This document shows, piece by piece, positions 1 to 64,000 of a stretch of DNA of 64,000 nucleotides. Under the pieces are notes generated by a model. The model was not told the origin of the DNA. It made no database searches and worked only from the letters and a program-made list of their open reading frames with translations. The stretch lies in assembly GCA_000092065.1 (NCBI GenBank), contig CP000585.1. The stretch is one strand, 5' to 3'. The position numbers were made by a program, and so were the translations under genes. Each line of letters begins with the position of its first letter. Positions within the stretch are counted from its first letter, which is position 1. This stretch comes from Ostreococcus lucimarinus (taxonomy: Eukaryota).

Positions 1-634
1 GCACGCCCAGCAAGTTGACGTAATCGAGCTTCTTCATGTCGTCTCCAGTCATGACGAATTTGCTCAACACGTTGCGCGATTGAAACGTCAAGTTCGAGCC
101 CATGGCGGATAAGAACCCAGCCATGTTGAACGACACCTCAGTCGCGCTGGCGATCATGACCCCGGCGATGATGGGCACCAAAGACGCGCACATCGCCAGC
201 GACGGGATATTCCCGAGAAAAATGGCGCTCAAGCCGACGCTGAACACCGGCTCCAACGCCTTGACGGTGTGCGTGAAGCTCACCGCCACCTTCCCCAGCG
301 ACACATTCGTCAGCGCGTTCCCGAGCATGTGCACCATCCCCAGCGTCGCGATCGGTTTCAGCATCGACGTCTTCACGTCGGGCCTCGCCTTGGCCCCCAG
401 CCCCCAAGACGCGGCGACCAGCGCGCTCCCTATCGCCAGCTCCAAGAAGGTCGCCGTCAGCGGCATCGGCACCGCCTTCAGCAGCGCTTTTTGGTACACG
501 TTAAACGCGATAGAGAAGTAGTACCATCCCGCGAACAACGCCCCGAGCTCGACCGTCGGCCGCCACTTCGCCGCCGTCGTCTCGAGCGTCGCGCGCCAGC
601 CCGCGCGCGCGTCGACGACCGCGGCGTCGTCCAT
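1..634 (-). CDS. Plastidic phosphate/triose-phosphate translocator family transporter (TPT/PPT/GPT-like, DMT superfamily), N-terminal part; the 3' end of the gene lies before the window start
   Basis: Minus-strand translation reads MDDAAVVDARAGWRATLETTAAKWRPTVELGALFAGWYYFSIAFNVYQKALLKAVPMPLTATFLELAIGS...FTHTVKALEPVFSVGLSAIFLGN...NMAGFLSAMGSNLTFQSRNVLSKFVM. The GWYxxNIxFNIxNK, FTHTIKALEP and NxxFxxRN blocks are typical of plastid phosphate translocators. The ATG is at about 634 and the frame is open to position 1. Confidence 0.6.
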   Translation of the reverse strand, partial: MDDAAVVDARAGWRATLETTAAKWRPTVELGALFAGWYYFSIAFNVYQKALLKAVPMPLTATFLELAIGSALVAASWGLGAKARPDVKTSMLKPIATLGMVHMLGNALTNVSLGKVAVSFTHTVKALEPVFSVGLSAIFLGNIPSLAMCASLVPIIAGVMIASATEVSFNMAGFLSAMGSNLTFQSRNVLSKFVMTGDDMKKLDYVNLLGV

Positions 635-1346
635 CGAGCCGCCGACCGCGCGCGGCGTTCGCGCGCGCGCGCGCGGCGCATCGTCGCGCGCGTCCTCGCG
701 CGTCGCGCGCGGCGTCGAGGCTCTCGCGCGAGAGACGCGCGCGCGTCGAAGCGTCGTCGGTCGCGCGCGCGTCGTAACCGCCGGGCGCGGCGCTTTCGCG
801 GCGTCGCGCGGCGCGCGCGCGGCGCGGAGGGGCGCGAGGACGCGGTGGGAGACGATAGTGACGTGCATCGCGCGCGTGGCCCGAGCGCGGCGCGCGCGGC
901 GATGAGTGCGGCGTCGACGGGCGATCGCGGCGCGCGCGCGACGAGGGTGCCTCAAACGCCGGGACGCCGGGGCGCGGGGACCGAGCGTCGTTTGAACAAA
1001 CGTGCGTTAAACTTCTATCAGTGTTCTCTACTTGAACAGGAGACGCGCGGACGATGTCGGCGAAACGAGCGTTTCGCGTCGATGGCGTCGACGTCTCGTG
1101 TGCGCTAGTCCGTGTACTATGTTGCGCTACGGGGGCCCGCGCGTGCTTGCTAAGCGACGCGCGCCCGTGACTACTCGCTAGATCTATTGGCTAGATCTTT
1201 AAGATGGCGCGACGCGCGCGCGCGAGATCGAATACATCGTCGCTCTCGCGTCGTCGGACGGTGCCGACGAGGACGAAGAGGGACGATAGACGAACGCGTG
1301 CGCGCGGCGACGCGCCCAACGTTTTCCGAGGCGCCCTTCCGAGGGA

Positions 1347-1880
1347 TTACTTCGGAAAGTCGAGCTCCATGGGTCGCTCCCACTGGCTCACACCTGTTCT
1401 GCTGTTGTAATAGTACACGTACCCTTCGGGTGCGGTGTGCTCGGTCCAACCGTGGCTGGACGCATCGGCGGTGCCGCCCGGAGGCTTGGAACCGTCGCCG
1501 GCGTACCCGTATCCGGGCTTTTGTCCGCCCGCGGCGTCGCCGCCGAGGGTCCCCCAAGGGTTCGCCCCGTCGTACGCGCCCGGCGCACCGCCGGCTTGCG
1601 GTGCGCCGTATTGCTGTCCGCTGTACCCATACCCGGGTCCCGCGGCACCGCCCGGTCCCCCGCGAGGCTGGCCGTATCCGTACCCTTGCGAGCTCCTCGG
1701 CGGTCCGCGCTGCGGCGGCGGCGCCTGTCCTCGCGGCACCGCGCTCTTCACCTCCACGCGCTTACCGAGCATGTCGTGGTATCGGTTTTGAAGCACTTGC
1801 TTCGCGGAATCATCCCGTTGAAACGTGATGAACCCGAATCCTCGGCTTTGATGGTTGTGCGGGTCGCGCATCACCAGCAC
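1347..1880 (-). CDS. hnRNP-like RNA-binding protein, exon 3: second half of the RRM (RNP1 RGFGFITF), a Gly/Tyr-rich region and a C-terminal WW domain
   Basis: The exon reads VLVMRDPHNHQSRGFGFITFQRDDSAKQVLQNRYHDMLGKRVEVKSAVPRG, followed by a GYGYG low-complexity region and GWTEHTAPEGYVYYYNSRTGVSQWERP (WW domain). It is entered through a polypyrimidine tract plus CAG acceptor (ttttcccctcggaaaacag|GTGCTGGTG) with GACTGAC 27 nt upstream. Confidence 0.7.
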   Translation of the reverse strand: MLVMRDPHNHQSRGFGFITFQRDDSAKQVLQNRYHDMLGKRVEVKSAVPRGQAPPPQRGPPRSSQGYGYGQPRGGPGGAAGPGYGYSGQQYGAPQAGGAPGAYDGANPWGTLGGDAAGGQKPGYGYAGDGSKPPGGTADASSHGWTEHTAPEGYVYYYNSRTGVSQWERPMELDFPK

Positions 1881-2044
1881 CTGTTTTCCGAGGGGAAAAA
1901 TCGTCAGTCGATCGCGCAATCTTCGCCCGCGCGCGAACTGTTTCCGCACTGTTTGCGCATACGCCCACACGCGATCGCGAAAACCCTAGCGCCCCCCCGA
2001 CGCGTCGTCGATCGCGCGCCGCGCTCGCCTCTCGCGTCGCGCAC

Positions 2045-2088
2045 CTCCATCACCGGCCCGAACTGCGAGAAAAAGTTTCTCACCACGC
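2045..2088 (-). CDS. hnRNP-like RNA-binding protein, exon 2 (44 bp; encodes (G)VVRNFFSQFGPVME, the middle of the RRM)
   Basis: The acceptor is acgcag|GC and the donor is GAG|GTGCGC. GACTGAC lies 30 nt upstream of the acceptor. The phase joins exon 1 (a trailing G) to give GGC, and the exon ends in phase 0, matching exon 3. Confidence 0.6.
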
Positions 2089-2261
2089 CTGCGTCCGTTC
2101 GCGTCGTCGTCTCGTCAGTCCCCGCGCGCTCGATCACCGCGTCGAATCGCGCATCGCGAATCGTCCCGTCGCGCGCGATCGACCGATCGCGCGATCGATC
2201 GCGCGTCGCGTCGCGTCCGTCGTCGTCGCGCGCGCGCGCGTCCCGCGCGATCGCGTCGCAC

Positions 2262-2340
2262 CTTCATCGACGGTTCGATCGAGTCCACCGACGAAGATCT
2301 TGGAGCCCGCGCTGGCGTCGCCCGCGGCGGAGTCGCCCAT
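2262..2340 (-). CDS. hnRNP-like RNA-binding protein, exon 1 (start codon plus RNP2: MGDSAAGDASAGSKIFVGGLDRTVDE)
   Basis: The ATG is at 2340-2338 (verified as cat on the plus strand). KIFVGGL is the canonical RNP2. The donor is GAA G|GTGCGA. Confidence 0.65.
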
Positions 2341-2615
2341 GTCGCGCGCGCGTGTGCGGGCGCGCGCGCGCGCGGGGCGTCGCGCGCGCCCTCGCTGGCG
2401 TTGAGTCGCGAACCGTCGATGGGATCGGCGTCGCGCGCGATGAGTCACGAACGGTCGATGGGATCGGTCGCGCGGTCGCGGTCGCGCGCGACGCGAGAGC
2501 GCGACGCGCGGGCCGACGCGCGGCGACGGCGCGGCGACGCGCGCGCGGGGCGACGCGCGGCGACGCGAGGCGCGAGACGCGGTCGGATTCGTCGACGACG
2601 CGAGAGACCGCGAGC

Positions 2616-2660
2616 GATTCGATTCGAAACGAAACGAAACGAAACGAAACGAAACGATTC
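2616..2660. repeat. Microsatellite (GATTC)2(GAAAC)6GATTC in the divergent promoter between the hnRNP-like gene and the kinase gene
   Basis: Six perfect GAAAC units at about 2626-2655 are flanked by GATTC units. The repeat lies about 30 bp upstream of the kinase ATG. Confidence 0.9.
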
Positions 2661-2683
2661 GAGCGCGCGACGCGACGCGCGCG

Positions 2684-4528
2684 ATGGCGACGCGAGGGAT
2701 GGCGGCGGCGTCGACGACGCGGGTCCTACCGGACGGGCGGCGCGCGCGAGGACGCCGGACGAGGCGGCGCGGACGCGCGGCGCGCGCGGCGGCGGAGGTG
2801 GTGGACGTCGACGAGCGAGGCTTGGCGCGGGCGCTGGAGCGACAAGGGCTGCGCTTGGGCGAACGCGTCGATCAGGGGTCGTTTGCGGTGGTTTATAAGG
2901 CGACGAGCGCGGGGATGCGTGGGGGGGATGAGACGTCTTGGCAGGGGGCGGAGGGGACGCTGCACGCGGTGAAGATTTTGAGCGCGACGGCGTCGACGGT
3001 GAGTTCTCGGCGCGATTTTAAGCGAGAGGCGACTCTGCTGACGCGAGTGAATCACCCGGGGATCGTCAAGGTGCAACACTACGACGAGACGCCTCAACCG
3101 TACATGGTGACAGAGTTTTGCACGAGTGGGAATTTGTGGAACGCGCTTCGCGCCGAGGAAATCAAGGCGACGCGGTTCGCCGGCGCGAGCGGTTCGCCGG
3201 CGCCCGTGCCCGAAGAAATGCCTTTGCTCGACTTTCCCACGCTCATGAAAGATGTGGCGGATGCGCTGACGTATTTACACACCGCCGGGTTCGCCCACCG
3301 CGACATCAAGACGGCAAACATTTTGCTCACCTGGTCGTCGGAGCTGAACCGCTTGCAAGCCAAGCTGTGCGATTTCGGGAGCGCGGCGCCCGTGTCTAAA
3401 ATGCCTCGTCGCCCGAAGCGCGGGGCCGTGGAGAAGGCGTTAGGTTTAGGTAAAGGTTGGCAACCGGTCGGTACGATGCTTTGGATGGCGCCCGAGATGC
3501 TTCGGCCTCCCATCGTCGGCGAAGAGTTGGAGGGATTCGGCGGCGACAAATCAGACATCTACGCGCTCGGCGTCGTCTTGTGGGAATGCTTGGAGTGGCG
3601 CGTACCTTGGATGGGCGACGGCACGCCCACGCGCGCGAGAGTTATAGAGGAAGTCGTCGACAACGGTTCGCGACTACGTGCGGGCGATAGGTCGAGCCAG
3701 GCTGTGACGTCTCTTTTGGACGGCATGTTCAAGACGGTGCCCGCGCAGCGACCGTCTGCGTCGCAAGTCTCCAACTCGCTCTCCGCGATACAAAAGCGTT
3801 GGGACGGAGCCGGTATGTTCGACTACGTGAGTCAAATGGCGATCACGCGAGCTACCGAGGTAGCGAGCTTGCTTGAAAGCACGTCGATCGATAAAGACAC
3901 GCAAAGCGTCATTGAAAAGGAAGCGCGCGCCGTCGCTGGTGGCGGGGGTGAAGACGAGGATGCGGTCGAGGAATCCGCGACGGAGTCTGGGCAAACGATC
4001 GAAGCATCAGATTTGTCCGAAGCTGTGCAGTCGTTCAGGCCGACCGCGAGCGCTGAAGAGCGAGGTGAAGACGAACTCGACGGGACGACGGCGAAACAAC
4101 TCACACGCACCGAGGAGACGAGAATTAGACTCACAGACATCGATCCGGAGACGTGGTTAGGCGAGCCGGGCACGCTCGATTCTGACTTACTGTGCGAAAA
4201 TTTGCTCAACATGATTTTCCCGCACATCCTTGACGCACAATTCACTCCTGAAATGGCGGACGAGATGGCGAAGGGAATCGAAGAGTTACAATCGCTCACT
4301 CAAAAATTCAACGAGTTGAAGCGCAGATCACGCACGGATCCTTTCGCCGCGCTAGCCACAGATTCGAAAGGCCGTGAAGTCAAGAGAATGACGAGCAAAA
4401 TAGAAAGAATCGAAGTTGAAGCGCAAGTTGCGGCGTGGGATAAGACGCGCACAGTCTTGCGCGAGCAACAAAAGAGAGCAGACGAAGAGTATAGTTCGTG
4501 GAGGCGGGCGCTTCGCAAACTCGGGTGA
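2684..4528 (+). CDS. Ser/Thr protein kinase, TKL-like (Raf/MAP3K-like catalytic domain) with a long acidic coiled-coil C-terminal region
   Basis: The ATG is at 2684. The kinase domain contains VVYKA (subdomain II), HRDIKTANILL (catalytic loop), DFG, GTMLWMAPE (activation segment/APE) and DIYALGVVLWE. Confidence 0.8.
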   Translation: MATRGMAAASTTRVLPDGRRARGRRTRRRGRAARAAAEVVDVDERGLARALERQGLRLGERVDQGSFAVVYKATSAGMRGGDETSWQGAEGTLHAVKILSATASTVSSRRDFKREATLLTRVNHPGIVKVQHYDETPQPYMVTEFCTSGNLWNALRAEEIKATRFAGASGSPAPVPEEMPLLDFPTLMKDVADALTYLHTAGFAHRDIKTANILLTWSSELNRLQAKLCDFGSAAPVSKMPRRPKRGAVEKALGLGKGWQPVGTMLWMAPEMLRPPIVGEELEGFGGDKSDIYALGVVLWECLEWRVPWMGDGTPTRARVIEEVVDNGSRLRAGDRSSQAVTSLLDGMFKTVPAQRPSASQVSNSLSAIQKRWDGAGMFDYVSQMAITRATEVASLLESTSIDKDTQSVIEKEARAVAGGGGEDEDAVEESATESGQTIEASDLSEAVQSFRPTASAEERGEDELDGTTAKQLTRTEETRIRLTDIDPETWLGEPGTLDSDLLCENLLNMIFPHILDAQFTPEMADEMAKGIEELQSLTQKFNELKRRSRTDPFAALATDSKGREVKRMTSKIERIEVEAQVAAWDKTRTVLREQQKRADEEYSSWRRALRKLG

Positions 4529-4554
4529 GCGACACCGCGGCTTAGTGCACTTTG

Positions 4555-4725
4555 GCTTTGAAGTAGCGACGTGCCGTATTTCCTATTAATAGTAGATGGT
4601 GAATATAGCAGCGCTGGCGCTCGTCTTTTAAATTTTTTTTTATTTCGCCGATGGTGTATAAGGCGACGAGCGCGCGACGCGACGCGCGCGATGGCGACGC
4701 GAGGGTATAAGGCGTCGCTACTTCA
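4555..4725. repeat. Inverted-repeat-flanked mosaic segment: 13-nt perfect inverted repeat arms, an AT-rich core, and two fragments copied from the upstream kinase gene
   Basis: The arms are tgaagtagcgacg (about 4558-4570) and cgtcgctacttca (about 4713-4725). The inner sequence has an exact 39-nt copy of kinase 2662-2700 (gagcgcgcgacgcgacgcgcgcgATGgcgacgcgaggg). Immediately upstream of it is a near-copy of kinase 2890-2913 (ggtgtataaggcgacgagcgcg). tataaggcg occurs twice. Confidence 0.7.
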
Positions 4726-6712
4726 GCGAGGTGTGCCCCAACGTGTGGCAGCTTGTTTTGTTCCCGTCTGTGTCGAAGACTAAGGGTAAATACTCCTCGT
4801 TTTCGCACGGGAATCTACTGTTTTTGAAGTGCTCGACCATCGCGTCTTTCCCCTGCACGCGCGCATACGTGACTTCGCAAACTTTTCGCGAATTGAACTC
4901 CTCCCATTTTTGCTTATGGAATTCCTTGTAAAACGCCGCTGTTTGCTTTGCACACTTGAAGTTGACAAAAGCGTAGCCCAAATTGCACTTGTTCTTGAAG
5001 TCGATTGGAAGGTAAAAGAAGTCATATTGTCCCGCGTACGAGCGATTGAGTAGGTCCAACATCATCGCTTGATTGTACTTGTTAGGGATGTTACGAATCA
5101 TGAGCGTCGTCCGGCCGTGTACCTCGGGATGTTCAGACGTGCCCTCATCGTTCGCTTCTTCCATACTAAAGATGAATTCCTCCGGATTCGATCTCGCCCC
5201 TCCATCTATTGCACTATTACCGCTCGACCTTGATCGAGCCATGCTTTCGCTGGTACGCGGCGAACGCATGTATTCCCCGCTCGTCCGCGGCGAGCGACGA
5301 CTGGCGCCATAGCCCCCGACACCTTGCATCATTGCGTAGCCGTACTGCTGTTGCTCCGTAGGCCACCCTTGGTAGCCAAATCCTTGCATCGCGCCCATCG
5401 GCATCCCCGGTCCCATCGAATTTGCGTACGGCCAGTACATATTCGACATCATTTGTGCGCCCATGTACTGCGAGAGCGTCGGCGGCGACTGCGGGGAGAA
5501 GGACTGCGTCTGCATTTGTTGCGGATGTCCACACTGAAAGTCGACGTGAAGTGGTGCGCCTCGGAAACCGACTCGCTGGAGCTCCATAACCGCTGTCTCG
5601 GCGTGTCGAACGTCGAAATACTCCACAAATCGATGATTCTCATGTCCCTTTGGCACCGTCAACCGCTTCAAGTCGCCAAACGTTTCAAGAGTGCTTCGAA
5701 GCTCGGCTTCGCGCTCAACGTCATCACCCGAACCGACATCGTACGCTAAGAAACGCCCTTGGTTTTCCATGCCCGGGATCCATTCGCACGTCGCCGAGTA
5801 CGCCACCATGTGAAACACGTGCGTGGACATTTGCAACGTACGCTTGGCGCTCTCTGCGCATCGCACGTCGTAATATGCGATAAACACTGCGTTCAACGAG
5901 CGTCGCATCTCGGTCGACAGCGCGCGAATTTCTCCGAACGGCGACAAAATTTGCCACAGCACTTGATCACTCATCGTGGGATCGGCCAACACGAGATAGA
6001 GCGTGCGAGACGGGTCGTCATTCGTCCAGACCGCCGGCATCGTCATCGACGTCTCCCGCTGGATCGGCATCGACGCCGCCGATTGTTGCTGCATGCTCAT
6101 CAAGTATTGTTGTTGTTGCTGTGCCGTTGACTCCATCAAGCTCGTCGGCAACGGTGGTGGCGCCATCATCGGCGGCGGCGGCATCGGAGGCACGGGCGGC
6201 GCACCTCCTCGCCACGCGCCCGCGCGCGCGTCCGCATTCGCCGCTTTCTCGCTCGCATCCGCGACCCTCTGCTTACCGTACGCAACACTTTCACTTTCAC
6301 ATCCATCGTCCCCGACGCTCGACGACGACATCCGTTTCGCCAGCTCTCCCTCCTTCGCCGTCGACGCGTCCGGTCTCGCCTCGCGCGCCTCGCGCGCCCC
6401 TCCCGCGCCGCGCGCCTCGCTCACCGCGTCCAACACCTCCATCGTCGACGTCCCCGACACCCGCACCGCGCGTTCAAGACTTTCCCCGAGTCCATCCATC
6501 CCCTGCGAATCGCTCCCACGCGATCGCATCGCGCCTTCAGCCCCAACATCCGCCGTCGAGCGCCCGTCGGCCCCGCGTCGCGCATCCGCGTCGTCGTCAG
6601 CGATTCCCGCCTTCCCGTCGCGCGCGAACGCACTTTCCCCGCCCGCACCGCGCCGATCGCTCGCACAATATTCATTCTCACCCCCGTTCGCATCTTCGCG
6701 CGTCCGCGGCAT
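4718..6712 (-). CDS. Mei2-like RNA-binding protein (three RRMs including the diagnostic C-terminal Mei2 RRM3)
   Basis: [10 protein letters not shown]...[15 protein letters not shown] (RRM1), [16 protein letters not shown] (RRM2) and [21 protein letters not shown]...[23 protein letters not shown]...[11 protein letters not shown] (RRM3) match the Mei2 family. The N-terminal ~230 aa are low-complexity, so the exact start is uncertain. Confidence 0.8.
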
Positions 6713-7224
6713 GTCTCAACGCCGCGCGCGCGCGCGATTCACCTCGACGGCGCGTCTCGATTGCGCGATGTCGCGCGATCGCGTGCGCGTTCCCGCGCGC
6801 GCGCGCTCGCCTCGCCCCCCGCGTGCGCGTCGATCGCGCGCGCGTTCGATCGCGACTTTGCGCCCGCGTTCGTTCGTTCGTTCGCTCGCGCGCGCGTTCG
6901 TTCGCTCGCTCGCGCGCGCGCGTTCGCGTGCGCGTCGCGCGATGCCGTGCCGACGTGGCGCCGAAATATCTGCGCGACTTTTTGTGCGCGCGCGGTCGGT
7001 CGTCGTGTGCGCAAACAGTCTGGCGCGTCGAGACTTTTTAAAACTTTTTGCGATCGCGCGCGACGCGCGATCGAGCGGTCGATCGGTCGATCGATCGCGA
7101 TCGCGCGCGCGACCGCGCGCGCGTCGATCGCGCGCGCGCGTCCAACCTCGCGCGGTGGGTCGACCGACGCGCGCGCGTCGATCGCGACCGCGACGACGAC
7201 GGCGCGCGATCTCGCGCGCGGGCG

Positions 7225-7378
7225 CACACGACGACGACGACGACGACGACGCGCGCGAACGAGCGAGCGAGCGACGCGCGAAGACGAAGGCGACGATGGC
7301 GAAGATCGAGGAGATGACGGACGCGGACGCGGCGCGCGAGGCGAAGACGCCGAACGCGAAGGCGACGGAGGGGACGAA

Positions 7379-7416
<38 letters not shown>

Positions 7417-7423
7417 CGACGGG
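7225..7423. repeat. Cluster of simple repeats: (CGA)n / (GACGAC)n trinucleotide tracts and a (GTTC)n tract upstream of the PHO88-like gene
   Basis: cgacgacgacgacgacgacgacg is at 7231-7255 and gacgacgacgacgacgacgacgacgacggcgacgg is at 7389-7423 (encoding poly-Thr). gttcgttcgttcgttcgctcg is at about 6882-6905, in the Mei2/PHO88 divergent intergenic region. Confidence 0.8.
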
Positions 7424-8072
7424 GGGGAAGCGGGACTCGACGACGGCGCCGAAGCCGACGCCGCCGACGATCTCGCCGAAGATGTTCATCTCGCCGATTT
7501 TGTTGATGGGGGGGAAGCGCATGGGGATCGATTATAAGGATCCGGCGCACGTGGCGAAGATTCGAATGTGCTTCGTGGTGGCGATGACGATGTTGGCGCT
7601 GTGCTTTGCGCATTTGTGGGTGACCATGAAGAAGAGGAAGAAGAAACTGGAGGAAGATACGTGCGAGGTGAAGGTTAAGGATGTGCAGAGTGGGGAGACG
7701 AAGACGGAGAAGGTGACGCTGTACGAACACGACGTGCGAGAGTTTCGCAAGGTGTTGATGAGCAACATCATGGGCGGTTGCATGGTGAGCATGTTGCACT
7801 TTGCGTTCAAGGTCGTGCCGCCGTTGTTGTTGCAGTCGATCATGATGCCGTTGAACTTGTGGGATGGAAATCTGTGGCAGGTGCACGTGCTCTCTCGCGG
7901 GGAAAAAGACAACGCCAAGTTGAGACGTCCGTGGGAAGAACCCGAGCAAAAGAGTCCGTTCGCGGCGTTCGCCGAGGCGATGTCGCCGGAAACAAAGGCG
8001 AATCCGAAAGCGATCGATGCATCGCAAAAGAAAGCGAAAGATGCGAAGAAGAATCCGAAGCACAAGAGATAA
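7296..8072 (+). CDS. PHO88/SND3-family ER membrane protein with an acidic, poly-Thr N-terminal extension
   Basis: The ATG is at about 7296 (MAKIEEMTD...). FISPILLMGGKRMGIDYKDPAHVAKIRMCFVVAMTML...VTLYEHDVREFRKVLMSNIMGGCMVSMLHFAFKVVPPLLLQSIMMPLNLW...LRRPWE aligns in order with yeast Pho88 (from memory). The upstream part of ORF 6003-8072 is a low-complexity artefact overlapping Mei2 antisense. Confidence 0.6.
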
Positions 8073-8137
8073 CAAGCACGAAATGGTTGACGAGTTGATG
8101 ATGTAACTAGTGTGTGGAGCTGTGTGTAGTGTCAAAT

Positions 8138-10465
8138 TTACATGTTACGTCGCACGTTTCCTCGTCTAAAGTCGTTCTCCTCGTCTTCGCCCTCGACATT
8201 TTCTTCTTCGTCTCCTCTATTTCGTTTAGCGCTCAGCCCGTCGCGCCACTCAGACCCGAGTTCTTCGTCCAAACGTCGCGCCAGACGCGCTTCGATTTCC
8301 CGAATGCTAGCGTCCGCGTCGTCCGCGAATCCGGCATTCGTAGCCGGTAGCGTGATGAACGGCGCGAGCGAAAGCATGGATGCTTCCACTAAGCACACTG
8401 CGACCGTGGCGTCGAGCCGCGTCGCGACGTCACGGTACATGAGTCGCGCGTGCGCCTGCGTCAACCGAATGAGCGATTCGAGCATGCGAATCGTCGTTCG
8501 AGCGACGCTGCGACCTTCCAGGCGCCTTTGCGCCTGGTAGTACGCGGTGAGCAGACGTTCGGCATCGCTTGTGAGTTGTGGCTGAAACACATTCTTCACG
8601 TGCGCGATGTAGCGCCGAAGACGGTCGAACGGCCACGCCGCCACGCTCGCGTCTTGCAAACGCTTCGTTCGCTTCGCCGGGATCTCGCCGGCGACGTCGT
8701 CCGCCACCTCCTCTGCAGCCTGTGGAACAGCACCCCACTTTTCGAGCGCGCGTCCCCATCGCACGCCATCGGAGAGTTGAGAGCTCCCTGGCTGCGTCGC
8801 GACGGAGGACGACAACGACGAACGACCGCGCCCATCGGAACTTTGCGTACCCGACGGTAAATCGTCCTCAATCGCGCCCAATCGAGCGTGCGTTTCCAAA
8901 ATGTGCGCGCTCACCGCACGATCCCATGACGGTTTACGATCGTCTCGTAACACGATCAAGCAATCGAATCTGCTCAATAATGGTGGCGCTAATCCTGTGT
9001 TCACTGCGAGACTCGATCCCATATCGAATTGCCCACCTTTCGGGTTCGTCGCTCCGATTACCGTGGTGCGCGTGCGAAGCGTCGTCACCATGCCCGCCTT
9101 GGCGACGCTCAGCGTCTGTTGCTCCATCGCTTCGTGTATCGTCGCCCGCTCGGCTTCGCGAATAGAGTCGAACTCGTCTATGCAGCACACTCCACCATCT
9201 GCCAGGACCAACGCGCCGGCTTCCAGCGCCCATTCTCCCGACTCTTTCGTAGCGGCGACGGTGAGACCGGCAGCGCTCGAGCCCATACCCGTGGTCATAA
9301 TCGCTCGCGGCGCGACGGCGGCGGCATATTTCAAAAGCTGCGATTTGCCCATGCCAGGGTCACCGACGAGAAGAATGTGCGACTCGCCGCGCACGCGTCC
9401 ACCACTCGAATCTCGCCTGGGAACTCCACCTATGAGCGCCAGCATCAGCGCAAGCTTTGGCGTCGCCATGCCAAAGAGCTGCGGACACATGGCGCGCAAA
9501 ATCATATCTCGCGCATAAAATGGTTTTGATTCGTGTTCGCGCCAAAACGCAGCAAACGCAGCACTTTCTACATCGTCCACGATTCGTTCAACTGTTTGCT
9601 GCTTTTGTTTGACGTGCAGACTAACGCAGTGCCCGACGAGCTCGACTTCGCATCGCTGCTCGCGAGCGCATTTGTACCAGCGGCGTCGCACGACAACTGC
9701 CATCTTCACGTCATCACCCGCCTGAACTTTGTCAACTAAATCATCTTCTAAAACAATGAGCAACGCGCGCGGCGCCGCGCGCGCGCTCCCGCCCGCTGGA
9801 CCACCGACGGGCTCTTGAATCCGAATCTCTTGATAATCGCGAACCATTCGGCGCGCCGCCGGCACCGATCGAAACGATTTCCCCTTGCACGGCTTCGTTC
9901 GCGGACACGCGGGTGGGGGTTCACCACCACTTCCCTCCTCCACGTTCACCGGAATCAAAAACTGATGTCCGCACTTGACGCATTCAAACACCTGTTCCGC
10001 CTCCAGCGACTTCGCCGATCCCACGCGCACCGCCACGCCCTCCACGCACCACATTCGATTCACGTGCCTCGTCCGTATGCTCCCGATCCCCGGCGCGAGC
10101 TCTGGGTACGTCTCACACAGCCTATCCGCGTCCACGCGCGCGCGCACGATCTCCTTCACCGACATCTTCTTCGCCAGCGTCGCCGCCTCGCCGTCGCCCG
10201 CCTCCGCCGCGGCGCGCGTCGCCCGCATCACCTCTCCCTGCGCGCTCCGCAGCGCTTCGTCCAGCGCCGGCATGAGCGCCAGCGGTCGATGTAACATCGC
10301 GTTCGCGAGCATCGGCACCGCGGCGAAGAGCTTCAGCGCGTCGACGCGCACGGCGTACGGCGCGCGAAGGTCGGGCGCGGTGAGCGCATCGACGAGGGCG
10401 TCGCGATGGTTTTCGACGACGTAGCGCTCGAACTGCTGCGTGATCGTGAGCGATGTGGACGCCAT
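8138..10465 (-). CDS. MCM9: DNA helicase MCM9
   Basis: The N-terminus MASTSLTITQQFERYVVENH resembles human MCM9 [21 protein letters not shown] (from memory). It has a zinc finger CVKCGHQF...ACP and RDYQEIRIQEPV. Walker A is GDPGMGKSQLLKYAA, Walker B is CCIDEFDSIRE, and NPKGGQFD...LLSRFDCLIVLRDDRKPSWDRAVSAHILE matches the MCM9-specific block rather than MCM2-7 or MCM8. The start is taken at M61 of the ORF (accurate to about 1 nt). Confidence 0.8.
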   Translation of the reverse strand: MASTSLTITQQFERYVVENHRDALVDALTAPDLRAPYAVRVDALKLFAAVPMLANAMLHRPLALMPALDEALRSAQGEVMRATRAAAEAGDGEAATLAKKMSVKEIVRARVDADRLCETYPELAPGIGSIRTRHVNRMWCVEGVAVRVGSAKSLEAEQVFECVKCGHQFLIPVNVEEGSGGEPPPACPRTKPCKGKSFRSVPAARRMVRDYQEIRIQEPVGGPAGGSARAAPRALLIVLEDDLVDKVQAGDDVKMAVVVRRRWYKCAREQRCEVELVGHCVSLHVKQKQQTVERIVDDVESAAFAAFWREHESKPFYARDMILRAMCPQLFGMATPKLALMLALIGGVPRRDSSGGRVRGESHILLVGDPGMGKSQLLKYAAAVAPRAIMTTGMGSSAAGLTVAATKESGEWALEAGALVLADGGVCCIDEFDSIREAERATIHEAMEQQTLSVAKAGMVTTLRTRTTVIGATNPKGGQFDMGSSLAVNTGLAPPLLSRFDCLIVLRDDRKPSWDRAVSAHILETHARLGAIEDDLPSGTQSSDGRGRSSLSSSVATQPGSSQLSDGVRWGRALEKWGAVPQAAEEVADDVAGEIPAKRTKRLQDASVAAWPFDRLRRYIAHVKNVFQPQLTSDAERLLTAYYQAQRRLEGRSVARTTIRMLESLIRLTQAHARLMYRDVATRLDATVAVCLVEASMLSLAPFITLPATNAGFADDADASIREIEARLARRLDEELGSEWRDGLSAKRNRGDEEENVEGEDEENDFRRGNVRRNM

Positions 10466-10712
10466 GGCGACGAAGCGACGCGCGATCGTCGTGCGTCGCG
10501 GCGCGCGGGCCGCGACGGCGTGTGGCGCGGCGCGAGCGGTCTGATTCGAGCGATGGCGCCGGTGACGGCGGGACGCGCTTTGGCTGTCGACGCGCGTTTG
10601 AATCGGCGGCGTGAACTCGCGGTGGAGTGAAAGAAAAAATGTCAATGAAAATTAAAACAATCTTTACTGTTAATGTCTAGTATGGTACGTATGGTACTGC
10701 GGTCGTCGCCGC

Positions 10713-13700
10713 TCAGGCGAAACCGAATCCGCTGCTGCCGGTGCGCACGGCGTGGAGCAAACGAGCGGCGGTTTGCTCGGCGCTCGCGTACTTGGGAAGC
10801 TTGAGCGTTAAGAAACACGTTTGCGCCATGGGAAGGTGATCAGTGGATAATTTCTCGTCGAAACGCACCTTGAAGTTCAAACCTTCGAATCCGCTGTGCG
10901 GTAGATGGGTGTACGCGGCCCAGAAATGGAGAAGTAGCGCCTGGTCGGCGGACGAAAATTGCGTGATGGCTTCCCAAAACCACTCGACTCGACGCTCTTC
11001 TTCAGGCGTCGTCACCTTGGGTTCGTAAATCGTCGCTTTCTTCCAAGCTTCGACGGAAATTTTCGGGAGCCCGCACACTAAACGCTCGAGGTCGACGGGC
11101 GAGAGCGATGAGAGCAGCTCGGCCGGAATGACGTCGCACAGCCCTTTGCGAGCGGCTTGCGCCACGACTTCGATGCTCTCCCCGTGCACCATCTCCATCG
11201 AGTTCCACGCATACGATTGAACGAAATGCTTGCGATTGTGATCGGTTACCGCGATTTGGCGGCCACCAGAAACGAGTTCGTACTCGGCCATTTCGCCGCT
11301 CGGCAAACGCACCGTGCGCGAAAAGTTCAACCCGGACATCTCAACCCACTTGTTCTTTTCGTGCGAAAGCGGGTGCGTATGGAGCGTCATGAGCGTTCTA
11401 CCAAATTCTTCATCCACCGCAGAGAGCTGCGAAAGCGTGCCTCTGCGACCAAGCAGTGCACTCCACAACCAAGGTGCTAATGGCAAAACAACCGTGACGT
11501 TACTCGATATGATAAGGCCGATGACCTTCCCAAAGAACACAGCCGCGGCGAGCGGCGCGTCGGGGCGGAGCGTCAAGAACGCCGAAGCATTGGCGTTTTC
11601 GGACGACAAAGCGCACAACACGGCTTCCCCGGGCTTATTCGGCGCCCCACGAGCGAGAGTATCGATCAGAATTTGCATCGCTTCCCGATTTACGCCGTCG
11701 CCCAATCCATCTTCACCTTCAAACGAAGCGTTCAAAGATCGCCCCACGAGCGCTCGTCGGCACAAAGAGTTGATAGCTCGCCAAGCCGAAGGGCAAGGTG
11801 AGCTGCGATCGAGCACCAGCGAGATGGATGATGCGTTTTGAAACTCCGCCGCGTGGCGTTTAAGATCCTTGCGAAGACGAGAAATCTTGAACGAATGTGG
11901 GAAGACGTCCGCTGAGGCCCCGATCAAATCGAGCGAGCTGCCGAAGTAAAACATGTTCGGCGACGCGGCTTGGAGCATAGAAAACGTCTTGTGCCATTTC
12001 GGGTCAGTGAGCAGTGCGTTGACGGTATTCGATGCGGATGCGTTCGGTGGACGAAGCTCACAGAAGCAATGCAACAAAAGCTGAGTCATATCGACGATTT
12101 GTTGCGCTGGACTGTACACTGGGAATTCTCCTTGCGAATCAGTCAACCAGCGCGAATTTCCCAGGAGGGACAAACCGCCTCGAATACCTTTGTGTCCACC
12201 GTCCAGAGCCCATCCCAATATTGCCAAAGGCGTAGCGATACACGCAAGAGCACTAACACAGTCGTTAAACGCCGCAACGACCGGATCGAGGTCGACCACG
12301 TCGTTCGCTTGAGAGCGCGATGCTCGTCGCGAGTTGCTCGCTGAACTTGGTCCGAGCTTCAGACTTTTCGCTGCGGCTTTTGAGTTGGTCTCAACGCCAG
12401 TTTCAAGCGCTGCACCGTCATCGTCGAGTGGCACCGTAACTCTCGAGCAGCACGATTTGATTCGCATGCCAGAAACCGATGAGATCGCCGCGGCCAAGCC
12501 GACGAGAACACCGAGGCGGACGCCCCTGCGAGCGTTGACTTTGTCATGAAACGCCAAACCTGGCACTGAAGGATCGTCGTTAACGGTGAGATCCGCCTTA
12601 TTCATGTAGTCTGCAGACACAGAACCAGCACGCTCAGCCGTGAGTCTGACTTCTTTTGCCCACATAGCAGTTTCCAGTACACTTTGTCGAAGTTGCTGCG
12701 GGATCGTCGTTTGCGTAAGCTCGATCGCCGGAACCCATCGAGTGTCCGTTTTCGCTGCGTCGCAAATGATGCGCGCAAACAAAAAACAGAGACCGCTTAC
12801 AGAGTCTACAACGGTGGTCGATACCTCGGCATCAGCCAAGTCGTGCAAGAGTTTTGGCGCAGCTTGAGCGAACAACTTTCCCCACGACAACTCGGCGTTC
12901 GGTGAGCAGCAGTCGGGACCTAAACCGTCTTCCATGACGAGTCCGGCAAGGATAGCTTTAGCCACGACATCGCTCATTTCATGACGTCCGCTATTTCCAG
13001 TGTTTGGGAACGTCAATGAAATACCGTTCGAGCCTGAACTCCAGCAAATGAGCACGTCTGCAAGATGTGCCAGCGTCTTCCACCAGTTAGCCGGACGCAG
13101 CTTCGGGGCTTCGCCCGCTTCAACGTACGCCGCCAGCACCATGCGAATCACCACGGTGACGGCCGTACAGAACATCGACGCAGGCGCGATGGTTGTGGGG
13201 AATTCACCATTCGTTTCGCTGAGCAAGCCGTTCATGATACATATCTGCATCGGCATGCAGTGAACGGTGAGCGCGCGACCCAAGACAGCGCACCAACGCC
13301 CATCTTTAGCTGATTGCTTGGCAAGACGTTCGCACAACAGGTGCGGTGAACCGGTACCAATCTTTGCAACGTCCGACGTGTTGGAGTACCCGAGTAGTTC
13401 CCAGCGAGCGATGTGCTCGAAGAGCTTGATCATATTCGGAGACCGAGTCTTATTCTTTCCAGTATCCAATAACGGTGCCGAAACAGATCGAAGTCGAGTG
13501 GAAAGGTTGCTGACGAGACGTGTGATCCCGGTAGCCTCACGCATACGTGCTTGACTCAACGGCTGTTGCGTCGGCACGCGTACTGGTTGGCCACGTTCAG
13601 TGAACGTCAGACGAGCGTGCACTTGCGTGCTACTCGCTAAACGAGATGCATGGAGTCGAGCCTCGTTCGCGTCCGTCGGCGGCGCCTGGGCGTCGTCGTT

Positions 13701-15250
13701 CTCCGCCTCTCCCGCCTCACGAGCAGCACGTCGGCCTGTCGCAATGTCATCTACCATCGTATCCATGTGTCCCTGATTCACCCAGTCCATGAAAGCGCGA
13801 TCACTTACGGTCAGATTGTTGTTGATCATTCCAGTCAGGTCTGGCTCGCCCTGATTAGGTCCATGAAGGTCGCTGAGATCGACGACGTGCCCACCGGGAC
13901 GCGGTATCAGTAGTTCGTGTTCGTCGTTTGCAACGCGACGCTGCGGCATCTCAAACCTCCAAGCTCGCTGGGCAAAATTCGCTGACGTTGAACGGTGCGC
14001 CGCCGCCGACGAAGGCGCGTCACGCCGCCGCTCGCGTTGGTCATGAAGACCCATGAGAGCCCGGTTGAGTGGAATCGCATGTTCGACCGCACCGTCTTCG
14101 TTGCCACTCGAAACACGTGGAGCGTCGCGACCATCGTTACTCGCGCGCGGGATGCGCTCTCCTGAGTCTCGTATACCTATGTTGTCCTCCGGACTAGTCG
14201 ACGCATCTCGGACATTCTGTCTTCCTGGGGAACTCGCACCACTGACTGGCTGCCACACGGCTGACCAGGATTTTGGAACGTCGGACGGTTCCTGCGTTCT
14301 CGCGGTACTCGGTGCGTGCGTCGGCGGACCGTGGTAACTTTCGTGAAGCTCTGTCAATGCATAAGGGGTTAACTGAATTATCTGCGTCGGATCGTAAGGC
14401 TCGACGTCGGCCGAGGACTCACTGGCGACGACGCTGTCCACCGAGTTGACGATTTCGTCGAAGTGAGAGTTCAAACTCAATATGGTTCCGCAATTCAGTC
14501 GCCACGCCCGTCGCAATCTACCGAGTTCAATCAAGAATTTGCCCGCTCTTCGCGGGTCGTACAAGTTACCCTCGTTTGTGGACGTCCCAATCACTTTGAA
14601 TATCAGAAACATACAGCGGTTGAGCTGCTGCGTCACACTGGTTCCGGCTTCCAACGCACCAACGGACTCGGCGCGCAGCAACGGCATCATCGTCCCGAAC
14701 GCCCGACTCACAAAGTCCATATACAAGTACGCCAAATCTAACACGCACGGACCTTGTTCGCGGTTCTGCATCTCTTTGAACGGATCAGCCTCTAGCACGA
14801 GCTTCACCTGTTCCTTCGCGCGTTCGTGCAACTCGAGCACCGCGTCTCGAACTCGCACGACGCTGTCTCCTTTCCCCAACTTCAAAATAGGGCTCTTGTC
14901 GTGCGCGGTTATGATTCTCGCCAACTTTGCAAGCGACACGCTCAACTGATCCGCTGGTTCCGCCAAATCAGTCAGGTGTTTCTGCACCACCTCCACGAGC
15001 TCCGGCCGCGTCCCCGCGCTGGGCAACCCCAGCGCGGATGTGAGCGATTTGAGTTCCCACTCCGAAGCATCCTCGCGCCAGTTCCACGCCTTCGTCGCCG
15101 TGGTCGCGTCCACGCTCCGCGTGTCATCGCCAGGCGACACCAACGACGCGACAACTTTCCCCGTCGGCGACTTCCCGGGCGACCCCCCGTACTCTGAAAA
15201 CAGTTTGTTCAGCACCGACGACCTCGCGTCCGGCGCCAACTCCGCGATTC
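10713..15250 (-). CDS. HECT-domain E3 ubiquitin ligase (UPL-like), main 3' exon: SAP-like motif near the N-terminus and a C-terminal HECT domain
   Basis: The C-terminus ...LLHFWAAYTHLPHSGFEGLNFKVRFDEKLSTDHLPMAQTCFLTLKLPKYASAEQTAARLLHAVRTG is a HECT C-lobe with the catalytic Cys. The exon begins at a cgcgcgcag|AGAATCGCG acceptor with GACTGAC 29 nt upstream. The first 16 codons of ORF 10713-15299 are intron read-through. Confidence 0.75.
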
Positions 15251-15425
15251 TCTGCGCGCGCGCGACGTCAAACCGTCTCCAGTCAGTCTCGCGTTTCAAG
15301 TCTCACTATCGATCACCCCATCGTCGTTCGCATCACCGTCCTCGCGTCGCGCATCGCGCGTCGTCTTCGAGTTCGTCCTTCGCGCGTCGTCCCGAGCGTC
15401 CCGGCGTCGTCGCGCGCGCGCCCAC

Positions 15426-15554
15426 CTTTAACAACTCCGTCTCATCCCCGGTCGTCGACGTCCCGTCCTCCAGCCGTCGCCGCGACGTTCCTCGTCCCTC
15501 CTGCGCTCGCGTCGCTCGCGCGCCGTCGTCGTTCTCGCGTTTGCGTCCTCTCAT
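15426..15554 (-). CDS. Candidate first exon of the HECT E3 ligase gene (MRGRKRENDDGARATRAQEGRGTSRRRLEDGTSTTGDETELLK)
   Basis: It starts at an ATG (about 15554) and is an in-frame, protein-like segment ending at an AAG|GTGGGC donor. Phase 0 joins exon 2 (RIAELAPDARSS...). The implied intron is about 175 bp with the GACTGAC box. Other donors are possible. Confidence 0.35.
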
Positions 15555-16091
15555 GACGCGCCGACGCGCGCTCCGCCGTCGCGACGCGTCCACCGCAGAT
15601 CGCTCGCGTTTCTTTCGCGTCCCGCGCGCGCGCGCGCGCCTCGCGCGAGACCTCCGCGCGCGCGAGCGACGACGCGAGACGTTCGCGCTCGGTTCGTCGC
15701 GCGTCGGCGGTCGCGCGGCCGTCGCGCGCGGCGGTGTGCGGCGCGGCGGGCGAGGGTAATGCGCGGTCGTTGCCGCGGTCTCAAACTTTGTATTCAACAC
15801 GGACACGTGTTGACGGACACGTCGCGGCGCCGCGCGCGCGGCACTCGCGCGCGCCACGCGCGTCGATCGCGCCTCGAGCGCGCCGCGACGGTCGAACGCG
15901 TCGCGTAGCGCATGCGCGCGCGCGCGCCGGCGTCCGCGGCGTCGTCGTCGACGCGCCGGACGTTCCGGAACGCGCGAACGACGCGCGCGGGGGGCGGCGG
16001 CGGACGCGAGACGACGCGGACGCGCGGAAGCGCGCGCGAAGGGCGAGCGACGCAAAGGCGCGACGTCGCGAGACGCGCGCAGTCGGACGCG

Positions 16092-16736
16092 ATGTACGGA
16101 ATCTCCACCGAACCGTCGGATGAGGACGTGAAGACGTTTAATAGAATCATTCAGGCGACGTCGTGGGAGGGCATCGTGAGCAACGTCAAGGCGAGCGCGA
16201 ACGGCGGTGAACTCACGACCGGCGTGCTCGGGGCGGGATATTTGGTGTTCACGGAGTCGAAAAAGCGAGGCGAGAACGAACAGACGCTCGGGGTGCTGCA
16301 GAACATCATTCAGGTGATGACGCAGGCGTTGATGACGATGTCGGCGTCGCCGGCGCAGCGCGTGATGGACGAGCTCATGGAGCTTCCGGTGAGCGAGGAA
16401 CGAAAGCTGGTGGATAGGATCGAGGAGGCGTATAATGATGGCATCGATACCTACGCTATCGCGGAGTGTTTGAGAGATTTCATTAAGAATTTACAAGTGC
16501 AAGAGATGTCGTTCGACCTCGAAGTCGCGAAGGCGAAGGAAGCCAAGTGGGACGACCAGATCGCCAAGCTCGAGGTCTTGGCGCAAGAGCGCATCGAGGC
16601 GCAAAAGCGCGCGATGAACATCCTTAAGCTCATCGGCGCCGACGCGCCACCCGCGATGCCTGCGATGCCTGCGGTCGATCCCAACGCGGCTGGCCCTTCG
16701 CCCGCGGCGGGCGCGTTCGAGGACCAAACCGACTGA
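16092..16736 (+). CDS. Hypothetical conserved protein (214 aa, helical, C-terminal coiled coil and a Pro/Ala-rich tail)
   Basis: The ATG is at 16092 (MYGISTEPSDEDVKTFNRIIQ...). It has normal amino-acid composition, unlike the Arg-rich upstream ORF extension. I could not assign a recognisable domain. Confidence 0.45.
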   Translation: MYGISTEPSDEDVKTFNRIIQATSWEGIVSNVKASANGGELTTGVLGAGYLVFTESKKRGENEQTLGVLQNIIQVMTQALMTMSASPAQRVMDELMELPVSEERKLVDRIEEAYNDGIDTYAIAECLRDFIKNLQVQEMSFDLEVAKAKEAKWDDQIAKLEVLAQERIEAQKRAMNILKLIGADAPPAMPAMPAVDPNAAGPSPAAGAFEDQTD

Positions 16737-17340
16737 GCCCTTGCTCGTCCGTCACCACGCCTCGAGGGCCGTGGATGTGATAACTCACACGCATTAACGT
16801 TGTTTACACGTCGTTTCGCTCCCGTTCGAAATCACGCGTCTCATTTGCGTCTCATTCTCGCGCGACAGTCCAAGAGTATTTGTCTTCCCAGTCGACAGTC
16901 TGGCTCGCCGAAGCGTCGCCGAGCCCGCACAGCTCGTCGCGCGCGTCGCGCGAGCGCCAGCCCTCGGCGACGTTCGTCGCGACGAACGCTTCCGACGCGA
17001 TGCACCGCTCGGGCGCCTCGAGCGCGCTTCGAGCCTCCGCCGCGCGCGTCGGCACCGTCCGCGCGCGAAGCGTCGGCGCGGCCTCCGCGTCGCGTTCGCC
17101 GCGCGCAGCGCTTCGCAGCGCGATCGCGGGGCGCGGACTCACCGCGCGCGGGTCGAAGAACTCAATCTCGAACGCGCTGTTGCTTCAAGACGCGCCGAAG
17201 GCGGTGGGAGAGGTGCGCGCGACGACGCGAGCGCGCGCGATGTTGGCGGCGGCGAAAATGCGTCGAAGACGTGCGACTAACGACGACGCGCGCGACGGCG
17301 CGATGACGCACGACAGGGCTCCGGCGCGATTGGGACGCAG

Positions 17341-18972
17341 ATGTGCTCCATTCTGGCCATGTATGACCCGAACGCGGCGATGGAGGACGGACGAGAGGAG
17401 CTGATGCGCGAGCTGAGCGCGCGCATGCGAACGCGAGGGCCGGACGGCTCGGGATATTACGGTTCGAAGCGCTATGGATTGGCGCACGAACGCCTGGCGA
17501 TCATGGACCCCGAGGGAGGCAAACAACCGATCGTGTACGAGGACGCGGCGAAGACGTACGCGGTGTGCGCGAACGGTGAAATTTACAACTTTCGTAAACT
17601 GCAAGCCAAGTACGGGTTGACGGCGGCGAAGACGGGAAGTGATTCGGAGGTTTTGTTGCAGCTCTACAAGCATCTCGGGAACGAGTTCGTGAAAGAGCTG
17701 AACGGAATCTTCGGTTTTGTCGTCGTCGGTGACGACGGTGAGCACATGATCGCCGCTCGCGATCACTGTGGAATCAAACCGCTGTACATCGGGTACGGCA
17801 AGAATGGCGTCATGTGGTTCGCGTCCGAGCTTAAAGCCATCTGCGACCAAGACTGCGAACGCATCGAAGAATTCCCGGCGGGTTATTACTGGACTCCGAA
17901 GGAAGGCTTTGTGAAATGGTACAACCCGACCTGGGACTTTGACGACGCCGTCGGCACGAAAGACACGTCGCACGTTCGCGCGATTCTCGAAGAGGCGATT
18001 CTTGATCAAACCATGGCTGATGTTCCGATCGGGCTTCTTTTATCCGGCGGTCTCGACTCTGCGGTCGTATCTACTGTTTTAAAGCCGTTTCTTGAGGCGA
18101 GTGGGCAAGAGTACCTGTCGTTCACCGTCGGTCAAGAGGGTTCGCCCGACGTCACGGCCGCTCGTATGATGTCCGAGTTCTTGGGCACGAAGCATCACGA
18201 GTACCTTTTCACCTCCGAAGAGGCGTGTGCGAACATCGAAAACGTGATTTACCATCTTGAAACCTACGAGCCGGAGCTCATCAGATCCGCCATTCCGAAC
18301 TACTTCCTGGCTAAGCTCACGTCGCAGCACGTCAAGGTGGTCCTCACGGGCGAAGGCTCCGATGAGCTTTTCGCCGGCTACCTCTACTTCCGCGATGCAC
18401 CGAGCTCCAACCACGTGCACAACGAACTCCGTCGCATCTTTGGTCACCTGCACAACGTGAACTGCCAGCGTGCCGATCGCATGACGATGGCTCACAGCTT
18501 GGAAGCGCGCGTGCCTTTCTTGGATCCGCGCGTCATCGACGCCGTGATGGCGGTTGATCCGAAGTATAAAACAATCGAAGGCGAAGAAAAGCCGGAAAAG
18601 CACGCGTTGCGCGCGTTGTTCGATGGTGAGATTCCTGACCCCGTGCTCTGGCGCACCAAGGCGATGCAGTGCGAAGGCGTCGGCCTGAACTGGGTCGAGG
18701 ACCTCCAAAAGTTCTGCGAAGAACAAATATCCGACGAAGATTTCGCCAAGGCGGAGTCGACGTACCCAATCAACCCTCCGCACAGTAAGGAGGAGATGTA
18801 CTATAGACGCATCTTCGAAAAGCACTACAAGGGGATGGATAAGTTTGTTCACGTGTGGGAGGGTGGATGTCGCGCCGGTGGCGCCGCGTGGGAAAACGAT
18901 CAGTACACGCGCGCCGGCGTGAAGAACGTCAAGCAACTCGCGAAGGGTCTCACCGGCGTTAAAGGCGCGTAA
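17341..18972 (+). CDS. asnB: Asparagine synthetase (glutamine-hydrolysing), AsnB-type
   Basis: It starts MCSILAMY (Cys2 is the glutamine amidotransferase nucleophile). It has the PP-loop LLSGGLDSAVVS and conserved C-terminal synthetase blocks (FLDxxVIDxxM, WRTKAMQ). It looks single-exon. Confidence 0.9.
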   Translation: MCSILAMYDPNAAMEDGREELMRELSARMRTRGPDGSGYYGSKRYGLAHERLAIMDPEGGKQPIVYEDAAKTYAVCANGEIYNFRKLQAKYGLTAAKTGSDSEVLLQLYKHLGNEFVKELNGIFGFVVVGDDGEHMIAARDHCGIKPLYIGYGKNGVMWFASELKAICDQDCERIEEFPAGYYWTPKEGFVKWYNPTWDFDDAVGTKDTSHVRAILEEAILDQTMADVPIGLLLSGGLDSAVVSTVLKPFLEASGQEYLSFTVGQEGSPDVTAARMMSEFLGTKHHEYLFTSEEACANIENVIYHLETYEPELIRSAIPNYFLAKLTSQHVKVVLTGEGSDELFAGYLYFRDAPSSNHVHNELRRIFGHLHNVNCQRADRMTMAHSLEARVPFLDPRVIDAVMAVDPKYKTIEGEEKPEKHALRALFDGEIPDPVLWRTKAMQCEGVGLNWVEDLQKFCEEQISDEDFAKAESTYPINPPHSKEEMYYRRIFEKHYKGMDKFVHVWEGGCRAGGAAWENDQYTRAGVKNVKQLAKGLTGVKGA

Positions 18973-19086
18973 GGAGTATGGTTTGTCGTTTTGTGTTGAT
19001 TCTGTTTGTATCGGTCGAGATGCTCGATATATCATGTTGTACCTACGGTTTCTATTCTTAGCGTTTTGTTCATTTTGAATCAGTCT

Positions 19087-20040
19087 CTATTGCGTATTAA
19101 CTCTGCTCACCAACTTGGATTTTTCGGCGAGTGTAATCGACGCGCCATCCTCGGCGTTCGTGAACACAAACGTGCGCGCATCCGTGACGGGAAAACTCTT
19201 CGCGACGAGAGCCTTCATCGGACGGTACCCCGGGTACGACATTCGATCAAAAACAACCGCTCCGGCACAAACAACGCCCGGCGCCGTCGTCGCCGCCGCG
19301 CTCTCGATCCCCCAATCGCACTGCATGCCAACCTTGTGCGTGACGTGAATCTCCCCACCATTCCTCACCACGTACTCGCTCGCCCCAGCGACGAACCGCT
19401 CGACCAACGCCCGATTCGCCTCGAGTTCCTCCGCGCTCCTCGCGTCGAATCCGCCCAACGCCGCCTCTCTCGCCGACCCGTCCGCGTCTCGCGCCACGCA
19501 CGGAAAGTTCCAAATCGCCGCGTCGAACGTCCCCCGCTCCACCGTCTCCGGCAGCGTCTCGCCCAAATTTCCCGCGTCCACGCCGTGAATGACGCGCGCT
19601 CCTAACCTTTCCAACTCTCCCAGCGTCTCCTCCATCGCTCGTTCCCCGTAAATCGCATCCAACGACGCCCTCGTCTCGTGCGACGTCGCCGTCACCCCCG
19701 CGCCGCCCAGCGCGCGCGCCACCGCCCTCGAGAACGTGAAGTCCCCGTCGCCGACCGCCAGCACGCGCGCGCGTCGCGCGTCGTACAGTCCGATCCTTTT
19801 CCTTCGCTCGCCGCCGTCCCGCGCGCGCGCGCACGCCTCCGGCCGCGCGTTCGGCGCGTTCGCGACGCCCGCCGTCGCGAACACCGCGCGTCGACACACC
19901 ACGCACCCCGCGCGCGCGCACGCGAGCTGCGCGCGCGTCATGTGCAGCGCGACCGCGGGCGCGACCGCGTCGCGCGTCGCGGCGACGCGCTTGGCGTCGC
20001 GCGCGTCGTCGTCGTCGGCGTCGCGTCGGCGTCGCGACAT
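19087..20040 (-). CDS. DUF2431 / BMT5-like Rossmann-fold methyltransferase
   Basis: VLAVGDGDFTFSRAVARALG resembles the LLVGEGDFSFS motif of 25S rRNA (uridine-N3)-methyltransferase BMT5-like proteins. The ATG at 20040 was verified. Confidence 0.5.
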   Translation of the reverse strand: MSRRRRDADDDDARDAKRVAATRDAVAPAVALHMTRAQLACARAGCVVCRRAVFATAGVANAPNARPEACARARDGGERRKRIGLYDARRARVLAVGDGDFTFSRAVARALGGAGVTATSHETRASLDAIYGERAMEETLGELERLGARVIHGVDAGNLGETLPETVERGTFDAAIWNFPCVARDADGSAREAALGGFDARSAEELEANRALVERFVAGASEYVVRNGGEIHVTHKVGMQCDWGIESAAATTAPGVVCAGAVVFDRMSYPGYRPMKALVAKSFPVTDARTFVFTNAEDGASITLAEKSKLVSRVNTQ

Positions 20041-20308
20041 TCGGCGCCGCAGAGTGCGGCGCGATGGACGGCGCGCGCCGAGGCGCGTGCGATCACGCGC
20101 CGACGACGTCGGGCGGTGCGGGCGACGCGCGACGACGACGCGACGCGCGCGACGCGCGACGCGCGCGACGCGCGACGCGCGCGACGCGATGCGATTCGAT
20201 GCGTGGTGCCCGAATTGACGAACGCGACGACTGACGACGGCGACGGCGACGGCGACGGCGACGACGCGCGCAGCGCTCGCGGAGACGCCGACGCCGTGTC
20301 ACACGCTC

Positions 20309-21475
20309 GTGTCGCTCGCGTGCGCGCGGTGCGGCGCGCGAGTGGTGCCGTGCGACGCGTGCGGGGGACTGGCCTCGGCGACGGCGAGACGGTGCCCGAG
20401 GTGCGCGGCGGCGCGCGTGGAGGGCGACGCGACGCGGGCGGCGATCGGACTCGACGCCGTCGACGCGGTGGACGCGATCGAAGCGATGGAGATCGCGCTG
20501 GACGGCGGATGGACGCGCGAGGCGTACGCGAGGGCGAAGAGGGAGGAGCTGGCGCGGCTGGAGACGCGGGGCGAGCGACGCGAACGCGCCGGACGCGGCG
20601 ACGCGTCCGTCGCGCCGAGGCGGTCGAGCTCGAGCGCGCCGACGCTGGACGACGAGGGCGTGCGCGGGACGCCTGACGCCGATCTGGACGAGCGACGGCT
20701 GACGCTGAGCTCGGTGCAGTGTGGGCAGCGCGTCGTGCCGGAGAGCGTCTTCAAGACGCCGAAACCGTCGAGGTTCGGACCGGCGCACGCGACGGTCGCC
20801 GCGTCGGCGTCACCGATCGGGGCGAGCGAGGCTCGAGCGAACGCGAATGCGTTGGACGCGGCGATCGTACGCGTGAAGAGTCAGCTTCTGTTTTGTGAGA
20901 AGGCGACTCGAAAGCGGCGCAAGACGCTCGAAGAGTACACTTGGACCGACCACGAAGTGCTGCAAGTTTTGTTGAAACGCGTCAAGTACGACGTCGCGAG
21001 CGCGCGACAGTTGATGATGATTTCCCGGTCGTTCCTTGAGTCCCGGGACCGCATTCATGCCGACGTCACGTACGCGCAGACGTTGCGAACGGCGATCGAC
21101 ACGCTCGAACGCGACGTACGCTTGATCATCGCTGGGAAAGACGAGACGCGGGAGCACGACGGCGATCATCGTTCGTTACATCTCCTTTGGCCGGACGAGC
21201 AGAGTGAGACGAACACAGAGGCTCACGCACTTTTATCGTCCGCCTTGCGCGCGCGCTCGAGCTGGGCCGATGACCAAGCGCGCGAAATCGGCGCCGAGCA
21301 CAGCAAGAGGCTGCGGGAAATCACGCGAGCGCAAAATGATTTGTTGGCGACGATCACGGAAGGTTCGTGCGACCAGATGACGCACGACGCCGCTTGCAAA
21401 GCAATCTACATGGTTTTGCGCATGTACAAGACCATCTTTCTACTGACGGAGCACGCTAGAGCTAGAACTACGTAA
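20309..21475 (+). CDS. Hypothetical protein with a Cys-rich (CxxC...CxxC...CxxC) N-terminal region and a conserved-looking helical C-terminal half
   Basis: The ORF's first codon is GTG, so the true ATG is further in (e.g. MEIALDGGW). The C-terminal region LEEYTWTDHEVLQVLLKRVKYD...LLTEHARA has normal composition. The stop TAA at 21473-21475 overlaps the stop of the convergent gene. Confidence 0.35.
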   Translation: MSLACARCGARVVPCDACGGLASATARRCPRCAAARVEGDATRAAIGLDAVDAVDAIEAMEIALDGGWTREAYARAKREELARLETRGERRERAGRGDASVAPRRSSSSAPTLDDEGVRGTPDADLDERRLTLSSVQCGQRVVPESVFKTPKPSRFGPAHATVAASASPIGASEARANANALDAAIVRVKSQLLFCEKATRKRRKTLEEYTWTDHEVLQVLLKRVKYDVASARQLMMISRSFLESRDRIHADVTYAQTLRTAIDTLERDVRLIIAGKDETREHDGDHRSLHLLWPDEQSETNTEAHALLSSALRARSSWADDQAREIGAEHSKRLREITRAQNDLLATITEGSCDQMTHDAACKAIYMVLRMYKTIFLLTEHARARTT

Positions 21476-22190
21476 AACTGGGCACTGCTAATAAACAACA
21501 TACGGCGTGCGCCAAGTCTTCATACACATCCACGGGAAAGCACTCATCGGGAAGCGACATCGTCGGATCGTCCGCGCGCGTCGTAATTCTGTACGGCAGT
21601 CGTTGATTTTTCGACCGCAGCGCTTCACCCATGACCTCTCCGTACCCCGTGCACACCAAGCACCGCCGAACGCCCGCTCTCGCCGCCGCCTGCATATCCG
21701 TCACCGTGTCCCCGATGAACACCGCCCGCGACGGCTCATCCGCGAGCCCATTCGCCGCGAGTGCCTCGACCACCATCCCCGGCGCCGGCTTTCGCCGGTC
21801 GCACGGTTCGTCTCGCGCCTTGTGCGCGTAATAAATCTCCCCCAGCGTCGCCCCGGCGTCTTCGCGAAGCGCGCGTCGCATCTCCCCGTGCACCACGTCC
21901 TCGACGTACGCCGCGCTGACGTGCCCCTTTCCGATCGCCGTCTGATTCGTCACCACCGCCGTCGGCACGCCCGCGTCGTTCAGCGCTCGCACCGCGCGCG
22001 CCGCGCCGTCGATGAGCTCGAACTGCGCGACGTCCACGACGCCCGGCGCGCCGACGTCGACGTTGATCACCCCGTCGCGGTCGAGCAGCGCGAGCGCGAC
22101 GTCGCGCGTCGTCGCCGCGCGCGTCGTCGCGCGCGCGCGCCGCGCGCGCGCGACGCGCGGCGTCGCTCGACGACCGACCGCGAGCCGCAT
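21468..22190 (-). CDS. HAD-IIIA phosphatase of the GmhB / HisB-N family (D,D-heptose-1,7-bisphosphate or histidinol-phosphate phosphatase-like) with an Arg/Ala/Thr-rich N-terminal presequence
   Basis: LLDRDGVIN (motif I DxD), VVTNQ (motif II), CDRRKPAPGMV (the CxCRKPxPGM signature) and FIGDTVTDMQAA (motif IV). The ATG at 22190 was verified. An alternative upstream start at 22244 is possible. Confidence 0.65.
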   Translation of the reverse strand: MRLAVGRRATPRVARARRARATTRAATTRDVALALLDRDGVINVDVGAPGVVDVAQFELIDGAARAVRALNDAGVPTAVVTNQTAIGKGHVSAAYVEDVVHGEMRRALREDAGATLGEIYYAHKARDEPCDRRKPAPGMVVEALAANGLADEPSRAVFIGDTVTDMQAAARAGVRRCLVCTGYGEVMGEALRSKNQRLPYRITTRADDPTMSLPDECFPVDVYEDLAHAVCCLLAVPSFT

Positions 22191-22267
22191 TGTGCGACTC
22201 GACGACCGTCGCGACCGTCGCGACGGTCGCATCGCGCGACGCATCGCGCGACAGCGCGCGGCGATCG

Positions 22268-22618
22268 ATGTTCAACGCGTGCGCGCCCGCGGCGTCGCGG
22301 TGCGGGCGGAACAAGGGCGCGAAACCGCCCAAGCCCGAGTGGGCGGAATCGTTCGAGCGATTCCGAAAGGAACGCGGCGAGTTGACGCGCGAACAGGCGG
22401 AGAAGGCGTGGGAGGCGCAGAAGACGGCGATGCTGCAGGAGGAAGAAGTCGCCACGCGGTTGTACGCGGAGATGGACGTGCTGGAGGGGACGTCGGGAGG
22501 GCGAACGGGGAACGCGGCGGCGACGGCGGAGCTGGTGAGCGAAAACGTACGAAGGGCGTCGCCGACGGCGGCGGACGTGGAGCAGGCGAAACGAGCGGAT
22601 GCGAATCCGTTCAAGTGA
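22268..22618 (+). CDS. Small hypothetical protein (116 aa, Lys/Glu-rich helical)
   Basis: The ATG is at 22268 (MFNACAPAASRCGRNKGAKPPKPEWAESFERFRKERGELTREQAEKAWEAQK...). It is head-to-head with the HAD phosphatase gene, 77 bp away. No domain was recognised. Confidence 0.3.
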   Translation: MFNACAPAASRCGRNKGAKPPKPEWAESFERFRKERGELTREQAEKAWEAQKTAMLQEEEVATRLYAEMDVLEGTSGGRTGNAAATAELVSENVRRASPTAADVEQAKRADANPFK

Positions 22619-22727
22619 GACTCGGTTCGAGTGAGACTGGCGCGATTGTTGTGGTACTACTAGGATTGTATTTGAAATAAAAACGCAGATGCGTAAGAGG
22701 AGCGCTGGCGGTGGGCGCCCGACGCGG

Positions 22728-24099
22728 CTACGCCTCGACTTTGCCAAACTTTTCCTCGATCCACTGCGACGTGACGGATTTCGGGCGTTCGATGGGGTAT
22801 CCAGACCCGCGAGACAGCGTGAGTTGGCTCAAGACGCCGATAGCGCGCGAGGCACCGAATAAGACGGTGTAGAAGTTTGCTTCGGTGATGCCGTAGTATT
22901 GAAGCAACACGCCCGAGTGCGCGTCGACGTTGGGCCACGGGTTCTTCACTTTACCAGTCTCGGTGAGCACGCCCGGGACGACTTCAAAGAGCTTACCCAC
23001 GAGCTTGAACATCGGATCGTCGGGCAAGTGCTTGAGCGCGAACTCGCGCTGACACGTGTATCTCGGATCCGTCTTTCGCAACACGCCGTGGCCGTATCCC
23101 GGAACGACCCTGCCACTCTTCAGCGTCGCCCACACGAACTCAGTGAGTTCTTCCTTCGTCGCGTTGTCGCCAACTTTTTCGCGCGTCTCGTTGAGCCATT
23201 TCAGCACCTCTTGGTTCGCCAAGCCGTGCAACGGGCCGGCGAGGCCGTTCAAGCCGGCGACGAGCGAGAGGTACGGATCGCTCAACGCGCTCCCAACCAG
23301 GTGCGTGGCGTGCGCCGACACGTTCCCGCCCTCATGGTCGACGTGAATGGTCATGTACAACCGCATGAGCTCCTTCACGGCCTCGGAATCGTGCCCCATC
23401 ATGTGCGCGAAGTTCGCCGCCCAGTCCAGACTCGCGTCGGCGGCGACGAGCGTCCCATCCTTGAACGTTCGCCTGTAGATCGCCGCGCACACCGCGGGTA
23501 AACGAGCGATGATATCCATCGAGTCTTCGAACGCGTGCTCCCAAAACGTCGTCTTGTGCGCGCCGTCTTGATACGCCTTGGCAAACTTACTCTCCGGTTG
23601 CATCGCCATCAGCGCGACGCTCAGCTGCGTCATCGGATGCGCGTTTTTCGGCAGCGCGTCGAGCGCGTCGAAAACCGCCTTCGGCACCTCCGCGCGCGCC
23701 GCCAGCTCCGCGCTCAGCGTCCTCACCTGCGCCTCGCTCGGAATCTCCCCCGTCAGCATCAACCACATGATTCCCTCCGGCAGCGGCTCCTCGCCCCCCC
23801 GCGCCTTCGGCAACTTTTCCCGCAGCTCGGGAATCGCGCGCCCTCGGAACCGTATCCCCTCCTCCGCGTCCAACAGCGACGTCTCGTACAGCATCGCCGT
23901 GATCCCTCGCATCCCTCCCGCGACCATGTTCACCGTCACCTCGCCCACGACGCGGTCCCCGTGCGCCCGCTTGATCGCCCGCAGTCGCGCGTTCGCGCGC
24001 TCCAGCGCCGCCGCGACGCGCGCCTTGAGCCCGACCGCCGCGTCGTCGCTCGCCGACGTCGCGCTCGCGCGTCCGCGCTCGACGCGCGTCGTCGGACCG

Positions 24100-24136
<37 letters not shown>

Positions 24137-24244
24137 CGCGCGCCCATCCGTCGCGCGCCCATCCGTCGAGCGCGCGCGACGGACGCGCGCGCGACTCGAG
24201 CGCGCGCGCCGCGCGTCGGCTCGCGCGCGCGACGATCGCCGACA
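22728..24244 (-). CDS. Citrate synthase, mitochondrial type, with an N-terminal presequence containing an (Ala-Thr)5 repeat
   Basis: [56 protein letters not shown] and [14 protein letters not shown] are citrate synthase signatures. The ATG at 24244 was verified ([15 protein letters not shown]...). The upstream 670 nt of ORF 22728-24914 is read-through. Confidence 0.9.
24100..24170. repeat. (GTCGCC)6 hexanucleotide repeat followed by a 2x 15-bp tandem duplication (gcgcgcccatccgtc) inside the citrate synthase presequence coding region
   Basis: gtcgccgtcgccgtcgccgtcgccgtcgccgtcgcc followed by gcgcgcccatccgtcgcgcgcccatccgtc. On the minus strand these encode ATATATATATG and [10 protein letters not shown]. 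Confidence 0.85.
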
Positions 24245-24570
24245 TCCGCGTCGAGCGCTGGCGCCGGCCGCGCGCGCGACCGACGCGACGCGGATGTCGG
24301 CGATCGACCGACACGCGGGTGTCTCGCGGCGCACGACCGACCGACCCGAACGCGCGCGTACACCATATAATAATCGTCAGCGCGCCGTCGACGCGCGCGA
24401 CGTTCGCGCGAAATTCGACCGCGAACGTAAATCTCTGCGTCGTGTGGGCGAACAGTGTAGAGCTCGGACAATCGGCGCGCGTTCGAATTGCGCGTCGACG
24501 GATTCGCGCGCGAATCGCGACGACGCGCCCGCACGACGCGACGCGCGACGCGCCGAGAGCGCGAGGCGAG

Positions 24571-24798
24571 ATGGCGCGCGACGCGCCGAGAGCGGTCGAG
24601 GACGACGAGGGGCTGGCGATGGCGATCGGACTGGACGTGGGGATGCGATTGGCGACGCGCGGGACGCGCGACGGGGATTCGGACGCGAACGTTGACGAGG
24701 ACGACGACGACGACGACGACGGGGTGCTGCGAGCGATGGATCGATTGGGAACGAGGGACGAGGCGCTGCTGTCGAGGGTCGGGGCGCTCGGGACGCGA

Positions 24799-24831
<33 letters not shown>

Positions 24832-26748
24832 AAGGCGGGGGGGGAGACGCGCGCGGACGACGCGACGGCGGACGCGGCGAACGCGCAGGGTTCGAGGGCG
24901 CTGCAGATACTCAAGGTGAATCCGCAGGTGAGGAACGCGGAGTCGGCGCAAATGTTTCTGCCGGCGATTCATAAATCGCTCGCACCGAAGATTCGGACGG
25001 AGATGAAGACGAGCGCGTTTCGACCGCAACTTCCCGCGTGGGCGGCGACGAAGAAGGATAGTTTGGAGATTTCGGGAGACGTGGACGCGGTGTCGACGGC
25101 CTTGGACGCGAATCAAAAGTTTCAGCAAGACATATCTACCCTGTTGCGGGCGTTGGATGAAAAGATGGAGAGGAACGAGCGCTTGATCACGATGGTTACG
25201 CGTTGGAGAAATCGCAAGGGTCGTCGCGTGCACTGGTCGCTGCGAGAGGCCATGATGGACTTGTGGGGGCAGAAGAGCGATTTGTACTTCAGAGTGCCTT
25301 CGGCGTGGAATCCATCGAGCCGCGCGAGCGCATCGCTTCATTCGGACGACGCCACAGGGATCATGTCTCAGGCGACGCTGCAAAAGCAAATCACGCCGAA
25401 CGCGGACATGCTTCGTCTTGGCTGGGCAAATTTGGTGGAAAAGATACCGCTTTCGTACGCCTCGCATTGTCGAGCTTGGACGCCCAAGGAAGACGCACAG
25501 CTGAGAAAAGGTGTGCACTTCCAGCTGCAACAAGCCCGTTTACTCACGGATCAGCGCATGAGTCTGGAAGAGCTTGCGGGAATGTCAGTGCAACCGCTCA
25601 GCGCGCTCCTCCAGCCGGGCGGTTTGGACGTCGTCTTGCGCGATTCCGAAGCCATCGATTGGGGCGAAGTGGTTCGCATGCACATGCCGTTGCGCACCGT
25701 GGATGATTGTCGATTACGGTGGATGAACGTCGTCGACCCGCGAATCTGTCCAGAAGCGTGGACGGACAGGGAAGACGATATGCTCATCGAACTCGCCGAA
25801 GGATGGGAGACGAAGAGGAATTGGACCTTGATCGCCGAGGAGATTTTCGCGGCCAAGATCACGCCCGGAAAACTTCTTCGCTCGCCGCATCAGTGCGCGA
25901 TGCGCTACCAAGCGGAATGGAATCCGTCGCTGGTGAAGAGCTCATGGACGCCGGAAGAAGACGCGTTCATTTTGCGTTGGATCAAGGACCACGGCGTCGG
26001 ACACTGGACTAAGCTCGCCCGTCTGCTGCCGGGTCACACCGGGCAGCAACTTCTTCATCGTTGGCGTCGGATCCAGCCCACGAGGCGCACGGGCGCGTGG
26101 ACGGAAGAGGAAGACGAAGCGTTGCGCGTCGCCGTCGGCGCGTACAAGCAGGGTGAGCGAATCAAATGGTCGTTGGTTCAAGAGCACGTCCCGACGCGCA
26201 CAGACGTGCAGTGCCGCGAGCGTTGGACGGGTGTACTCGATCCTGGCATCAAGACTGGACCATGGACTGAGGAAGAGGACGCGGCGTTGATGGCGGCCAT
26301 GGGTCCCCACTGGCAGGAGAACGGCTTCAACGAATGGGCGCGTCTCACCGCGGTTCTGCCTGGTCGCACTGGGAAGCACTGTATGCGACGCTGCCGCGCG
26401 CTCGCAAAGAAACAGAACGACGACGGCGAGGCTTCTCACCAAGGCGGAGGCGAACGATCGTCGGCCGCAAAATCGAAGAACAAAGCGACGACGACGAAGA
26501 AGAAGCGCGCTGCGGCGACGACCACGGCACCCGTCGCGGAGCCCGCTCTCGAAGAGCCGGTCGACGACGCGCTTGGCACCGACGAACATCCACCGACTGC
26601 GAGGAAGAAGGCTCCCGCTCGACAGAAGACTGCGAAGACCACAGCTTCTAAGACGGCGTCCATCGCATCGCCGAAAACGCGCGATGACAAAGCGCCCGTT
26701 GTCGAACCCGAGCCGAAGAGACCGCGAAGAAGTACGCGGACGACGTGA
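24571..26748 (+). CDS. Myb/SANT-repeat DNA-binding protein with five tandem Myb repeats (SNAPC4-like or Myb3R-like)
   Basis: Repeats: [13 protein letters not shown]..., [16 protein letters not shown]..., [133 protein letters not shown]. The ATG is at 24571. The ORF's upstream part overlaps citrate synthase antisense and was rejected. Confidence 0.7.
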
Positions 26749-27023
26749 GCGAGCGTGCATTTTTTGCGACGCGACGTAGTCAACCAGCACTAGATAGAAC
26801 GACACGAACGATACGAGGTTGTAGTAGAACAGAAAATAACAAACGACGAAGACGACGATGACGAAGGCGGCAGTAGGGGTGATTGATTTCAGTAAGAATT
26901 GACGTTAGAGGTTTACAAAAAATGTGTAAAAGCTTGAATGGCGAGTTCAACCCGACGCGCGTGCTCGGAGAGAACTCAATCTCATGACGAGATTGATGAA
27001 GCAGAATCAGAAAGATTCGACGC

Positions 27024-27782
27024 TTAGCTCATGCGAGCGGCGGCTTCGAGAGTCGCTTCGAACGCCTTGGCGCACGCGGCTTCATCCGGCTTGCCGGCGC
27101 ACGCCTGCTCCATGGCTTGCAAGTCGCCGTTGCCGAGCTCGAGAGCGACGTCGGACGGGATCAAGTTCAAGCCATCGACGAGTTCTTGCGCGATCATACC
27201 CGAGATGGAGATCATCGCGAGGCGGCCGTTGTTGAGCTCCTTCAATCGAAGTTCATCGAGTTCTTCCTCGGACTTGCCTCGGCCGAGGCCGAGCGGGTCG
27301 AAGTTCAAGTCGCCCGGCGTGTAGCCATCCTTGAGCAAGAAGAGCTTGTCGGATTGACCCGGATCTTGCCAGCCCGCTTGCACGCGCGTGGATTCGGCGA
27401 TCGCGATCGTCGCGCCGATCGCGAACCAGAACGGCGTCGGCACTTGTTGGAAGTGGTTCACCGCCGGACCCGTCACCTGCGCGTCGAACAAAAAGCTCGA
27501 CCCCTCGACTTGTTCGCCGACCAAGAATCCCACCGTCGCGAGCATCGACACGCGACCGTGCGTGAGCTCCGCCTCGCGGTATCGCTGGAGCGACGCCCCG
27601 TCGATGCCGTTGCAGAATCCGAGCACGTCGAGTCCCTCCGGGAACGGCGCCGACGCCCCGACGAGTCCCGCCGCGGTGGCCTCTTGAATGTTCGCGTAGT
27701 TCTTACCCTTCGTGAACACGCCCGCGGACGCCGTGCGGACGGTGGGCTTGACGCTCATGGCGTTGACGACGACCGGAGACAT
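27024..27782 (-). CDS. Light-harvesting complex protein (chlorophyll-binding LHC superfamily, LI818/FCP-like helix motifs) with a short stromal-type transit peptide
   Basis: ELTHGRVSMLATVGFLVGEQVEG (helix 1), GYTPGDLNFDPLGLGRGKSEE and ELRLKELNNGRLAMISISGMIAQELVDG (helix 3). The true ATG is M12 of the ORF (the ORF M1 is GTG). The N-terminus MSPVVVNAMSVKPTVRTASAGVF has no signal peptide, which is consistent with a primary plastid. Confidence 0.85.
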   Translation of the reverse strand: MSPVVVNAMSVKPTVRTASAGVFTKGKNYANIQEATAAGLVGASAPFPEGLDVLGFCNGIDGASLQRYREAELTHGRVSMLATVGFLVGEQVEGSSFLFDAQVTGPAVNHFQQVPTPFWFAIGATIAIAESTRVQAGWQDPGQSDKLFLLKDGYTPGDLNFDPLGLGRGKSEEELDELRLKELNNGRLAMISISGMIAQELVDGLNLIPSDVALELGNGDLQAMEQACAGKPDEAACAKAFEATLEAAARMS

Positions 27783-27907
27783 CGTGCGTTGTCGGTGTGT
27801 GAGTTCGTGCGTCACAGTGACGCGCGCGTCGCGCGACAGGTCCGCCGAGCCCCTCGGATTATCCCTTCGATGACGTCACGCGACGTCACGCGTTTCGCGC
27901 GTGTTCG

Positions 27908-28055
27908 TTCGTGTGGTCGAGGCGCCTCGCGGGATTTTGACTCGTTCAGAGCAACATCAGTGGGGTTTCAGTGACCGTTCATGACTCAATAAATCGTTGA
28001 CCAGTCATAACTCGCCAACAGGGACTGTGCGGTCGAGGCGCCTCGCGGAGGAGTC
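27908..28055. promoter_or_regulatory. Divergent LHC / neighbouring-gene promoter region carrying two copies of an 18-22 bp direct repeat built around the palindrome GAGGCGCCTC
   Basis: ggtcgaggcgcctcgcgg occurs at about 27915-27932 and again at about 28030-28047, roughly 100 and 215 bp upstream of the LHC ATG. An AT-richer tgactcaataaatcgttgaccagtcat segment lies between them. Confidence 0.3.
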
Positions 28056-28360
28056 CCTGTTTTGAGCGTTCACGACTCACGAAGTATCGCGGTGTGTGAA
28101 CGAACAGTGCGGTGGTCACGTTCCGTGTAGTAGTGTCGCGCGAATGACGGCGTTTCATACGAGCGGTCGGCGTCGCGACGCGCGACGCGTCGCGGCGACG
28201 CGCGAGACGCGCGCGCGGGGACGGACGCGATCGCGCGATCGCGGCGCGCATGCGAGGCGCGAACGCGAACGCGAACGCGAACGCGACCGCGAGCGCGAAC
28301 GCGTCGAATCGAATCGGTGGCGCGATTGCGCGATTGGACTCGATTTGATTCGTCGTCGAC

Positions 28361-30844
28361 ATGTCGCGCGACGGAAGCGCGCCGACGCGAAACGAGACGT
28401 CGAGGGCGACGATGGCGTTCGCGGCGGCGATGCGCGCGGACGAGGCGAGCGACGAGGCGCGAGCGGCGGCGGGGAGGGCGCTGCGGGACGCGCTGGCGCG
28501 AGGCGCGGAGACGAACGGACGCGAGACGAGACGCGTGGTCGAGGGCGTGCGCGCGGGGCTGGCGCGGGGAGGGCGCGCGCGGACGGATGCGTTCGATGCG
28601 TTCGGGGCGGCGTGCTGCGCGGTGAGGGGAGAGACGTTCGGGGAAGAGGTGGCGGCGGAGGTGGCGACGCGCGCGAGCTCGAGCGACGCGGGCGACGACG
28701 CGAGTCACGTCGCGAAAGGGCTCGAGGCGTTGCGGTTTTACGTGCTACAGTGGGACGGGAGGAGTGCGGCGATGACCGCGGCTGTGGTGGCGTCGATCGC
28801 GCCCGCGGTGAAGTTTGCGGCGAAATCGATCGACGCGAGGGAAACCGCGGCGCCTTCGGAAGCGGCGACGCAAGCGGCGCTGTTCCTCGCGACCGTGTGC
28901 GTAGTGTGCGGAGACGTGGACGAATTGCGCGAAGGTTGGCGAGCAAAGGCGCGCGGCGTCCTCGACGCGGCGCCGATTTCCGTCCAAACATTGCTCGGGC
29001 CGCGCGCGAGTCGCGCCTCGCGCGCGTCGGCGAACGAGGCGGCGAGGCGCGCGCTCCGCCGCATCGCGCAAGTCACGGCGCCCGTCGAAGTTTCGCCCGC
29101 CGCCGTCGCCGAGCCATCATTGCGAGAGTCGTCGCCGGCGCCGGCGCTGGCGATGAACGATCCCGTGACACCGTTGCCGCCTTCGCGAGACGCTTCGGCG
29201 TCGGCGTCGCCTTCGACGTCCGACGACTCGCGCAAAGCTCCCGCGGCGGACGCTTCGTTCGCGACACGGCGGCACTTCGACTGCACGATGTTGGCCGAAC
29301 CACTTGACGCAAACGTGACCGTCGACGCGATGTTTTCGTACCAAATTGATGGCATGTGCGCGTATTCAGAGGCTTTCTGCGACACTCTCGTGGCGGCGGC
29401 GAAGTGGGTTCGCAAATGTAGAGCGACGTTACGGCGAAGCACACTGCTTAAGCTGAATTCGACAAGTAACAGAGCGATCGAGCACGCGCTCAGGGTAGTT
29501 TTAGACGCGAACGTGCTCGCGTTGACGAGCTTGACGCGGCTGGCGAAGATGGTCGGCGAGCGAAAGCTTTTGCTTGCGAATCGAGATAAGGCTTTCATCG
29601 CTTCAAAGAACGTTGAGGCTTGGGTTCACAGCGGTTTTGCGCTTCTCAGAAGCGCGGCGCGGCAAGATTTAGGCCTTAGTGCTTTCGCAGTCGTCGCGCT
29701 CGCGACACATGAGCCGAGCAGTAGATATAAAAGCTTGGGTGCCAATCACGGCTTCCCTGGCGCAATTTCGGCGCGGATGGCGTTTCTTCGATGGTCGCGC
29801 GTCATGTACGCGCACAGAGCCGAGGCAAAAGCCGAACTTCTGGCGTTGGTGCATTACGAGCAAACGCTCATGACGAAAGCATTTCGTACGTTGAGCGAGT
29901 ATGCACCGTATCATCGTCAACAAGCAAACGCGCTCGCATTGAAGTTTGGTTTGCGGTGGCGAGCTAACGCTCAGTTGAGTCGCGACCGCGAGCCGTTCGA
30001 ACACACCTTTGGCATCACTACGCCGTTATCGCAGCGATCATCGACGGCGCGCTCTTTGTCTCAGCACCATGGCGCATCTTCAGTACCGTGGGCGCCGTCC
30101 GTCGGCGCGCTGGGTAGTTCGCGTGCAAAAACGCGCCGCACTCGAAGCGTCGTGAGTCGAAGTTCGTACAAGTCGATCGGTGACGAAGGTGAGATTTTGG
30201 ACTTCGACGTCCCGCACATCGTCTTCAACGAATCGCAAACAATCATGTATGAGGCGTTCCAAGCGTGGATCGATCACACGTACGAACAGCTTCTCACCGG
30301 GCCGAGTTTGGTGGCGAAGGAGCACAGGCGCGCGGTATTGTTGCGCAAATCCTTTAAAGCCATGCGTCGATACGTAGTTCGAAGCGTCGGCGTGCGCGAA
30401 AAAGCCGTCGCGATCGAAGTCGCGGTCAATAAGCTGGACTTTTACGTATGCGGCGGAGCCGCCTTCCGCAAATGGGTCGCTGGCGTTAGATACATCAAGC
30501 GTCTGTACACCTTCGTCGACGGCGAAGTCGAGCGATGGCGAAACGAGCTTCGCGTGAATTGCTTCCGCGCCTGGCGCGAAGTAGCGGCTTCGGGCGCACG
30601 AACGACGCTCTGGGAAGAACAAACGTGGGCAGATATCACGCCGAAGCTCGAGCACAACCGTCGTCGCGTGTGGTTGCGGCGATGGGTCAACGCAACTCAA
30701 GCGTCGCTGGAAGAACGATTCGCTGAGGCGCGAACGTGGAGACGACGACGCTTGCTTCTTGCCTGGCGAACCGTCGCCGGCGAGCTCGTGGTGAAACGAA
30801 TGGTGGCAGATACTATAGACAAACTCGCGCGATTAGAAACATAA
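28361..30844 (+). CDS. Hypothetical protein with C-terminal Trp-containing repeats resembling Sfi1-type (centrin-binding) repeats
   Basis: The C-terminal region has AFRKWVAGV, CFRAWREVA, WLRRWVNAT and LLLAWRTVA spaced about 23-33 aa apart. The N-terminal half is Ala/Arg-rich. The Sfi1 assignment is tentative. Confidence 0.45.
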   Translation: MSRDGSAPTRNETSRATMAFAAAMRADEASDEARAAAGRALRDALARGAETNGRETRRVVEGVRAGLARGGRARTDAFDAFGAACCAVRGETFGEEVAAEVATRASSSDAGDDASHVAKGLEALRFYVLQWDGRSAAMTAAVVASIAPAVKFAAKSIDARETAAPSEAATQAALFLATVCVVCGDVDELREGWRAKARGVLDAAPISVQTLLGPRASRASRASANEAARRALRRIAQVTAPVEVSPAAVAEPSLRESSPAPALAMNDPVTPLPPSRDASASASPSTSDDSRKAPAADASFATRRHFDCTMLAEPLDANVTVDAMFSYQIDGMCAYSEAFCDTLVAAAKWVRKCRATLRRSTLLKLNSTSNRAIEHALRVVLDANVLALTSLTRLAKMVGERKLLLANRDKAFIASKNVEAWVHSGFALLRSAARQDLGLSAFAVVALATHEPSSRYKSLGANHGFPGAISARMAFLRWSRVMYAHRAEAKAELLALVHYEQTLMTKAFRTLSEYAPYHRQQANALALKFGLRWRANAQLSRDREPFEHTFGITTPLSQRSSTARSLSQHHGASSVPWAPSVGALGSSRAKTRRTRSVVSRSSYKSIGDEGEILDFDVPHIVFNESQTIMYEAFQAWIDHTYEQLLTGPSLVAKEHRRAVLLRKSFKAMRRYVVRSVGVREKAVAIEVAVNKLDFYVCGGAAFRKWVAGVRYIKRLYTFVDGEVERWRNELRVNCFRAWREVAASGARTTLWEEQTWADITPKLEHNRRRVWLRRWVNATQASLEERFAEARTWRRRRLLLAWRTVAGELVVKRMVADTIDKLARLET

Positions 30845-30858
30845 TGTAAAACAGAGAT

Positions 30859-31596
30859 CTAGTTGTTGAACTTGCGCGGCTTGGTCGGATACAGCGGCTC
30901 GCGAGGCGTGTTGATGCACCAAATCCCCCATACGAGCGTCGTGGCGATGGTCAACCACACGGCCAACGGCGCGATAACGTATCCCGCGGTGGGCACCACC
31001 TTGTAGTACTGGTACACCACGTTATACGCCGATCCGACGACGAAGAGCACGCCGACGGCGGCCACTCCGAGTTTCTTCTCGACGTTGTTGATGCTGTTCC
31101 ACGTGTCGCCGATGGATAGATGCGCCACGAGCGCCAATATGGCCGGGTGCGTCACCACTCCGGTTTGCGCGAACACCAACATCGTCGATAACGCGCGCAA
31201 AAATCCCATAGATATCCAAACCAACGGGAACACGATCGCCGGCGGCGTCCACGACGGTCGCTTCTTCTGCTTCTTCGCCAACCGCTCGTTCGCAATCTTC
31301 GGTCTCGACGCGTTCAGCGGCGAAAACACCCGCGAGCGAAACGCCAGCATGAAAAACATCACCGCCACGATCGCTTTCGCCGCGCCGAGGTTCGTCGCGT
31401 GCAGGCTCGCCAACGCGTACTTTTGCGCCGCCGCGAGCGCGAGCGCGATCCCCCCAACCTCCGCGCACGTCGCCAGCGCGTACTTCACCAGCGCCAGCGC
31501 GTCCACGTCTCCAGTGCGCACGACCCACGCATCGATCCACGCCTGCGCGCGTCGCGCGCGATCGAGCGTCGCCGCGTCTTTGGGCGAGCGCGACAT
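30859..31596 (-). CDS. TspO/MBR family protein (tryptophan-rich sensory protein / translocator protein) with an N-terminal extension
   Basis: RPSWTPPAIVFPLVWISMGFLRALS matches the TspO PxWxPPxxxFxxVWxxLYxxMG block. AHLSIGDTWNSINN and the 5-TM profile also fit. The ATG at 31596 was verified. An alternative start at about 31755 would add a targeting-like extension. The upstream ORF part is DHQS antisense. Confidence 0.75.
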   Translation of the reverse strand: MSRSPKDAATLDRARRAQAWIDAWVVRTGDVDALALVKYALATCAEVGGIALALAAAQKYALASLHATNLGAAKAIVAVMFFMLAFRSRVFSPLNASRPKIANERLAKKQKKRPSWTPPAIVFPLVWISMGFLRALSTMLVFAQTGVVTHPAILALVAHLSIGDTWNSINNVEKKLGVAAVGVLFVVGSAYNVVYQYYKVVPTAGYVIAPLAVWLTIATTLVWGIWCINTPREPLYPTKPRKFNN

Positions 31597-31866
31597 GAAC
31601 GCCGTCCCCGGCCCTCCTCGAAAAGACACGCTCCCGACGCTCGCGCGCGCCGCGCCGGCGCCGGCGCCGCGTCGCGCGCGTCGCGCCTTCGTTCGCGTCG
31701 TCAGCGCCGCGGGCGCGCCGCGAAACGCGCCGCGCGCCGTCGCGAGGGCGTCCATCGGTCGTCGCGCGCTGAAGTGTGGATAACGACGCGCGCGCGCGCG
31801 CCGCACAGCTCGACGCGCGCGCGCGCTCGAACGCGCCGTCGGATCGACGAGACATCGCGCGCGCAC

Positions 31867-33129
31867 ATGTCGCGCGCGCTCGCGGACGCGCGCGCGCCTC
31901 GGAGCGCGCGCGCGAGCGTCGCGCGCGCGCGCGGCGGGAAACCTCGTCGCGGTCGCGCGACGCCGAACGCGTCGCCGCGCGCGGGCGCGCGCGCGGGCGC
32001 CGGGACCGCGCGCGCGGTCGCGATGGACGGCGTCGACGTCGTCAACGTCGATCTGGGCGATCGATCGTACCCGATCTACGTCGGGACGGGGCTGCTGGAC
32101 GACGGGGACGCGCTGCGCGCGCACGTCGCGGGGTCGACGGCGCTCGTGGTGACGAACGAAACCATCGCGGGGCTTGGATACCTCGATCGCACGGTGAAAG
32201 CGCTCACGGCGAAGGATTCGAAACTGCGCGTGGAGACGGTGGTGCTGCCGGACGGAGAGGAGCATAAGAATTTGGAGGTGCTGAACGCGGTGTACACGAG
32301 GGCGCTGGAGACGCGACTCGACCGCGGGACGACGTTCGTGGCGCTGGGGGGGGGCGTGATCGGTGATATGACGGGATACGCCGCGGCGTCGTATCAGCGC
32401 GGGGTGAAGTTCGTGCAAATACCGACGACGGTGATGGCGATGGTGGATAGCTCGGTGGGGGGGAAGACCGGGGTGAACCACGCGCTCGGGAAGAATATGA
32501 TCGGGGCGTTTTATCAGCCAGAGTGCGTTTTGATCGATATCGATTCGTTGAAGACGCTTCCCGATCGAGAGTTCGCGAGCGGGATCGCAGAGGTGGTGAA
32601 ATACGGTCTCATTCGCGATGGGCCGTTTTTCGAATGGCTCGAGGCGAACGTCGATAAGCTTCTCGCGCGCGATACGCAAGCCATCGCGTACGCCGTCGAG
32701 CGATCGTGCGTGAACAAGGCGGAAGTCGTCGCCGCGGATGAGAGGGAGGGCGGCGTTCGAGCGACGCTGAATCTTGGGCACACGTTCGGTCACGCGATAG
32801 AAACCGGTCTCGGCTACGGCGAGTGGTTGCACGGCGAAGCGGTGAGCGCCGGTATGTGTATGGCGGCGGATATGTCTCTTCGACTCGGTTGGATCGACGC
32901 CTCGCTCAAGGAGCGCACGATCGCCTTATTGAACAAGTGCAAAACCCCGATCGACGTCCCTGAAAAGATGACGGTTCAAATGTTCATGGACTTGATGGCG
33001 GTGGATAAGAAGGCTGCGAATGGGAAATTGCGCTTGATTTTGTTAAAGGGCGAGCTCGGCGAGTGCGTCTTCACTGGGGACTTCGACCAAAGCAAGCTCC
33101 AGGAAACCTTAGACGCGTACGTCAAGTAA
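31867..33129 (+). CDS. aroB: 3-dehydroquinate synthase (shikimate pathway) with a plastid transit-peptide-like N-terminus
   Basis: GGGVIGDMTGYAAASYQRGVKFVQIPTTVMAMVDSSVGGKTGVNHALGKNMIGAFYQPECVLID, NLGHTFGHAIE and EWLHGEAVSAGM. The start is taken at M157 of the ORF (MSRALADARAPRSARASV...). An alternative is M209 at about 32023 (MDGVDVV). Confidence 0.85.
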   Translation: MSRALADARAPRSARASVARARGGKPRRGRATPNASPRAGARAGAGTARAVAMDGVDVVNVDLGDRSYPIYVGTGLLDDGDALRAHVAGSTALVVTNETIAGLGYLDRTVKALTAKDSKLRVETVVLPDGEEHKNLEVLNAVYTRALETRLDRGTTFVALGGGVIGDMTGYAAASYQRGVKFVQIPTTVMAMVDSSVGGKTGVNHALGKNMIGAFYQPECVLIDIDSLKTLPDREFASGIAEVVKYGLIRDGPFFEWLEANVDKLLARDTQAIAYAVERSCVNKAEVVAADEREGGVRATLNLGHTFGHAIETGLGYGEWLHGEAVSAGMCMAADMSLRLGWIDASLKERTIALLNKCKTPIDVPEKMTVQMFMDLMAVDKKAANGKLRLILLKGELGECVFTGDFDQSKLQETLDAYVK

Positions 33130-33202
33130 ACACTTTGAAATAAATAAAACGACTGTACCGATCATATGAAATTCTTTTACAATGATGTTAACCTCGTGCG
33201 AG

Positions 33203-36200
33203 CTAAACCTCGTGCGAGTCTTGTGGAGGCCGCGGCGCGAACGGAGGAGGCGGGCCTCGGCTTCCTGGCGGCGGGCCTCGGCCTGGTGGTCCTCGGCCTC
33301 TTCCTCGGCCGGGCGGCGGTCCTCGACCTGGATATCCTCTACCAGGCGGAGGGCCTCGTCCGCGTCCACCGCTCATGTTCGGCGCGAGTGCATTTGACAT
33401 CGGTGGTGCGCTTGGTGGCGCCGAAAGTTGAGGCGGCGCGGCTGCCGGAGGCGCCCGTTGCCATTGCGGAACGATGGGCTTGTTCGTCGCTGGATTTCCC
33501 ATCATGACGAACGGTGCATTTGTCGCGGCAGCTTCACTATCAGGAGTATCATTCGCCATCTCTTCCATGGACTGGCCGCCATGATCCGTCAAACTCATCG
33601 ATCGCGGAATACCATTCGTCACGCCAGACTGGTGCGTTCCAAACGGTTCACCCGCGTGCGGCACTTGCGTAGGGAGGTCAGCCATGTGCGGCGGCGGATT
33701 ACTCATCGAAGCGTATGGATTACCGAAGGTAGGCGCGTACTGTGACACACCGTTAGCTCGGGGCGACTCGACCGGGGAGGGGATCCCGGTCGGCCCCGCG
33801 CCCATCGGCGGCGCCATCATGACTGGCGGCGCCAACGCGTTGCCCGTGTTGTAATGCGTCGCGGCATCCGCGTGCTGCAACGGTGGGACATCTCGGCGTC
33901 GCGGCGAGTCGGGTTGGTTTGGGTGTGACAAAGGAGCCGCAGAGCGCGGTGGTGGACCCTTCCATTTGCCTTGTGTTCCCGAATTCTTTGCGCCGCCACC
34001 CAGAAGTACGCTCACGACGCGCATCAAAATAAGCGTCAACACGATGGGCGGCCCGAAAATCGTTGCGTTGACGCCGAAAGTGATCAAATCTTTGTTGGAA
34101 GCGAGAGCGGTACCCATGATGGAGTCTACCTTCACTGCAACCGACGTGAACGTCTCGTCACACAGCTCCATGAACGAAAGCAACTTGTTTCCGTGCTTGG
34201 TTTTCCACGCTTGATGAAGAATGCCTTCCATGACACGAGTCACGAAATTGATGATGAACATGACAAAGGGAGAGACAAACGTCCAAGCTCGACCAAAGCT
34301 CGATCTTATCATGTCGAATCCAGACGGATTACCCCGTGTATCGTAAAACTGAGACGACTTAGACTCTTGCTCGTGTGTAATTTTCGCGTCTTCCTCATTC
34401 CAGTCCAAATCCTGTATCAATCCTGTATCAATCATTTGCTCATCGATGGACGAGTCCGTGGCGGCGGTTTCGTCCATAGAACCTTCGGGAACTGATATTT
34501 CGTCATCCGCGACTTCTTTCGTTTCTTCGACGGTCACTGGCTCTTCGATTTGTGGCTGTTCGCCCAGCTCCTCAGTGACTTGTTCTTCGTCATTTGATGT
34601 ATCGAAGACGCTCTCGTCTGTTGTCGTGTCCATGACGGGCGTATCATCGACCTTTGTATCGACTTCTACTTCGTCCGTGGTAGGATCTTCGACAACTGCT
34701 GTTGACTCGGCGTCTGACGACGTCTGTTCGGTCGACTCGACGTTCATAGCCTTCTCGTGTTGAAGCGAATCTTCTTCACTCGGTGCGGCGGTGCTCGCGC
34801 TTTCTTCACACTTTGGACACGTCTCCGGTTCAGGGCACTCTATAGGTTTCGGACATTTCTTTTCTCGGAGCTGGCGTTCCTCGTCCAACGTCTCTTTGGT
34901 TGCTTCGGTCAACTCTGTCTGCTCACGTAAAAGTCTCTTGGTCTCGCCGTGCTGTCGATCGATTTCGTCGCATCGATCTTTTTGCTCGTCGAGCTTGACT
35001 TCAGCGTCGAACGTGCGTTGACGAAGAGCATCGGCTTGTTTTTGCAGATTACTGCGAAGCTTTGCGCTCTGCGCCAAGCACGTATCCGTGCAATCACATT
35101 CGTTTTCAGTCGAAGCTTCTGTCGCCGCGAGTGCAAGTACTTTCTCGTTGTACTGAGTGAGCAAAGCGTCCAAATCAGCTTGCACTTTCTCATGTTGCTC
35201 CTTCATGGTGCGCAGTTTTGACTGACACTTGCCCAACTCATCGACAGCCTCTTTGCTCGATTCAACCTTCCCTTGAAGAGATTCTACCTGCTTCGTCGCC
35301 GCCGCGAGTTCCTCCGACAACTTCTCGATTTCTTCCTGCGCCAAGAGCAATTCTTCGCTCTGTTTGTCGTAGGCCTCCTTTGTCGTAACGGATCGAACTA
35401 ATTTGTCGTACTCGTCTCGTAAAAGGTCGTAATCTTCGCGCAGAGAGCTCTTGGTCTTTTCGGCTTCCGCGAGACTACGCGACATGTCAGCGGCAGACGC
35501 TACACCTGGAGGACACGCACTCGTATCGCGCAACGACTCGAGCTCTGCCGTGAGCTCATCGATGCGCGCCTGTGCGCTCATGTGCTCTTCCGAAACACCG
35601 CGAGCATCTCCAAGTTCACCCTCGAGCTCGGCCAACCTCGAAACAAGCGCTTGCTCGTCTTCGCCTCTTCGCGAAAAATCCTCTTCGAGCGCGTTAATCT
35701 TCTGTTTGAGTTCTTCGTTCTCGCTGATGATTTGCGCATTACTCGCGATTTGTTTTTCAAGATCGACCATAACGCGCCGATCATCAATCTCCGCCTCGTC
35801 GTGTGCGACCTTGCGTGCCATGAACTCTTCCAACTCGCGCTTCAAATCGTCACCATTTTTTTTCATCGCGCGCATCGCTTTGCTTGTCTTCAACAGCGTC
35901 GCTGAAACAGCCTCAACCGTCTCTCCCGCGGATGCGTCCACACTCACCGGAATCTTGTTCGCGGCCATCCACTCCCGAAGCGCGTGAAGCGACTCGTCCG
36001 CACTCAGTCCGACGGGCACATCAATCTTCTGCGCGGCTTTTTGCTTCGCACGCGGCGGTTCCGACATCACCGGCTCTGGCTCCATCACCGGCTCTGGCTC
36101 CATCACCGGCTCTGGCTCCATCTCTGGTTCGTCCTCAACCGCGGGCTCACGTTCCGGCTCCACATCCTCCAATTCAACCGCACGCTCCATCGCGTGCCCT

Positions 36201-36544
36201 AATTCACCGACCTCGGGCTCCGCCTCGACTCGCGTCTCGCGCCCCGCCGACGCCTCCCCCCCCCCGTCCTCGTCCTCTTCCTCCCATCCCTCCGGCTGAT
36301 CCCACTGCGACACCTTATCGATCCCATCGTACCAATACGCCCGCTTCGTCGTCGCGTCGACGTGTTTCGTCCACCGCGCGCGCGCGTCGACGCCGTTTCC
36401 CATCGAATCCATCGACTTCAGATCGTCATCGCTCGCGAACGCCGGTCGCACCGTCGCGCACGCGCCGCAGACGACCGCGCACGCCGCGATGAGCGATGCG
36501 AATCGCGCGCGTCTCCCTCGGGCGCGATCGCGCGCGCGCGCCAT
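33203..36544 (-). CDS. Large membrane-anchored coiled-coil protein with an N-terminal signal/anchor, a WW domain, an acidic (EPEPVM)3 repeat, a long coiled coil, two C-terminal TM helices and a Pro/Gly/Arg-rich tail
   Basis: WW domain: WTKHVDATTKRAYWYDGIDKVSQWDQP. There are heptad-rich helical stretches across about 500 aa. TM candidates are WTFVSPFVMFIINFV and IVLTLILMRVVSVLLGG. The tail is GPPPGRGYPGRGPPPGRG. The ATG at 36544 was verified. Confidence 0.6.
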   Translation of the reverse strand: MARARDRARGRRARFASLIAACAVVCGACATVRPAFASDDDLKSMDSMGNGVDARARWTKHVDATTKRAYWYDGIDKVSQWDQPEGWEEEDEDGGGEASAGRETRVEAEPEVGELGHAMERAVELEDVEPEREPAVEDEPEMEPEPVMEPEPVMEPEPVMSEPPRAKQKAAQKIDVPVGLSADESLHALREWMAANKIPVSVDASAGETVEAVSATLLKTSKAMRAMKKNGDDLKRELEEFMARKVAHDEAEIDDRRVMVDLEKQIASNAQIISENEELKQKINALEEDFSRRGEDEQALVSRLAELEGELGDARGVSEEHMSAQARIDELTAELESLRDTSACPPGVASAADMSRSLAEAEKTKSSLREDYDLLRDEYDKLVRSVTTKEAYDKQSEELLLAQEEIEKLSEELAAATKQVESLQGKVESSKEAVDELGKCQSKLRTMKEQHEKVQADLDALLTQYNEKVLALAATEASTENECDCTDTCLAQSAKLRSNLQKQADALRQRTFDAEVKLDEQKDRCDEIDRQHGETKRLLREQTELTEATKETLDEERQLREKKCPKPIECPEPETCPKCEESASTAAPSEEDSLQHEKAMNVESTEQTSSDAESTAVVEDPTTDEVEVDTKVDDTPVMDTTTDESVFDTSNDEEQVTEELGEQPQIEEPVTVEETKEVADDEISVPEGSMDETAATDSSIDEQMIDTGLIQDLDWNEEDAKITHEQESKSSQFYDTRGNPSGFDMIRSSFGRAWTFVSPFVMFIINFVTRVMEGILHQAWKTKHGNKLLSFMELCDETFTSVAVKVDSIMGTALASNKDLITFGVNATIFGPPIVLTLILMRVVSVLLGGGAKNSGTQGKWKGPPPRSAAPLSHPNQPDSPRRRDVPPLQHADAATHYNTGNALAPPVMMAPPMGAGPTGIPSPVESPRANGVSQYAPTFGNPYASMSNPPPHMADLPTQVPHAGEPFGTHQSGVTNGIPRSMSLTDHGGQSMEEMANDTPDSEAAATNAPFVMMGNPATNKPIVPQWQRAPPAAAPPQLSAPPSAPPMSNALAPNMSGGRGRGPPPGRGYPGRGPPPGRGRGRGPPGRGPPPGSRGPPPPFAPRPPQDSHEV
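36066..36123. repeat. 18-bp coding tandem repeat (catcaccggctctggctc) x3.2
   Basis: Three perfect units encode EPEPVM x3 on the minus strand inside the coiled-coil protein gene. Confidence 0.85.
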
Positions 36545-36633
36545 CGTCGCGTCGTCGAGTGCGCGAGCGACGGTCGTTACGTCGAGACTTTGAGACTTCG
36601 CGCGCGCCGCACACCGCGACGCGCGCGCGCGCG

Positions 36634-37263
36634 ATGTCGAGGACGCGCGAGATGACGCGCGGTCGCGCAAACGCGCGCGACGTCGCGACGACGCGCTCGC
36701 CGGTGCGCCGCGCGCGCGATGCGGTCGTCGACGCGATCGTTTCCCTCTCGCACGGCACCGGTCGACAAACCGCGCTGCAGTGGCTCTCCTTGGCGCTCAT
36801 CGTCGCCAGCGCGCTGATGGTGTGGAAATCGCTGATGTTGTTCACGCAGAGCGAGTCGCCGGTCGTGGTCGTGCTGAGCGGGAGCATGGAGCCCGGACTG
36901 CGACGAGGCGACTTGCTGCTGCTGGATAACTCGCGCGGGCCGAGCGAGATCGGCGACGTCGTCGTCTTCAACATACGCGGACGCGACGTGCCGATCGTGC
37001 ACAGAATACTACACGTACACGCGAATTCGCCCGCTGACGTCGGTTCGCGGTTGATGCTGACGAAGGGAGATAATAATTTCGCCGACGACGGCGCGCTGTA
37101 CGCGCCGGGACAGCGATGGTTGCGACAGGACGACGTCGTCGGACGCGCGGTGGTGTTCTTGCCGCACGTCGGGCGGCTGACGATATTGATGAACGATTAC
37201 CCGTGGTTCAAGTACGGGTTAATCTCGATTTTAGGGTTTTTCGTCGTCACTGGGAAGGACTAG
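36634..37263 (+). CDS. SEC11: Signal peptidase complex catalytic subunit SEC11 (SPC18/21-like)
   Basis: VVVVLSGSMEPGLRRGDLLLL (catalytic Ser in SGSMEP), IVHRILHVH and LTKGDNNFADD match SEC11. It has a TM anchor LSLALIVASALMVW. The start is taken at M47 of the ORF (about 36634). Confidence 0.8.
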   Translation: MSRTREMTRGRANARDVATTRSPVRRARDAVVDAIVSLSHGTGRQTALQWLSLALIVASALMVWKSLMLFTQSESPVVVVLSGSMEPGLRRGDLLLLDNSRGPSEIGDVVVFNIRGRDVPIVHRILHVHANSPADVGSRLMLTKGDNNFADDGALYAPGQRWLRQDDVVGRAVVFLPHVGRLTILMNDYPWFKYGLISILGFFVVTGKD

Positions 37264-37527
37264 TCCGTAGCAGAAGAAGTCGCGTGGCGTTTCGTAGATT
37301 TGTTTGTAGCGTTGAGATTCACGTCACTCGCCCGCGCGCGCCGCGCGATCGCGCTCGAGTTCGGACTCGCGCGGTCGATTTCATCCATCGGACGCGCTCG
37401 CTCGCGCGTCTCCCGTCGCTCGACGCGCGGCGCTCGCGCGTCGGCACCGCGCACCAGTCGCCGGGGGAACTTTCGAAAGCGTCGACAGCTGACGGCTATT
37501 TCGCCACGCACGCGCGCGCTCGACGTC

Positions 37528-38100
37528 ATGGGCGAGAATCTCTCGCCCGAAACCGTCAATAGCATCATGCGTCAACTGAAAGATTTGATGCAGAGCCCCG
37601 CGGAGGGGATCAGGGTGCGAGTGAACGAGGAGAACGTGACGGATGTCTTCGCCGAGCTCGACGGTCCCGCGGACACGCCGTTCGAAGGCGGGACGTTTAA
37701 GATGAAGCTCGCGCTGCCGGCGGATTACCCGAACAATCCGCCGAAGGGATTCTTTACGACAAAAATATTTCATCCGAATATTCGTCAGCCGAGCGGGGAG
37801 ATTTGTGTGAACACGCTCAAGCGTGACTGGCAACCGACGCACGGACTGCGGCACATATTGATGGTGATTCGATGCTTGCTCATAGAACCGTTTCCGGAGA
37901 GCGCTCTGAACGAAGAGGCTGGAAAGCTTTTACTCGAGGATTACGAAGAGTATTTTAGGCGCGCGAAGATGTACACCAATATTCACGCCAAACCCGAAAC
38001 GGGCAAGGCGGAGGACGCGGCGAGCGCGTCGGCGGCGAGCGGCGGGGAGAAGAAGTTGGACAAAAAGAAGGACAAGAAGAAGAGCTTGCGCCGTCTTTAG
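37528..38100 (+). CDS. Ubiquitin-conjugating enzyme E2, UBE2S-like (with a Lys-rich C-terminal tail)
   Basis: FFTTKIFHPNIRQPSGEICVNTLKRDWQPTHGLRHILMVIRCLLIEPFPESALNEEAGKLL carries the HPN motif and the active-site Cys in GEICVN. The tail is KKLDKKKDKKKSLRRL. The ATG at 37528 was verified. Confidence 0.85.
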   Translation: MGENLSPETVNSIMRQLKDLMQSPAEGIRVRVNEENVTDVFAELDGPADTPFEGGTFKMKLALPADYPNNPPKGFFTTKIFHPNIRQPSGEICVNTLKRDWQPTHGLRHILMVIRCLLIEPFPESALNEEAGKLLLEDYEEYFRRAKMYTNIHAKPETGKAEDAASASAASGGEKKLDKKKDKKKSLRRL

Positions 38101-38236
38101 CAAAAGCGTATCGCGCGCGCGGTAGCAGATGAATGAACGTCGTTGTTGTGAGCGAAGCTTTGATTACAACGAATAAAAATTGCGTTCCGTCGCTCACCTT
38201 TCTTCTATCTGATGTATCGTTAAGTCATCCGTCGCG

Positions 38237-39196
38237 TTAGTTGAGCTTCGCATCCTGCGTGTCGCCGGTGAATCGCGCAGAAGACGAACCGTCGTTACCG
38301 TCGTTACCCCACGCCACGTAATCCTTCTTCGTCTTGAGCTTTTCCGTGAACGACCCCTCGATCTTCAAGCCGGCGTCGTCGCCGCCGATGACGATGTCGA
38401 TGACTCCGTACTGCTTCGCCTCGAGCGGCGACATGTAGCGATCGCGATCGGTGTCTTCGTCTATCGTCTTAACGTCTTGTCCGGTGTGGAACGCCATGAG
38501 TCTGTTCAAGTTGGCCTTGTGGTGCATGATTTCCTTCGCTTGGATTTCGATGTCCACGGCGCTCCCTTGCGCCCCGCCGAGCGGCTGGTGAATCATGATG
38601 CGCGCGTTCGGCATCGACATGCGGCGACCCTTCTCCCCGCTCGCGAGCAAGAACGCCCCCATGGACGCCGCGAGTCCAAGGCACACCGTGCTCACGGGCG
38701 CTCGGCAAAACTGCATCGCGTCGTAAATCCCCATCCCCGCCGTCACGCTCCCTCCCGGAGAGTTGATGAAGAGTTTAATCTCCTTCGTCGGATCTTGCTG
38801 ATCGAGCAGCAGCAACTGCGAGATCACCGCATCGGCGTTAAAATCATCGACCTGCGAGCCGAGAAACACGATTCGGTTCCTCAGCAAGCTATCGAACGGC
38901 GACCCGCTTTGGTCTCGCGGCACCACCGGCCCCGCGCGCGCGCCCGGCGCCCCGCTCGCGTTCACCGCGTCGTAAATCTCTCTCTGCGCCTCGTTCACGC
39001 CGTCGACGTGCGCGATTTCGTTCGGGTTCTCGTAGAACGCTCCTCCCGCGCGCGCGACGCGCGTCGCGCGTCCGCGCCCGTCCGCGCGCCGCGCGCGCGA
39101 TAAACCTAGCCTCGATCGCGTCGCCCGCGTCGTCGCGTCGCGTCGCGTCGCGCTTCCGCGCGGCGCCGTCGTCGTCGCGCGCGTCACGAGTCCCAT
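38237..39196 (-). CDS. clpP: ATP-dependent Clp protease proteolytic subunit (ClpP) with an organellar presequence
   Basis: [24 protein letters not shown]...[20 protein letters not shown]...[14 protein letters not shown]...[10 protein letters not shown] carries the Ser-His catalytic signatures. The N-terminal 60 aa are Arg/Ala/Thr-rich. Confidence 0.85.
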
Positions 39197-39366
39197 CGTG
39201 CGTTCGCTCGCGTCGTCGGTCGCGTCGCGCGCGTGTGCGGCGCGCGCGCGGTCGACGCGCCGCGCGCGCGGGCGCGCGCCTGGTCGGTCGGTATGCGCAA
39301 ACAGTGCGGGTGCGTTTTTCGACGCGTCCCGACGTCCCGACGGCCGCGCGGCGTCGGCACACCGCG

Positions 39367-41049
39367 ATGCGAAGCGTCGCGCGCGCGTTGAAGTGCGCGC
39401 GCGCGACGCGAGGCGCGACGACCGCGACGATCGCGACGACCGCGCGCGCGCCGGTCGACGGACGACGACGCGGGACGACGAGACGCGCGGGACGCGTCGA
39501 CGCGGGACGACGACGCGGGACGCGCGCGATGGCGGTGAGCGGACGCGCGCACGCGCCGGCGAACGCGGACCCGATGGCGGGCGTCGACGTCGCGGCGAAC
39601 GGGACGGCGTGGCGAGACGCGGCGGTGGACGTGGTGGTGTGGGCGGTGCGAGAGGAGGACGTCGGCGCGGAGACGGGGGCGCTGGAGTGCGACGCGCTGC
39701 GGGCGTTCGACGCGGCGTCGGGGGGGGCGGTGCGAGCGATGATCGAGGAGGGAGAGTTTAAGGGAAAGGTTGGGACGTCCGCGTTCTCGAGGGCGATCGC
39801 GGGGACGGCGAAACACGTCGGCGTGGTCGGCGTGGGGAAGAGGGGGGAGGCGACGACGAGCGCGATGTTGACGCTGGGATCCGCGGCGGCGGCGCAAGCG
39901 CAAAAGAGCAAGTGCAAGACGCTCGGGATTAAGGGTGCGGACGGATTCGAAAACGCGGTCGCGGCTGGGGCGTACTTGGGCGCGACGGAGGATCAGAGGT
40001 TTAAGTCCAAGCCGCAGGCGAAGACGCTCGAATCCGTGTCGTTGTTGGACGTCTCCGCGGATGTCTCCGAGGGTAAGGCGCGCGCGGTGGGCGTGCAGTT
40101 GACCAAAGATCTCGTCGCCGCACCGCCGAACGTGGTGACGCCGACCGCGATGGCGGAAGTCGCCAAGTCCATCGCCGCCGCGCATCCGGATTGCATGAGC
40201 GTGAAAATTTTGGAAAAGGCTGATTGCGAAAAGCTGGGCATGGGATCCTTCTTGGGCGTCTCCGAAGCCTCGGACGAACCGCCGAAGTTTATCCACCTCA
40301 CGTACAAGGGTGCTGGGAGCGACTTGAAGAAAGTGGCTGTCGTCGGTAAGGGGCTGACGTTTGACTCCGGCGGCTACAACTTGAAGGCGGGCGCGGGGTC
40401 GATGATTGAGATGATGAAGTTTGACATGGGCGGTTCCGGAGCCACGCTCGGCGCCGCGAAAATCATCGCGCAGACGAAGCCAGCGGGCGTCGAATGTCAC
40501 TTCATCATCGCGTCGTGCGAAAACATGATCGGTTCTCGCGGCTTGCGCCCTGGCGACATCTTAACCGCGTCCAACGGCAAGACCATCGAGGTGAACAACA
40601 CCGACGCTGAAGGTCGTCTGACGCTCGCCGACGCCTTGGTGTACGCCGACAAGACGTGCGGTGCGACCGCCATCGTTGACTGCGCCACTCTCACCGGCGC
40701 CATCATCGTCGCGCTCGGCAACGACATCGCCGGTCTCTTTTCCCCGAAGGACGCCGCCGCCAAGCGCGTCGAAGACGCCGCCAAGGCGGCGGGAGAAGAT
40801 CTCTGGCGTATGCCCATGCCCGATTCCATGTGGTCTATCATGAAATCTGAAATCGCCGACATGAAGAACACCGGCTCTCGCGGCGGCGGTTCCATCACCG
40901 CCGCGCTCTTCTTGAAGCAATTCGTCGACGAGAGCGTCGAGTGGAGCCACGTGGATTTGGCCGGACCGGTGTGGGACGACAAGAAGGGCGGTGCCACCGG
41001 TTACGGCGCAGCGCTTTTCGCCGCGTGGGTGTCGTCCTTTAAGAAGTAA
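39367..41049 (+). CDS. Leucyl aminopeptidase, M17 family, with an N-terminal presequence
   Basis: The [17 protein letters not shown] signature is present, with [15 protein letters not shown] and [10 protein letters not shown]. The ATG at 39367 was verified. It is head-to-head with ClpP, about 170 bp away. Confidence 0.85.
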
Positions 41050-41137
41050 GTGATTCCTTTAATTAAACTGTCCAACCATAAAAATTTAACGCGTCGCCGA
41101 ATAGTCTTTTCTGCATCAGAGCGCGACGTTCGCCGTC

Positions 41138-42571
41138 ATGCGTCGCGCGACGTCGACCGCGAGCGCGCGGCTGCTGGTTCTGACGTTCTTCGCGATCGCG
41201 TCGAGCGTCGCCGTCGCCGCCGCGGCGTCGTACGAGACGCGCTCGACGCGCGCGCCGCGACGCGCGTCCAGCTCGTCCCAGTCCGCCGCGCCGCGTTTCC
41301 GCGCCTACACGTGGGGAATCGGCGGCGAGCGCGTCGGGCGACCGTCCAACCCCTCGAGCTTGCCTCCCGCGCGCGTTGAATTGGACGAGAGCGCGGGAGA
41401 CGTCGTCGCGATCGCGGCGAGCGGACACACCGCCGTGGTCGTCGAGCGCGGGTGGTTGTACACCGCGGGGCGAAACGCGTCGAGCGGTGGTGGCGGTCGG
41501 GGATCGCCCCCGATCGAAGATAGCGGACAGCTCGGTCGCGGTGGTAGTTCGGGGGCGATGGAGCGCGTGATCGGGGCGCTGAGCGATGAGGTGGTCACGA
41601 GCGTGGCGTGCGGACGATATCACACCGTGGTGTCGACGGAGAGCGGCGCGGTGTATTCGTTCGGGTTGAACGACGCGGGGCAGCTCGGGACGGCTGGAGT
41701 GATGGGTAAATTACCGATAAATGGGGTGACGTGTGATAGCGGTGGGAACTGCGATGGGCTCGAGCGAGCGAGCAAGGTTGAGGCGAAGGAGGGCTCGTCG
41801 TGCTTCGGCGGCTCGTCGTGTAGAATCGGGACGCCGCGTCGCGTGCGGTTTTCGAGCCACACGGTGGAGGTTAGGAGCGTTGCCGCAGGCAGGTACTCGA
41901 GCGCGGCGATAGCGAGCGATGGGACTGTGTACGTGTGGGGATTGAATTCTTGCGGCGATAGCGAAATAGGCCGCGACGAGTTACTCGCCGACGCGAGCGT
42001 CGCGGCGGTTCCGCGAGTAGTCAACGGCATCACCGACGTGACGCAGGTAGATATCGGGTACACGAATATGATTTTTCTGACGAGCTCGGGACGAGTGGTG
42101 ACGTGCGACACCGGATTTACCGGGTATGCGCAAGTGCAAGCGAACGCGGATGTGAGCTTGCGGCAGCACATCACGTTTGCGGACGCGCCATCGACGCAGC
42201 GTGCCTTCGACGTCGCCGCTGGACGCTGTCACTACGTCGTTGCCACGGAAGGTGGCGGCCTGTACACGTGGGGCTGCGACGGTGCCTGGCTAGGCCGCGA
42301 CGGCGATCCACTCAAACCAGCTCAAGTCGGCGGCGACTTGGCGTCTCGCGCCGCCGTCTCAGTCGCCGCGGGCGAATACTTCACCCTCGTCGCCACCGTC
42401 GACGGCGAAGTGTATGGTATGGGTGCCGCCGGTAACGGTCAACTGGGCGTCCAAGCGTCGAACTCCGGGCACAACTCCCCCATCCGCGTGAACGTCGGCG
42501 ACGCCGTGGGCACCCTCGCCGTCGCCGCGGGATACCAACACTCGGTCGCCATCGTTCGGTCCTCCGACTAG
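41138..42571 (+). CDS. RCC1-repeat (regulator of chromosome condensation-like beta-propeller) protein with an N-terminal signal-peptide-like segment
   Basis: It has repeated GRYHTVVSTESGAVYSFGLNDAGQLG-type blades (at least 6: GHTAVVV..., GRYSSAAIA..., GRCHYVVATEGGGLYTWG..., GEYFTLVATVDGEVYGMGAAGNGQLG, GYQHSVAI). The N-terminus is MRRATSTASARLLVLTFFAIASSVAVAAAA. Confidence 0.7.
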   Translation: MRRATSTASARLLVLTFFAIASSVAVAAAASYETRSTRAPRRASSSSQSAAPRFRAYTWGIGGERVGRPSNPSSLPPARVELDESAGDVVAIAASGHTAVVVERGWLYTAGRNASSGGGGRGSPPIEDSGQLGRGGSSGAMERVIGALSDEVVTSVACGRYHTVVSTESGAVYSFGLNDAGQLGTAGVMGKLPINGVTCDSGGNCDGLERASKVEAKEGSSCFGGSSCRIGTPRRVRFSSHTVEVRSVAAGRYSSAAIASDGTVYVWGLNSCGDSEIGRDELLADASVAAVPRVVNGITDVTQVDIGYTNMIFLTSSGRVVTCDTGFTGYAQVQANADVSLRQHITFADAPSTQRAFDVAAGRCHYVVATEGGGLYTWGCDGAWLGRDGDPLKPAQVGGDLASRAAVSVAAGEYFTLVATVDGEVYGMGAAGNGQLGVQASNSGHNSPIRVNVGDAVGTLAVAAGYQHSVAIVRSSD

Positions 42572-42785
42572 CGGCGCTGTACATCACACTCCATTCATGA
42601 TTTCTTTACGTTTCCTCGCGTTTTACGCGTTTTCGCGCCCTTCGTCGCCCTTCGTCGTCGCCGTCGTTTCGGCGAACCACGACCGTTAATTAATTCCCGA
42701 GATACGCGCGCGCCATTCCGCGCCGCCCCGCGCGTGCGCGCCGCCTTCCCGCGCCCACGGGCGAAAACTGACGCACGCGGACGCG

Positions 42786-43100
42786 ATGAAGTCTCCGCCG
42801 AAGCTCCCGACGCTGCAGCGCGCGTCGACGAGCGCTAAAGTCCCGACTCTGGTCGTCTCGAATTCAAACGCCAAGCCGTTCGCGTATTACCTCTCCGAGG
42901 CGCAGACGATGCTGAAAACCCACGGCAAAGTGCGCCTGTCGGGCGTCGGGAACGCGACGCAGCACGCGCTGGTCGTGAGCGAGGTGCTGAGCGCGCGAGG
43001 GATCGGAAGGGTGACCGCGGTGCGCACGGGGACGGTGGCCAAGGAGGAACTCGCGGACGAGCACGCGGCCAAGATCGAAGTCACGATCAACGGCGCGTGA
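42786..43100 (+). CDS. Alba-like domain protein (Alba / Rpp20-Pop7 superfamily), 104 aa
   Basis: PTLVVSNSNAKPFAYYLSEAQTMLKTHGKVRLSGVGNATQHALVVSEVLSARGIGRVTAV fits the Alba beta-alpha-beta fold pattern (V.I...P..Y..A..L....V.L.G.G.AI..AV.V.E.L). The ATG at 42786 was verified. Confidence 0.5.
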   Translation: MKSPPKLPTLQRASTSAKVPTLVVSNSNAKPFAYYLSEAQTMLKTHGKVRLSGVGNATQHALVVSEVLSARGIGRVTAVRTGTVAKEELADEHAAKIEVTINGA

Positions 43101-43172
43101 TCGCTCGCGCGGCACGCTGTACGCTAGCTAACTATTATGATGGTACAATACGATAAGATGTGGTGTATTCCG

Positions 43173-43739
43173 TCACGTCGACGCGCGCGGCGGAAACTCG
43201 CGAAGCGCGCGCCGCGGCGTCGGCGCCTTTGGATTCCCTCTGACGTAAAATTCCTGAAACATCTCGATCGCCTCGCGCTCGAACAACCCACCGCGAGCGT
43301 CGTACGGCTTCCCCACGCCTCCCGCCCCCCCGCACGCGCCGCATCCGCGCGCGTGCGCGTCGAGCACGGTGCCCGCGCCGCCGAATTTGTCGTTCGCGCA
43401 CCCGTACACCACCTCGCGCACGCCCAGCGCGCTCATCGCGCCCGCGCACATCACGCACGGCTCGCACGTCACGTACAGCGTGACGTCCTCGAATCGACAC
43501 GCCGCGCGATCGCCGCCGTGCGCGTCGAGGAGCGCGTCGACGGCCTCGAACTCCGCGTGTCGCGTTCCGTTGCGCGTTCGATTCGTCGCGTTGCGCCCGA
43601 CGGCGACGATCTCGCCGTCGCGCGCGAGCGCGCACCCGCACGGGACCTCCCACTCGTCCAGCGCGAGCCGCGCCTGCGCCAGGGCGACGCGCATGCGCGC
43701 GCGCTCGGCGTCGGTGAATTCGCGCGACGCGCGTCGCAT
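43173..43739 (-). CDS. tRNA-specific adenosine deaminase, TadA/ADAT2-type (CDA-fold zinc deaminase)
   Basis: PCGCALARDGEIVAVGRN...RHAEFEAVD (the HAE motif) and CEPCVMCAGAM (the PCxxC zinc motif). The ATG at 43739 was verified. The upstream ORF part is GYF-gene antisense. Confidence 0.8.
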   Translation of the reverse strand: MRRASREFTDAERARMRVALAQARLALDEWEVPCGCALARDGEIVAVGRNATNRTRNGTRHAEFEAVDALLDAHGGDRAACRFEDVTLYVTCEPCVMCAGAMSALGVREVVYGCANDKFGGAGTVLDAHARGCGACGGAGGVGKPYDARGGLFEREAIEMFQEFYVRGNPKAPTPRRALREFPPRAST

Positions 43740-43820
43740 CCGCGCGACGCGCGAAGTGGCGACACCGCGACGCGCGCGAGCCGACGCGCGCGCGCGAGCC
43801 GACGCGCGCGCGCGAGGACG

Positions 43821-44540
43821 ATGATGTATCACTACGTCGACCCGCAGGGGCGCGAGCAGGGGCCGTTCGCGTACGCGCACCTCGCGAAGTGGTTCAAGGC
43901 GGGGTACCTGCGACCAAACTTGGGATGTCGACGACAGGACGAGACGACGTACGCGCGCACGGTGACGCAGGCGCTGCTGGAGGACGGCGCGATGCACGGA
44001 GTGCCGGAACACATGCTCGGGGAGGTGGTGCGACCGACGACGGCGGCGCGGACGGGTGGGGGGGGGGCGACGACGGTGAACGTGCCGCCGCCGCCGGCGA
44101 CGACGGCGACGACGAGCGTCGGAAGGTCGGAGGAAGACGTCGCGGAGTGCATGGAACGTCTGATGATGGTGTTGGATCACGTGCTGGCGATCGTCCTCGA
44201 GGGAGGGCTGCGCGCGGAGTTCGGGGAGGTGTGGATGGATATGTTGCACACGCCGCCGCCGTGGACGCTGGAGACGACGCTGCGCGAGCTCAAGGCGAAT
44301 TGGGGGTCGTTGTTCTCCACGCAGCCGCGACGAATGCGAGAAATTGAGGTTTTGCTCGATGCGGCGATTCGACAGCGCAAGAATCAGCCCATCGCGGCCG
44401 GTGGGTTGGCAAGGGACGTTTCGAGCGCGGCGGTGGCGTTGTTAAACGCGTGCCCGAAGACGTTTCCGCCGGAAGTCATCGAACATCTCAGGGTGGCGTG
44501 GGAGGAGTGCGAGAAGATACGCGCGCACCTTCACGCGTGA
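43821..44540 (+). CDS. GYF-domain protein
   Basis: The N-terminus MMYHYVDPQGREQGPFAYAHLAKWFKAGYLRPNL matches the GYF consensus (W.Y.D..G..QGPF....M..W...GYF). The ATG is at 43821. It lies 81 bp head-to-head from the deaminase gene. Confidence 0.65.
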   Translation: MMYHYVDPQGREQGPFAYAHLAKWFKAGYLRPNLGCRRQDETTYARTVTQALLEDGAMHGVPEHMLGEVVRPTTAARTGGGGATTVNVPPPPATTATTSVGRSEEDVAECMERLMMVLDHVLAIVLEGGLRAEFGEVWMDMLHTPPPWTLETTLRELKANWGSLFSTQPRRMREIEVLLDAAIRQRKNQPIAAGGLARDVSSAAVALLNACPKTFPPEVIEHLRVAWEECEKIRAHLHA

Positions 44541-44605
44541 GTCGCGACGCGCGTTCGATTCGTCGAGGACTAGATTGTGAAATACTCATTCGTTTCTAGA
44601 GAGTA

Positions 44606-45508
44606 CTACATCGTCGCGAGCTGCCGTCCTAGTCGCGCGCACCCTCGCTTGAGCGGAGACGCGATTCTATTTCTTCTAAAGCAAGCACCCCGCGTCGAGC
44701 GATGCATCGCCGTCGCTCTCGTCGCCGTCGCTGTGGTCGCTCCGCGCGCCGCCGAAGCTTGGACGTCGAGCGACGACGGTTTGTGAATACCGCAACGCTC
44801 GACGGTGATGCGCTGAAACGTCTCGCCCTCCTGCCTCGCGTCGCCGAGCTTTTGGAGAGCGTAAACGATATCGTACCCTTCGATGACCTGTCCGAACGCC
44901 ACGTGACGATTATCGAGCTGCGGCTTCGCGTCGAGCGTGAGCATGAACTGCGAGCCGTTGCGACCCGGCTCGCCGCCGCCGTCGTTGTGCATCGTCAACA
45001 CCCCTGGACCGCCGTGCTTGAGATTGAAATTTTCATCATCAAAGTACGCGCCGTAAATGCTCTGCCCCCCGGGCAACGCGTCCGGCAACAAGTTTGCGAA
45101 ATCGAAGAAATCCGGGTCCTCGGCGTTGTAAATCACCTCGTCCAGCTTCGTAAAGTCCCCGCCCACGATCCAATTCGACGGATACACCTTGAACATCGTC
45201 CCCGCGTAGCACCCATACTCGCACAATTGCGCGAAGTTCTTCGCCGTGATCGGGGCGACGTCTTCCTTGACCTCGAACACCACCCTCCCGAGGTAGTAGC
45301 CGCCCGCGCGCAGCTCGAGGAAGCACTGCGGATTGGCGTCGTTGATCGCGTACGGCGGCGCGTACGGCACGGGCACGATCTTCAGCGGTTCCGCGCGGCT
45401 CACTCGGGTCTCCCACTTCACCGCGTAGACGCCGCCGGGGGCGAGCGGGAGGATGGATGGGATGTCTTTCTTCTCGGCGTCGTCGGGGACGTCGTCGGGC
45501 GTCGACAT
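44606..45508 (-). CDS. Cyclophilin-type peptidyl-prolyl cis-trans isomerase (divergent, with an N-terminal extension)
   Basis: GRVVFEVKEDVAPITAKNFAQLCE...GTMFKV...GGDFT...HGGPGVLTMHNDGGGEPGRNGSQFMLTLDAKPQLDNRHVAFGQVIEGYDIV matches the cyclophilin fold. The ATG at 45508 was verified. Confidence 0.85.
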   Translation of the reverse strand: MSTPDDVPDDAEKKDIPSILPLAPGGVYAVKWETRVSRAEPLKIVPVPYAPPYAINDANPQCFLELRAGGYYLGRVVFEVKEDVAPITAKNFAQLCEYGCYAGTMFKVYPSNWIVGGDFTKLDEVIYNAEDPDFFDFANLLPDALPGGQSIYGAYFDDENFNLKHGGPGVLTMHNDGGGEPGRNGSQFMLTLDAKPQLDNRHVAFGQVIEGYDIVYALQKLGDARQEGETFQRITVERCGIHKPSSLDVQASAARGATTATATRATAMHRSTRGACFRRNRIASPLKRGCARLGRQLATM

Positions 45509-45781
45509 GGCGCGGGCGACGCGACGCGCGCGATCGGAGCGTCGCGAGGAAGGCGCTCGACGCGCGGGGTGGGCGCGCGTGGATGAACGCGGTGTGAGGA
45601 CGACGCGCGGGGCGGTGTGACGAGGAGTCGCAAAGATTACGTGGATAGCGCCGCCGGCGGACGGCGCCGAACGCGAAGGGCGCGAGAGGATCGTTGTTAT
45701 TTCGATGCAAAGAATTCGTTCAATCAATCGTGCTAGTCGATACTAATCATCATCGTCGTCTTTGAAGCGCTCGCCTCGCGC

Positions 45782-47434
45782 TCAGCGCAAGTCCACGCTC
45801 GACGCGTTCGGGATGCAGTGGGTGTGTAAAATTTCCTTCGTGGATTTTTTCGCCGCCTTGGTCTCGAGCACGATTTGTATCGATTGATCGAGCTCGATTT
45901 TCAAGTACTCGTGCTTGCAGCCTTCGACGATTTTCACGAGTTCGCGCAAGTTTCTCACGGATTTACCGTTCACGCCGCACACGACGACGTTGACGATGTC
46001 TTCATAGCCAATGTTGATGTCCGAGTTGAGCACTTGACTCACGACGACGACTTGATCGTCTGGCTTCTCCTTGTGCCCGTGCATCATCTTCGTCAGTAAA
46101 CGCAGCGGAGCGTCGTAATCGTAATCTTTACCGTATTCCGATCGCAAGTACGGCACACACACCACGGTGAAGACGATGCCCGCGCAAATGTAATACGACG
46201 GAGGCTTGCCCTCGATGTGCACCGGAACGAGGCGGTCGTGCGGCGTCAACGAAATGTCGAAATTCATCATCTTGCCATCGCGTAGGACGGTGACCGCAGC
46301 ACTATCGCCGACGTACTTGCGAGAGACTAAATAAGAAAAGTTAATGCGCTCGCCCGTTCTAAAAACCACGGTGCCGTCGGAAGCGACGTCGACGCCGTCG
46401 AATTTCATCAACACATCGCCGCGTTTCAACACCTTGGCAGCCGGCGCGAGAGGCGATAGACGTCGAAGCAAGACGCCGTTGTGCGCGGGTTTCATCCCGA
46501 GACTCTTCCGAAGCGATGGGTTCTCCAAGCGCTGGAACTCGCACTGCAGCGCCGGGAAACCGTTGTACACGCCCGTCCTCTTGAAGTCGCTAATAAAATG
46601 GTCGACGACGGGCGTCGGTATGATGTAGCCGATTCCTTCGGTGTCCGAGTCCTTGAGCGATTGAAACGCCACACCCACGCACTGCCCTTCGCGCCCGAAC
46701 GCCGGACCCCCGCTGTTGCCAGAATTGATAGCCGCGTCGATTTGCACCCCCAAAAGCTCCGTCGCGCCGTGCGAATACGACGTCACCTCTATCCGACTAA
46801 CCACCCCACTCGTGACGCTAATCGCGATCCCACCCACCGGATACCCAACCACAGTGACGCTGTCTTGCAAGCGAGGCAACACGCCGAACTTCACCGGCGC
46901 CACGCCCTCGAAAAACTCCTTCTCCTCCACCGTCAACAGCGCCAAGTCGCACTCCACGCCGATGGTCAACACCTTGGCCACGTACTTTTTATCGCTCCCG
47001 CGCTTCTTCAGCTTCACCTGCGTGTGATGTTCCACGCTGTGCGCGTTCGTCAGCACCATATTCCCCTCTATGACGAACCCCGTGCTCGTGCTCGAGCTCT
47101 GTCGCTTTCGCTGCCACGGCAGGCTCCAGTTCGGCTCGGTGTGCGTCGCGAACACCTTCACCACCGCGTCCAGCGGGTACTGCGGCGCGTCCTCGTCGTC
47201 GCTCGCCCATCCATCGACGTCCCCAAAGTAATCCACCGCGTCCTCCGACGACCGTCCGCTCGCCGGCGCCTCCGTCGCGTCCGTCTCGTCGTCCTCGTCC
47301 GCGTCTCGCGCGCCGCCTCGCCTTCGTCGCGTCGTCTCCTCCTTCACCGGCGTCTCCCCTCGCGCGCGCTTCGACGCGCGCGCCGGCGCCTTCGTCGCGC
47401 GCGTCTTTCCCGCGCGCTTCGTCGCGCGCGTCAT
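45782..47434 (-). CDS. Deg/HtrA-family serine protease (trypsin-like domain plus PDZ; plant DEG2/7/9-like) with a Lys/Arg-rich N-terminus
   Basis: The catalytic triad context is TNAHSV (His), ECDLALL (Asp) and GNSGGPAF (Ser). A PDZ-like region ([29 protein letters not shown]) follows. The ATG at 47434 was verified. The upstream 870 nt of the ORF is Arg-rich read-through. Confidence 0.8.
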
Positions 47435-47578
47435 CGCGCGTCGCGTCGTGCGTCGCGCCGCGCCGGCGATCGTCGCGCGGCGTCGAGACGCCGCGCGCGA
47501 CGCACACACGGACCACACCACACCCGCGCCGCCCCGCCCGCGCGCCGCGCCCGCCCGCGCGCGTCGCACGACGCCGCG

Positions 47579-47718
47579 ATGGCGCTCGCGACGGCGCCGC
47601 CCGCGGGCAACGTCGCCGACGCGCTCGCGTACGTCCGCGAGGTCCGCGATCGGTTCGCGCGACAGACGGGAAAGTATCGCGAGTTCCTCGCCGCGATGCG
47701 CGACTTTAAGACTGGAAC
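47579..47718 (+). CDS. Sin3-like paired-amphipathic-helix (PAH) protein, exon 1 (start codon plus the first half of PAH1: [35 protein letters not shown])
   Basis: The ATG is at 47579. The sequence matches the PAH consensus (DAL.YL..VK..F.....Y..FL.IM..FK). The donor is AC|GTGCGT at about 47719. It lies 144 bp head-to-head from the Deg protease start. Confidence 0.65.
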
Positions 47719-47818
47719 GTGCGTCGCGACGTCGCGCGACGCGACGCGACGCGACGCGACCGACGCGCGATGACGCGCGAGCGACGAACGACTGACGACG
47801 ACGACGACGGCGACGCAG

Positions 47819-47909
47819 GCTCACGCCCGAGGGCGTGATCGAGCGCGTGCGACGGTGCCTGCGAGGACACGACGATTTGCTCGACGGCTTTCGAGCGTTT
47901 CTGCCCGAG
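47819..47909 (+). CDS. Sin3-like PAH protein, exon 2 (completes PAH1: [29 protein letters not shown])
   Basis: The acceptor is gacgcag|GC after a 100-bp intron (47719-47818) that contains GACTGAC 25 nt upstream of the AG. The join gives ...[15 protein letters not shown]..., matching Sin3 PAH1 (TPGVISRV...GHPDLIMGFNTFLP). The exon end at the GAG|GTGCGG donor (about 47909) is a tentative choice; it must lie before the in-frame stop at 48272. Confidence 0.5.
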
Positions 47910-48471
47910 GTGCGGGACGCGCGAGACGAGACGGACGCGAGACGAGACGGAGACGGAGACGACGCGAAAACGACGACGATGGCGCGAGACGACGAAGGCG
48001 CGGTGACTGACGGTGACGCGCGACGCGCGGGTCGGGGCGCAGGGATACTCGACGGCGACGGCGACGGCGAGCGGGACGCGCGCGCGCGGACGACCGGCGA
48101 CGGCGAGCGGGCGCGGAAGACCGAGAAAGGCGCCGAGCGCGCGGGAGGTGGCGATGAAGCGCGAATGCGAGGTGCGCGGGCGACGGCGACGCGCGCGCGA
48201 CGCGCGCGCGGCGGCGAACGCGACGCCGATCGACGCGGGGAAAAGTCGGCTGGGGTCGGAGGGACTCTTTGACGAGTCACGACCCGTCGATCGTTTGAAA
48301 CCACAGCCGTCCGACCGACCGACCTGATCCGACGGCGCGAACCGGCGGTTGGGGTCGCGCGGGCGACGCGCGCGGGACGGCGACGGTTTCGTTCGGTTCG
48401 CGAACGCGCGGAAGACGATCGAGCGCGTGACTGACTGTGTGCGCGAACGCGCGCGTGATAAGGCGACGCAG

Positions 48472-49563
48472 GAAACGGATGAGAATCGAAGCGCGACGTT
48501 ACTGAGCGGACAAGATTTGCTCAAGCGCATTCGCGCGCAGTACGCGTCGGACGACCGTCCGTATCAGGCGTTTTTACAGACGTTGATTAAGTTTAGGAAC
48601 AAGCAGTTCAGCGCGGAAGAGGTGGTGCAGAAGTGTGCGATATTGTTTTATGATCATCCGCAGTTATTGGAGGGTGAAAATGGGTTGGCCACCTTTGTGC
48701 CGAAGACGTGCAAGCCGCCGACGCGGTCGTCGTGGTTCGAGTGGAGTCCGGCGGTGCATCATCGCTTCAGCAGCGAGAGCTTTCGATTGTTCGTGCGCAC
48801 GTTGTTATTGTGTGAGTATAAAAGTCGCTTAACGCCGCCGGAGCCGAAGATGCGGCGTTGGCGTCTGACGGATGGCGACAGTAGCGAGTCGGATAGCGAC
48901 GACTACACGTCGTCGGACGAGAGCGAAAGCGAGAGTTCGACGGTGATAGAAAAAGAGTCTGGCACGCTTCGACCGGATCAAATTCCCGATCGATGGGTGG
49001 GTAAAATACACGACCGAACGTTGAGCGCGTTCGAGCGCCTGACTTTAGAGCTCAAACCGAAAGACGAAGAGTATTGCTGGGCCGACACCAAGGCGGCGCG
49101 CGAAGCCAAGGAGAGCAAGGACGCGATCGAACTTCGGGGCAAGCGCGGTCGCGGCGAAGAGCGAGATTTCACGACGACGCCTCGAGATTCACCATCACCG
49201 CCGCCGTCGTTTAATAAACGGCGCGCGAGCGCTCGCATCGTGGCCAAGGTGAACCGAGGCATCGTGTACAACCGCTATCGCAGCTTGGCGTCCCCCGACG
49301 GTCTCTCGCGCGGTCGCATGCGCATGACGCGATCGATGAGCACGGTGGACGACACCTTGCCCGCCAAACCAGATCGCAAGTTCTTGATCAATCGTGACGA
49401 AGGCAAGATGTCCCCGCTGTGCGCCGAGCGCATCGGATTACACTCCCTGCCCGCCGTCGCGCTCGAGAAAATCATCGCGTGCTACAGCGCGCAAGAGGGC
49501 GTCGCCGAGCTCAATCAAATTCGCGAGTCTCTGATCAAATCGCTCATAAAAAATAATAGGTAA
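48472..49563 (+). CDS. Sin3-like PAH protein, last exon (PAH2 plus a Ser/Asp-rich C-terminal region)
   Basis: The acceptor is gcgacgcag|GAAACG with gtGACTGACtg 38 nt upstream. PAH2 is [63 protein letters not shown]. The frame differs from exon 2, which requires an intron ending here. Confidence 0.6.
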
Positions 49564-49780
49564 CGAAGCACGCGCGCGCGCCGCCGCACGGCGCGCGATC
49601 GATGTAAAGGCTATCATACATGTGGCATTAAACTCGTCCGAGCGCGTCAAGACCTACCTCCGCGATCCGCCCTCGCGCGCGCGATCCCCGCGCGCGCGTC
49701 TCCCCTTCCCCGCGTCTCGCCGCGCGCGCGCGCCTCGGCGCGAAAACGCGTCTCTACCGATCCTTCGCGCCGTCGCGCGC

Positions 49781-49951
49781 TCAGTGCCCGCCCGGATTCA
49801 CAAACTTGCTCGCCTTTTTGTCCGCCTCCGTGATTCCCATCGTCGCGTAGACCACCGCCACGCCGACGGCGCCGATGCCGGTGAAGAACGGCCACGCCTT
49901 GGGGATCTCGCGCGTGAGCGCCGACAGAAAGCTCGTGTTCGCGTGCGGCAT
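49781..49951 (-). CDS. Small single-TM protein (56 aa), candidate plant-type mitochondrial ATP synthase 6 kDa subunit
   Basis: MPHANTSFLSALTREIPKAWPFFTGIGAVGVAVVYATMGITEADKKASKFVNPGGH. The WPFxxGxxxxG...G(I/L)TEE(D/A)xKxSKFV pattern resembles my recollection of the Arabidopsis mitochondrial ATP synthase 6 kDa subunit. The ATG at 49951 was verified. It lies in the 490-bp gap between the PAH gene and the Rab gene. Confidence 0.4.
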   Translation of the reverse strand: MPHANTSFLSALTREIPKAWPFFTGIGAVGVAVVYATMGITEADKKASKFVNPGGH

Positions 49952-50055
49952 CGGTGCGGCGCGCGGATTCGTGAGGCGTGCGCGAGGTCGAGGACGCGCG
50001 ACGGTGTCTGCGGTCTTCACATCGCGACGCGACGCGAACGCGCGACGCCGACGCC

Positions 50056-50667
50056 ATGACGAGCGACGACGCGCGCGCGTACGATCACCTGGTGAAAATC
50101 CTCCTCGTCGGCGACTCCGGGGTCGGGAAGTCGTCGCTGCTCGCGCGATTCATCAGCGATTCGTTCGACGAGCAGGGCCCGACGGTGGGCGTGGACTTTA
50201 AACTGAAACACGTCGACGTCGACGGGACGAGGCTGAAGCTCACGGTGTGGGACACCGCGGGACAGGAACGGTTTCGAACGCTGACGAGCTCGTATTACAG
50301 AGGCGCGCACGGGGTCGTGTTCGTGTACGACGTGACGTCGAGGGAAAGCTTTGAGAACGCGCGCGAGACGTGGCGAAAGGAGGTGGAGATGTACGGAACG
50401 ATCGCGAATTCGGTGAAGATTGTGATTGGAAATAAGATCGATAGGGAAGATGAACGAACGGTGGCGCGGAAGGAGGGCGTGGCGTTCGCGAAGGAGTATG
50501 GGTGCTTGTTTCTGGAGTGCAGCGCGAAGACCAAGGTGCGCGTGGCGGAGGCGTTCGACGAGTTGGTCAAGGGGATTTTGGACGCGCCGGGGTTGTTGGT
50601 GGACGAAGTCGACGATGGGGTGAAACTCGGCGCGTATGCCGATCGCGCGGGCGGTGGGTGCTGCTGA
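50056..50667 (+). CDS. Small GTPase, Rab18-like
   Basis: LLVGDSGVGKSSLL (G1), TVGVDF (effector), WDTAGQE (G3), GNKID (G4), SAK (G5) and a C-terminal GGGCC prenylation motif. Overall similarity is to Rab18 (FRTLTSSYYRGAHGV). The ATG at 50056 was verified. Confidence 0.85.
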   Translation: MTSDDARAYDHLVKILLVGDSGVGKSSLLARFISDSFDEQGPTVGVDFKLKHVDVDGTRLKLTVWDTAGQERFRTLTSSYYRGAHGVVFVYDVTSRESFENARETWRKEVEMYGTIANSVKIVIGNKIDREDERTVARKEGVAFAKEYGCLFLECSAKTKVRVAEAFDELVKGILDAPGLLVDEVDDGVKLGAYADRAGGGCC

Positions 50668-50859
50668 AGAACGCGAGCGGTACCGCGCCGTCGCGGGCGA
50701 GGAAGGAAATGAAACTCGCCGCGACGCATGTTGTAATCTAGAGATAGTATTGAAAGATCTTCAAAAAGCTACAGGCGCGCTCTCGGATCGGTCGAGACAT
50801 GGTTCGTCGCCTCGACGTGTCGCGAGCGCATTTTTACGTGTACAAACATCGACTCGCAT

Positions 50860-51312
50860 CTAGAGTGGCGCGGCGATGACTGCCTCATACTTCTTAACCG
50901 TCGTCATCAACGAGAGATCGAAGAACTTTTCGCCGATGCTCGCCGTCAAACCACCGATCAATCGAGGGTCAACCACGGCCTCGATCTTCAGCGTCGAGCC
51001 CGATGGGGCGTGGCCCTTGATGGATTCCGTAACCTTGGTGAGCTGCGCCGGGGTGAGCGCCTGCGCCGTCGTGATGACGCACTTCACCTCGTTACGGGAA
51101 GCCATGCATTGCTCTTCGAAGCGAAGCGAAATCTTGTGCAACTCCTTCAGCCGTCCGTACTCCGCCATCGTGGCGACGAAGTTGCTCGTGATCGGCGTAA
51201 ACTTCGCGCCCGCGCAAAATTCCTTGACGCCCGCCAACTTCTTGCTCTTCGCCATCGACGGATCCATCAGAAACTGCTTAAACTTGAGATCTTTCTCGAC
51301 CAAAGCCGTGAG
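50860..51312 (-). CDS. ATP5O: ATP synthase OSCP (F1Fo subunit O/delta), exon 3
   Basis: ...AVVDPRLIGGLTASIGEKFFDLSLMTTVKKYEA is the OSCP C-terminal signature. The exon begins at a tgtag|CTCACGGCT acceptor in phase 0. The intron is 51313-51430 with GACTGAC 27 nt upstream of the AG. Confidence 0.75.
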   Translation of the reverse strand, partial: LTALVEKDLKFKQFLMDPSMAKSKKLAGVKEFCAGAKFTPITSNFVATMAEYGRLKELHKISLRFEEQCMASRNEVKCVITTAQALTPAQLTKVTESIKGHAPSGSTLKIEAVVDPRLIGGLTASIGEKFFDLSLMTTVKKYEAVIAAPL

Positions 51313-51430
51313 CTACATCGATGAAATCACGCGCGCGTCGATCGTCGTCAGTCACTCGTCCTCGTCTCGCCGTCGTCGTTCCGTCCCCTCTCTCTCGCGC
51401 GCGTCGCTCGTCTCGCGCTTTCAAACTCAC

Positions 51431-51535
51431 CTGCGCCACTTCACTCTCAACCGCGGCCAAAGACCCAGCCTTCGTCGCCGCGACGTACAACGCCGTGGCG
51501 TACCGTCCGCTCGTCCCGAATTGTTGCAAAGGCGC
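51431..51535 (-). CDS. ATP5O: ATP synthase OSCP, exon 2 (APLQQFGTSGRYATALYVAATKAGSLAAVESEVAQ)
   Basis: GRYATALY...A.K is the conserved OSCP N-terminal helix. The donor is GCGCAG|GTGAGT and the acceptor is cgacgcag|GCGCCTTTG, with an in-frame TGA just upstream. The M of the ORF is TTG, so it is not a start. Confidence 0.65.
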
Positions 51536-51846
51536 CTGCGTCGTTCCGCCCGCGTCCCAAAGTCAGTCCCCGCGCCCGATCCCCCCCCCCCCGCGCCCAC
51601 GCCTCGCCGTCCCGTCCCTCGCCCTCGTCCATCGCGTCCTCGAATTTCCCACGCACCTTCACGTCCCCCCCGCTCGCCCCCTTCGCGCTCGCCGTCGCGT
51701 ACGTTCGCTGCGAAGCGTCGTCGTCCGTCAGTCCTCGCGCGTCCCGATCGAATCTTCGCGCGCGTCGTCGCGCGTCGCCGTCGCGCGTCGCCGCGCGATT
51801 CGCGTCGCGTCGCATCGCGCGAATTTCGTCTCGCGCGTTCGCGCAC

Positions 51847-51894
51847 CTCGAGCGTCGATCGCGCGGTCGCGCATCGCGCGAGTCGTCGAAGCAT
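51847..51894 (-). CDS. ATP5O: Candidate first exon of the OSCP gene (MLRRLARCATARSTLE: start codon plus a short mitochondrial presequence)
   Basis: The ATG at 51894 was verified. The donor is GAG|GTGCGC, in phase 0 with exon 2. The joined product MLRRLARCATARSTLE-APLQQFGTSGRYATALY mirrors the presequence-to-mature junction of other OSCPs. The implied intron 1 (51536-51846, 311 bp) contains GACTGAC 24 nt upstream of its AG and a C12 homopolymer. Confidence 0.35.
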
Positions 51895-52058
51895 CGCGTC
51901 GTCCGCGTGTGCGGGTCGCGCGCGCGCGGGTCGACCGCGCCGCGCGGAAATCGCACGCGCGCGCGGCGCCGAGCTCGTAACACCAAAGACCAAAGCCGGC
52001 GCGCGTCCATCGCGCGCGGCACACGCGCGCGCGACGGCGAGCGCGCGCGACGACGCGC

Positions 52059-55046
52059 ATGGCGCGACGACGCGAGCGCACGCGTCGACGCGCGCGCTCG
52101 CGCGCGCGATGGACGCTCGGCGTCGTCGGAAGCGCGGTCTGCGCCTGCGCGACCGCGATCCGAGGCGCGCGCGCGGGCAACGCCATCGGCGCGGCGCTGC
52201 GCGCGACGGGAGGCGCGACGCGCGATGGGCGCGATGGTGGACGGGAAAACGATGGCGCGCGCGGGACGACGCGAGCGAGCGCGAGGGCGAGCGATGGGGC
52301 GAACGCGGTGGGCGTGGAGGAGCTGGACGAGAACGCGCGCGAGAGCGAAACCGCGGCGGCGATTCGTTCGGGCGCGCGGGTTCGATTGACGGACGCGCGA
52401 GCGCGAGAGATGCTGAGTGGGACGATGATGGCGATGTACGGTGGCTTAGGGGAGACCGGGGAGACGACGAATTCGATGGACGTGCTCGTCGGGAGCGGGA
52501 GCGGGGATTATCTGGCGTGGTGTCGACGCGGCGAGCGCGCGAGCGCGGCGCCGGCGGTGGCGAGTGTGGGCGCGGCGGTGCACGCGGACGCGAACAAAGT
52601 CATGTTTCACGGCGGGTACAAGGTTTGGGACGCTGGCAGCGAGTTTGAGGACTTTGCCTCGACGCGCGCGTTTGATATGAAGACGGGTGAGTTTGAATGC
52701 CTCACCGCCGGAACCGCCGAAAACGAAAAGGCTGCGCTGGGCCAGACCCACGGCGCGTGCCCGAAACTCCACGGCGCGCACACTGGTAAGCGCGACGAAG
52801 AAGTGGCCGTCATTACCACTAAGCCGATTCGTTTGCCGAAAGCAGTGGCGAAGAAAGAGACGGCTCACGTCGAGGCCGCGCTCGGTAAACACTTGACTCG
52901 CCCAGAGCTTCCCGCGATCGACGTCGAAGACGAGGAAGACGACGCGACAACGAGCTCTGTTGAAGAAACTACCGATGGCGAAGGTGCGTCTGAGCTGGGC
53001 AGTGAGTCCAAGCAGCACGCCATGATCATCTTTGGTGGTCGCGACGAGAACGACCAACGCTTGGACACCGTCTACGCGCTCGGTCTCGAAGACAAGAAAT
53101 GGCGGAAGATTGAGTACGAACTTCCAGACGAGCGAGACGACATGGTGCCCCAAGGACCGTTTGAAATGCCACTCATCGTGAAGAACGAGCATAAAAACGG
53201 GAAACCGTTTCCGCTTGGGCGTTCGGGCGCCACCGCGGTGGTGACCAAGGACAATAAGATGATTATTTACGGCGGCTTTGTCGTCGAGGGCCGCCTCGGT
53301 TTCAACGTCGGTGAAACGCTCGTGCTTGATTTAGATAAGATGAAGTTCAGCTACCCGATGACGAGTGGCTCTATTCCAGTTCGTCGTAACAAACACTCTG
53401 CAGTTCTTGACAACGAGAATCGCATGTGGATGTGGGGCGGTTCGGTTTGGGATCACACCGGAGGTAGCTCGACGTATGCGTCCACGGCGACGTACTACGC
53501 CGACGTGAGCAACCCCAAGTCCATCGTATGGCATCGTGTGGAAACGAAAGGCAAACCGCCGAGTCAGCGTCGATTCCATTCAGCCATCATCGTGGACGGC
53601 GGCATGTACATCATCGGCGGTGAAGACTATCGCACTCGGACGTACCTGAACGACGTCCACAGGCTCGACTTGAAGACGTTCACTTGGACGCAGCCCGCTG
53701 TTCTAGGTGGTCTCGAAGGTGGTCGAATCCGTTCGAGCATGTTCCCGTGGGTAACGGATGCGTTCAAGAAGCTGGCGCATCCTGAGGCGAGTTTAGGCAA
53801 GTCTCACCACGAGCACACGCACGACGACAAACACGAAGAAGATTTGAAGCGGAAGGTCTCGATCAAGGACGCGGATGAGGAAAAGCCAAAGGATGAAAAA
53901 AAGGACGAAACTAATGCTTTTTCGATCGACATTTCTACGTGCGGCAAAGGTGAACAGGCGCGCGTGCGCACCGGCGAGAACCAGCCTGAAATTGAGAACT
54001 TGATCTCGGTGCTCGTCGATGGTTCAACTTTGGCTTCCAAAAACGGAGCTCTCGGCGCGGAAGACCCGACCGACGCCGCATCGTTGGCAGCTAGTCTCGC
54101 TAGCAATGGCTGGCTTGCAAACACTGCTCGTGGAGCCTCGATTATGTCTGAATCCAGCATGGTGTGGCGCAAGGCGCCGAGTGTCGGCGAAAGCGAAGGC
54201 GTCCCGGGTTGGATCACTGATGCCGGCGGGCGCGATAGTTCGATCTTGACTGAAACTCTCGACGCAGATCCGGATGCGGCGAGCATCGAGGAGCGATTAC
54301 TCGCCGCCGTCAAGGCAGTGTCTAGTGACACAAAACTTAAGTCGAGCGGCGGTAGCGCGCACGCGGTGAAGAAATCTGAAACCAAGGAACACGAGAAAGC
54401 ATCGCCGAAGAAGCGCGTCGACTCAGAAGATGAAGATGACGAAAAGAAGACAAAGAAGAGTTCGCATCACGAGTCTTCGCCTCATCACAAATCATCGCGC
54501 GACCACGACGACGAGGACGAAGATGCCGAGGAGCCTAAATCCTTGAAATCGTCGCATCATAAGTCGTCCAAAGAGGCCAACCACGAGGATGACGACGAGG
54601 AATCGGAACACAAGACACATCACGGTTCTCGCCACAAAGACGAAGACGAAGACGAAGACGAAGACGAATCACGACACTCGTCTCACTCTCACTCGGCGTC
54701 TCACAAGAAGGAAAAGGTTCACCTCTCTGGTGCGGCCAAGATGCTTCAGATGATTCAATCCCAAGGTGCCGATGAGGCGAGGCTGGGTCGGGTCGCGAAC
54801 ATTCGCGCCGGCGACTCGGCACGTCACTTTTACTTGTGGAGCGGCGTCGCTCTGGTGGCGATCGCTGCGGCGATTCTTATCAACCAAAAGAAGACCGAGA
54901 AGAAGCAAGAGAGTGACGTCGAGCGAATTCCCTTAGTTTTGAGTAGCTCGTCGATCTCTGACTCGCCAAACAAGAGCGCCACGTGGCAGCAAGAAGCGTT
55001 AGCTCGCAGAGGGGTCAGGTATGGCGACGATTTTGACGAGCCATAG
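52059..55046 (+). CDS. Kelch-repeat (galactose-oxidase-like beta-propeller) protein with an N-terminal signal-like segment, an acidic His-rich tail and a C-terminal TM anchor
   Basis: Kelch-like blades include KVMFHGGYKVWD..., HAMIIFGGRDENDQRLDTVYALGLEDKKWRKI, KMIIYGGFVVEG..., RMWMWGGSVWDH... and GMYIIGGEDYRTRTYLNDVHRLDLKTFTWT. The tail is HHKSSKEANHEDDDEESEHKTHHGSRHKDEDEDEDEDESRHSSHSHSASHKK. The TM is YLWSGVALVAIAAAILI. The ATG at 52059 was verified. Confidence 0.65.
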   Translation: MARRRERTRRRARSRARWTLGVVGSAVCACATAIRGARAGNAIGAALRATGGATRDGRDGGRENDGARGTTRASARASDGANAVGVEELDENARESETAAAIRSGARVRLTDARAREMLSGTMMAMYGGLGETGETTNSMDVLVGSGSGDYLAWCRRGERASAAPAVASVGAAVHADANKVMFHGGYKVWDAGSEFEDFASTRAFDMKTGEFECLTAGTAENEKAALGQTHGACPKLHGAHTGKRDEEVAVITTKPIRLPKAVAKKETAHVEAALGKHLTRPELPAIDVEDEEDDATTSSVEETTDGEGASELGSESKQHAMIIFGGRDENDQRLDTVYALGLEDKKWRKIEYELPDERDDMVPQGPFEMPLIVKNEHKNGKPFPLGRSGATAVVTKDNKMIIYGGFVVEGRLGFNVGETLVLDLDKMKFSYPMTSGSIPVRRNKHSAVLDNENRMWMWGGSVWDHTGGSSTYASTATYYADVSNPKSIVWHRVETKGKPPSQRRFHSAIIVDGGMYIIGGEDYRTRTYLNDVHRLDLKTFTWTQPAVLGGLEGGRIRSSMFPWVTDAFKKLAHPEASLGKSHHEHTHDDKHEEDLKRKVSIKDADEEKPKDEKKDETNAFSIDISTCGKGEQARVRTGENQPEIENLISVLVDGSTLASKNGALGAEDPTDAASLAASLASNGWLANTARGASIMSESSMVWRKAPSVGESEGVPGWITDAGGRDSSILTETLDADPDAASIEERLLAAVKAVSSDTKLKSSGGSAHAVKKSETKEHEKASPKKRVDSEDEDDEKKTKKSSHHESSPHHKSSRDHDDEDEDAEEPKSLKSSHHKSSKEANHEDDDEESEHKTHHGSRHKDEDEDEDEDESRHSSHSHSASHKKEKVHLSGAAKMLQMIQSQGADEARLGRVANIRAGDSARHFYLWSGVALVAIAAAILINQKKTEKKQESDVERIPLVLSSSSISDSPNKSATWQQEALARRGVRYGDDFDEP

Positions 55047-55081
55047 ACAGTTTGTGTAGTTCTAAGATAATCAAGTACAAA

Positions 55082-57583
55082 TCAAACGCTTTCGTCGTAT
55101 TTTGCGACTGTGGGCCCCCCGCTTACTAATGGTTCGCTATCTTCGTCGTTGCTCGTGAATTTCCCTTTCGCGATGGCGACCAAAACTACGCCGAAGGCGA
55201 TCGCAGTGGCGCCAAAGACAGCGTTGAACGCGACATACTTTCCCTCGTCAACCGCGATCAGTTGAACCTCCTCCACGCGACGACCAGGGATCTGGAGCCG
55301 CACGTACGACAAATCCTCACCGAGATCACCGTCGGAGTCATCACCGGTTTGTTCACTTTGCAAAATCCACCCCTCCGTCGGCATCTCCACGAGCACCTCG
55401 TTTTCGCCTTGTGCGATCGAGACGTTCGTCAGCGGCACTTGAGGATTGAACGCACACTCAGCATCGGGAGTGAATGTACACACCGAAAACCCAGTTGGCG
55501 CGCATCGAAGCGCGTAGACACCATCTCCGTGCTTTCCTTCCTTGTGATTCCAGAAATGACCGGGAGCGTCTTCACCGCATCCTTGCGTTACGCTACACGT
55601 GAAAACGCTGTTTTCGACGTCGTGAGCCGATTGACTAGCCGGATTGAGTTGCTTATTGGTCAGAGTCAATCCACCATGATCGTCAGCAATCATGTCAGAG
55701 ACGTTTTGCGACGAATATTTGTCTGAAGTCCCGTACTGAGCTGCAGTGACGGTGTTTGCGTCGCCACACGAGTTAACGATGCCGAGCTCTGGACAGAACT
55801 GTGTACCGTGCGATCGCAAGTTGAGATCATCGCAGTTTCGCGAGCGAGAGTTTCGCACATTGAAACATTGCCCGATTTCGAGGTTCGGCGCGCAAGAACA
55901 AGAGCATGTGCCACTGAAACGTTCCGGGTCATCCTCGGTCCAAGTCGCATCGTGCGTGATGGAGGCTGTTTGTACTTTTGACGCGGCGACTTGATCGTCG
56001 GGAACAGAATTCACGAGTGTTTCCATTTGGTCGTTGTACGCATTTTGATCGGAATCCCCGAGACGCGGTAAGACGACTTTTCTCTCTTTAAGCGGCTCAT
56101 TTTTGTGGTGCAAGCTCGCCCACACATTTTCGTAACTCGTGCCCGATCTAGAGAGCTTCGGGTAAGTCAATCGGTGATTTTGATCGCTCGATGGCTTCGG
56201 ATCGATGGCGTGCGCGATGATCTGCCAGGCGCGTTGTACGACAAACATATCATTACGTGGAAGAACTGTGCGTTCAGATTCTGCAAGATCTGCTTGTTGA
56301 ATAGCTGCACTGACGGCCGGACAAGTCGGCGACGAGCCCCACGTTGTACCGAGGCTGACGACGACTGTTCGCTGTTCCGGAACAGTGATCATCATCGAAC
56401 CCATCTCACCGGCGTTAAACAAGACATCGTAGCTCGGCTCGGCTCCCGGAAGCACCGGACCGTCGTGTACCGGGCAATCAGCGCCCAAACCGCTGACGGA
56501 ATTCGTCGGCGCCGACTCATTGCCAGCTTGCGCTTGTTCTTGATCGTTCATCTTTGATGCGGCGTGCACGTTGTACGTCCATCCCGCGAGACCAAAGTAC
56601 CTTGACGCGTCAGGATAGGACGGTCGCATCATCGCACGAAGAAATTTTTTGTCGACGAGTTGTCTGGAGCCGCCGTCTGGCATTTTCCATCTCCCTTCGT
56701 TGACGATGAGTTGTCCGAAGCGAGCCATATCGCGGCAGCTCGCGAGCTGTCCGCCGACGAATGACATCTCACCTTTCGAGCTACCCGTACCTTGCTCGAA
56801 GAAATCGCCCAGTCCAAGGGGATCAGCGATGCGCTTCTTCGCGAACGCCGTCGGGCGCTGTCCCGTGGCGCCTCTAAGGACGCCGTTCAAATATTTCAAA
56901 GGCGACTTTTGGACGTCGTTATACGCCGCGTCGTTACGGAACTCCTCTCCTGGTACGTGGCTTCCATCCGAGCTCACCTGCGCGAGCAACTCGCGCACCG
57001 TAAGCGACGCCCAGTACTCACTATTCCACTCCGGCGGCGTATCACCTCCGAATTGTTGCGCGCGGTCCAGCAACTCCTTCACCTTGTCGTCCAGCGTCAG
57101 GTCCTGTCTCAGAATCGCCGCGCCGATCGCGAGTGCCGTCGCCACTTTCCCGACGTATCCCACGTTGAACACGCTGTTCAGCGTCGCGCCGTTGTAATAC
57201 TCTTCGTGCACCACGACGCCGTCCTTCACCACCACCACGCAGTCGCGCGCCGGCAAGTCAAGCTTCAACTGCGTCGACCCCTCGATCAGCGCGTGACCGC
57301 GCAGACCGTGATCTTCGGGAAAGCTAGAGTACCACGACCCATTCGCCGGTCCGAGGACGTCGCGCGAGCCGAGCGCGAGGAGCTCGTCGCTGTTTTCGTA
57401 CGCGTACCACGCGCCGAGCGCCAACACCACGGCGATCGCGACGGCGACGACGCGGTGGCCGTGCGCGGACCAGAACGAGCGCCGACCGTGCGTGGCCCAC
57501 GCTCGAGTGTCTTCGTTCATCGCGAGCGTTCGCTCGCGCGACGGCGCGCGCGCGCGCGAGGATGTGTAGAGCTGATTCATCAT
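55082..57583 (-). CDS. Beta-lactamase/transpeptidase-fold (class C / LACTB-like) membrane protein with a Cys-rich C-terminal domain; the catalytic Ser is apparently substituted by Tyr
   Basis: The N-terminal anchor is VVAVAIAVVLALGAWYAY. SVFNVGYVGKVATALAIGAAILRQDLTLDDKV aligns to the class C motif FELGSVSKTFTGVLGG (as recalled) with Y in place of the SxxK serine. Downstream are ADPLGLGDFF, GGQLASCRDMARFGQLIVNEGRW, a Cys-rich module and a second TM (AIAFGVVLVAIA). Confidence 0.6.
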   Translation of the reverse strand: MMNQLYTSSRARAPSRERTLAMNEDTRAWATHGRRSFWSAHGHRVVAVAIAVVLALGAWYAYENSDELLALGSRDVLGPANGSWYSSFPEDHGLRGHALIEGSTQLKLDLPARDCVVVVKDGVVVHEEYYNGATLNSVFNVGYVGKVATALAIGAAILRQDLTLDDKVKELLDRAQQFGGDTPPEWNSEYWASLTVRELLAQVSSDGSHVPGEEFRNDAAYNDVQKSPLKYLNGVLRGATGQRPTAFAKKRIADPLGLGDFFEQGTGSSKGEMSFVGGQLASCRDMARFGQLIVNEGRWKMPDGGSRQLVDKKFLRAMMRPSYPDASRYFGLAGWTYNVHAASKMNDQEQAQAGNESAPTNSVSGLGADCPVHDGPVLPGAEPSYDVLFNAGEMGSMMITVPEQRTVVVSLGTTWGSSPTCPAVSAAIQQADLAESERTVLPRNDMFVVQRAWQIIAHAIDPKPSSDQNHRLTYPKLSRSGTSYENVWASLHHKNEPLKERKVVLPRLGDSDQNAYNDQMETLVNSVPDDQVAASKVQTASITHDATWTEDDPERFSGTCSCSCAPNLEIGQCFNVRNSRSRNCDDLNLRSHGTQFCPELGIVNSCGDANTVTAAQYGTSDKYSSQNVSDMIADDHGGLTLTNKQLNPASQSAHDVENSVFTCSVTQGCGEDAPGHFWNHKEGKHGDGVYALRCAPTGFSVCTFTPDAECAFNPQVPLTNVSIAQGENEVLVEMPTEGWILQSEQTGDDSDGDLGEDLSYVRLQIPGRRVEEVQLIAVDEGKYVAFNAVFGATAIAFGVVLVAIAKGKFTSNDEDSEPLVSGGPTVAKYDESV

Positions 57584-57651
57584 AGGGTGTTGGCCCGCGC
57601 GCGGTGCGGCGGTGGTCGAAATACGCTGAATTACAACAAGAAAGCTATTAG

Positions 57652-59187
57652 TTAAAGCCAGGGGGTGCTGGATAAGTCGCCCGTCGCCGAACGATCGTCG
57701 AGAGGGTCGACCGAGCTCGTTCCCGCGACTTCCTTACCAGACTTGGCGCTCGAGGCTTCCCAACCGCCGAGCGGCTTGGACGTGTCGAGGAGCTCGGATA
57801 ACGACTCGCCGCTCGGGATGGAGCCGGCGATGGCGAATTTCACGCCGGTTTTGTCGAATATTCGCGATAAACCCAGAAAAATGTGGTGACGAAGGCGCAT
57901 TGTGGTAAACCCAGCCGCGCGGAAGACGCCGTAATCGTTATAACAGACGATTTCCAACACCGCGCCTCCCGCGAAAGAGTTCATGCCGGTGAGCGTGCAA
58001 CGCGGGGCCAAGCTCACGCCACGAACGACGTCCGCGCCCACGGTTGACCGGAGAAAGCTCTCCACTTGCGTTTGTAAGTGCGGGACTTTGGGCAAGTCGT
58101 CGAAAGAAATCGCAAACTGCTCTCGGAACTCGCGATACGGCGCTCGCGAGAGGTTCTCCACCTTGTACGCCACCATGGCGCTGTTCGGGATGTACGCCAC
58201 CTTGCCGGCGCGGTTGATTAACTTCGTGTACAAATAACCGATGCTTTCGACGCGACCGGAAATTTCGCGACGTCCTCCGATCAGGACTCGAATAACTTCT
58301 TTGGGAACGAACCATCCCGCCGCGATGACGATGAGGCCGCCGAAGTAGTTCGCAATCGTATCCCGCAAGACGACGGAGGCGAAAATTGCGAGCACGACCC
58401 CGGATGCGCCGAGCACTTGAAGCACCGCTCGCAACGGTAACCCTAACGAATCAAGCGCGGCCAGGCCCGTGATCCCCCAAATCAGCGCCGCACTCTCTCT
58501 GTCGTACACGTGCGCCGGTATTAAATCAGTCGGTTCCCTCGAACCGTACATTTTGCGCCGCAAGTCTCCCGCCGCTTTCGCGAGAAACTTTTTCCGAAAG
58601 CTCGTCACCACGCTTCCGTAATATACAATCTTCAGCATTCGCACCACGCGTTCGGGCGGTAACAGCGCGTGCGCGTCCGGGCTCGCGATCGGCACGATCA
58701 CCGCGTACACGAACGCCAACCCGACGTTGAACAGCGCGCCTCGCGCCAGCAGATAGACGAAGCCAAAAACACTCTCCGCGAACTCCTCGTCCTCGTCTCG
58801 CCGTCGCGCTCGCATCCACGCGTTGTGCACCACCACCAGCGCCGGCCGCAGCGCTCCGACGGCGAGCATGAGAGAGAAGGAGAAAATCGTCGCGTACGCC
58901 AGCACCTCCGCCACGTTGAGCCTCGCCGCGCTCTGCAGCACCTGCGGCAGGTACGTCGCCGACTGTCGCGCGACTTCGTCCGAGATCGTGCTCGCCGTCG
59001 CTCGCGCGCGCGTCGAGCGTCTCGCGTCGCCGCGCGCCGTCGCCGTCGCCGTCGCCGTCGCGTCGCGCGCCGCGCGTCGCGTCGACGCGTCGGCGCGGTG
59101 GTTGGCGTTCGCGCGCGTCGATTCGCGTCGCGCGGACGCGACGCGCGGCGCGAGCGACGCGCGGGGGGCGGGCGCGACGGCGCGCAT
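57652..59187 (-). CDS. MscS-family mechanosensitive ion channel (MSL-like) with an Arg/Ala/Thr-rich presequence containing an (Ala-Thr)4 repeat
   Basis: VLAIFASVVLRDTIANYFGGLIVIAAGWFVPKEVIRVLIGGRREISGRVESIGYLYTKLINRAGKVAYIPNSAMVAYKVENLSR matches the MscS pore helix plus beta-domain signature. The start is taken at M33 of the ORF (about 59187); M1 at 59283 is possible. Confidence 0.8.
   Translation of the reverse strand: MRAVAPAPRASLAPRVASARRESTRANANHRADASTRRAARDATATATATARGDARRSTRARATASTISDEVARQSATYLPQVLQSAARLNVAEVLAYATIFSFSLMLAVGALRPALVVVHNAWMRARRRDEDEEFAESVFGFVYLLARGALFNVGLAFVYAVIVPIASPDAHALLPPERVVRMLKIVYYGSVVTSFRKKFLAKAAGDLRRKMYGSREPTDLIPAHVYDRESAALIWGITGLAALDSLGLPLRAVLQVLGASGVVLAIFASVVLRDTIANYFGGLIVIAAGWFVPKEVIRVLIGGRREISGRVESIGYLYTKLINRAGKVAYIPNSAMVAYKVENLSRAPYREFREQFAISFDDLPKVPHLQTQVESFLRSTVGADVVRGVSLAPRCTLTGMNSFAGGAVLEIVCYNDYGVFRAAGFTTMRLRHHIFLGLSRIFDKTGVKFAIAGSIPSGESLSELLDTSKPLGGWEASSAKSGKEVAGTSSVDPLDDRSATGDLSSTPWL
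59035..59062. repeat. (GCCGTC)4-5 hexanucleotide repeat inside the MscS-like presequence coding region
   Basis: cgccgtcgccgtcgccgtcgccgtcgcg on the plus strand encodes [10 protein letters not shown] on the minus strand. It is the same hexamer family as 24100-24136 in citrate synthase and (GACGGC)5 at 20238-20268. Confidence 0.8.
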
Positions 59188-59391
59188 CGATCCGGACGCG
59201 CGCGCGACGCCGCGAGCGGGACGCGCGCGATTCGGCGCGGCGGTGAGTGCGGTGGGAACGCAAACATCTCGCAAACATCTCAAACGCGAGCCTCGCGAGA
59301 CGATAGGGGGTCGTTACAGCGACTAATGCGGTCGGCGTGATGGTCGAAAAGCGCGCGCGCGAGCGTTGGGTGAGATGAGAGGGTCGAAGAA

Positions 59392-60549
59392 TCACGGACC
59401 GCGACCGCGACGCGAGGCGAGAACCAAGACGGCGAAACCGAGGACGCCGCCGCCGACGGCGGTGGGATTCTTCTCCGTCGCGCGCTCCACGCGCTTGATC
59501 ACGTTGTGCTTCGTGCGCTTGTACAATCGAACGGCCGCGCCTTGAAGTCTTCGAATGGGATGTTCCCGCACGCCAGCCTTCATGCGCTGCTTGAAGGGCG
59601 AGCGAAGCGGGCTGTCCGCGAGTTCGTCTTCGATTTCCTTCGCCTTCGCGCGCGCCGCGCTCAGCGCGTCGGAGAGTTTCACCTCCATCGCGCTCTTCGG
59701 TTTCGGCGTCGACGCCGGCGTCGACGCCGACGCCGACGCCGGCGTCGTCATCGATTTCGTCCTCGATCCCGCGGACTTGGGCGTTTTCAAAAACGAAAAC
59801 GCCTTCTTCGGTCCCTCGCCCGTCGACTTTTTCGGCGTTCGTTCGAAACGCGCGTTCGCGTTCGCCTTCACCACGCTCGCCACCGCCGTCTCCACGCACG
59901 CCCGCACCCCGCGTTCCCGTTCCGCGTCCTCGATCACGCGTTCCACGATTCCGCGCGTCACCGCTCGCACCGTTCGCGCCCCCACCTCTTCCTCGTCCTC
60001 CGCGTCGTGAAACTCCTCCTCCGACCCCTCCGCGCTCGCGAACCCGTTCGCGTCCACCCACGCCGCCCGTTCGCCGCCCCTCACCGCGCCGTTCGACGTC
60101 TTCGCCCGTTTCACCGGCGACGCGCGTGTCGCGTCCGCCGTCGCCGTCGTCCCCGTCGACGACGCGTGCGCGCCCTCGCGCTCGCGCCGCGCCGCGATCG
60201 TCGCGATCTTGTCATCCTTCGCGCGCACCTTGGCCGCGCGTCGCGCGCGGTCCTCCTCCGCGATCGCGCGCGCGCGCATTCGAACCGCCTCCGCGCGCTC
60301 CGACGCGGACGGTCGCGTCGTGTGCGTCGCCGTCGCGCCGCGCGGCGTCGTCGTCGTCGCGGAATTCGACCGCGCGTTCGAATTCCGCGTCGTCGTCGTC
60401 GTCGGCGCGTCGCGCGCGGCGGCGGACGACGCGTCGTCGAACGCGGGCATCGCGGGCGGTCCGCGTCGCGCGCCGCGGCGCGACGACGCGCGCGCGCGTG
60501 TGCGGCGCGTCGCGAACGCGTCGTCGAACGCGACATCGCGCGTCGACAT
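59392..60549 (-). CDS. Hypothetical tail-anchored protein (Ala/Arg/Thr-rich N-terminal half, C-terminal TM GVLGFAVLVLAS)
   Basis: The C-terminal ~130 aa (FLKTPKSAG...KQRMKAGVREHPIRRLQGAAVRLYKRTKHNVIKRVERATEKNPTAVGGGVLGFAVLVL) has normal composition. The start is tentatively placed at MSTRDVAFDD (ATG about 60549, verified as cat on plus). The upstream ORF part overlaps the next gene. Confidence 0.4.
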   Translation of the reverse strand: MSTRDVAFDDAFATRRTRARASSRRGARRGPPAMPAFDDASSAAARDAPTTTTTRNSNARSNSATTTTPRGATATHTTRPSASERAEAVRMRARAIAEEDRARRAAKVRAKDDKIATIAARREREGAHASSTGTTATADATRASPVKRAKTSNGAVRGGERAAWVDANGFASAEGSEEEFHDAEDEEEVGARTVRAVTRGIVERVIEDAERERGVRACVETAVASVVKANANARFERTPKKSTGEGPKKAFSFLKTPKSAGSRTKSMTTPASASASTPASTPKPKSAMEVKLSDALSAARAKAKEIEDELADSPLRSPFKQRMKAGVREHPIRRLQGAAVRLYKRTKHNVIKRVERATEKNPTAVGGGVLGFAVLVLASRRGRGP

Positions 60550-60655
60550 CGATCGATCGCGCGCGCGCGCGCGCAGAGCGCGGCGGCGCGTCACCGGGCG
60601 CGCGACGAAGACGCCGCGCGACCCGCGTCGTCGGCGCGCCGCACGCGCGCGGCGC

Positions 60656-62083
60656 ATGGCGCGCGCGAGCGACGACGACGCGCGCGACCGGCGTCGCTCG
60701 TTTCGGTGTCGCGACGTCGTCGACGCCGTCGTCGACGGCGACGACGGCGCGCGCGCGCGCGTCGTCAACGTGAACGGCGTCGCGCGCGTCGAGGTGTCGT
60801 CGCGCGCGGGCGCGGGCGCGCGCGCGGGGCGGGTGGGACCGGTGGACGCGCTGCGCGCGGCGTGCGCGTGCGCGACGGCGGCGACGTTCGAGTCGAGGAA
60901 CGCGCGCGAGGCGGCGGAGGGCGCGCGCGCGGTGCGAGCGATGCTCGCGCTGGTGCGAATGGTGTGCGAACGGCGGGCGACGCGGGACGAGGCGATCGAG
61001 CGAGGGGTGATGCGACGGACGTCGACGGCGGCGCGGGGCGTCGGCGCGAGCCTGGCGGCGCACGCGCGGGCGAGGAGGGGAAGGGGGGTCGGCGCGGTGT
61101 TCGCGTCGTGGTGCGCGACGAGGGACATCGGGGACGTGACGGCGATCGTGCGATCGCTGGTGGAGGCGTACGGGAGCGCGACGGCGCCGATGCTGACGAT
61201 GTTCCCGAGCGAGGGCGACGACGGCGCGGGCGGTTTCGTCGAGGAGGATCCGGTGGGGGATTACCTGAGCGTCATCGCCGCGGCGTCGGATTGCACGGAG
61301 GACGTGGAGTATCGCATGGCGTGTTTGCGGTGGTTCGCGCGCGCGTGGTTCGACGAAGCGTCGACGAAGTCGTCGTCGAGACCCACGAGGCGAGACGCGT
61401 TGAACGCGGTGGCGGTGCTCGACGGAGCGACGCGCGCGCTGGAGAAGCACCTCGCGAGCGACGGCGATCGCAACGCCATGGATGGTTTGGAGAAACACGT
61501 CGTCGTCATCGCCGAGATGCTTCGCTTCATCGCCCTCGATGACGCTATCGATGATTATTTCGACAAAGACGTTCTGGGCGAGCGTTCGCTGCTCGGCGCG
61601 ATCGAGTCGATTTGCCGTATCACGCGCTCAGTTCTATCTCTGTACACGAAAAGCGCGTCGGGCGACGTCAATGAGTCGTTGGCGATCATGCTGGTGTACC
61701 TGTTGGAAATCGTCGAGCTGTTTACGGCGGACACCAATGCGTACGAAGACATCGGCACCCTTCTCAGAGCCGACATCGTCGCCATCTTTTCGATGCCGCG
61801 CGCCAAGTTCATCCAGTTGTGGTCCCCGCATGGCGACATCGGTTCTCGGGTGACTCGACACCTTCTCGTCGAGTCTCACGCGAACACACCGGCGCACACG
61901 CTGTCCTTGTTCCGCATCGTCGGCAACTTTCACGACGTCGATCTAGGACTGGTGGAAACGAGCGTCGCCCTAGAAAACTTGCTGACGCTTCGTACGACGC
62001 TCGAAGGAGAGGTCGGGGCAAAGGCGCCGACGCAGGAAGAGATGGATAATTTCGCGCTAGCCATTCAAGCGTGGACGCGTTAG
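60656..62083 (+). CDS. Hypothetical helical protein (475 aa), no recognised domain
   Basis: The last ~320 aa (DIGDVTAIVRSLVEAYG...LSLYTKSASGDVNESLAIMLVYLLEIVELF...ALAIQAWTR) have normal, helical, protein-like composition. The ATG is tentatively at 60656 (MARASDDDARD), 106 bp head-to-head from the previous gene. The 5' part of ORF 60209-62083 was rejected as GC-driven. Confidence 0.45.
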   Translation: MARASDDDARDRRRSFRCRDVVDAVVDGDDGARARVVNVNGVARVEVSSRAGAGARAGRVGPVDALRAACACATAATFESRNAREAAEGARAVRAMLALVRMVCERRATRDEAIERGVMRRTSTAARGVGASLAAHARARRGRGVGAVFASWCATRDIGDVTAIVRSLVEAYGSATAPMLTMFPSEGDDGAGGFVEEDPVGDYLSVIAAASDCTEDVEYRMACLRWFARAWFDEASTKSSSRPTRRDALNAVAVLDGATRALEKHLASDGDRNAMDGLEKHVVVIAEMLRFIALDDAIDDYFDKDVLGERSLLGAIESICRITRSVLSLYTKSASGDVNESLAIMLVYLLEIVELFTADTNAYEDIGTLLRADIVAIFSMPRAKFIQLWSPHGDIGSRVTRHLLVESHANTPAHTLSLFRIVGNFHDVDLGLVETSVALENLLTLRTTLEGEVGAKAPTQEEMDNFALAIQAWTR

Positions 62084-62124
62084 AGTTTAGTTACAAGTGT
62101 CCGAGTTTTAGTGTACAAACAGCA

Positions 62125-63936
62125 TCACCGCCCCTGTTGGCTTTGAACGGCGTCGCTTGTGGCGCCGCCCGGTGGCGCCGCCGTCACGCCCCAGACGCCG
62201 CGACGAGGCGCGGATGCGTCGAGCGTGCGTTTTGTGTCCCAGTCCTCAGTCGTCCACTCGCCCATGCGATCGCGATTCAGATGCGCCTCCCAACTCCCGC
62301 CGTCGGCGAAACCGTATTGATGGACGACGTCGCGCTCATCCGCGTTGGAATCGAGCTTATACTCGACCGGACCTTCACCGCGAAAGAAATCAGGAAACAA
62401 TGCGAGAAGTGACTTGTCCGTCGCCGTCACTTCATTCGAATCGGTGGCTGGAACTCGCTCGCTCCGCGCGCACTCTTTTTCGAAAAAGGCTCTGTACTCG
62501 TCTCGCCACGCGTCCGCCCCCTTCTCCTTCGCCTGCTCGTGAACGCGCGCGAAAGCCTTTTCGAGCTCTTCTAGTGCTAATCCCGGATGGTCGATCTCCC
62601 AAAATTCTTTGCGCGGCTCACCGGCGACGTCCATTTTCATCGCCTCAACCCCACGCATGGCTTCTTCGTTGAGCGAGTCCGTCGACGCCTTGATGGACTC
62701 CGTCGCAAGCGTGCTCGACGCGAAGTAGCGATGGGCGAGGATCTCCTCGCACGATGCCCGCATCGATGGATCGAACTGAAGCATGCGACGAAGTAAGTCA
62801 CGCGCGTCGGCGTCGACGCCGTGATGAAAAAGAGTGTCTAACGAGCCAGCTCGTCCCGGGAGCGATCGCAGATACTCGCGCCAATGTGACGGCTTGATGC
62901 GCTCTATTTCCGCCCAACCCGGAGTGCCGATGACGTTGAACAGAGTGTCGAGCTGCGACCTTCTCTGCTCGGCACTTTCATCGCAGTTGTTGTCATCGTA
63001 TTGCTCACCAGTCGGCGGCGACGCCAGTGCGGTGTCTTCAAACGAAAACAGCGGCTTCACCGTCAATTTTTGATTCAACGCTCCCAAATTCGATGACACT
63101 TGCCTCTGCAACAGCTCGGCGAAAATGCATCCCAACGCCCACACGTCGACCGCACCAGTGTAAGCTATACCTCCCATGATGACCTCAGGCGCGCGATAAC
63201 ACGGCGTCATCACGAACTTAGTGAGCGCCCCGTCGTCTACGCGTGCGCTCAAAGCGCTCGTCGCCATTCGCCGTCGCTTGGGCCCGCAGTTCGCCTCCGT
63301 CTCGTCCTCCAGCGCCCCTCCCATCGCCCCTCGCGCGCTGCCAAAGTCACACAGCTTGATCACTCGCCCCCCGTGTCGATGTTTTCCCAACAGCGTGTTC
63401 GCGCTCTTGATATCTCTATGCCAAATTCCAACCGAGTGCAAGTATCGCGTCGCCTCGCACGCTTGCTGCATCAATCCCACGACCTCCTTCGCGCTCAACT
63501 GCCCTCGCAGCGCGAATATATCCCCACCTTCCGCGTATTCAAAGCTCAAATACACATCTATAGACACCGCCTTGAGCTTCATCGTCGTCGCGTCCAACTT
63601 CTTCGCCCCCTCGTCGCTTTCCTCGTAAAACGCTCGTCGCAGCGTGCACACGTTGGGATGATTCGTCCTGCGCAGCGCGACGATTTCCCGCAGCACCTTC
63701 CTCGCGTCTCGTTCCGAGTGCAGCACGTTTGAAATGCGTTTCACCGCCGCCCTGACGCCGCCGTGCGTCGCGTCTCGCGCTTCGCACACCGCGCCAAAGC
63801 TCCCGACGCCCAACAACCGCGTCAACTCGTAACGGTGCCCGACGCGCCACGTCTCCGTCACCGCTCGCCCGCCGCCCGCGTCGACGTGGGTGACGTAATA
63901 CGTCCCATCGTCACCGCGCGCGATCGCGCCCGTCAT
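62125..63936 (-). CDS. Ser/Thr protein kinase (CMGC-like activation segment) with a long C-terminal extension
   Basis: LGVGSFGAVCEA (Gly loop), AVKRI (VAIK), HRDIKSANTLL, DFGSARG and MTPCYRAPEVIMG...VDVWALGCIFAELL. The ATG at 63936 was verified. Confidence 0.8.
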   Translation of the reverse strand: MTGAIARGDDGTYYVTHVDAGGGRAVTETWRVGHRYELTRLLGVGSFGAVCEARDATHGGVRAAVKRISNVLHSERDARKVLREIVALRRTNHPNVCTLRRAFYEESDEGAKKLDATTMKLKAVSIDVYLSFEYAEGGDIFALRGQLSAKEVVGLMQQACEATRYLHSVGIWHRDIKSANTLLGKHRHGGRVIKLCDFGSARGAMGGALEDETEANCGPKRRRMATSALSARVDDGALTKFVMTPCYRAPEVIMGGIAYTGAVDVWALGCIFAELLQRQVSSNLGALNQKLTVKPLFSFEDTALASPPTGEQYDDNNCDESAEQRRSQLDTLFNVIGTPGWAEIERIKPSHWREYLRSLPGRAGSLDTLFHHGVDADARDLLRRMLQFDPSMRASCEEILAHRYFASSTLATESIKASTDSLNEEAMRGVEAMKMDVAGEPRKEFWEIDHPGLALEELEKAFARVHEQAKEKGADAWRDEYRAFFEKECARSERVPATDSNEVTATDKSLLALFPDFFRGEGPVEYKLDSNADERDVVHQYGFADGGSWEAHLNRDRMGEWTTEDWDTKRTLDASAPRRGVWGVTAAPPGGATSDAVQSQQGR

Positions 63937-64000
63937 CGCGCGCGCGGCGTCGCGGCGCGCGGCGTCGAATGAGAAGAGCGCTTCGGCCCGTTCGCGACAT

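What the first reader, a model, noticed from the sequence alone, without database searches (positions are those of the whole stretch)
1881..51846. All seven inferred introns carry an invariant GACTGAC box 24-45 nt upstream of the 3' splice site, a yeast-like rigid branch point
The box is present in every intron I could place: hnRNP introns (1881-2044, 2089-2261), the HECT intron (15251-15425), PAH-gene introns (47719-47818 and the intron ending at about 48471), and OSCP introns (51313-51430, 51536-51846). In each case the sequence GACTGAC (extended (g)gGACTGACga/tt) lies 24-45 nt before the AG. Donors are GTGCG/GTGAG/GTGGG and acceptors are CAG/TAG. The motif was found after the exon models were drawn, so it is an independent consistency check. 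A hepta-nucleotide branch box this constrained is unusual outside hemiascomycete yeasts. It provides a practical intron finder for this genome: scanning the window for GACTGAC/GTCAGTC located every intron and revealed the hidden 5' exons of HECT and OSCP.
Basis: seen in the sequence. Interest (0 to 1): 0.65.

Follow-up and report, generated by a model that had tools for sequence, protein, structure and literature searches.

The report
Known Ostreococcus intron branch-point box
The GACTGAC box is real and marks the branch point of every intron found in this stretch of the green alga Ostreococcus lucimarinus, but this signal was already described for this very species in 2008, so the finding is correct and not new.

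Summary
GACTGAC occurs 11 times in the window. That is no more than chance for the raw count (9.15 expected), but 10 of the 11 hits lie in the sense strand of GT..AG introns, with the branch A 20-39 nt before the 3' splice site.

- The HECT intron is 15252-15425.
- The OSCP 'intron' 51536-51846 is two introns flanking a 51-nt exon.
- Two more box-bearing introns exist, at 47910-48042 and 20116-20273.

Five introns are confirmed independently of the box. My spliced OSCP and hnRNP proteins are identical to RefSeq XP_001417984.1 and XP_001417969.1. Splicing also restores complete RRM, PAH and OSCP Pfam domains.

In orthologous OSCP and PAH introns of O. tauri and three metagenomic relatives, the box is the only conserved island inside otherwise unalignable introns.

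The window is Ostreococcus lucimarinus CCE9901. Irimia and Roy (2008) reported for this species outside chromosome 2:
- 87% ACTGAC and 66.5% GACTGACG;
- 5' splice site GTGCGTG;
- CGCAG acceptors;
- a branch-to-AG distance of 20-35 nt.

Verdict: a correct rediscovery of a published, yeast-like constrained branch-point consensus. It is not an introner family and not chance. Interest is low.

The parts
2089..2261 (-). hnRNP (RRM-WW) intron 1, 173 nt. Donor GTGCGA, box GACTGAC at 2114-2120, branch A 26 nt from the 3' end, acceptor CGCAG.
   Evidence: The spliced protein is identical to XP_001417969.1. RRM_1 is restored to 1-67/70, against 30-67 in the last exon alone.
1881..2044 (-). hnRNP intron 2, 164 nt. 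Donor GTGCGC, box at 1903-1909, branch A 23 nt from the end, acceptor CAG. This is the only intron with a clear T/C-rich tract.
15252..15425 (-). HECT ligase intron, 174 nt. Donor GTGGGC, box at 15282-15288, branch A 31 nt from the end, acceptor CGCAG. It joins a 43-codon ATG exon (15554-15426) to the 1528-codon ORF.
   Evidence: The frame closes only with the acceptor at 15253-15252. There is no in-frame ATG in the first ~110 codons of exon 2. This model rests on signals and frame only.
20116..20273 (+). Donor GTGCGG, box at 20229-20235, branch A 39 nt from the end, acceptor CGCAG.
   Evidence: The model is in frame and keeps a Cys-rich CxxC segment that has no upstream ATG of its own. This exact protein is not in the public collection, so the model is inferred.
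47719..47818 (+). PAH-domain gene intron 1, 100 nt. Donor GTGCGT, box at 47790-47796, branch A 23 nt from the end, acceptor CGCAG.
   Evidence: Splicing restores a full PAH domain 2-45/45 across the junction (E 3e-25); exon 1 alone gives no hit. The O. tauri orthologous intron keeps GGGACTGAC.
47910..48042 (+). Donor GTGCGG, box at 48005-48011, branch A 32 nt from the end, acceptor CGCAG.
   Evidence: The exon 2 end FLPEG|Y fits the PAH consensus. The O. tauri orthologue has weaker signals: GTACCG, CGCTGAC, TAG.
48172..48471 (+). PAH gene intron 3, 300 nt. Donor GTGCGC, box at 48429-48435, branch A 37 nt from the end, acceptor CGCAG. There is an alternative in-frame AAG acceptor at 48462.
   Evidence: The O. 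tauri alignment puts the conserved GACGCAG|G at 48471 and keeps TGACTGAC.
51708..51846 (-). OSCP intron 1, 139 nt. Donor GTGCGC, box at 51727-51733, branch A 20 nt from the end, acceptor CGCAG.
   Evidence: The 4-exon protein is identical to XP_001417984.1 and colinear with the O. tauri model. The box is conserved in O. tauri and L006.
51657..51707 (-).
51536..51656 (-). OSCP intron 2, 121 nt. Donor GTGCGT, box at 51562-51568, branch A 27 nt from the end, acceptor CGCAG.
   Evidence: GACTGAC is invariant in all five aligned species, and apart from scattered single bases it and the terminal CAG are the only invariant stretch of the intron.
51313..51430 (-). OSCP intron 3, 118 nt. Donor GTGAGT, box at 51347-51353, branch A 35 nt from the end, acceptor TAG.
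   Evidence: The OSCP domain is restored to 2-169/172, against 30-169 in the last exon. The box is conserved in four species; the intron is absent in L007.
17214..17340 (+). Unverified candidate 5'UTR intron just upstream of the asparagine synthase ATG (17341). Donor GTGCGC, variant box GACTAAC at 17275-17281, AG at 17315-17316 or 17339-17340.
   Evidence: There is no transcript or comparative support; L011 is not alignable. The annotated protein starts at 17341.
35220..35226 (+). The only GACTGAC outside an intron. It is antisense within the 1155-codon ORF 33203-36670 (-).

Best explanation
The window is nuclear DNA of Ostreococcus lucimarinus CCE9901, from the GC-rich, intron-poor part of the genome. 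GACTGAC(G) is the branch-point sequence of its ordinary U2-type spliceosomal introns.

Inferred mechanism, from general splicing biochemistry: the box is bound first by the branch-point binding protein (SF1/BBP). It then pairs with the GUAGUA segment of U2 snRNA. In that pairing A-C-U-G pair with U-G-A-U (the G as a G-U wobble), C pairs with G, and the sixth base, A, is bulged out and attacks the GTGCG donor. The 3' splice site is then the first AG lying about 20-40 nt downstream, usually CGCAG. AGs 3-5 nt after the box are skipped.

The spacer is purine-rich and has no polypyrimidine tract, so intron definition rests on three strong signals: GTGCG, GACTGAC and CGCAG.

Shown here: the placement, the orientation, the validity of the introns, and conservation across species. 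Inferred: the identity of the branch A and the factors that read the box.
For: Organism. The ClpP and AsnS ORFs are identical to XP_001417979.1 and XP_001417722.1 of O. lucimarinus CCE9901. Gene order OSCP-Rab-PAH-DegP-cyclophilin is the same as on O. tauri CAID01000005.2.

Placement. Ten of 11 hits are in the intron sense strand, with the A 20-39 nt from the acceptor. P is about 1e-27, or 1e-13 for the independently validated subset.

Intron validity without the box. The spliced OSCP and hnRNP proteins equal the RefSeq models exactly. RRM_1, PAH and OSCP domains become complete only after splicing.

Phylogenetic footprint. The three OSCP introns and PAH introns 1 and 3 keep GACTGAC in O. tauri, and the OSCP introns also in the metagenomic relatives that have them. 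The flanking intron sequence is unalignable.

Literature.
[quoted passage not shown] The window gives 10/10, 7/10, 8/10 GTGCG, 8/10 CGCAG and 20-39.
- Verhelst 2013 and Simmons 2015 report the same GACTGAC(G) branch motif in Micromonas.
Against: No RNA-seq, EST or lariat data could be examined, so splice junctions for HECT, the 417-aa gene and PAH introns 2-3 rest on frame, signals and comparison. The branch A is not mapped.

The conserved G at box position 1 would face A38 of a canonical U2 GUAGUA, a mismatch. U2 pairing therefore does not explain it.

I could not recover the Ostreococcus U2 snRNA.

The raw motif count in the window is not above chance.
Confidence: 0.92

Rival explanations
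1. The introns are copies of an introner-type mobile element, as in Micromonas. On this view the box is shared by common descent of the copies rather than by selection on each intron.
For: Micromonas introner families carry GacUGAC / GACTGACG. The intron bodies here share a (GCGACG)n-like composition, and their local alignment scores are slightly above shuffled controls (mean 15.1 against 13.0).
Against: The best body-to-body alignments are only low-complexity CG/GAC repeats. The maximum score of 31.5 is within the shuffled range (maximum 30.5). The same repeats fill the intergenic DNA. The introns sit at identical positions in O. tauri and other relatives, with the box kept and everything else diverged. 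They are therefore old, individually constrained introns. Lengths range from 100 to 300 nt with no common ends.
Confidence: 0.03
2. The pattern is a chance or ascertainment artefact, because the reader partly used the box to draw the introns.
For: The window-wide count of 11 matches the shuffle expectation of 9.15. The HECT and OSCP 5' exons were found by means of the box.
Against: Five introns are fixed by evidence that ignores the box: RefSeq-identical spliced proteins and restored Pfam domains. All five have it at 20-35 nt, P about 1e-13. Composition-matched permutations of the 7-mer average 0.13 hits in the introns, against 10 observed. The orthologous introns in other species have it too.
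Confidence: 0.01
3. The box is an intronic binding site for another factor, such as a splicing enhancer or a DNA-level regulatory element. On this view it is not the branch site, and the true branch lies elsewhere.
For: No lariat mapping is available. The flanking G residues are not explained by canonical U2 pairing.
Against: The core is the universal CTRAC branch consensus. It is strand-specific and sits at the usual branch-to-AG distance. No other conserved element exists in the last 50 nt apart from CGCAG. AGs within 5 nt of the box are skipped, as expected downstream of a branch point.
Confidence: 0.04

Closest known systems
Constrained 'canonical' introns of Ostreococcus lucimarinus outside chromosome 2 (Irimia and Roy 2008, PLoS Genet, PMC2483917)
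   Same: The species is the same. The features also match: ACTGAC / GACTGACG branch box, GTGCG(TG) donor, CGCAG acceptor, branch-to-AG spacing of 20-35 nt, and a GC-rich intron-poor setting. The window frequencies (10/10, 7/10, 8/10, 8/10) match the published genome-wide ones (87%, 66.5%).
   Different: Nothing substantive differs. The window sample happens to be 100% for the 7-mer, whereas genome-wide about 10-13% of such introns deviate.
Micromonas canonical introns and introner elements (Verhelst 2013, PMC3879977; Simmons 2015, PMC4540971)
   Same: Sister genus in Mamiellophyceae. Donor AG|GTGCGT, NCTGAC or GACTGACG branch motif, CAG acceptor.
   Different: The Micromonas introner elements are multi-copy families with sequence similarity along their whole length. 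The introns here share only the splice signals and low-complexity composition. The reported distance in Micromonas canonical introns is 43-52 nt, against 20-39 nt here.
Hemiascomycete yeast TACTAAC box
   Same: A near-invariant 7-nt branch box in an intron-poor genome. It has the same register (the branch A is the sixth base), the same presumed pairing with U2 GUAGUA, and strong 5' splice sites.
   Different: The sequence differs at positions 1 (G for U) and 5 (G for A, giving a G-U wobble with U2). The donor is GTGCG rather than GTATGT. The origins are independent (convergence, as argued by Irimia and Roy).
Chromosome 2 (low-GC, 'BOC') introns of Mamiellophyceae
   Same: Same organism and, presumably, the same spliceosome.
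   Different: Those introns are 40-65 nt, AT-rich and have no discernible branch motif. None is present in this window.

Membership tests
Ostreococcus non-chromosome-2 constrained U2-type introns (Irimia and Roy 2008) | Branch box ACTGAC, extended to GACTGACG in about two thirds | tested here: met
   10/10 introns have GACTGAC and 7/10 have GACTGACG.
Ostreococcus non-chromosome-2 constrained U2-type introns (Irimia and Roy 2008) | Atypical strong donor GTGCGTG | tested here: met
   GTGCG in 8/10, with GTGAG and GTGGG once each.
Ostreococcus non-chromosome-2 constrained U2-type introns (Irimia and Roy 2008) | Branch-to-AG distance in a broad peak of about 20-35 nt, and CGCAG at the acceptor | tested here: met
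   The branch A is 20-39 nt from the last intron base. CGCAG occurs in 8/10.
Ostreococcus non-chromosome-2 constrained U2-type introns (Irimia and Roy 2008) | Host is O. lucimarinus, in the GC-rich intron-poor genome fraction | tested here: met
   Exact protein identity to O. lucimarinus CCE9901 RefSeq entries. GC is 57-67% across the window. There are about 38 genes with 10 introns.
Ostreococcus non-chromosome-2 constrained U2-type introns (Irimia and Roy 2008) | Removal from transcripts (EST or RNA-seq junctions) and branch formation at the box A | not testable with these tools
   Support is indirect only: spliced products equal RefSeq models and domains are restored.
Introner elements (Micromonas IE families and similar) | Many copies with sequence similarity along the whole intron | tested here: not met
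   Body-to-body alignment scores are within the shuffled range and made of simple repeats. The introns are orthologous across species.
Yeast-type TACTAAC introns | Box sequence UACUAAC and donor GUAUGU | tested here: not met
   The box is GACUGAC and the donor is GUGCG. It works like the yeast box but is not the same consensus.
U12-type (minor spliceosome) introns | Donor [AG]TATCCTT and branch box TCCTTAAC 10-15 nt from the acceptor | tested here: not met
   None of the ten donors or boxes resembles these.

The most novel reading that the evidence does not exclude
The two G residues that set this box apart (position 1, and the G after the box) are not explained by pairing with a canonical U2 GUAGUA. 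They could reflect a lineage-specific change in U2 snRNA or in the SF1/BBP RNA-binding surface. That change would have co-evolved with the splice signals of Mamiellophyceae, together with 3' splice-site choice that does not need a polypyrimidine tract. Irimia and Roy raised the snRNA possibility in 2008. A 2022 preprint found no compensatory change in U1. I found no test of U2 or SF1 and could not retrieve the Ostreococcus U2 gene.
Probability: 0.1. Interest if true: 0.5.

Novelty: already known. Interest (0 to 1): 0.1.

Why it matters
As a discovery it does not matter: the motif, its spacing and its partner signals are published for this species.

It has practical value. In this genome the triplet GTGCG ... 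GACTGAC ... (20-40 nt) CGCAG is a reliable intron flag. It finds short 5' exons and micro-exons that ORF-based or prokaryote-style gene callers miss. Many metagenomic ORFs of this alga in public collections are single exons or intron read-throughs.

It also gives a clean example of convergent tightening of splice signals in an intron-poor eukaryote.

Tried and rejected
1. Annotation-free intron census.
   - A codon-usage Viterbi segmentation was too noisy in this GC-rich DNA.
   - A scan of donor/acceptor pairs with coding flanks was also too noisy.
   - A T-poor/G-rich composition filter flagged coding sequence as often as introns.
   - I therefore cannot exclude further introns that lack the box.

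2. Other CTRAC hits near gene 5' ends.
   - The HAD hydrolase and the Mei2-like gene need no intron.
   - The Alba upstream CTGAC has no convincing donor.
   - The asparagine synthase upstream GACTAAC stays a candidate only. A relative (L011) was not alignable there.

3. Depletion of the box outside introns. One hit was observed against about 9 expected from shuffles. This is not significant against composition-matched 7-mer permutations, 32% of which have one hit or none.

4. Introner test: negative.

5. Search for the Ostreococcus U2 snRNA, to check pairing with the box.
   - One metagenome scan with the branch-binding hexamer left free gave 120 loci, and 117 of 124 matches have canonical GTAGTA.
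   - None has an Ostreococcus-like tetranucleotide profile.
   - The GC-rich compact candidate L072 is a pelagophyte.
   - L083 looks chlorophyte-like.
   - L047 is unassigned.
   - This was a dead end.

6. Rfam found no RNA genes in the window.

7. A metatranscriptome protein in the hnRNP cluster (P0112) looked chimeric and gave no junction evidence.

Full report
**Observation.** GACTGAC occurs 11 times in the 64-kb window on both strands. Dinucleotide-preserving shuffles give 9.15 +/- 2.9, and 31 of 100 shuffles reach 11. The motif is therefore not over-represented as such; its placement is what stands out. Reading each hit on its own strand shows that ten of them lie between a GTG[CAG]G donor and a YAG acceptor. 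The eleventh (35220-35226 +) is antisense inside a long ORF.

**Intron models.** I rebuilt the gene models by frame.
- So are PAH intron 47719-47818 and OSCP intron 51313-51430.
- The PAH intron ending at 48471 begins at 48172.
- The PAH gene has a further intron at 47910-48042.
- A 417-aa gene has an intron at 20116-20273.
It is really two introns (51708-51846 and 51536-51656) around a 51-nt exon.

All ten introns carry GACTGAC. The branch A lies 20-39 nt from the last intron base. Donors are GTGCG x8, GTGAG and GTGGG. Acceptors are CAG x9 and TAG. Eight of the ten end in CGCAG, and seven have the extended GACTGACG.

**Independence from the box.**
- My four-exon OSCP protein is letter-for-letter RefSeq XP_001417984.1.
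- My three-exon hnRNP protein is XP_001417969.1.
- The OSCP model is colinear with the O. tauri protein, micro-exon included.
- Pfam sees only RRM_1 positions 30-67 and OSCP positions 30-169 in the last exons. After splicing it sees RRM_1 1-67 and OSCP 2-169.
- A full PAH domain 2-45/45 spans the exon 1/2 junction, whereas exon 1 alone scores nothing.

For these five introns alone, the chance that five of the eleven hits fall in the five 20-nt zones is about 1e-13. For all ten it is about 1e-27. Shuffling each intron gives a per-intron chance of 0.0015-0.04. Among all 630 permutations of the 7-mer, GACTGAC is the most frequent in the introns, with 10 hits against a mean of 0.13.

**Organism.** The ClpP and asparagine synthase ORFs of the window are identical to XP_001417979.1 and XP_001417722.1 of Ostreococcus lucimarinus CCE9901, on an 847,696-bp record. 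The gene order around OSCP is the same as on O. tauri CAID01000005.2. GC is 57-67% throughout. Pfam assigns about 30 ordinary nuclear genes. This is the GC-rich, intron-poor part of the genome, not the atypical half of chromosome 2.

**Comparative test.** I fetched the OSCP locus from O. tauri and from three metagenomic Ostreococcus relatives.
- In every sequence where an OSCP intron is present and covered (L009 starts inside intron 2; L007 lacks intron 3) it carries GACTGAC 22-41 nt before its acceptor. The flanking intron sequence cannot be aligned.
- In intron 2, apart from scattered single bases, the seven box columns and the terminal CAG are the only invariant intron columns across all five sequences.
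- One lineage (L007) lacks intron 3.
- In the PAH gene, O. tauri keeps GACTGAC in introns 1 and 3. Its alignment supports the CAG at 48471.
- O. tauri PAH intron 2 has weaker signals (GTACCG, CGCTGAC, TAG).

The CTGAC core is thus under purifying selection. The extended form is common but not obligatory.

**Rivals.**
- Introner elements. An origin like that of the Micromonas introner elements predicts similarity along the whole intron. Local alignments of the intron bodies are only (GCGACG)n-type low complexity, with scores within the shuffled range. The same degenerate repeats fill the intergenic DNA. The introns are also positionally conserved between species.
- Chance or ascertainment. The independent subset excludes this.
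- Another intronic protein site. I cannot formally exclude it without lariat data. However, the CTRAC core, the strand specificity, the spacing and the skipping of AGs 3-5 nt downstream are what a branch site predicts.

**Mechanism.** By the general model of U2-type splicing, SF1/BBP binds the box and U2 GUAGUA then pairs with ACUG-C, bulging the A. The G at box position 5 would form a G-U wobble. The G at position 1 would face an A, so U2 pairing leaves it unexplained. The spacer between box and acceptor is purine-rich (T 12%, pyrimidines 42%) and usually lacks any poly-T motif. Recognition therefore probably relies on the three strong signals rather than on a polypyrimidine tract. These steps are inferred, not shown.

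**Comparison with the literature.** Irimia and Roy (2008, PMC2483917) studied 319 EST-confirmed O. lucimarinus introns outside chromosome 2. They reported:
- ACTGAC in 87.2% and GACTGACG in 66.5%;
- the atypical donor GTGCGTG;
- a preference for CGCAG;
- a branch-to-AG distance of about 20-35 nt.

They interpreted this as convergence with yeasts in intron-poor genomes. Verhelst et al. (2013, PMC3879977) and Simmons et al. (2015, PMC4540971) describe the same motif in Micromonas canonical introns and introner elements. A 2022 preprint reports that the U1 snRNA of Mamiellophyceae keeps the standard pairing region despite the unusual donor. Every element of the finding is therefore already published, for this very species.

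**What stays open.** I tried to recover the Ostreococcus U2 snRNA from metagenomes, to see whether the base opposite the box's first G has changed. None of the 120 loci retrieved is Ostreococcus-like. Whether further introns without the box exist in the window could not be settled either, because three annotation-free screens were too noisy. The only candidate lies upstream of the asparagine synthase start. It carries GACTAAC and is unverified.

**Verdict.** The interpretation as a rigid branch-point box is supported. The feature is already known, so interest is low.

Noticed in passing
window 51657-51707 (-): A 51-nt micro-exon in the OSCP gene sits between two box-bearing introns. It is in frame whether included or skipped, so sequence alone cannot detect it. 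It matches RefSeq and the O. tauri model.
   Followed up: yes
window 48462 / 48471 (+): PAH intron 3 has two in-frame acceptors 9 nt apart (AAG, then CGCAG). The first AG after the box is not the conserved one, so this may be an alternative 3' splice site.
   Followed up: partly
window 17000-17340 (+): Upstream of the asparagine synthase ATG lies a 71-codon ATG ORF. It ends at a GTGCGC donor and is followed by GACTAAC and two AGs. This may be a 5'UTR intron with an A-variant box, or a uORF.
   Followed up: partly
L007:600-1250 and L008: A metagenomic Ostreococcus relative lacks OSCP intron 3 precisely. In intron 1 it has a triple CTGACTGACTGAC. This points to intron presence/absence variation within the genus.
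   Followed up: no
L132:9350-10375 (-) (O. tauri PAH gene): The O. tauri orthologue of PAH intron 2 has weak signals (GTACCG donor, CGCTGAC, TAG). The extended box is therefore not universal even outside chromosome 2.
   Followed up: no
all ten introns, box to acceptor: The spacers are purine-rich (T 12%, pyrimidines 42%). Only hnRNP intron 2 has a clear T/C tract, so there is effectively no polypyrimidine tract.
   Followed up: partly
window 2190-2581, 6771-7421, 20118-20193, 47721-47767, 48054-48239, 51756-51885: Intron bodies and intergenic spacers consist of degenerate GC-rich tandem repeats of the (GCGACG)n kind. A perfect (CGAAA)6.6 microsatellite lies at 2625-2657, between the divergent hnRNP and kinase genes.
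   Followed up: partly
window 45785-48520 (-) and 22731-24968 (-) / 23572-26745 (+): Very long spurious ORF extensions overlap real genes on the opposite strand. For example, the DegP ORF runs 1 kb past its likely start, across the whole 5' half of the PAH gene. This is typical of the high GC content and is a trap for ORF-based gene calling.
   Followed up: partly
window 33203-36670 (-): The lowest-GC stretch of the window (0.57) coincides with a 1155-codon ORF that has no Pfam hit. It contains a perfect 18-nt x 3.2 tandem repeat at 36065-36122.
   Followed up: no
protein P0005 (MDA9766586.1): An NCBI metagenome-assembled genome labelled '[bacterium]' encodes a 477-aa RCC1 protein that falls in the same 90%-identity cluster as the one in this Ostreococcus window, on a 563-kb contig. 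It is probably a misclassified eukaryotic MAG.
   Followed up: no
L062:3665 and other U2 loci: A few U2-like loci in metagenomes have non-canonical branch-binding hexamers (ATAGTA, GTTGTA, TTAGTA, GCAGTA) in place of GTAGTA. Whether they are pseudogenes or real variants is unknown.
   Followed up: no

Follow-up and report, generated by a model that had tools for sequence, protein, structure and literature searches.

A segregating 65-nt insertion between convergent genes of Ostreococcus lucimarinus as a probable scar of serial template switching

We found that a 65-nucleotide (nt) segment of Ostreococcus lucimarinus DNA, at positions 4656–4720 of the 64,000-nt stretch analysed here (contig CP000585.1 of assembly GCA_000092065.1; hereafter the window), stands in place of five ancestral bases, TAAGG, that are retained in other haplotypes of the species. 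Judged by sequence comparison, the segment is a derived insertion, and all of its bases (65 of 65) are accounted for by four tracts with templates within 2 kb upstream, three copied directly and one inverted. We consider it likely, with a probability of roughly 85%, that the 65 nt are the scar of serial, microhomology-primed template switching at a DNA break or a collapsed replication fork. The initial annotation of this locus, made from the letters alone, had proposed a templated insertion during break repair, with microhomology at its junctions and donors in the same locus; the empty-site allele and the placement of every inserted base on four local templates bear that proposal out. Coordinates below refer to the plus strand unless stated otherwise.

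The insertion and its alleles in wild populations

The window is nuclear DNA of O. lucimarinus, as its asparagine synthetase open reading frame (ORF) at 17341–18972 is identical to XP_001417722.1 / ABO96015.1 of O. lucimarinus CCE9901. The insertion lies in the 189-nt spacer between two convergent, intron-less ORFs. On the plus strand, positions 2684–4528 encode a Ser/Thr protein kinase of 614 amino acids (Pfam PF00069/PF07714 on identical environmental proteins), the ATG being placed at 2684 by the ORF reading of the window; this is the donor gene. On the minus strand, positions 4718–6712 encode a Mei2-like RNA-binding protein of 664 amino acids (PF04059, RRM_2). The insertion event removed the terminal proline codon and the TAA stop codon of the Mei2-like gene and changed its C terminus from the ancestral ...SLKP-TAA (665 amino acids) to ...SLK-TAG (664 amino acids). 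The new TAG, at 4718–4720 on the minus strand, is supplied by the inverted tract (tract D, below) and lies inside the right arm of an inverted repeat.

Our sample consisted of 29 environmental contigs of O. lucimarinus, all of them, as metagenome contigs, consensus sequences and possibly chimeric. They were obtained by locating the exact kinase protein and close variants of it on marine metagenome contigs, with one further contig, L093, from a metagenome DNA pattern scan in which the left flank had to be followed by any base other than G. At 16 nt, the pattern was too short, giving at least 120 matches, and among those listed only L093 came from this locus. In 17 of the 29 contigs the segment was identical to that of the window (the filled allele). 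Seven contigs (L093 and L137–142) carried a short, empty-site allele, GATGGT-TAAGG-CTTCAG, in which the 65 nt of 4656–4720 are replaced by the 5 nt TAAGG. The other five were scaffolds with runs of Ns bounded exactly by 4655 and 4721, the points at which the two alleles diverge. These gapped scaffolds (L001, L005, L007, L009 and L154) came from different pipelines and contain runs of 20, 22 or 100 Ns. The recurrent assembly gap is caused by the natural polymorphism, by a 39-nt repeat described below, or by both; we infer that the Ns stand for unresolved allele bubbles, to which the repeat may contribute by confusing assemblers.

Two single-nucleotide polymorphisms (SNPs) matter for what follows. 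At position 2893 the environmental contigs have G (29 of 29) and the window has T, a private synonymous change of this strain (GTG to GTT, both valine). At position 4572 a T/C polymorphism segregates, with C ancestral and T found only on insertion-bearing or gapped contigs.

We compared haplotypes over 4.7 kb containing 27 SNPs. In the most divergent haplotype clade (L137–142), each of the six contigs carried the short allele, and the short L093 was one SNP away from a filled haplotype (L006/L007). Two sister species retain the convergent pair of kinase and Mei2-like genes, with kinase proteins 69% and 66% identical to that of the window. Between the two stop codons, their spacers span 148 and 123 nt at 40–41% GC, compared with 126 nt for the short allele and 189 nt for the filled allele here, and the GC-rich block is absent from the spacers of both; these outgroup spacers were not alignable base by base, and length and composition are what was compared. 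The empty-site haplotypes contain both donors, and the kinase motif encoded by donor A, GSFAVVYKA/RA, is conserved in the sister species. The polarity is based on these three lines (haplotype distribution, spacer length and composition, and donor logic): because the divergent clade is short, the sister-species spacers are short and AT-rich, the donors exist in empty-site haplotypes and the donor A motif is conserved, the insertion is the derived state. The comparison with related strains and orthologous loci that had been suggested for this segment thus uncovered both an empty-site allele and sister species that lack the GC-rich block.

Several further observations concern the same region. A second, independent indel of about 30 nt is present on another haplotype, in the spacer of L139–L142 at the equivalent of window positions ~4598–4602, and consists of imperfect local duplications of GTATTTCGTATTAATAGTAGAT and TAATAG; this suggests that the spacer repeatedly gains duplication or template-switch indels. 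In L005 and L009 the kinase leader (2660–2683) is 14 nt shorter (CGAGCGCGCG-ATGG...) and the full 39-nt donor is missing, which could reflect either a slippage polymorphism in low-complexity sequence or an assembly collapse. Just upstream of the kinase start, positions 2612–2657 form a (CGATT)n(CGAAA)n pentanucleotide microsatellite, the copy number of which varies among environmental haplotypes. One Logan contig, L010, ends at 4676 and was considered as an mRNA 3' end. We rejected this, as the contig stops at the start of the first 31-mer that lies wholly within the 39-nt repeat; its end is read as a k-mer assembly break, on the assumption of a 31-mer Logan assembly, and gives no evidence on transcript ends.

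The window itself carries several private SNPs, and its exact Mei2-like (4718–6712) and peptidase (55082–57583) proteins were found only in Logan assemblies of a few runs (for example, SRR1179203) and not in ocean metagenomes. On both grounds, the source of the window is probably a strain in culture, slightly different from the haplotypes common in the wild. Elsewhere in the window, an RCC1-like ORF (41138–42571) has a near-identical protein deposited as 'hypothetical protein [bacterium]' (MDA9766586.1; contig set up to 563 kb), and it seems that here a bacterial MAG was binned from chromosomal contigs of Ostreococcus.

Templates of the inserted bases

Among the non-tandem exact repeats of the 64 kb, the longest is a 39-mer at 4667–4705 that is identical to 2660–2698, spans the kinase ATG and has no other full-length match in the window. 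That an exact 39-nt copy of the kinase start region is present had been noticed in the initial annotation, and this part stands; the original had been placed at 2662–2700 and lies at 2660–2698. The remaining exact repeats of at least 23 nt in the 64 kb were all of tandem or microsatellite type. Only one exact repeat in the window exceeds the 39-mer in length: a tandem repeat with an 18-nt period (CATCACCGGCTCTGGCTC) at 36065–36122, inside a long minus-strand ORF. An exact 18-nt copy links 4657–4674 to 2894–2911 and, when extended to 4653–4674 and 2890–2911, matches at 21 of 22 positions, in keeping with the near-copy of an internal kinase segment reported earlier. The lone mismatch is the T at 2893 and, since every environmental contig has G there, it is a private change of this strain. 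The motif TATAAGGCG occurs three times in the window (at 2894, 4657 and 4706), which agrees with the repetition of tataaggcg that had been pointed out.

A perfect 13-nt inverted repeat is likewise present as claimed, at 4559–4571 and 4713–4725. By itself it is unremarkable, because the GC-rich window contains 119 such inverted-repeat pairs (12-nt seeds, within 250 nt). It had been described as flanking the mosaic; the left arm, however, is already there in the empty allele, and the right arm is one of the templated tracts. The composition given for the region also needs adjustment: the window is 62.5% GC, not about 67%, and the supposed AT-rich core of ~140 nt between the arms, although 50% GC overall, is made up of ~84 nt of ordinary spacer (45% GC) and a 68%-GC insert.

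We tiled the derived allele against a reconstructed ancestor with G at 2893 and C at 4572. The left flank extends to 4655, and its last four bases, TGGT (4652–4655), are shared with donor A. Tract A (4652–4674; 23 nt including microhomologies) is copied from 2889–2911, kinase codons for (F)AVVYKATSA, and matches at 23 of 23 positions when 2893 is G. Tract B (4667–4705; 39 nt) is copied from 2660–2698, which comprises the kinase leader, the start codon and the first five codons, and it overlaps tract A by an 8-nt microhomology, CGAGCGCG; its donor was found in all seven short-allele contigs and therefore predates the copy. Tract C (4705–4714; 10 nt, GTATAAGGCG) comes from 2893–2902, within the donor of tract A, or from nascent tract A, and has a single G in common with tract B. 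Tract D (4712–4725; 14 nt), the right arm of the inverted repeat, is the reverse complement of 4559–4572, a piece of spacer in the kinase 3' flank that is unchanged in the short alleles and provides 14 nt with the ancestral C; it shares GCG (3 nt) with tract C and CTTCA (5 nt) with the right flank, which begins at 4721. The junction microhomologies are thus 4, 8, 1, 3 and 5 nt, and 5 nt (TAAGG) were lost at the site. The copies match the population-consensus donor, with G at 2893, exactly, and, with C as the ancestral base at 4572, the match of tract D extends over its full 14 nt. This tract's template lies ~85–95 nt upstream of the ancestral break site and 141–153 nt from its own copy in the derived allele, and those of tracts A–C lie 1.75–2.0 kb away.

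As a control, we tiled 1,000 real 65-mers from the window with the rest of the window, together with 500 GC-rich 65-mers. None of the 1,000 could be tiled with four or fewer tracts; they needed a median of eight, and no match exceeded 28 nt. The 500 GC-rich 65-mers gave the same outcome. Because the 39-mer is the longest dispersed repeat and these controls could not be tiled in this way, a chance origin of the repeats is excluded. These results also answer the question, raised in the initial annotation, of whether the 39-mer and the 22-mer are merely common low-complexity sequences: the full 39-nt match is unique in the 64 kb, and the controls leave no room for chance.

Proposed origin and alternative readings

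The following order of steps would produce the derived allele. In the ancestor, a DNA break, or the stalling or collapse of a replication fork, would have occurred at the Mei2-like stop codon, where ...GCCGATGGT is followed by TAAGG and then by CTTCAGCG..., and TAAGG would have been lost. A free 3' end terminating in ...TGGT would then have paired with kinase positions 2889–2892 and been extended to 2911. Through the 8-nt identity CGAGCGCG, it would have switched to kinase positions 2660–2667 and copied across the start codon to 2698. A further switch on 1 nt of homology would have allowed TATAAGGCG to be copied again, and a last one, through GCG, would have moved synthesis to the opposite strand ~150 nt upstream, from 4572 back to 4559, in a snap-back or fold-back that yields an inverted copy. 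Finally, CTTCA would have re-annealed to the far side of the break. The inverted copy would in the same stroke generate the 13/14-bp inverted repeat and, by chance, supply an in-frame TAG, at the cost of only the last residue of the Mei2-like protein; the loss of a single residue may be the reason that the allele could spread. The indel, its polarity, the exact tiling and the microhomologies are established; a single event with this order and direction of synthesis is our inference, and the pathway could be either polymerase-theta-type end joining or MMBIR/FoSTeS-type replicative switching. Genes for DNA polymerase theta (OUS43494.1), Ku70/80 and ligase IV have been reported in the related O. 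tauri (PMC8002553).

An unlikely alternative is that the kinase's own nascent or mature transcript was reverse-transcribed at the break, for example by polymerase theta acting as a reverse transcriptase and jumping along a single RNA. Tracts A, B and C, all in the sense orientation, and the break site fall in the same orientation within one plausible kinase transcription unit (2660 to ~4700), in which position 2660 is presumed to be transcribed, and the template of tract D is also in the kinase 3' flank. However, the tiling suggests that, whichever end was extended, one tract would need a template of opposite polarity. Because templates of both polarities are needed, the kinase mRNA alone cannot template all four tracts; moreover, between the donors there is no intron or poly(A) signature that would mark an RNA origin. 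Were this reading true, the locus would offer a natural, population-segregating case of transcript-templated break repair in a free-living eukaryote, in a zone of convergent transcription. Onozawa et al. 2014 reportedly described templated sequence insertion polymorphisms from RNA intermediates, in which transcribed sequence is copied during break repair and segregates. Their inserts are said to be typically longer and from distant loci, possibly with RNA hallmarks, unlike the present insertion, which has local donors and is without such hallmarks.

The same sequence could, improbably in our view, have been built in two or more successive events, the first a kinase-derived insertion that re-annealed at TAAGGC and the second a later 8-nt inverted insertion, GTCGCTAC. 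Ancestral TAAGGC is identical to kinase positions 2896–2901, and a first event could have ended there with TAAGG and the adjoining CTTCAG intact. The intermediate would carry the junction ...GAGGGTATAAGGCTTCAG..., but no intermediate allele was found in the 24 resolved environmental contigs (17 filled and 7 short), and a single rare, complex event is more parsimonious than two within the same few bases.

A hairpin that acts in the 3' untranslated regions of the kinase and Mei2-like genes alike, for instance in the formation of 3' ends or in stability, seems very improbable as an account of the segment. This structured element had been offered as an alternative from the start, and in the folding run the derived allele, which is common in the wild, does fold with the 13-bp stem closing the structure (z = -2.4 relative to shuffled sequences). 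This z value is weak, however, and the window has many inverted repeats of such size. In the ancestral allele the stem is missing and folding is no better than for shuffled sequences (z = -0.02); the sister species lack the hairpin, and fold-back copying accounts for the stem as a side effect. On our preferred reading, the 65 nt are a scar without demonstrated function.

We give still less credence to the reading in which the long allele is ancestral and the short one a deletion, or in which the matches arose by chance in low-complexity GC-rich DNA. The core of the 39-mer (CGCGACGCG...) and the centre of tract B (CGCGACGCGACGCGCGCG) are indeed common low-complexity motifs in the genome, but the 65-mer controls and the repeat census speak against chance. 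A deletion fails as an explanation because it would leave unexplained why the bases found only in the long allele reproduce four nearby sequences exactly; going from the long to the short allele would also need two separate deletions, and both the divergent clade and the sister-species spacer lengths favour the short allele as ancestral.

Finally, a miniature transposable element (a MITE or other DNA transposon with terminal inverted repeats and a target-site duplication), superficially suggested by the inverted repeat at both ends and the direct repeat TATAAGGCG, has next to no probability: the left arm, being present in the empty site ~85 nt from the insertion point, is not part of the inserted DNA, which already refutes it, the empty site is TAAGG and not TATAAGGCG, the extra bases (GTA and CGTCGCTA) do not fit a clean duplication, and the content is the neighbouring gene's own sequence. 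No second copy of the segment was found in the 64 kb, a junction-specific scan gave no match to the insertion junction in viral contigs, and the spacer had no match in a collection of bacterial and archaeal genomes, as expected for a eukaryote.

Comparison with known templated insertions

Read as a scar of serial template switching, the insertion is an unusually legible multi-step example: both alleles segregate in the ocean, the donors are intact and the junctions can be read. It would mean that one event both created a new inverted repeat and replaced the stop codon of a gene, that hairpins and apparent 'elements' can arise in one step, and that error-prone repair or replication of this class shapes the very short spacers of a picoalga whose genome is among the most compact known in eukaryotes. 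The indel can also be used as a strain marker for O. lucimarinus in metagenomes, where it accounts for a recurrent scaffold gap.

The initial annotation knew of no description of such a structure. Templated insertions and template-switch indels, natural polymorphisms included, are in fact well documented (PMC4490562, PMC4032859, PMC8421209 and PMC7954356), among them natural polymorphisms in C. elegans (PMC4490562, PMC4032859). For Ostreococcus, our full-text literature searches gave no report of templated-insertion or template-switch indels. Multi-tract templated inserts with microhomology are a documented signature of TMEJ and of MMBIR (PMC4490562; PMC8421209; PMC4912351).

Synthesis-dependent, microhomology-mediated joining by polymerase theta, snap-back copying included, has been described (PMC2943611, PMC4490562 and PMC4912351). 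Our insertion resembles the products of TMEJ in that the insert is identical to nearby sequence, every junction has microhomology, the deletion at the break is small (5 nt), one tract is inverted from the same side of the break, as in snap-back synthesis, and several rounds of priming and dissociation are implied. It differs in being long and complex for TMEJ, with 65 nt in four tracts, and in the position of its templates: TMEJ templates are described as being in close proximity to the break (PMC4490562), whereas here they lie ~85–95 nt (tract D) and 1.75–2.0 kb (tracts A–C) away.

The products of MMBIR/FoSTeS (MMB-TIs) share with our insertion the serial microhomology switches, the use of direct and inverted templates in cis within kilobases, a length of tens of bases and a return to the original locus (PMC8421209). 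In the MMB-TI signature defined in yeast with MMBSearch, an inverted template lies no more than 100 bp from the insertion (PMC8421209), and only tract D comes near it, with a template ~150 nt from the copy and ~85–95 nt from the break; in addition, there is no associated copy-number change here. Because three of the four tracts were copied from 1.75–2.0 kb away, neither TMEJ nor yeast-type MMBIR fits perfectly.

Two further systems offer partial parallels. Short-range template-switch mutations in primates are also single events in which copying of the nearby opposite strand gives rise to clustered change and to new hairpins or inverted repeats (PMC7954356), but they usually replace sequence in place over tens of bases, whereas the tracts here are mostly direct copies from 2 kb away. 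Filler DNA at break and T-DNA junctions in plants provides a precedent in the green lineage (PMC8395108); it has been described at induced breaks and transgene junctions, whereas the present case arose spontaneously and segregates as a germline polymorphism in a wild, single-celled alga. Set beside these systems, the insertion is a new and very clean natural instance of a known mutational process, and neither a new mechanism nor a new kind of element.

What the first reader, a model, noticed from the sequence alone, without database searches (positions are those of the whole stretch)
49781..51894. Two mitochondrial ATP synthase subunit genes lie 0.9 kb apart: a 3-exon OSCP gene and a candidate plant-type 6 kDa subunit
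OSCP is split into three exons (16 + 35 + 150 codons); the ORF-track Met codons are TTG artefacts. The proposed 16-codon first exon (MLRRLARCATARSTLE) supplies both the ATG and a presequence. The 56-aa ORF on the same strand (WPFFTGIGAVGV...GITEADKKASKFV) resembles the plant-specific 6 kDa Fo subunit; small ORFs like this are routinely missed by annotation pipelines. The two genes flank the Rab18-like gene, which is on the opposite strand. Clustering of two ATP synthase subunit genes would be notable if real.
Basis: partly seen in the sequence, partly recalled or inferred. Interest (0 to 1): 0.5.

Follow-up and report, generated by a model that had tools for sequence, protein, structure and literature searches.

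The report
Two linked mitochondrial ATP-synthase subunit genes
In the green picoalga Ostreococcus lucimarinus, the gene for the OSCP stalk subunit of the mitochondrial ATP synthase (four exons, not three) lies 0.9 kb from a 56-codon gene that is a true relative of the land-plant "6 kDa" ATP-synthase subunit. Both genes are already public gene models and the linkage looks like inherited local gene order, so the finding is largely right but ordinary.

Summary
The window is Ostreococcus lucimarinus CCE9901 nuclear DNA.

**OSCP gene.** It is real and of the mitochondrial type, on the minus strand at 51894-50860. It has FOUR exons (16+17+35+150 codons). The 218-aa product is identical to XP_001417984.1 and collinear with O. 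tauri OSCP.

**56-codon ORF.** This ORF (49951-49781, minus strand) is XP_001417983.1, annotated "predicted protein". It is under purifying selection (dN/dS 0.13-0.19) and has one transmembrane helix. It is a robust homologue of the land-plant "mitochondrial ATP synthase 6 kDa subunit / small subunit 6":
- a profile search over 1.84 billion proteins reached named plant members;
- hhalign gave 99.5 % probability;
- the plant HMM scored it 33.7 bits, against at most 17.7 bits in 100,000 shuffles.

A further link to yeast subunit j (PF04911) is consistent but below threshold.

**Linkage.** The gene between them is a Rab18-like GTPase on the opposite strand. OSCP-Rab-6 kDa linkage is conserved in all Ostreococcus clades and in Bathycoccus-like contigs, and in rearranged form in Micromonas. 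Unrelated flanking genes are conserved too. The most economical reading is ancestral Mamiellales microsynteny, not a functional cluster.

**Verdict.** Correct in the main and already annotated, adding only a functional name for an uncharacterised small protein. Low to moderate interest.

The parts
49781..49951 (-). CDS of a 56-aa single-pass membrane protein (MPHANTSF...KFVNPGGH). It is a homologue of the land-plant mitochondrial ATP synthase 6 kDa subunit (small subunit 6) and equals XP_001417983.1 'predicted protein'.
   Evidence: ORF; identity to the deposited protein; homology to named plant 6 kDa subunits; dN/dS 0.13-0.19; hydrophobic segment at residues ~20-41; AF2 helices 8-15, 20-37, 42-47.
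49952..50055 (.). 104-bp spacer between the divergently oriented start codons of the 6 kDa gene and the Rab18-like gene. Presumed shared bidirectional promoter region (inferred).
   Evidence: Read from the sequence. No promoter test was made.
50056..50667 (+). Single-exon Rab18-like small GTPase gene (203 aa, C-terminal ...GGGCC prenylation motif).
   Evidence: PF00071 Ras, 192.8 bits; best solved-structure match Rab-18 1x3s_A, 191 bits, against 175 bits for Rab-1B.
50860..51312 (-). OSCP exon 4 (150 codons plus stop).
   Evidence: PF00213 covers residues 42-211 of the spliced product.
51313..51430 (-). OSCP intron 3 (118 nt, GT..AG, CTGAC branch motif). Absent in some related lineages.
   Evidence: contiguous tblastn across this junction in L023, L050 and L066/67.
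51431..51535 (-). OSCP exon 3 (35 codons, APLQQFGTSGRYATALY...).
   Evidence: 84-97 % identity across Ostreococcus lineages.
51536..51656 (-). OSCP intron 2 (121 nt, GT..AG, CTGAC; contains a run of 12 G on the minus strand).
51657..51707 (-). OSCP exon 2 (17 codons, RTYATASAKGASGGDVK).
   Evidence: splice sites, phase 0; present in the deposited O. lucimarinus and O. tauri proteins; its last residues align with the N-terminus of mammalian OSCP; conserved island between diverged introns, with an in-frame 3-nt indel.
51708..51846 (-). OSCP intron 1 (139 nt, GT..AG, CTGAC).
   Evidence: only low-complexity CG-rich similarity elsewhere in the window, so it is not a repeat family.
51847..51894 (-). 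OSCP exon 1 (16 codons, MLRRLARCATARSTLE; start codon and the first part of the presequence).
   Evidence: 83-98 % identity, against 6-69 % in the 5' flank.

Best explanation
The region holds three ordinary nuclear genes of Ostreococcus lucimarinus. (1) A four-exon gene encodes mitochondrial OSCP. Its Arg-rich N-terminus (exon 1 plus most of exon 2) is inferred to act as the import presequence. The mature protein caps F1 and joins it to the peripheral stalk, as in all mitochondrial F1Fo ATP synthases (inferred from family membership). (2) A Rab18-like GTPase gene lies on the other strand. (3) A 56-codon intronless gene encodes a single-pass inner-membrane peptide that is the prasinophyte orthologue of the land-plant '6 kDa' Fo subunit (ATP synthase small subunit 6; AT3G46430/AT5G59613 type). 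It most likely sits in the membrane part of Fo next to the stator subunits, in the way fungal subunit j does. That last equivalence is suggested, not proven. The proximity of the two ATP-synthase genes is best explained as an ancestral piece of Mamiellales gene order, retained together with unrelated neighbours in very compact genomes, and not as an operon-like functional cluster. In Ostreococcus the 6 kDa gene shares its 104-bp upstream spacer with the Rab gene, not with OSCP. Shown: gene structures, homologies, purifying selection and conserved linkage. Inferred: presequence function, physical presence of the peptide in complex V of this alga, and absence of regulatory meaning in the linkage.
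For: Organism and existing annotation: exact matches to XP_001417983.1 and XP_001417984.1 on an 847,696-bp O. lucimarinus record. OSCP: PF00213 at 143.6 bits; mitochondrial OSCPs are the top solved structures (122 bits) against chloroplast delta at 46 bits; the four-exon product is identical to the deposited protein and collinear with O. tauri; exon/intron conservation contrast. 6 kDa: a profile of 6 Ostreococcus-type sequences, searched against 1.84 billion proteins, gave 46 hits. These included land-plant proteins at library-wide E 9e-5 to 7e-4, among them P0093, which its source names 'mitochondrial ATP synthase 6 kDa subunit [Hordeum vulgare]'. Close relatives are named 'ATP synthase small subunit 6, mitochondrial'. 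hhalign of the algal against the plant alignment gave 99.5 % probability, E 4e-22, and 98 % with the narrow alignment. The full-length alignment is essentially gap-free, with invariant R14 E15 P21 F22 G25 G30 S48 F50. The plant-only HMM scores the peptide 33.7 bits, against maxima of 11.8 and 17.7 bits in 2 x 50,000 shuffles. dN/dS is 0.13-0.19 and there is one hydrophobic segment. The helix-TM helix-helix model has pLDDT 76.5. The 6 kDa protein is listed as an Fo subunit of Arabidopsis ATP synthase (10.1101/2021.02.02.429459). Synteny: OSCP(+)-Rab(-)-6 kDa(+) occurs in every Ostreococcus lineage sampled, in O. tauri and in Bathycoccus-like contigs of 49.5 % GC. In M. pusilla-type contigs the 6 kDa gene lies directly upstream of OSCP. 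In M. commoda-type contigs it is 5.5 kb upstream, with the kelch gene in between. The PAH-domain, kelch, Deg-protease, cyclophilin and GYF neighbours are conserved as well.
Against: There is no direct evidence here that either mRNA is spliced as modelled, and none that the peptide is in complex V of Ostreococcus. The window peptide has no Pfam hit, no solved-structure relative by sequence and no informative fold match. The equivalence with yeast subunit j rests only on sub-threshold PF04911 matches (at most 20.2 bits against a 24-bit cut-off), on one source-given name 'ATP synthase subunit J', and on a 30 %-probability hhalign hit over 15 columns. The 6 kDa gene changed sides relative to OSCP-Rab between Ostreococcus and Micromonas yet stayed close and on the same strand as OSCP. 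This is somewhat more than passive synteny predicts and leaves room for selection on linkage.
Confidence: 0.8

Rival explanations
1. The linkage is functional. OSCP and the 6 kDa/j-like subunit are kept together in Mamiellales, with or without the Rab gene, because a shared chromatin or regulatory domain coordinates their expression.
For: Linkage persists across Ostreococcus, Bathycoccus-like and Micromonas contigs despite a local rearrangement. Both genes stay on the same strand, and in M. pusilla-type contigs they are immediate tandem neighbours about 0.5 kb apart. By my own rough estimate, chance adjacency of any two of about 12 nuclear complex V genes within two gene positions in a genome of about 7,600 genes is only a few per cent.
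Against: Unrelated neighbours (PAH, kelch, Deg protease, cyclophilin, GYF) are conserved in the same blocks. All occurrences trace to one ancestral event. In Ostreococcus the genes are separated by an opposite-strand gene and share no promoter. No linkage was seen in the non-Mamiellales loci that had flanking sequence (L058, L061, L064). No expression data were examined.
Confidence: 0.12
2. The first reader's three-exon OSCP (exon 2 skipped) is the real or a co-existing isoform. Skipping is in-frame and would give a 201-aa protein.
For: Exon 2 is 51 nt and phase 0-0, so skipping keeps the frame. No RNA data were available here.
Against: The deposited O. lucimarinus and O. tauri proteins both include it. 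It is a conserved island with an in-frame indel between diverged introns. Its end aligns with the N-terminus of mammalian OSCP. It has canonical splice sites and a CTGAC branch motif.
Confidence: 0.05
3. The 56-aa peptide is a conserved small membrane protein of another complex or pathway, and its resemblance to the 6 kDa subunit is compositional.
For: There is no Pfam or PDB hit for the peptide itself. Single-TM peptides easily give spurious similarity. One family member gave a weak COX7a hit (E 0.16).
Against: 33.7 bits against the plant-only HMM, versus at most 17.7 bits in 100,000 shuffles, including shuffles that preserve the segments. hhalign 99.5 %. Conserved motifs lie outside the TM helix (R-E, TE[EA]D-K-SKF). 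Both families have the same length and are collinear from Met1.
Confidence: 0.04

Closest known systems
Land-plant mitochondrial ATP synthase 6 kDa subunit (ATP synthase small subunit 6; Arabidopsis AT3G46430/AT5G59613)
   Same: Same length (55-59 aa) and collinear from Met1. One TM helix. Shared R-E-x3-5-WPF-x2-G-x4-G ... TE(E/A)D-K-(N/A)SKF motifs. 20-37 % identity, hhalign 99.5 %. Nuclear-encoded.
   Different: The N-terminal third differs (MPxxNxSF... against M(K/R)xFDPWPVFF...). The C-terminus ends NPGG(S)H instead of a basic tail. No biochemical evidence exists for the algal protein. Plant members are called 'plant-specific', with function 'not exactly defined'.
Fungal ATP synthase subunit j (Atp18; Pfam PF04911 ATP-synt_J; chain 6b2z_i), the 'i/j' subunit regarded as ancestral to eukaryotes (PMC10214729)
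   Same: Similar size and a single TM helix opening with a basic residue and WPF. PF04911 is the only Pfam family hit repeatedly: 9/22 algal and 6/12 plant members, always in the same register. One Micromonas-type member is named 'ATP synthase subunit J' by NCBI.
   Different: All scores are below Pfam's gathering score (at most 20.2 against 24 bits). The window peptide itself gives no hit. hhalign against the yeast sequence gives only 30 % over 15 columns. Membership is therefore unproven.
Mitochondrial OSCP (bovine/ovine ATP5PO, yeast Atp5; O. tauri XP_022838983.1)
   Same: PF00213 across residues 42-211. 78 % identity and equal length (218 aa) with O. tauri. E 2.6e-34 to mammalian OSCP, starting at the conserved (V/L)(K/R)xP(L/V)Q..G motif.
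   Different: Nothing of note. Intron content varies among relatives: intron 3 is absent in some Ostreococcus, Bathycoccus-like and Micromonas contigs.
Polytomella ASA8 (6rd4_8), assigned as chlorophycean i/j by structure (PMC10214729)
   Same: Single-pass Fo peptide ending in ...GGH. hhalign places the TM helices in the same register.
   Different: No significant similarity (hhalign probability 1 %; no PDB hit with the family profile).

Membership tests
OSCP/delta family (PF00213), mitochondrial type | Match to the family profile above the curated cut-off | tested here: met
   143.6 bits against a 22.3-bit cut-off, residues 42-211.
OSCP/delta family (PF00213), mitochondrial type | Closer to mitochondrial OSCP than to chloroplast or bacterial delta | tested here: met
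   Mammalian OSCP 122 bits, yeast 70, Polytomella 68; chloroplast delta 46; bacterial delta at most 52. Named relatives include O. tauri OSCP and fungal subunit 5.
OSCP/delta family (PF00213), mitochondrial type | Cleavable N-terminal mitochondrial presequence | not testable with these tools
   The N-terminus MLRRLARCATARSTLERTYATASAKG is Arg-rich with no acidic residue before E16. Similarity to mature OSCP starts at about residue 30. No targeting predictor or import assay was available.
Plant mitochondrial ATP synthase 6 kDa subunit (small subunit 6) | Significant sequence homology to named members | tested here: met
   P0093 barley '6 kDa subunit' hit at library-wide E 2.3e-4; hhalign 99.5 % and 98 %; 33.7 bits against at most 17.7 in shuffles.
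Plant mitochondrial ATP synthase 6 kDa subunit (small subunit 6) | About 55-60 aa, a single TM helix, collinear over the whole length | tested here: met
   alignment with only terminal gaps and one 2-residue insert in P0006; TM at about 20-41.
Plant mitochondrial ATP synthase 6 kDa subunit (small subunit 6) | Physical subunit of the Fo sector of complex V | not testable with these tools
   Needs proteomics or a structure. For Arabidopsis it is stated in 10.1101/2021.02.02.429459.
ATP synthase subunit j / i/j (PF04911) | Match to PF04911 at or above the gathering score (24 bits) | tested here: not met
   The window peptide has no hit at E<=1. The best relatives reach 20.2 bits. 9/22 algal and 6/12 plant members have sub-threshold hits in the same register.
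ATP synthase subunit j / i/j (PF04911) | Profile-level similarity to a structurally verified j or i/j subunit | tested here: inconclusive
   hhalign against yeast Atp18 (sequence verified against 6b2z_i): 30 % probability over 15 columns. Against Polytomella ASA8 (verified): 1 %. The family profile against PDB found nothing. Fold searches were uninformative.
Rab18 subfamily of small GTPases | Ras-family domain, best match to Rab18, and a C-terminal prenylation motif | tested here: met
   PF00071 192.8 bits. Rab-18 1x3s_A is the top hit at 191 bits against 175 for Rab1B. The sequence ends GGGCC. No phylogeny was made, so 'Rab18-like' is as far as this goes.
Functional (co-regulated) gene cluster | Shared promoter or transcript, or linkage conserved beyond that of unrelated neighbours | tested here: inconclusive
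   There is no shared promoter in Ostreococcus, since an opposite-strand gene lies in between. Linkage is conserved across Mamiellales, but so are unrelated neighbours. Expression was not tested.

The most novel reading that the evidence does not exclude
Selection, not inertia, has kept the OSCP gene and the 6 kDa (j-like) Fo subunit gene linked since the Mamiellales ancestor. The small gene changed sides of the OSCP-Rab pair between Bathycoccaceae and Micromonas, yet stayed within 0.5-5.5 kb and on the same strand. This would point to a co-regulated mini-cluster of stator subunits in picoeukaryote genomes.
Probability: 0.1. Interest if true: 0.45.

Novelty: new member of a known kind. Interest (0 to 1): 0.22.

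Why it matters
The practical gain is annotation. An 'uncharacterized/predicted protein' in Ostreococcus and Micromonas reference genomes (XP_001417983.1, XP_002502480.1, XP_003056960.1) can be named as the 6 kDa / small subunit 6 of mitochondrial ATP synthase. Metagenome pipelines currently mislabel it as 'GH24 lysozyme', 'ribosomal protein L28' or 'GlcU'. The result also shows that the so-called plant-specific 6 kDa subunit predates land plants. It reaches the earliest-branching green algae and gives repeated, though sub-threshold, matches to fungal subunit j. This fits the published view that nearly all small Fo subunits are ancestral to eukaryotes (PMC10214729). The gene linkage is a tidy synteny marker for Mamiellales but has no demonstrated functional meaning.

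Tried and rejected
1. Pfam on the 56-aa peptide gave no hit.
2. PDB sequence searches found nothing relevant. I tried the peptide, the narrow profile, the plant profile and the broad profile. No plant-type 6 kDa chain is detectable among solved structures.
4. hhalign against yeast subunit j gave 30 % and against Polytomella ASA8 gave 1 %. Neither is enough to claim membership.
5. I tested whether the OSCP introns are repeat or 'introner' copies. Only low-complexity CG-rich matches occur elsewhere in the window, so this was rejected.
6. Rfam and tRNA scans of 49400-52200 and 48000-53000, looking for example for intronic snoRNAs, found nothing. There was one chance-level miRNA hit at E 0.5.
7. 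Chloroplast delta as the identity of the OSCP gene was rejected.
8. An upstream in-frame start for the small ORF was rejected. One related metagenome protein, P0001, has an N-terminal extension. In this window the only upstream in-frame start is a GTG, the extension is not conserved, and Met1-Pro2 is the conserved N-terminus.
9. A literature search for an explicit '6 kDa = subunit j' statement failed. The likely source (Röhricht et al. 2021, BBA) is not held, and the Sinha & Wideman supplements are not held.
Full report
**Identity of the window.** The region is GC-rich (about 63 %) eukaryotic DNA. The 56-aa ORF is identical to XP_001417983.1/ABO96276.1 'predicted protein [Ostreococcus lucimarinus CCE9901]'. 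The spliced OSCP product is identical to XP_001417984.1/ABO96277.1. Both lie on an 847,696-bp record. Both genes of the finding are therefore existing public gene models.

**OSCP gene.** Reading the minus strand and assembling exons gives four exons:
- exon 1, 51894-51847 (16 codons)
- exon 2, 51707-51657 (17 codons)
- exon 3, 51535-51431 (35 codons)
- exon 4, 51312-50860 (150 codons plus stop)

The three introns are 139, 121 and 118 nt. Each has GT..AG ends and a CTGAC motif 20-35 nt before the acceptor.

Evidence for exon 2:
- The 218-aa product equals the deposited protein.
- It is collinear, at equal length, with O. tauri OSCP (78 % identity).
- In a DNA alignment with three other Ostreococcus lineages, exon 2 is 98/71/71 % identical. 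The flanking introns fall to 88-89 %, 37-50 % and 41-44 %. The only exon 2 indel is an in-frame 3-nt one.
- The last residues of exon 2 (..DVK) plus the start of exon 3 (APLQQFG) align with the N-terminal KLVRPPVQIYG of mammalian OSCP.

The protein matches PF00213 at 143.6 bits. It is of the mitochondrial type: mitochondrial OSCPs score 122 bits against 46 bits for chloroplast delta. The Arg-rich first ~25 residues are taken to be the presequence; this is an inference.

**The 56-aa ORF.**
- *Coding status.* The ORF runs 49951-49781 on the minus strand and encodes MPHANTSFLSALTREIPKAWPFFTGIGAVGVAVVYATMGITEADKKASKFVNPGGH. It is a real gene. It is intact in all related contigs, with dN/dS 0.13-0.19 at dS about 1 against other Ostreococcus clades. 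It has one hydrophobic segment at residues ~20-41. AF2 predicts helix 8-15, TM helix 20-37 and helix 42-47 at pLDDT 76.5.
- *Direct searches.* Direct Pfam and PDB searches are empty. A word-based protein search found only close relatives.
- *Profile search.* A profile of six such sequences (A1), searched against 1.84 billion representatives, returned 46 proteins at E <= 1e-3. The series runs from Micromonas/Bathycoccus-type sequences through other algal ones to land-plant proteins of the type MKTFDPWPVFFRREWRRNWPFLTGFAITG..TEEDLKNSKFVQEHKKH.
- *Names from sources.* Sources name the land-plant proteins 'mitochondrial ATP synthase 6 kDa subunit' or 'ATP synthase small subunit 6, mitochondrial'. 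One such named protein, barley P0093, was itself a direct hit of the Ostreococcus profile.
- *Profile-profile comparison.* Algal against plant alignments give 99.5 % probability, E 4e-22; with the narrow alignment the figures are 98 % and E 2.6e-13. The joint alignment is collinear from Met1, with invariant R14 E15 P21 F22 G25 G30 S48 F50.
- *Composition control.* An HMM built from land-plant sequences alone scores the window peptide 33.7 bits. The maxima are 11.8 bits over 50,000 full shuffles and 17.7 bits over 50,000 segment-preserving shuffles.

The Arabidopsis 6 kDa proteins (AT3G46430, AT5G59613) are described as 'plant-specific' Fo subunits of undefined function (10.1101/2021.02.02.429459).

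**Relation to subunit j.**
- *For the link.* PF04911 (ATP-synt_J) is the only Pfam family that recurs among family members. It is hit by 9 of 22 algal and 6 of 12 plant sequences, always over the K-x-WPF...G start of the TM helix. All scores are below the 24-bit cut-off; the best is 20.2 bits, E 4e-4. NCBI names one Micromonas-type member, in a MAG labelled 'bacterium', 'ATP synthase subunit J'.
- *Against the link.* hhalign against yeast Atp18 gives only 30 %; I recalled that sequence from memory and verified it against 6b2z_i. hhalign against Polytomella ASA8 gives 1 %; that sequence was verified. Fold searches are uninformative.

Sinha & Wideman (PMC10214729) argue that i/j is one of 17 ancestral subunits and that short subunits are often unpredicted. 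My data fit 6 kDa = i/j but do not prove it.

**The gene in between.** The + strand ORF from ATG 50056 to 50667 encodes a 203-aa Ras-family GTPase (PF00071, 192.8 bits). Its best solved relative is Rab-18 (191 bits). It is head-to-head with the 6 kDa gene (104 bp between start codons) and tail-to-tail with OSCP (192 bp between stops).

**Is the clustering meaningful?** The order OSCP(+)-Rab(-)-6 kDa(+) recurs in:
- every Ostreococcus lineage recovered from metagenomes;
- O. tauri;
- Bathycoccus-like contigs of 49.5 % GC.

Micromonas differs. In contigs carrying the exact M. pusilla CCMP1545 protein XP_003056960.1, the small gene lies directly upstream of OSCP on the same strand, with the Rab gene after OSCP. 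A likely OSCP first exon starts about 0.5 kb after its stop. In M. commoda-type contigs it is 5.5 kb upstream, with the kelch gene in between.

Linkage is thus ancestral to Mamiellales and survived a local rearrangement. However, the unrelated neighbours are conserved in the same blocks: the PAH-domain gene, kelch gene, Deg-type protease, cyclophilin and GYF gene. All cases derive from a single ancestral arrangement. Loci outside Mamiellales that have flanking sequence show no OSCP nearby (L058, L061, L064).

My rough estimate of chance adjacency uses my own assumed numbers: about 12 nuclear complex V genes, about 7,600 genes, within two gene positions. It gives an expectation of about 0.03-0.04 per genome. 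That is unusual but unremarkable given how many functional categories could have been noticed. I therefore favour retained microsynteny (about 0.8) over selected co-regulation (about 0.1).

**Verdict.** There are three corrections:
- OSCP has four exons, not three.
- The small gene is already annotated, though unnamed.
- 'Plant-specific' should read 'green-lineage-wide, probably the i/j subunit'.

Novelty is limited to assigning a function to an uncharacterised small protein and noting a Mamiellales synteny marker.

Noticed in passing
L068 7019-7272 (O. tauri CAID01000005.2, syntenic position): The O. tauri orthologue of the 6 kDa gene is annotated as a 61-aa product over a 254-nt range. The uninterrupted ORF there is only 45 aa (MFAALAKQWPFFTG...LHPGGH) and lacks the conserved MPYxNxSF N-terminus. 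Either the N-terminus is truly shortened or the gene model is wrong.
   Followed up: partly
window 51313-51430; L023, L050, L066/L067, L068: OSCP intron 3 is present in this window, O. tauri and M. commoda-type contigs. It is absent (exons 3 and 4 contiguous) in one Ostreococcus clade (L023), one Micromonas-type contig (L050) and Bathycoccus-like contigs. This is intron gain/loss polymorphism within Mamiellales. Three introns in about 0.6 kb is, to my recollection, unusual for an intron-poor genome.
   Followed up: partly
protein clusters: Small-subunit homologues carry wrong names in public sources. Micromonas-type 57-aa proteins are labelled 'GH24 family phage-related lysozyme (muramidase)' by JGI. 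Plant-type ones are labelled 'large subunit ribosomal protein L28' and 'glucose uptake protein GlcU'. Ostreococcus- and Micromonas-type copies (MDA9766707.1, MDB9925195.1) sit in MAGs labelled '[bacterium]', so eukaryotic contigs have been binned as bacteria.
   Followed up: no
window 49952-50055: The 6 kDa gene and the Rab18-like gene are head-to-head with only 104 bp between their start codons, implying a very compact bidirectional promoter. A minus-strand ATG at 50057 overlaps the Rab start codon (ATG 50056-50058) within a CATG palindrome.
   Followed up: no
window 52059-55046 (+) and 48349-49563 (+): The flanking genes are a 995-aa kelch-repeat protein with a long acidic and His/Ser/Lys-rich C-terminal half and a predicted C-terminal hydrophobic segment, and a PAH (paired amphipathic helix) domain protein. 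Both are syntenic across Mamiellales.
   Followed up: partly
window 51579-51590: A run of 12 C on the + strand (12 G in the transcript) lies inside OSCP intron 2. The related clade-A contig L011 has the run interrupted.
   Followed up: no
cluster 3 (P0163): A 112-aa protein containing the M. pusilla-type 6 kDa sequence, with a 5'-leader read-through, is filed in EukProt under Pelagococcus subviridis. This is probably Micromonas contamination of that data set. To my recollection the set is transcriptome-derived, which would also be indirect evidence that the small gene is transcribed.
   Followed up: no

What the first reader, a model, noticed from the sequence alone, without database searches (positions are those of the whole stretch)
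55082..57583. Beta-lactamase-fold membrane protein with the SxxK nucleophile replaced by Tyr, plus a Cys-rich extracellular-type module
Alignment to the class C / LACTB motif FELGSVSKTF gives FNVGYVGKVA: the lysine is conserved but the serine is replaced by tyrosine. This suggests a pseudo-enzyme or a ligand-binding (PBP-like sensor) role. It is combined with an N-terminal signal anchor, a C-terminal Cys-rich module (about 18 Cys in 150 aa) and a second TM. This architecture is not one I recognise from characterised proteins.
Basis: inference. Interest (0 to 1): 0.5.

Follow-up and report, generated by a model that had tools for sequence, protein, structure and literature searches.

The report
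Catalytically dead beta-lactamase-fold membrane protein
This Ostreococcus lucimarinus gene encodes a membrane-anchored protein built on a serine-hydrolase (beta-lactamase) fold that has lost its two key catalytic residues, fused to a previously undescribed cysteine-rich domain, so it most likely binds something rather than cutting it.

Summary
ORF 55082-57583 (-) encodes an 833-aa protein; the annotated form starts at Met22 (812 aa) and is XP_001417985.1 of Ostreococcus lucimarinus CCE9901, a 'predicted protein'. It matches Pfam PF00144 (E=7e-14). Tyr143 sits on the SxxK serine and Lys146 is kept.

Two corrections. The Cys-rich module has 12 Cys, not about 18. The Tyr is not conserved: orthologues carry G, K, R or E there.

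The second catalytic residue, the YxN tyrosine, is also lost (Asn217; N/D in orthologues). Of the 17 columns most conserved in 81 intact relatives, only these two are radically changed.

The protein belongs to an unnamed family of secreted or membrane-anchored hydrolase-like proteins in marine protists, including a dinoflagellate and a diplonemid. These combine a NylB/Lsa45/PIB-1-type domain with a 12-Cys module. The module has no Pfam match, no PDB sequence match and no structural match. Most members keep Ser-Lys-Tyr. The lineages that could be assigned to Mamiellales do not.

Best reading: a conserved pseudoenzyme with its ectodomain in the lumen or outside the cell, acting by binding. The ligand is unknown. 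Bacterial MipB is a precedent. It is a new variant of a known kind, of moderate interest.

The parts
55082..57520 (-). Coding sequence from Met22 to the stop (812 aa). Identical to XP_001417985.1 / UniRef A4RXE4 of Ostreococcus lucimarinus CCE9901. The longer ORF back to 57583 adds 21 residues that are not conserved.
57455..57520 (-). Short basic N-terminal head (residues 22-43, MNEDTRAWATHGRRSFWSAHGH). M22, N23, W29, A30 and T31 are invariant in orthologues. Inferred to be cytosolic.
   Evidence: topology is inference (positive-inside rule)
57395..57454 (-). First hydrophobic segment (residues 44-63). Probably an uncleaved signal anchor.
   Evidence: (helix 42-63); the anchor-versus-cleaved-signal call is inference from the 23-residue n-region and the ~18-residue h-region
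56309..57355 (-). Beta-lactamase / serine-hydrolase-fold domain (residues 77-425; Pfam PF00144 covers 116-417). It belongs to the NylB / Lsa45 / PIB-1 branch. It has four invariant Cys: C115, C283, C370 and C421.
57146..57157 (-). Degenerate SxxK motif: Y143-V-G-K146. The nucleophile Ser is replaced by Tyr (G/K/R/E in orthologues). The Lys is invariant.
56927..56935 (-). Degenerate second catalytic motif: N217-D-A occupies the place of the family's Y-D-S (= YxN of class C enzymes). The catalytic Tyr is replaced by Asn (N/D in orthologues).
55919..56308 (-). Clade-specific linker (residues 426-555). Moderately conserved, predicted to be partly helical, with no family match.
55436..55918 (-). 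Cys-rich module (residues 556-716). It has 12 Cys, all invariant in orthologues. Signature: G-[ST]-C-x-C-x-C-[PA]-P...G-x-C...C...C-P-x-x-G-[VI]...C, followed by five more Cys. A lineage-specific, low-confidence insert lies at about residues 608-657. No Pfam, PDB-sequence or structural match.
55238..55435 (-). Juxtamembrane segment (residues 717-782) with an invariant N-V-S sequon (720-722) and the conserved stretch EMPTEGW. Predicted to form beta-strands. Specific to this clade.
55166..55237 (-). Second transmembrane segment (residues 783-806).
55085..55165 (-). Short acidic C-terminal tail (residues 807-833). It contains an E-P-L-V motif (E817 and L819 invariant) and a conserved C-terminal Y-x-x-x-V. 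Inferred to be cytosolic and possibly a sorting signal.
   Evidence: function is inference

Best explanation
The gene encodes a conserved pseudoenzyme. It is a glycoprotein of the secretory pathway anchored by two membrane spans, with both ends in the cytosol. The loop between the spans faces the lumen or the cell exterior and carries two parts: a NylB/Lsa45-type serine-hydrolase (beta-lactamase) fold that has lost its nucleophile Ser and its general-base Tyr, and a six-disulfide-type Cys-rich module.

Because the acylation machinery is gone while the scaffold is kept, the protein most likely works by binding rather than hydrolysing. The partner could be a ligand or another protein, with the old substrate cleft or the Cys module as the binding surface. 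The short conserved cytosolic head and tail would provide sorting or coupling.

Shown: fold membership, loss of Ser and Tyr, retention of the scaffold, conservation and synteny across species, and the wider family. Inferred: topology, disulfides, glycosylation, and the binding or receptor role. The ligand is unknown.
For: - Fold: PF00144 at E=7e-14. The family profile matches Lsa45 8dc1 (4e-46), 4gb7 (4e-41) and PIB-1 8rlj (7e-40), with the profile's 'ySvtK' on the template SxxK and 'feYdss' on the template Y-S-N.
- Catalytic loss: Ser column = Y/G/K/R/E and Tyr column = N/D in eight species-level lineages. Ser, Lys and Tyr occur together in 81 of 109 relatives.
- Scaffold kept: of the 17 columns that are at least 90% conserved in intact members, 12 are kept and 3 changed conservatively. 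The only radical changes are the catalytic Ser and Tyr.
- Not a pseudogene: full-length orthologues at 48-60% identity, with conserved neighbours (MscS-like channel and Kelch protein). In the clade, 28% of domain positions, 52% of the first Cys-module core and all 16 Cys are invariant.
- Stable within species: Tyr is fixed in 11 of 11 population variants.
- Extracytoplasmic ectodomain: most relatives have a signal peptide directly before the domain; invariant Cys and a conserved NVS sequon; basic residues flank the cytosolic side of both spans.
- Precedent: P. aeruginosa MipB has a beta-lactamase fold without SXXK, degenerate YXN and KTG motifs and extra C-terminal domains, is envelope-anchored, and partners the polymyxin sensor MipA (PMC10936184).
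Against: - No ligand, partner or localisation is known. No tool here could test binding.
- Lys146 and several cleft-lining glycines are still invariant, so a residual or different chemistry cannot be excluded.
- The full-length structure model was poor (pLDDT 40), so the geometry of the cleft was not examined.
- The topology was not checked with a dedicated predictor.
- The third active-site box is not diagnostic in this branch, because the solved active relatives also lack K/H there.
Confidence: 0.7

Rival explanations
1. It is still an enzyme. Tyr143 (or another residue) would take over as nucleophile, giving a hydrolase or transferase with altered chemistry.
For: Lys146 is invariant and much of the cleft scaffold is conserved. 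Tyr is fixed within O. lucimarinus-type populations.
Against: - Orthologues with the same architecture and synteny carry Gly, Lys, Arg or Glu at this position, so no common nucleophile exists.
- The general-base Tyr is also lost.
- The position is among the more variable 16% of domain columns.
- No clade-specific invariant Ser, Cys or His replaces it. The invariant residues are shared with active relatives.
Confidence: 0.07
2. It is a cycling sorting or cargo receptor of the endomembrane system. It would resemble plant vacuolar sorting receptors in layout: a lumenal binding domain, a Cys-rich module, a membrane span and a short tail with a sorting motif. This is a more specific version of the binding hypothesis.
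For: - The short acidic tails carry a conserved E-x-L-[VLI] motif in the query clade and also in distant type I members: Sulcionema (EEELV) and Biecheleria (QEPLI).
- A conserved C-terminal valine and a conserved cytosolic N-terminal head are present.
Against: - The motifs are short and only loosely match the canonical [DE]xxxL[LI].
- Only 6 of 18 tails matched a strict pattern.
- The tail is the least conserved region (4% invariant).
- There are no localisation data.
Confidence: 0.15
3. It is a decaying gene or an annotation or sequencing artefact.
For: Loss of catalytic residues is what a decaying enzyme gene would show first.
Against: - The ORF is intact over 812-833 aa in every lineage, with conserved synteny, all 16 Cys invariant and conserved sequence blocks.
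- The same motif appears in 11 independent genomic and metagenomic variants.
- Orthologues of O. mediterraneus are held as UniRef entries of the A0A7S series. To my knowledge these derive from transcriptomes; I did not verify this.
Confidence: 0.03

Closest known systems
NylB / Lsa45 / PIB-1 branch of the serine beta-lactamase-like (PF00144, MEROPS S12-type) superfamily. Members include 6-aminohexanoate-dimer hydrolase, Leptospira Lsa45 (a PBP-like esterase) and P. aeruginosa PIB-1.
   Same: Same fold and the closest sequence relatives among solved structures. The same third box without Lys or His. The SxxK-helix lysine is retained.
   Different: The nucleophile Ser and catalytic Tyr are missing. 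The protein is eukaryotic and anchored by two membrane spans. It carries a 130-aa linker and a 12-Cys module that the bacterial enzymes lack.
Unnamed protist family: signal peptide, then 'LGPGxGxW' beta-lactamase domain, then CxCxC Cys module, with or without a membrane anchor. Examples are P0094 from Sulcionema specki and P0103 from Biecheleria cincta. Databases label them only 'CubicO group peptidase' or 'Beta-lactamase-related domain-containing protein'.
   Same: Same two-domain architecture, the same conserved Cys pair in the hydrolase domain, the same Cys-module signature, and often a C-terminal membrane anchor.
   Different: Most members keep Ser-Lys-Tyr and look like active secreted hydrolases. 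The window protein and the other degenerate lineages, those assignable to Mamiellales among them, have lost these residues. The window clade also has an N-terminal signal anchor with a conserved cytosolic head in place of a signal peptide.
MipB of Pseudomonas aeruginosa (a beta-lactamase-fold pseudoenzyme).
   Same: Beta-lactamase fold lacking SXXK, with degenerate second and third motifs. Extra C-terminal domains. Membrane or envelope anchored. It acts with a partner in sensing, not in catalysis (PMC10936184).
   Different: MipB is a bacterial lipoprotein whose C-terminal domains are beta-barrels, not a Cys-rich module. No sequence relationship beyond the superfamily was tested.
Pab87 / CubicO peptidases (source of the automatic annotation 'CubicO group peptidase').
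   Same: Same superfamily. The family profile matches 2qmi at 3e-20.
   Different: Pab87 is an active, self-compartmentalising archaeal protease with a lipocalin-like C-terminal domain. None of this is seen here, so the database label is only a COG-level name.

Membership tests
Serine beta-lactamase-like superfamily (Pfam PF00144) | Significant sequence match to the family profile across the domain | tested here: met
   E=7.3e-14 and 52.1 bits against a cut-off of 27, covering residues 116-417 of the protein and positions 19-313 of the 329-position profile. Supported by PDB hits.
Serine beta-lactamase-like superfamily (as an active enzyme) | Nucleophilic Ser of the SxxK motif | tested here: not met
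   Tyr143 lies in the Ser column (Ser in 86 of 109 relatives). Orthologues have G, K, R or E.
Serine beta-lactamase-like superfamily (as an active enzyme) | Lys of the SxxK motif | tested here: met
   Lys146 is invariant in the clade and is Lys in 91 of 109 relatives.
Serine beta-lactamase-like superfamily (as an active enzyme) | Tyr of the second motif (YxN; Y-D-S in this branch) | tested here: not met
   The column is 100% Tyr in intact relatives and aligns with the template Y-S-N. The query has Asn217 and orthologues have N or D.
Serine beta-lactamase-like superfamily (as an active enzyme) | Third box (KTG / HxG / WxG) on the beta-3 strand | tested here: inconclusive
   The query has F-N-A-G. 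The closest active templates also lack K/H there (ANG, VLG, AQG), so the box is not diagnostic in this branch. The Gly is invariant.
Protist beta-lactamase + CxCxC-module family (unnamed) | Lead-in motif LGPGxGxW and the conserved Cys pair in the hydrolase domain | tested here: met
   The query has L77-G-P-A-N-G-S-W84. C115 and C283 lie in columns that are 86-89% Cys in the family.
Protist beta-lactamase + CxCxC-module family (unnamed) | C-terminal Cys module with the signature GSCxCxC[PA]P...GxC...C...CPxxG...C plus distal Cys | tested here: met
   The module was found in 38 of the 48 family members long enough to hold it. In alignment A2, eight Cys are invariant and three more nearly so, and the query has all of them.
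CubicO (Pab87-type) peptidases | Active SxxK/YxN site plus a lipocalin-like C-terminal domain that drives an octameric cage | tested here: not met
   The catalytic residues are absent. The C-terminal region has no Pfam, PDB-sequence or structural match. Oligomerisation cannot be tested here.
Known Cys-rich extracellular modules (any described domain family or solved fold) | Profile or structural match to a described Cys-rich domain | tested here: not met

The most novel reading that the evidence does not exclude
The 12-Cys module is a new extracellular domain fold that defines an unrecognised, protist-wide family of surface or secreted hydrolases. Prasinophyte picoalgae would then have converted this family, more than once, into non-catalytic surface receptors. 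For example, these could detect the bacterial or algal ester- or amide-linked molecules that the active relatives degrade.
Probability: 0.2. Interest if true: 0.6.

Novelty: new variant of a known kind. Interest (0 to 1): 0.38.

Why it matters
Ostreococcus is a minimal, ecologically important marine picoalga, and few of its surface or endomembrane proteins have a known function. This gene marks a whole unstudied family in marine protists. Its active members are candidate secreted esterases or amidases that could matter for interactions between algae and bacteria or for turnover of organic matter. Its dead members are candidates for receptors or adhesins. The family also offers a clean natural example of selective loss of catalytic residues with the scaffold retained, and a Cys-rich domain with no described relative.

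Tried and rejected
- Full-length AlphaFold2 with the 10-sequence orthologue alignment gave mean pLDDT 40. I did not use it for fold search or for active-site geometry.
- The homologue search with the Cys-module profile returned only two short fragments, because the word index limited the candidates. So I could not learn whether the module occurs alone or in other architectures.
- The afdb50 fold library was unavailable.
- My first guess was that Y231-L-N233 is the YxN motif, and one pairwise alignment to Lsa45 supported it. I dropped this after the 109-sequence alignment and the profile-to-PDB alignment placed the family Tyr at Asn217. Under either alignment the Tyr is not conserved in orthologues.
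- I rejected a Tyr nucleophile because orthologues have G, K, R or E.
- I rejected a pseudogene or artefact on conservation, synteny and population variants.
- I did not attempt dN/dS. The available orthologues are either nearly identical or too diverged (58% identity or less) for synonymous sites to be informative.
- Literature searches for the family in Ostreococcus or in eukaryotes found nothing relevant.
- The Lsa45 paper itself (PMC9836055) is not held. Its esterase activity is known to me only from its title as cited in other papers.

Full report
**1. What is there.** The window comes from Ostreococcus lucimarinus CCE9901. The asparagine synthase ORF at 17341-18969 is identical to XP_001417722.1. 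The target protein read from Met22 (window 55085-57520, minus strand, 812 aa) is identical to XP_001417985.1 / ABO96278.1 / UniRef A4RXE4, annotated only as 'predicted protein / Beta-lactamase-related domain-containing protein'. The mechanical ORF runs from 57583 to 55082 (833 aa). Orthologues start at the position of Met22, and the 21 residues upstream are not conserved.

**2. Checking the observation.**
- Pfam PF00144 matches residues 116-417 at E=7.3e-14.
- Three pairwise alignments to solved structures (4gb7, Lsa45 8dc1, 5tgf) each put Tyr143 of FNVGYVGK on the template's SxxK serine and Lys146 on its lysine.
- In a MAFFT alignment of 109 domains from an exhaustive search, the Tyr143 column is Ser in 86 sequences and the Lys146 column is Lys in 91.
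- Hydropathy gives two membrane-span candidates, residues 44-63 and 783-806.
- The Cys count was overstated. There are 16 Cys in the protein and 12 of them lie in residues 560-710. All 16 are invariant in orthologues.

**3. Orthologues and the fate of the catalytic residues.** Ten full-length orthologue clusters (48-60% identity) were found. One contains an O. mediterraneus sequence. The neighbours are conserved: an MscS-like channel gene upstream and a Kelch-repeat gene tail-to-tail downstream. These are therefore true orthologues.
- The nucleophile position reads Y, G, K, R or E in different lineages, while Lys146 is invariant.
- Within each species-level cluster the residue is fixed: Tyr in 11 of 11 O. 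lucimarinus-type variants, Gly or Glu in others.
- The family's second catalytic residue is 100% Tyr in intact relatives (motif F-T-Y-D-S). A profile-to-structure alignment puts it on the Y-S-N tyrosine of Lsa45. The query has Asn217 there and orthologues have N or D.
- The third box is not informative, because the nearest active solved relatives also lack Lys or His there.
- The most telling number comes from the 17 columns that are at least 90% conserved in 81 intact relatives. The query clade keeps 12 of them and changes 3 conservatively (T to S, Y to F, W to F/Y). It changes radically only the catalytic Ser and Tyr.

**4. The wider family.**
- The exhaustive search gave 833 hits at E <= 1e-3 and 30 at E <= 1e-30.
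- Many of the top hits are long proteins with the same layout: a signal peptide, the motif LGPGxGxW, the hydrolase domain, a variable linker and a Cys-rich module. Some also have a C-terminal membrane span with a short tail.
- The Cys module starts with G-S-C-x-C-x-C-P-P. It is present in 38 of the 48 proteins long enough to hold it.
- Named members include a diplonemid (Sulcionema specki) and a dinoflagellate (Biecheleria cincta). The Biecheleria protein also carries an N-terminal PHB-depolymerase-type esterase domain.
- Short relatives of about 390 aa are bacterial serine hydrolases.
- Ser, Lys and Tyr occur together in 81 of 109 members.
- The degenerate members fall into three groups: the query clade; an Ala-rich group of about 1030 aa from an unidentified source; and a group that includes a second paralogue from O. 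mediterraneus (about 1020 aa) and one from Bathycoccus prasinos (1423 aa).
- A neighbour-joining tree without support values places an intact sequence (P0092) beside the Ala-rich group and sets the second-paralogue group apart. This suggests more than one loss.

**5. The Cys-rich module.**
- An alignment of 24 modules has eight invariant and three nearly invariant Cys, plus conserved Gly and Pro.
- No module matches any Pfam family, and the profile has no credible PDB sequence match.
- An AlphaFold2 model from this alignment has mean pLDDT 64. The conserved core is fairly confident (residues 1-52 at 75-92; 132-158 at about 63-88). The lineage-specific insert is unstructured.
- With the caveat of moderate model quality, this is an undescribed domain.
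- Within the Ostreococcus clade its first half is the most conserved part of the protein, with 52% invariant positions against 28% in the hydrolase core.

**6. How it most likely works.**
- Shown: the protein keeps a hydrolase scaffold under long-term constraint but lacks the residues needed for acylation and deacylation.
- Inferred topology: a basic conserved head (MN..T..WAT...RR) in the cytosol, a signal anchor, a large lumenal or extracellular loop, a second span, and an acidic tail with a conserved E-P-L-V and a C-terminal Y-x-x-x-V in the cytosol. The loop carries the invariant Cys and an invariant N-V-S sequon.
- Inferred function: the protein acts by binding. I favour a receptor, adhesin or scaffold role for the ectodomain. 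A sorting-receptor version is possible because of the tail motifs, which recur in distant type I members (EEELV, QEPLI), but the motifs are short and the evidence is weak.
- Precedent: P. aeruginosa MipB has the beta-lactamase fold without SXXK, degenerate YXN and KTG, and added C-terminal domains. It is envelope-anchored and works with the polymyxin sensor MipA (PMC10936184).

**7. Comparison and novelty.**
- The closest solved relatives are Lsa45, the Bacillus anthracis 4gb7 protein, PIB-1 and NylB. Lsa45 is a Leptospira PBP-like protein; its esterase activity I know only from the paper's title as cited.
- The protein is a member of the PF00144 superfamily by fold, but it fails the tests for an active member.
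- The automatic label 'CubicO group peptidase' is a COG-level name and does not describe it.
- Pseudoenzymes of this fold are known, so the kind is not new.
- What is new: the eukaryotic two-span architecture, the undescribed Cys module, and the finding that the gene belongs to a widespread unstudied protist family in which the lineages assignable to Mamiellales have lost catalysis.

**8. Verdict.** The pseudoenzyme interpretation is supported and strengthened. The function beyond 'non-catalytic binder' remains inference. Interest is moderate.

Noticed in passing
window 52059-55046 (+): Kelch-repeat beta-propeller protein (PF24681, E=7e-41). It has a long His/Asp/Glu/Lys-rich low-complexity C-terminal half and a hydrophobic segment near its end. 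It lies tail-to-tail with the target, with only 35 bp between the two stop codons. The pairing is conserved in other Ostreococcus-type contigs (L001, L002).
   Followed up: partly
window 57652-59283 (-): MscS-like mechanosensitive channel (PF00924, E=8e-9) with an Arg/Ala-rich N-terminal extension of about 110 aa that looks like an organelle-targeting peptide. It lies directly upstream of the target, about 130 bp from Met22, and is syntenic in orthologous loci.
   Followed up: partly
proteins P0093/P0096 (the P0093 cluster includes an O. mediterraneus sequence, UniRef A0A7S0PPF2) and P0146 (Bathycoccus prasinos CAL6347245.1): A second, longer Mamiellales paralogue family (1020-1420 aa). It has the same hydrolase domain and Cys module, a long charged linker and a long cytosolic tail. 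It is also catalytically degenerate, with the Lys and Tyr lost. Whether O. lucimarinus has this paralogue was not checked.
   Followed up: partly
protein P0103 (Biecheleria cincta), residues ~65-109 for the Pfam hit: An intact family member from a dinoflagellate carries an N-terminal PHB-depolymerase-type esterase domain (PF10503, E=7e-6). P0109 has an N-terminal extension of similar length, about 400 aa, with no Pfam match; its relation to the P0103 domain was not tested. The P0103 fusion hints that active members degrade extracellular ester-linked substrates.
   Followed up: no
window 19087-20040 (-): BMT5-like 25S rRNA (uridine-N3) methyltransferase. The ORF in the window is 317 aa, whereas the NCBI model XP_001417973.1 in the same 90% cluster is 284 aa. 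The start site or gene model may differ.
   Followed up: no
window 4001-6000, 34001-36000 and 54001-56000: Local dips in G+C (0.52-0.54 against about 0.62-0.67 elsewhere). The third dip covers the low-complexity tail of the Kelch gene and the Cys-module half of the target gene.
   Followed up: no
window 55262-55726, 56105-56557, 56649-57197 and 56792-57655 (+): Long antisense ORFs (150-287 aa) overlap the target gene. They are expected by chance in DNA with about 60% G+C and have no support as genes.
   Followed up: no
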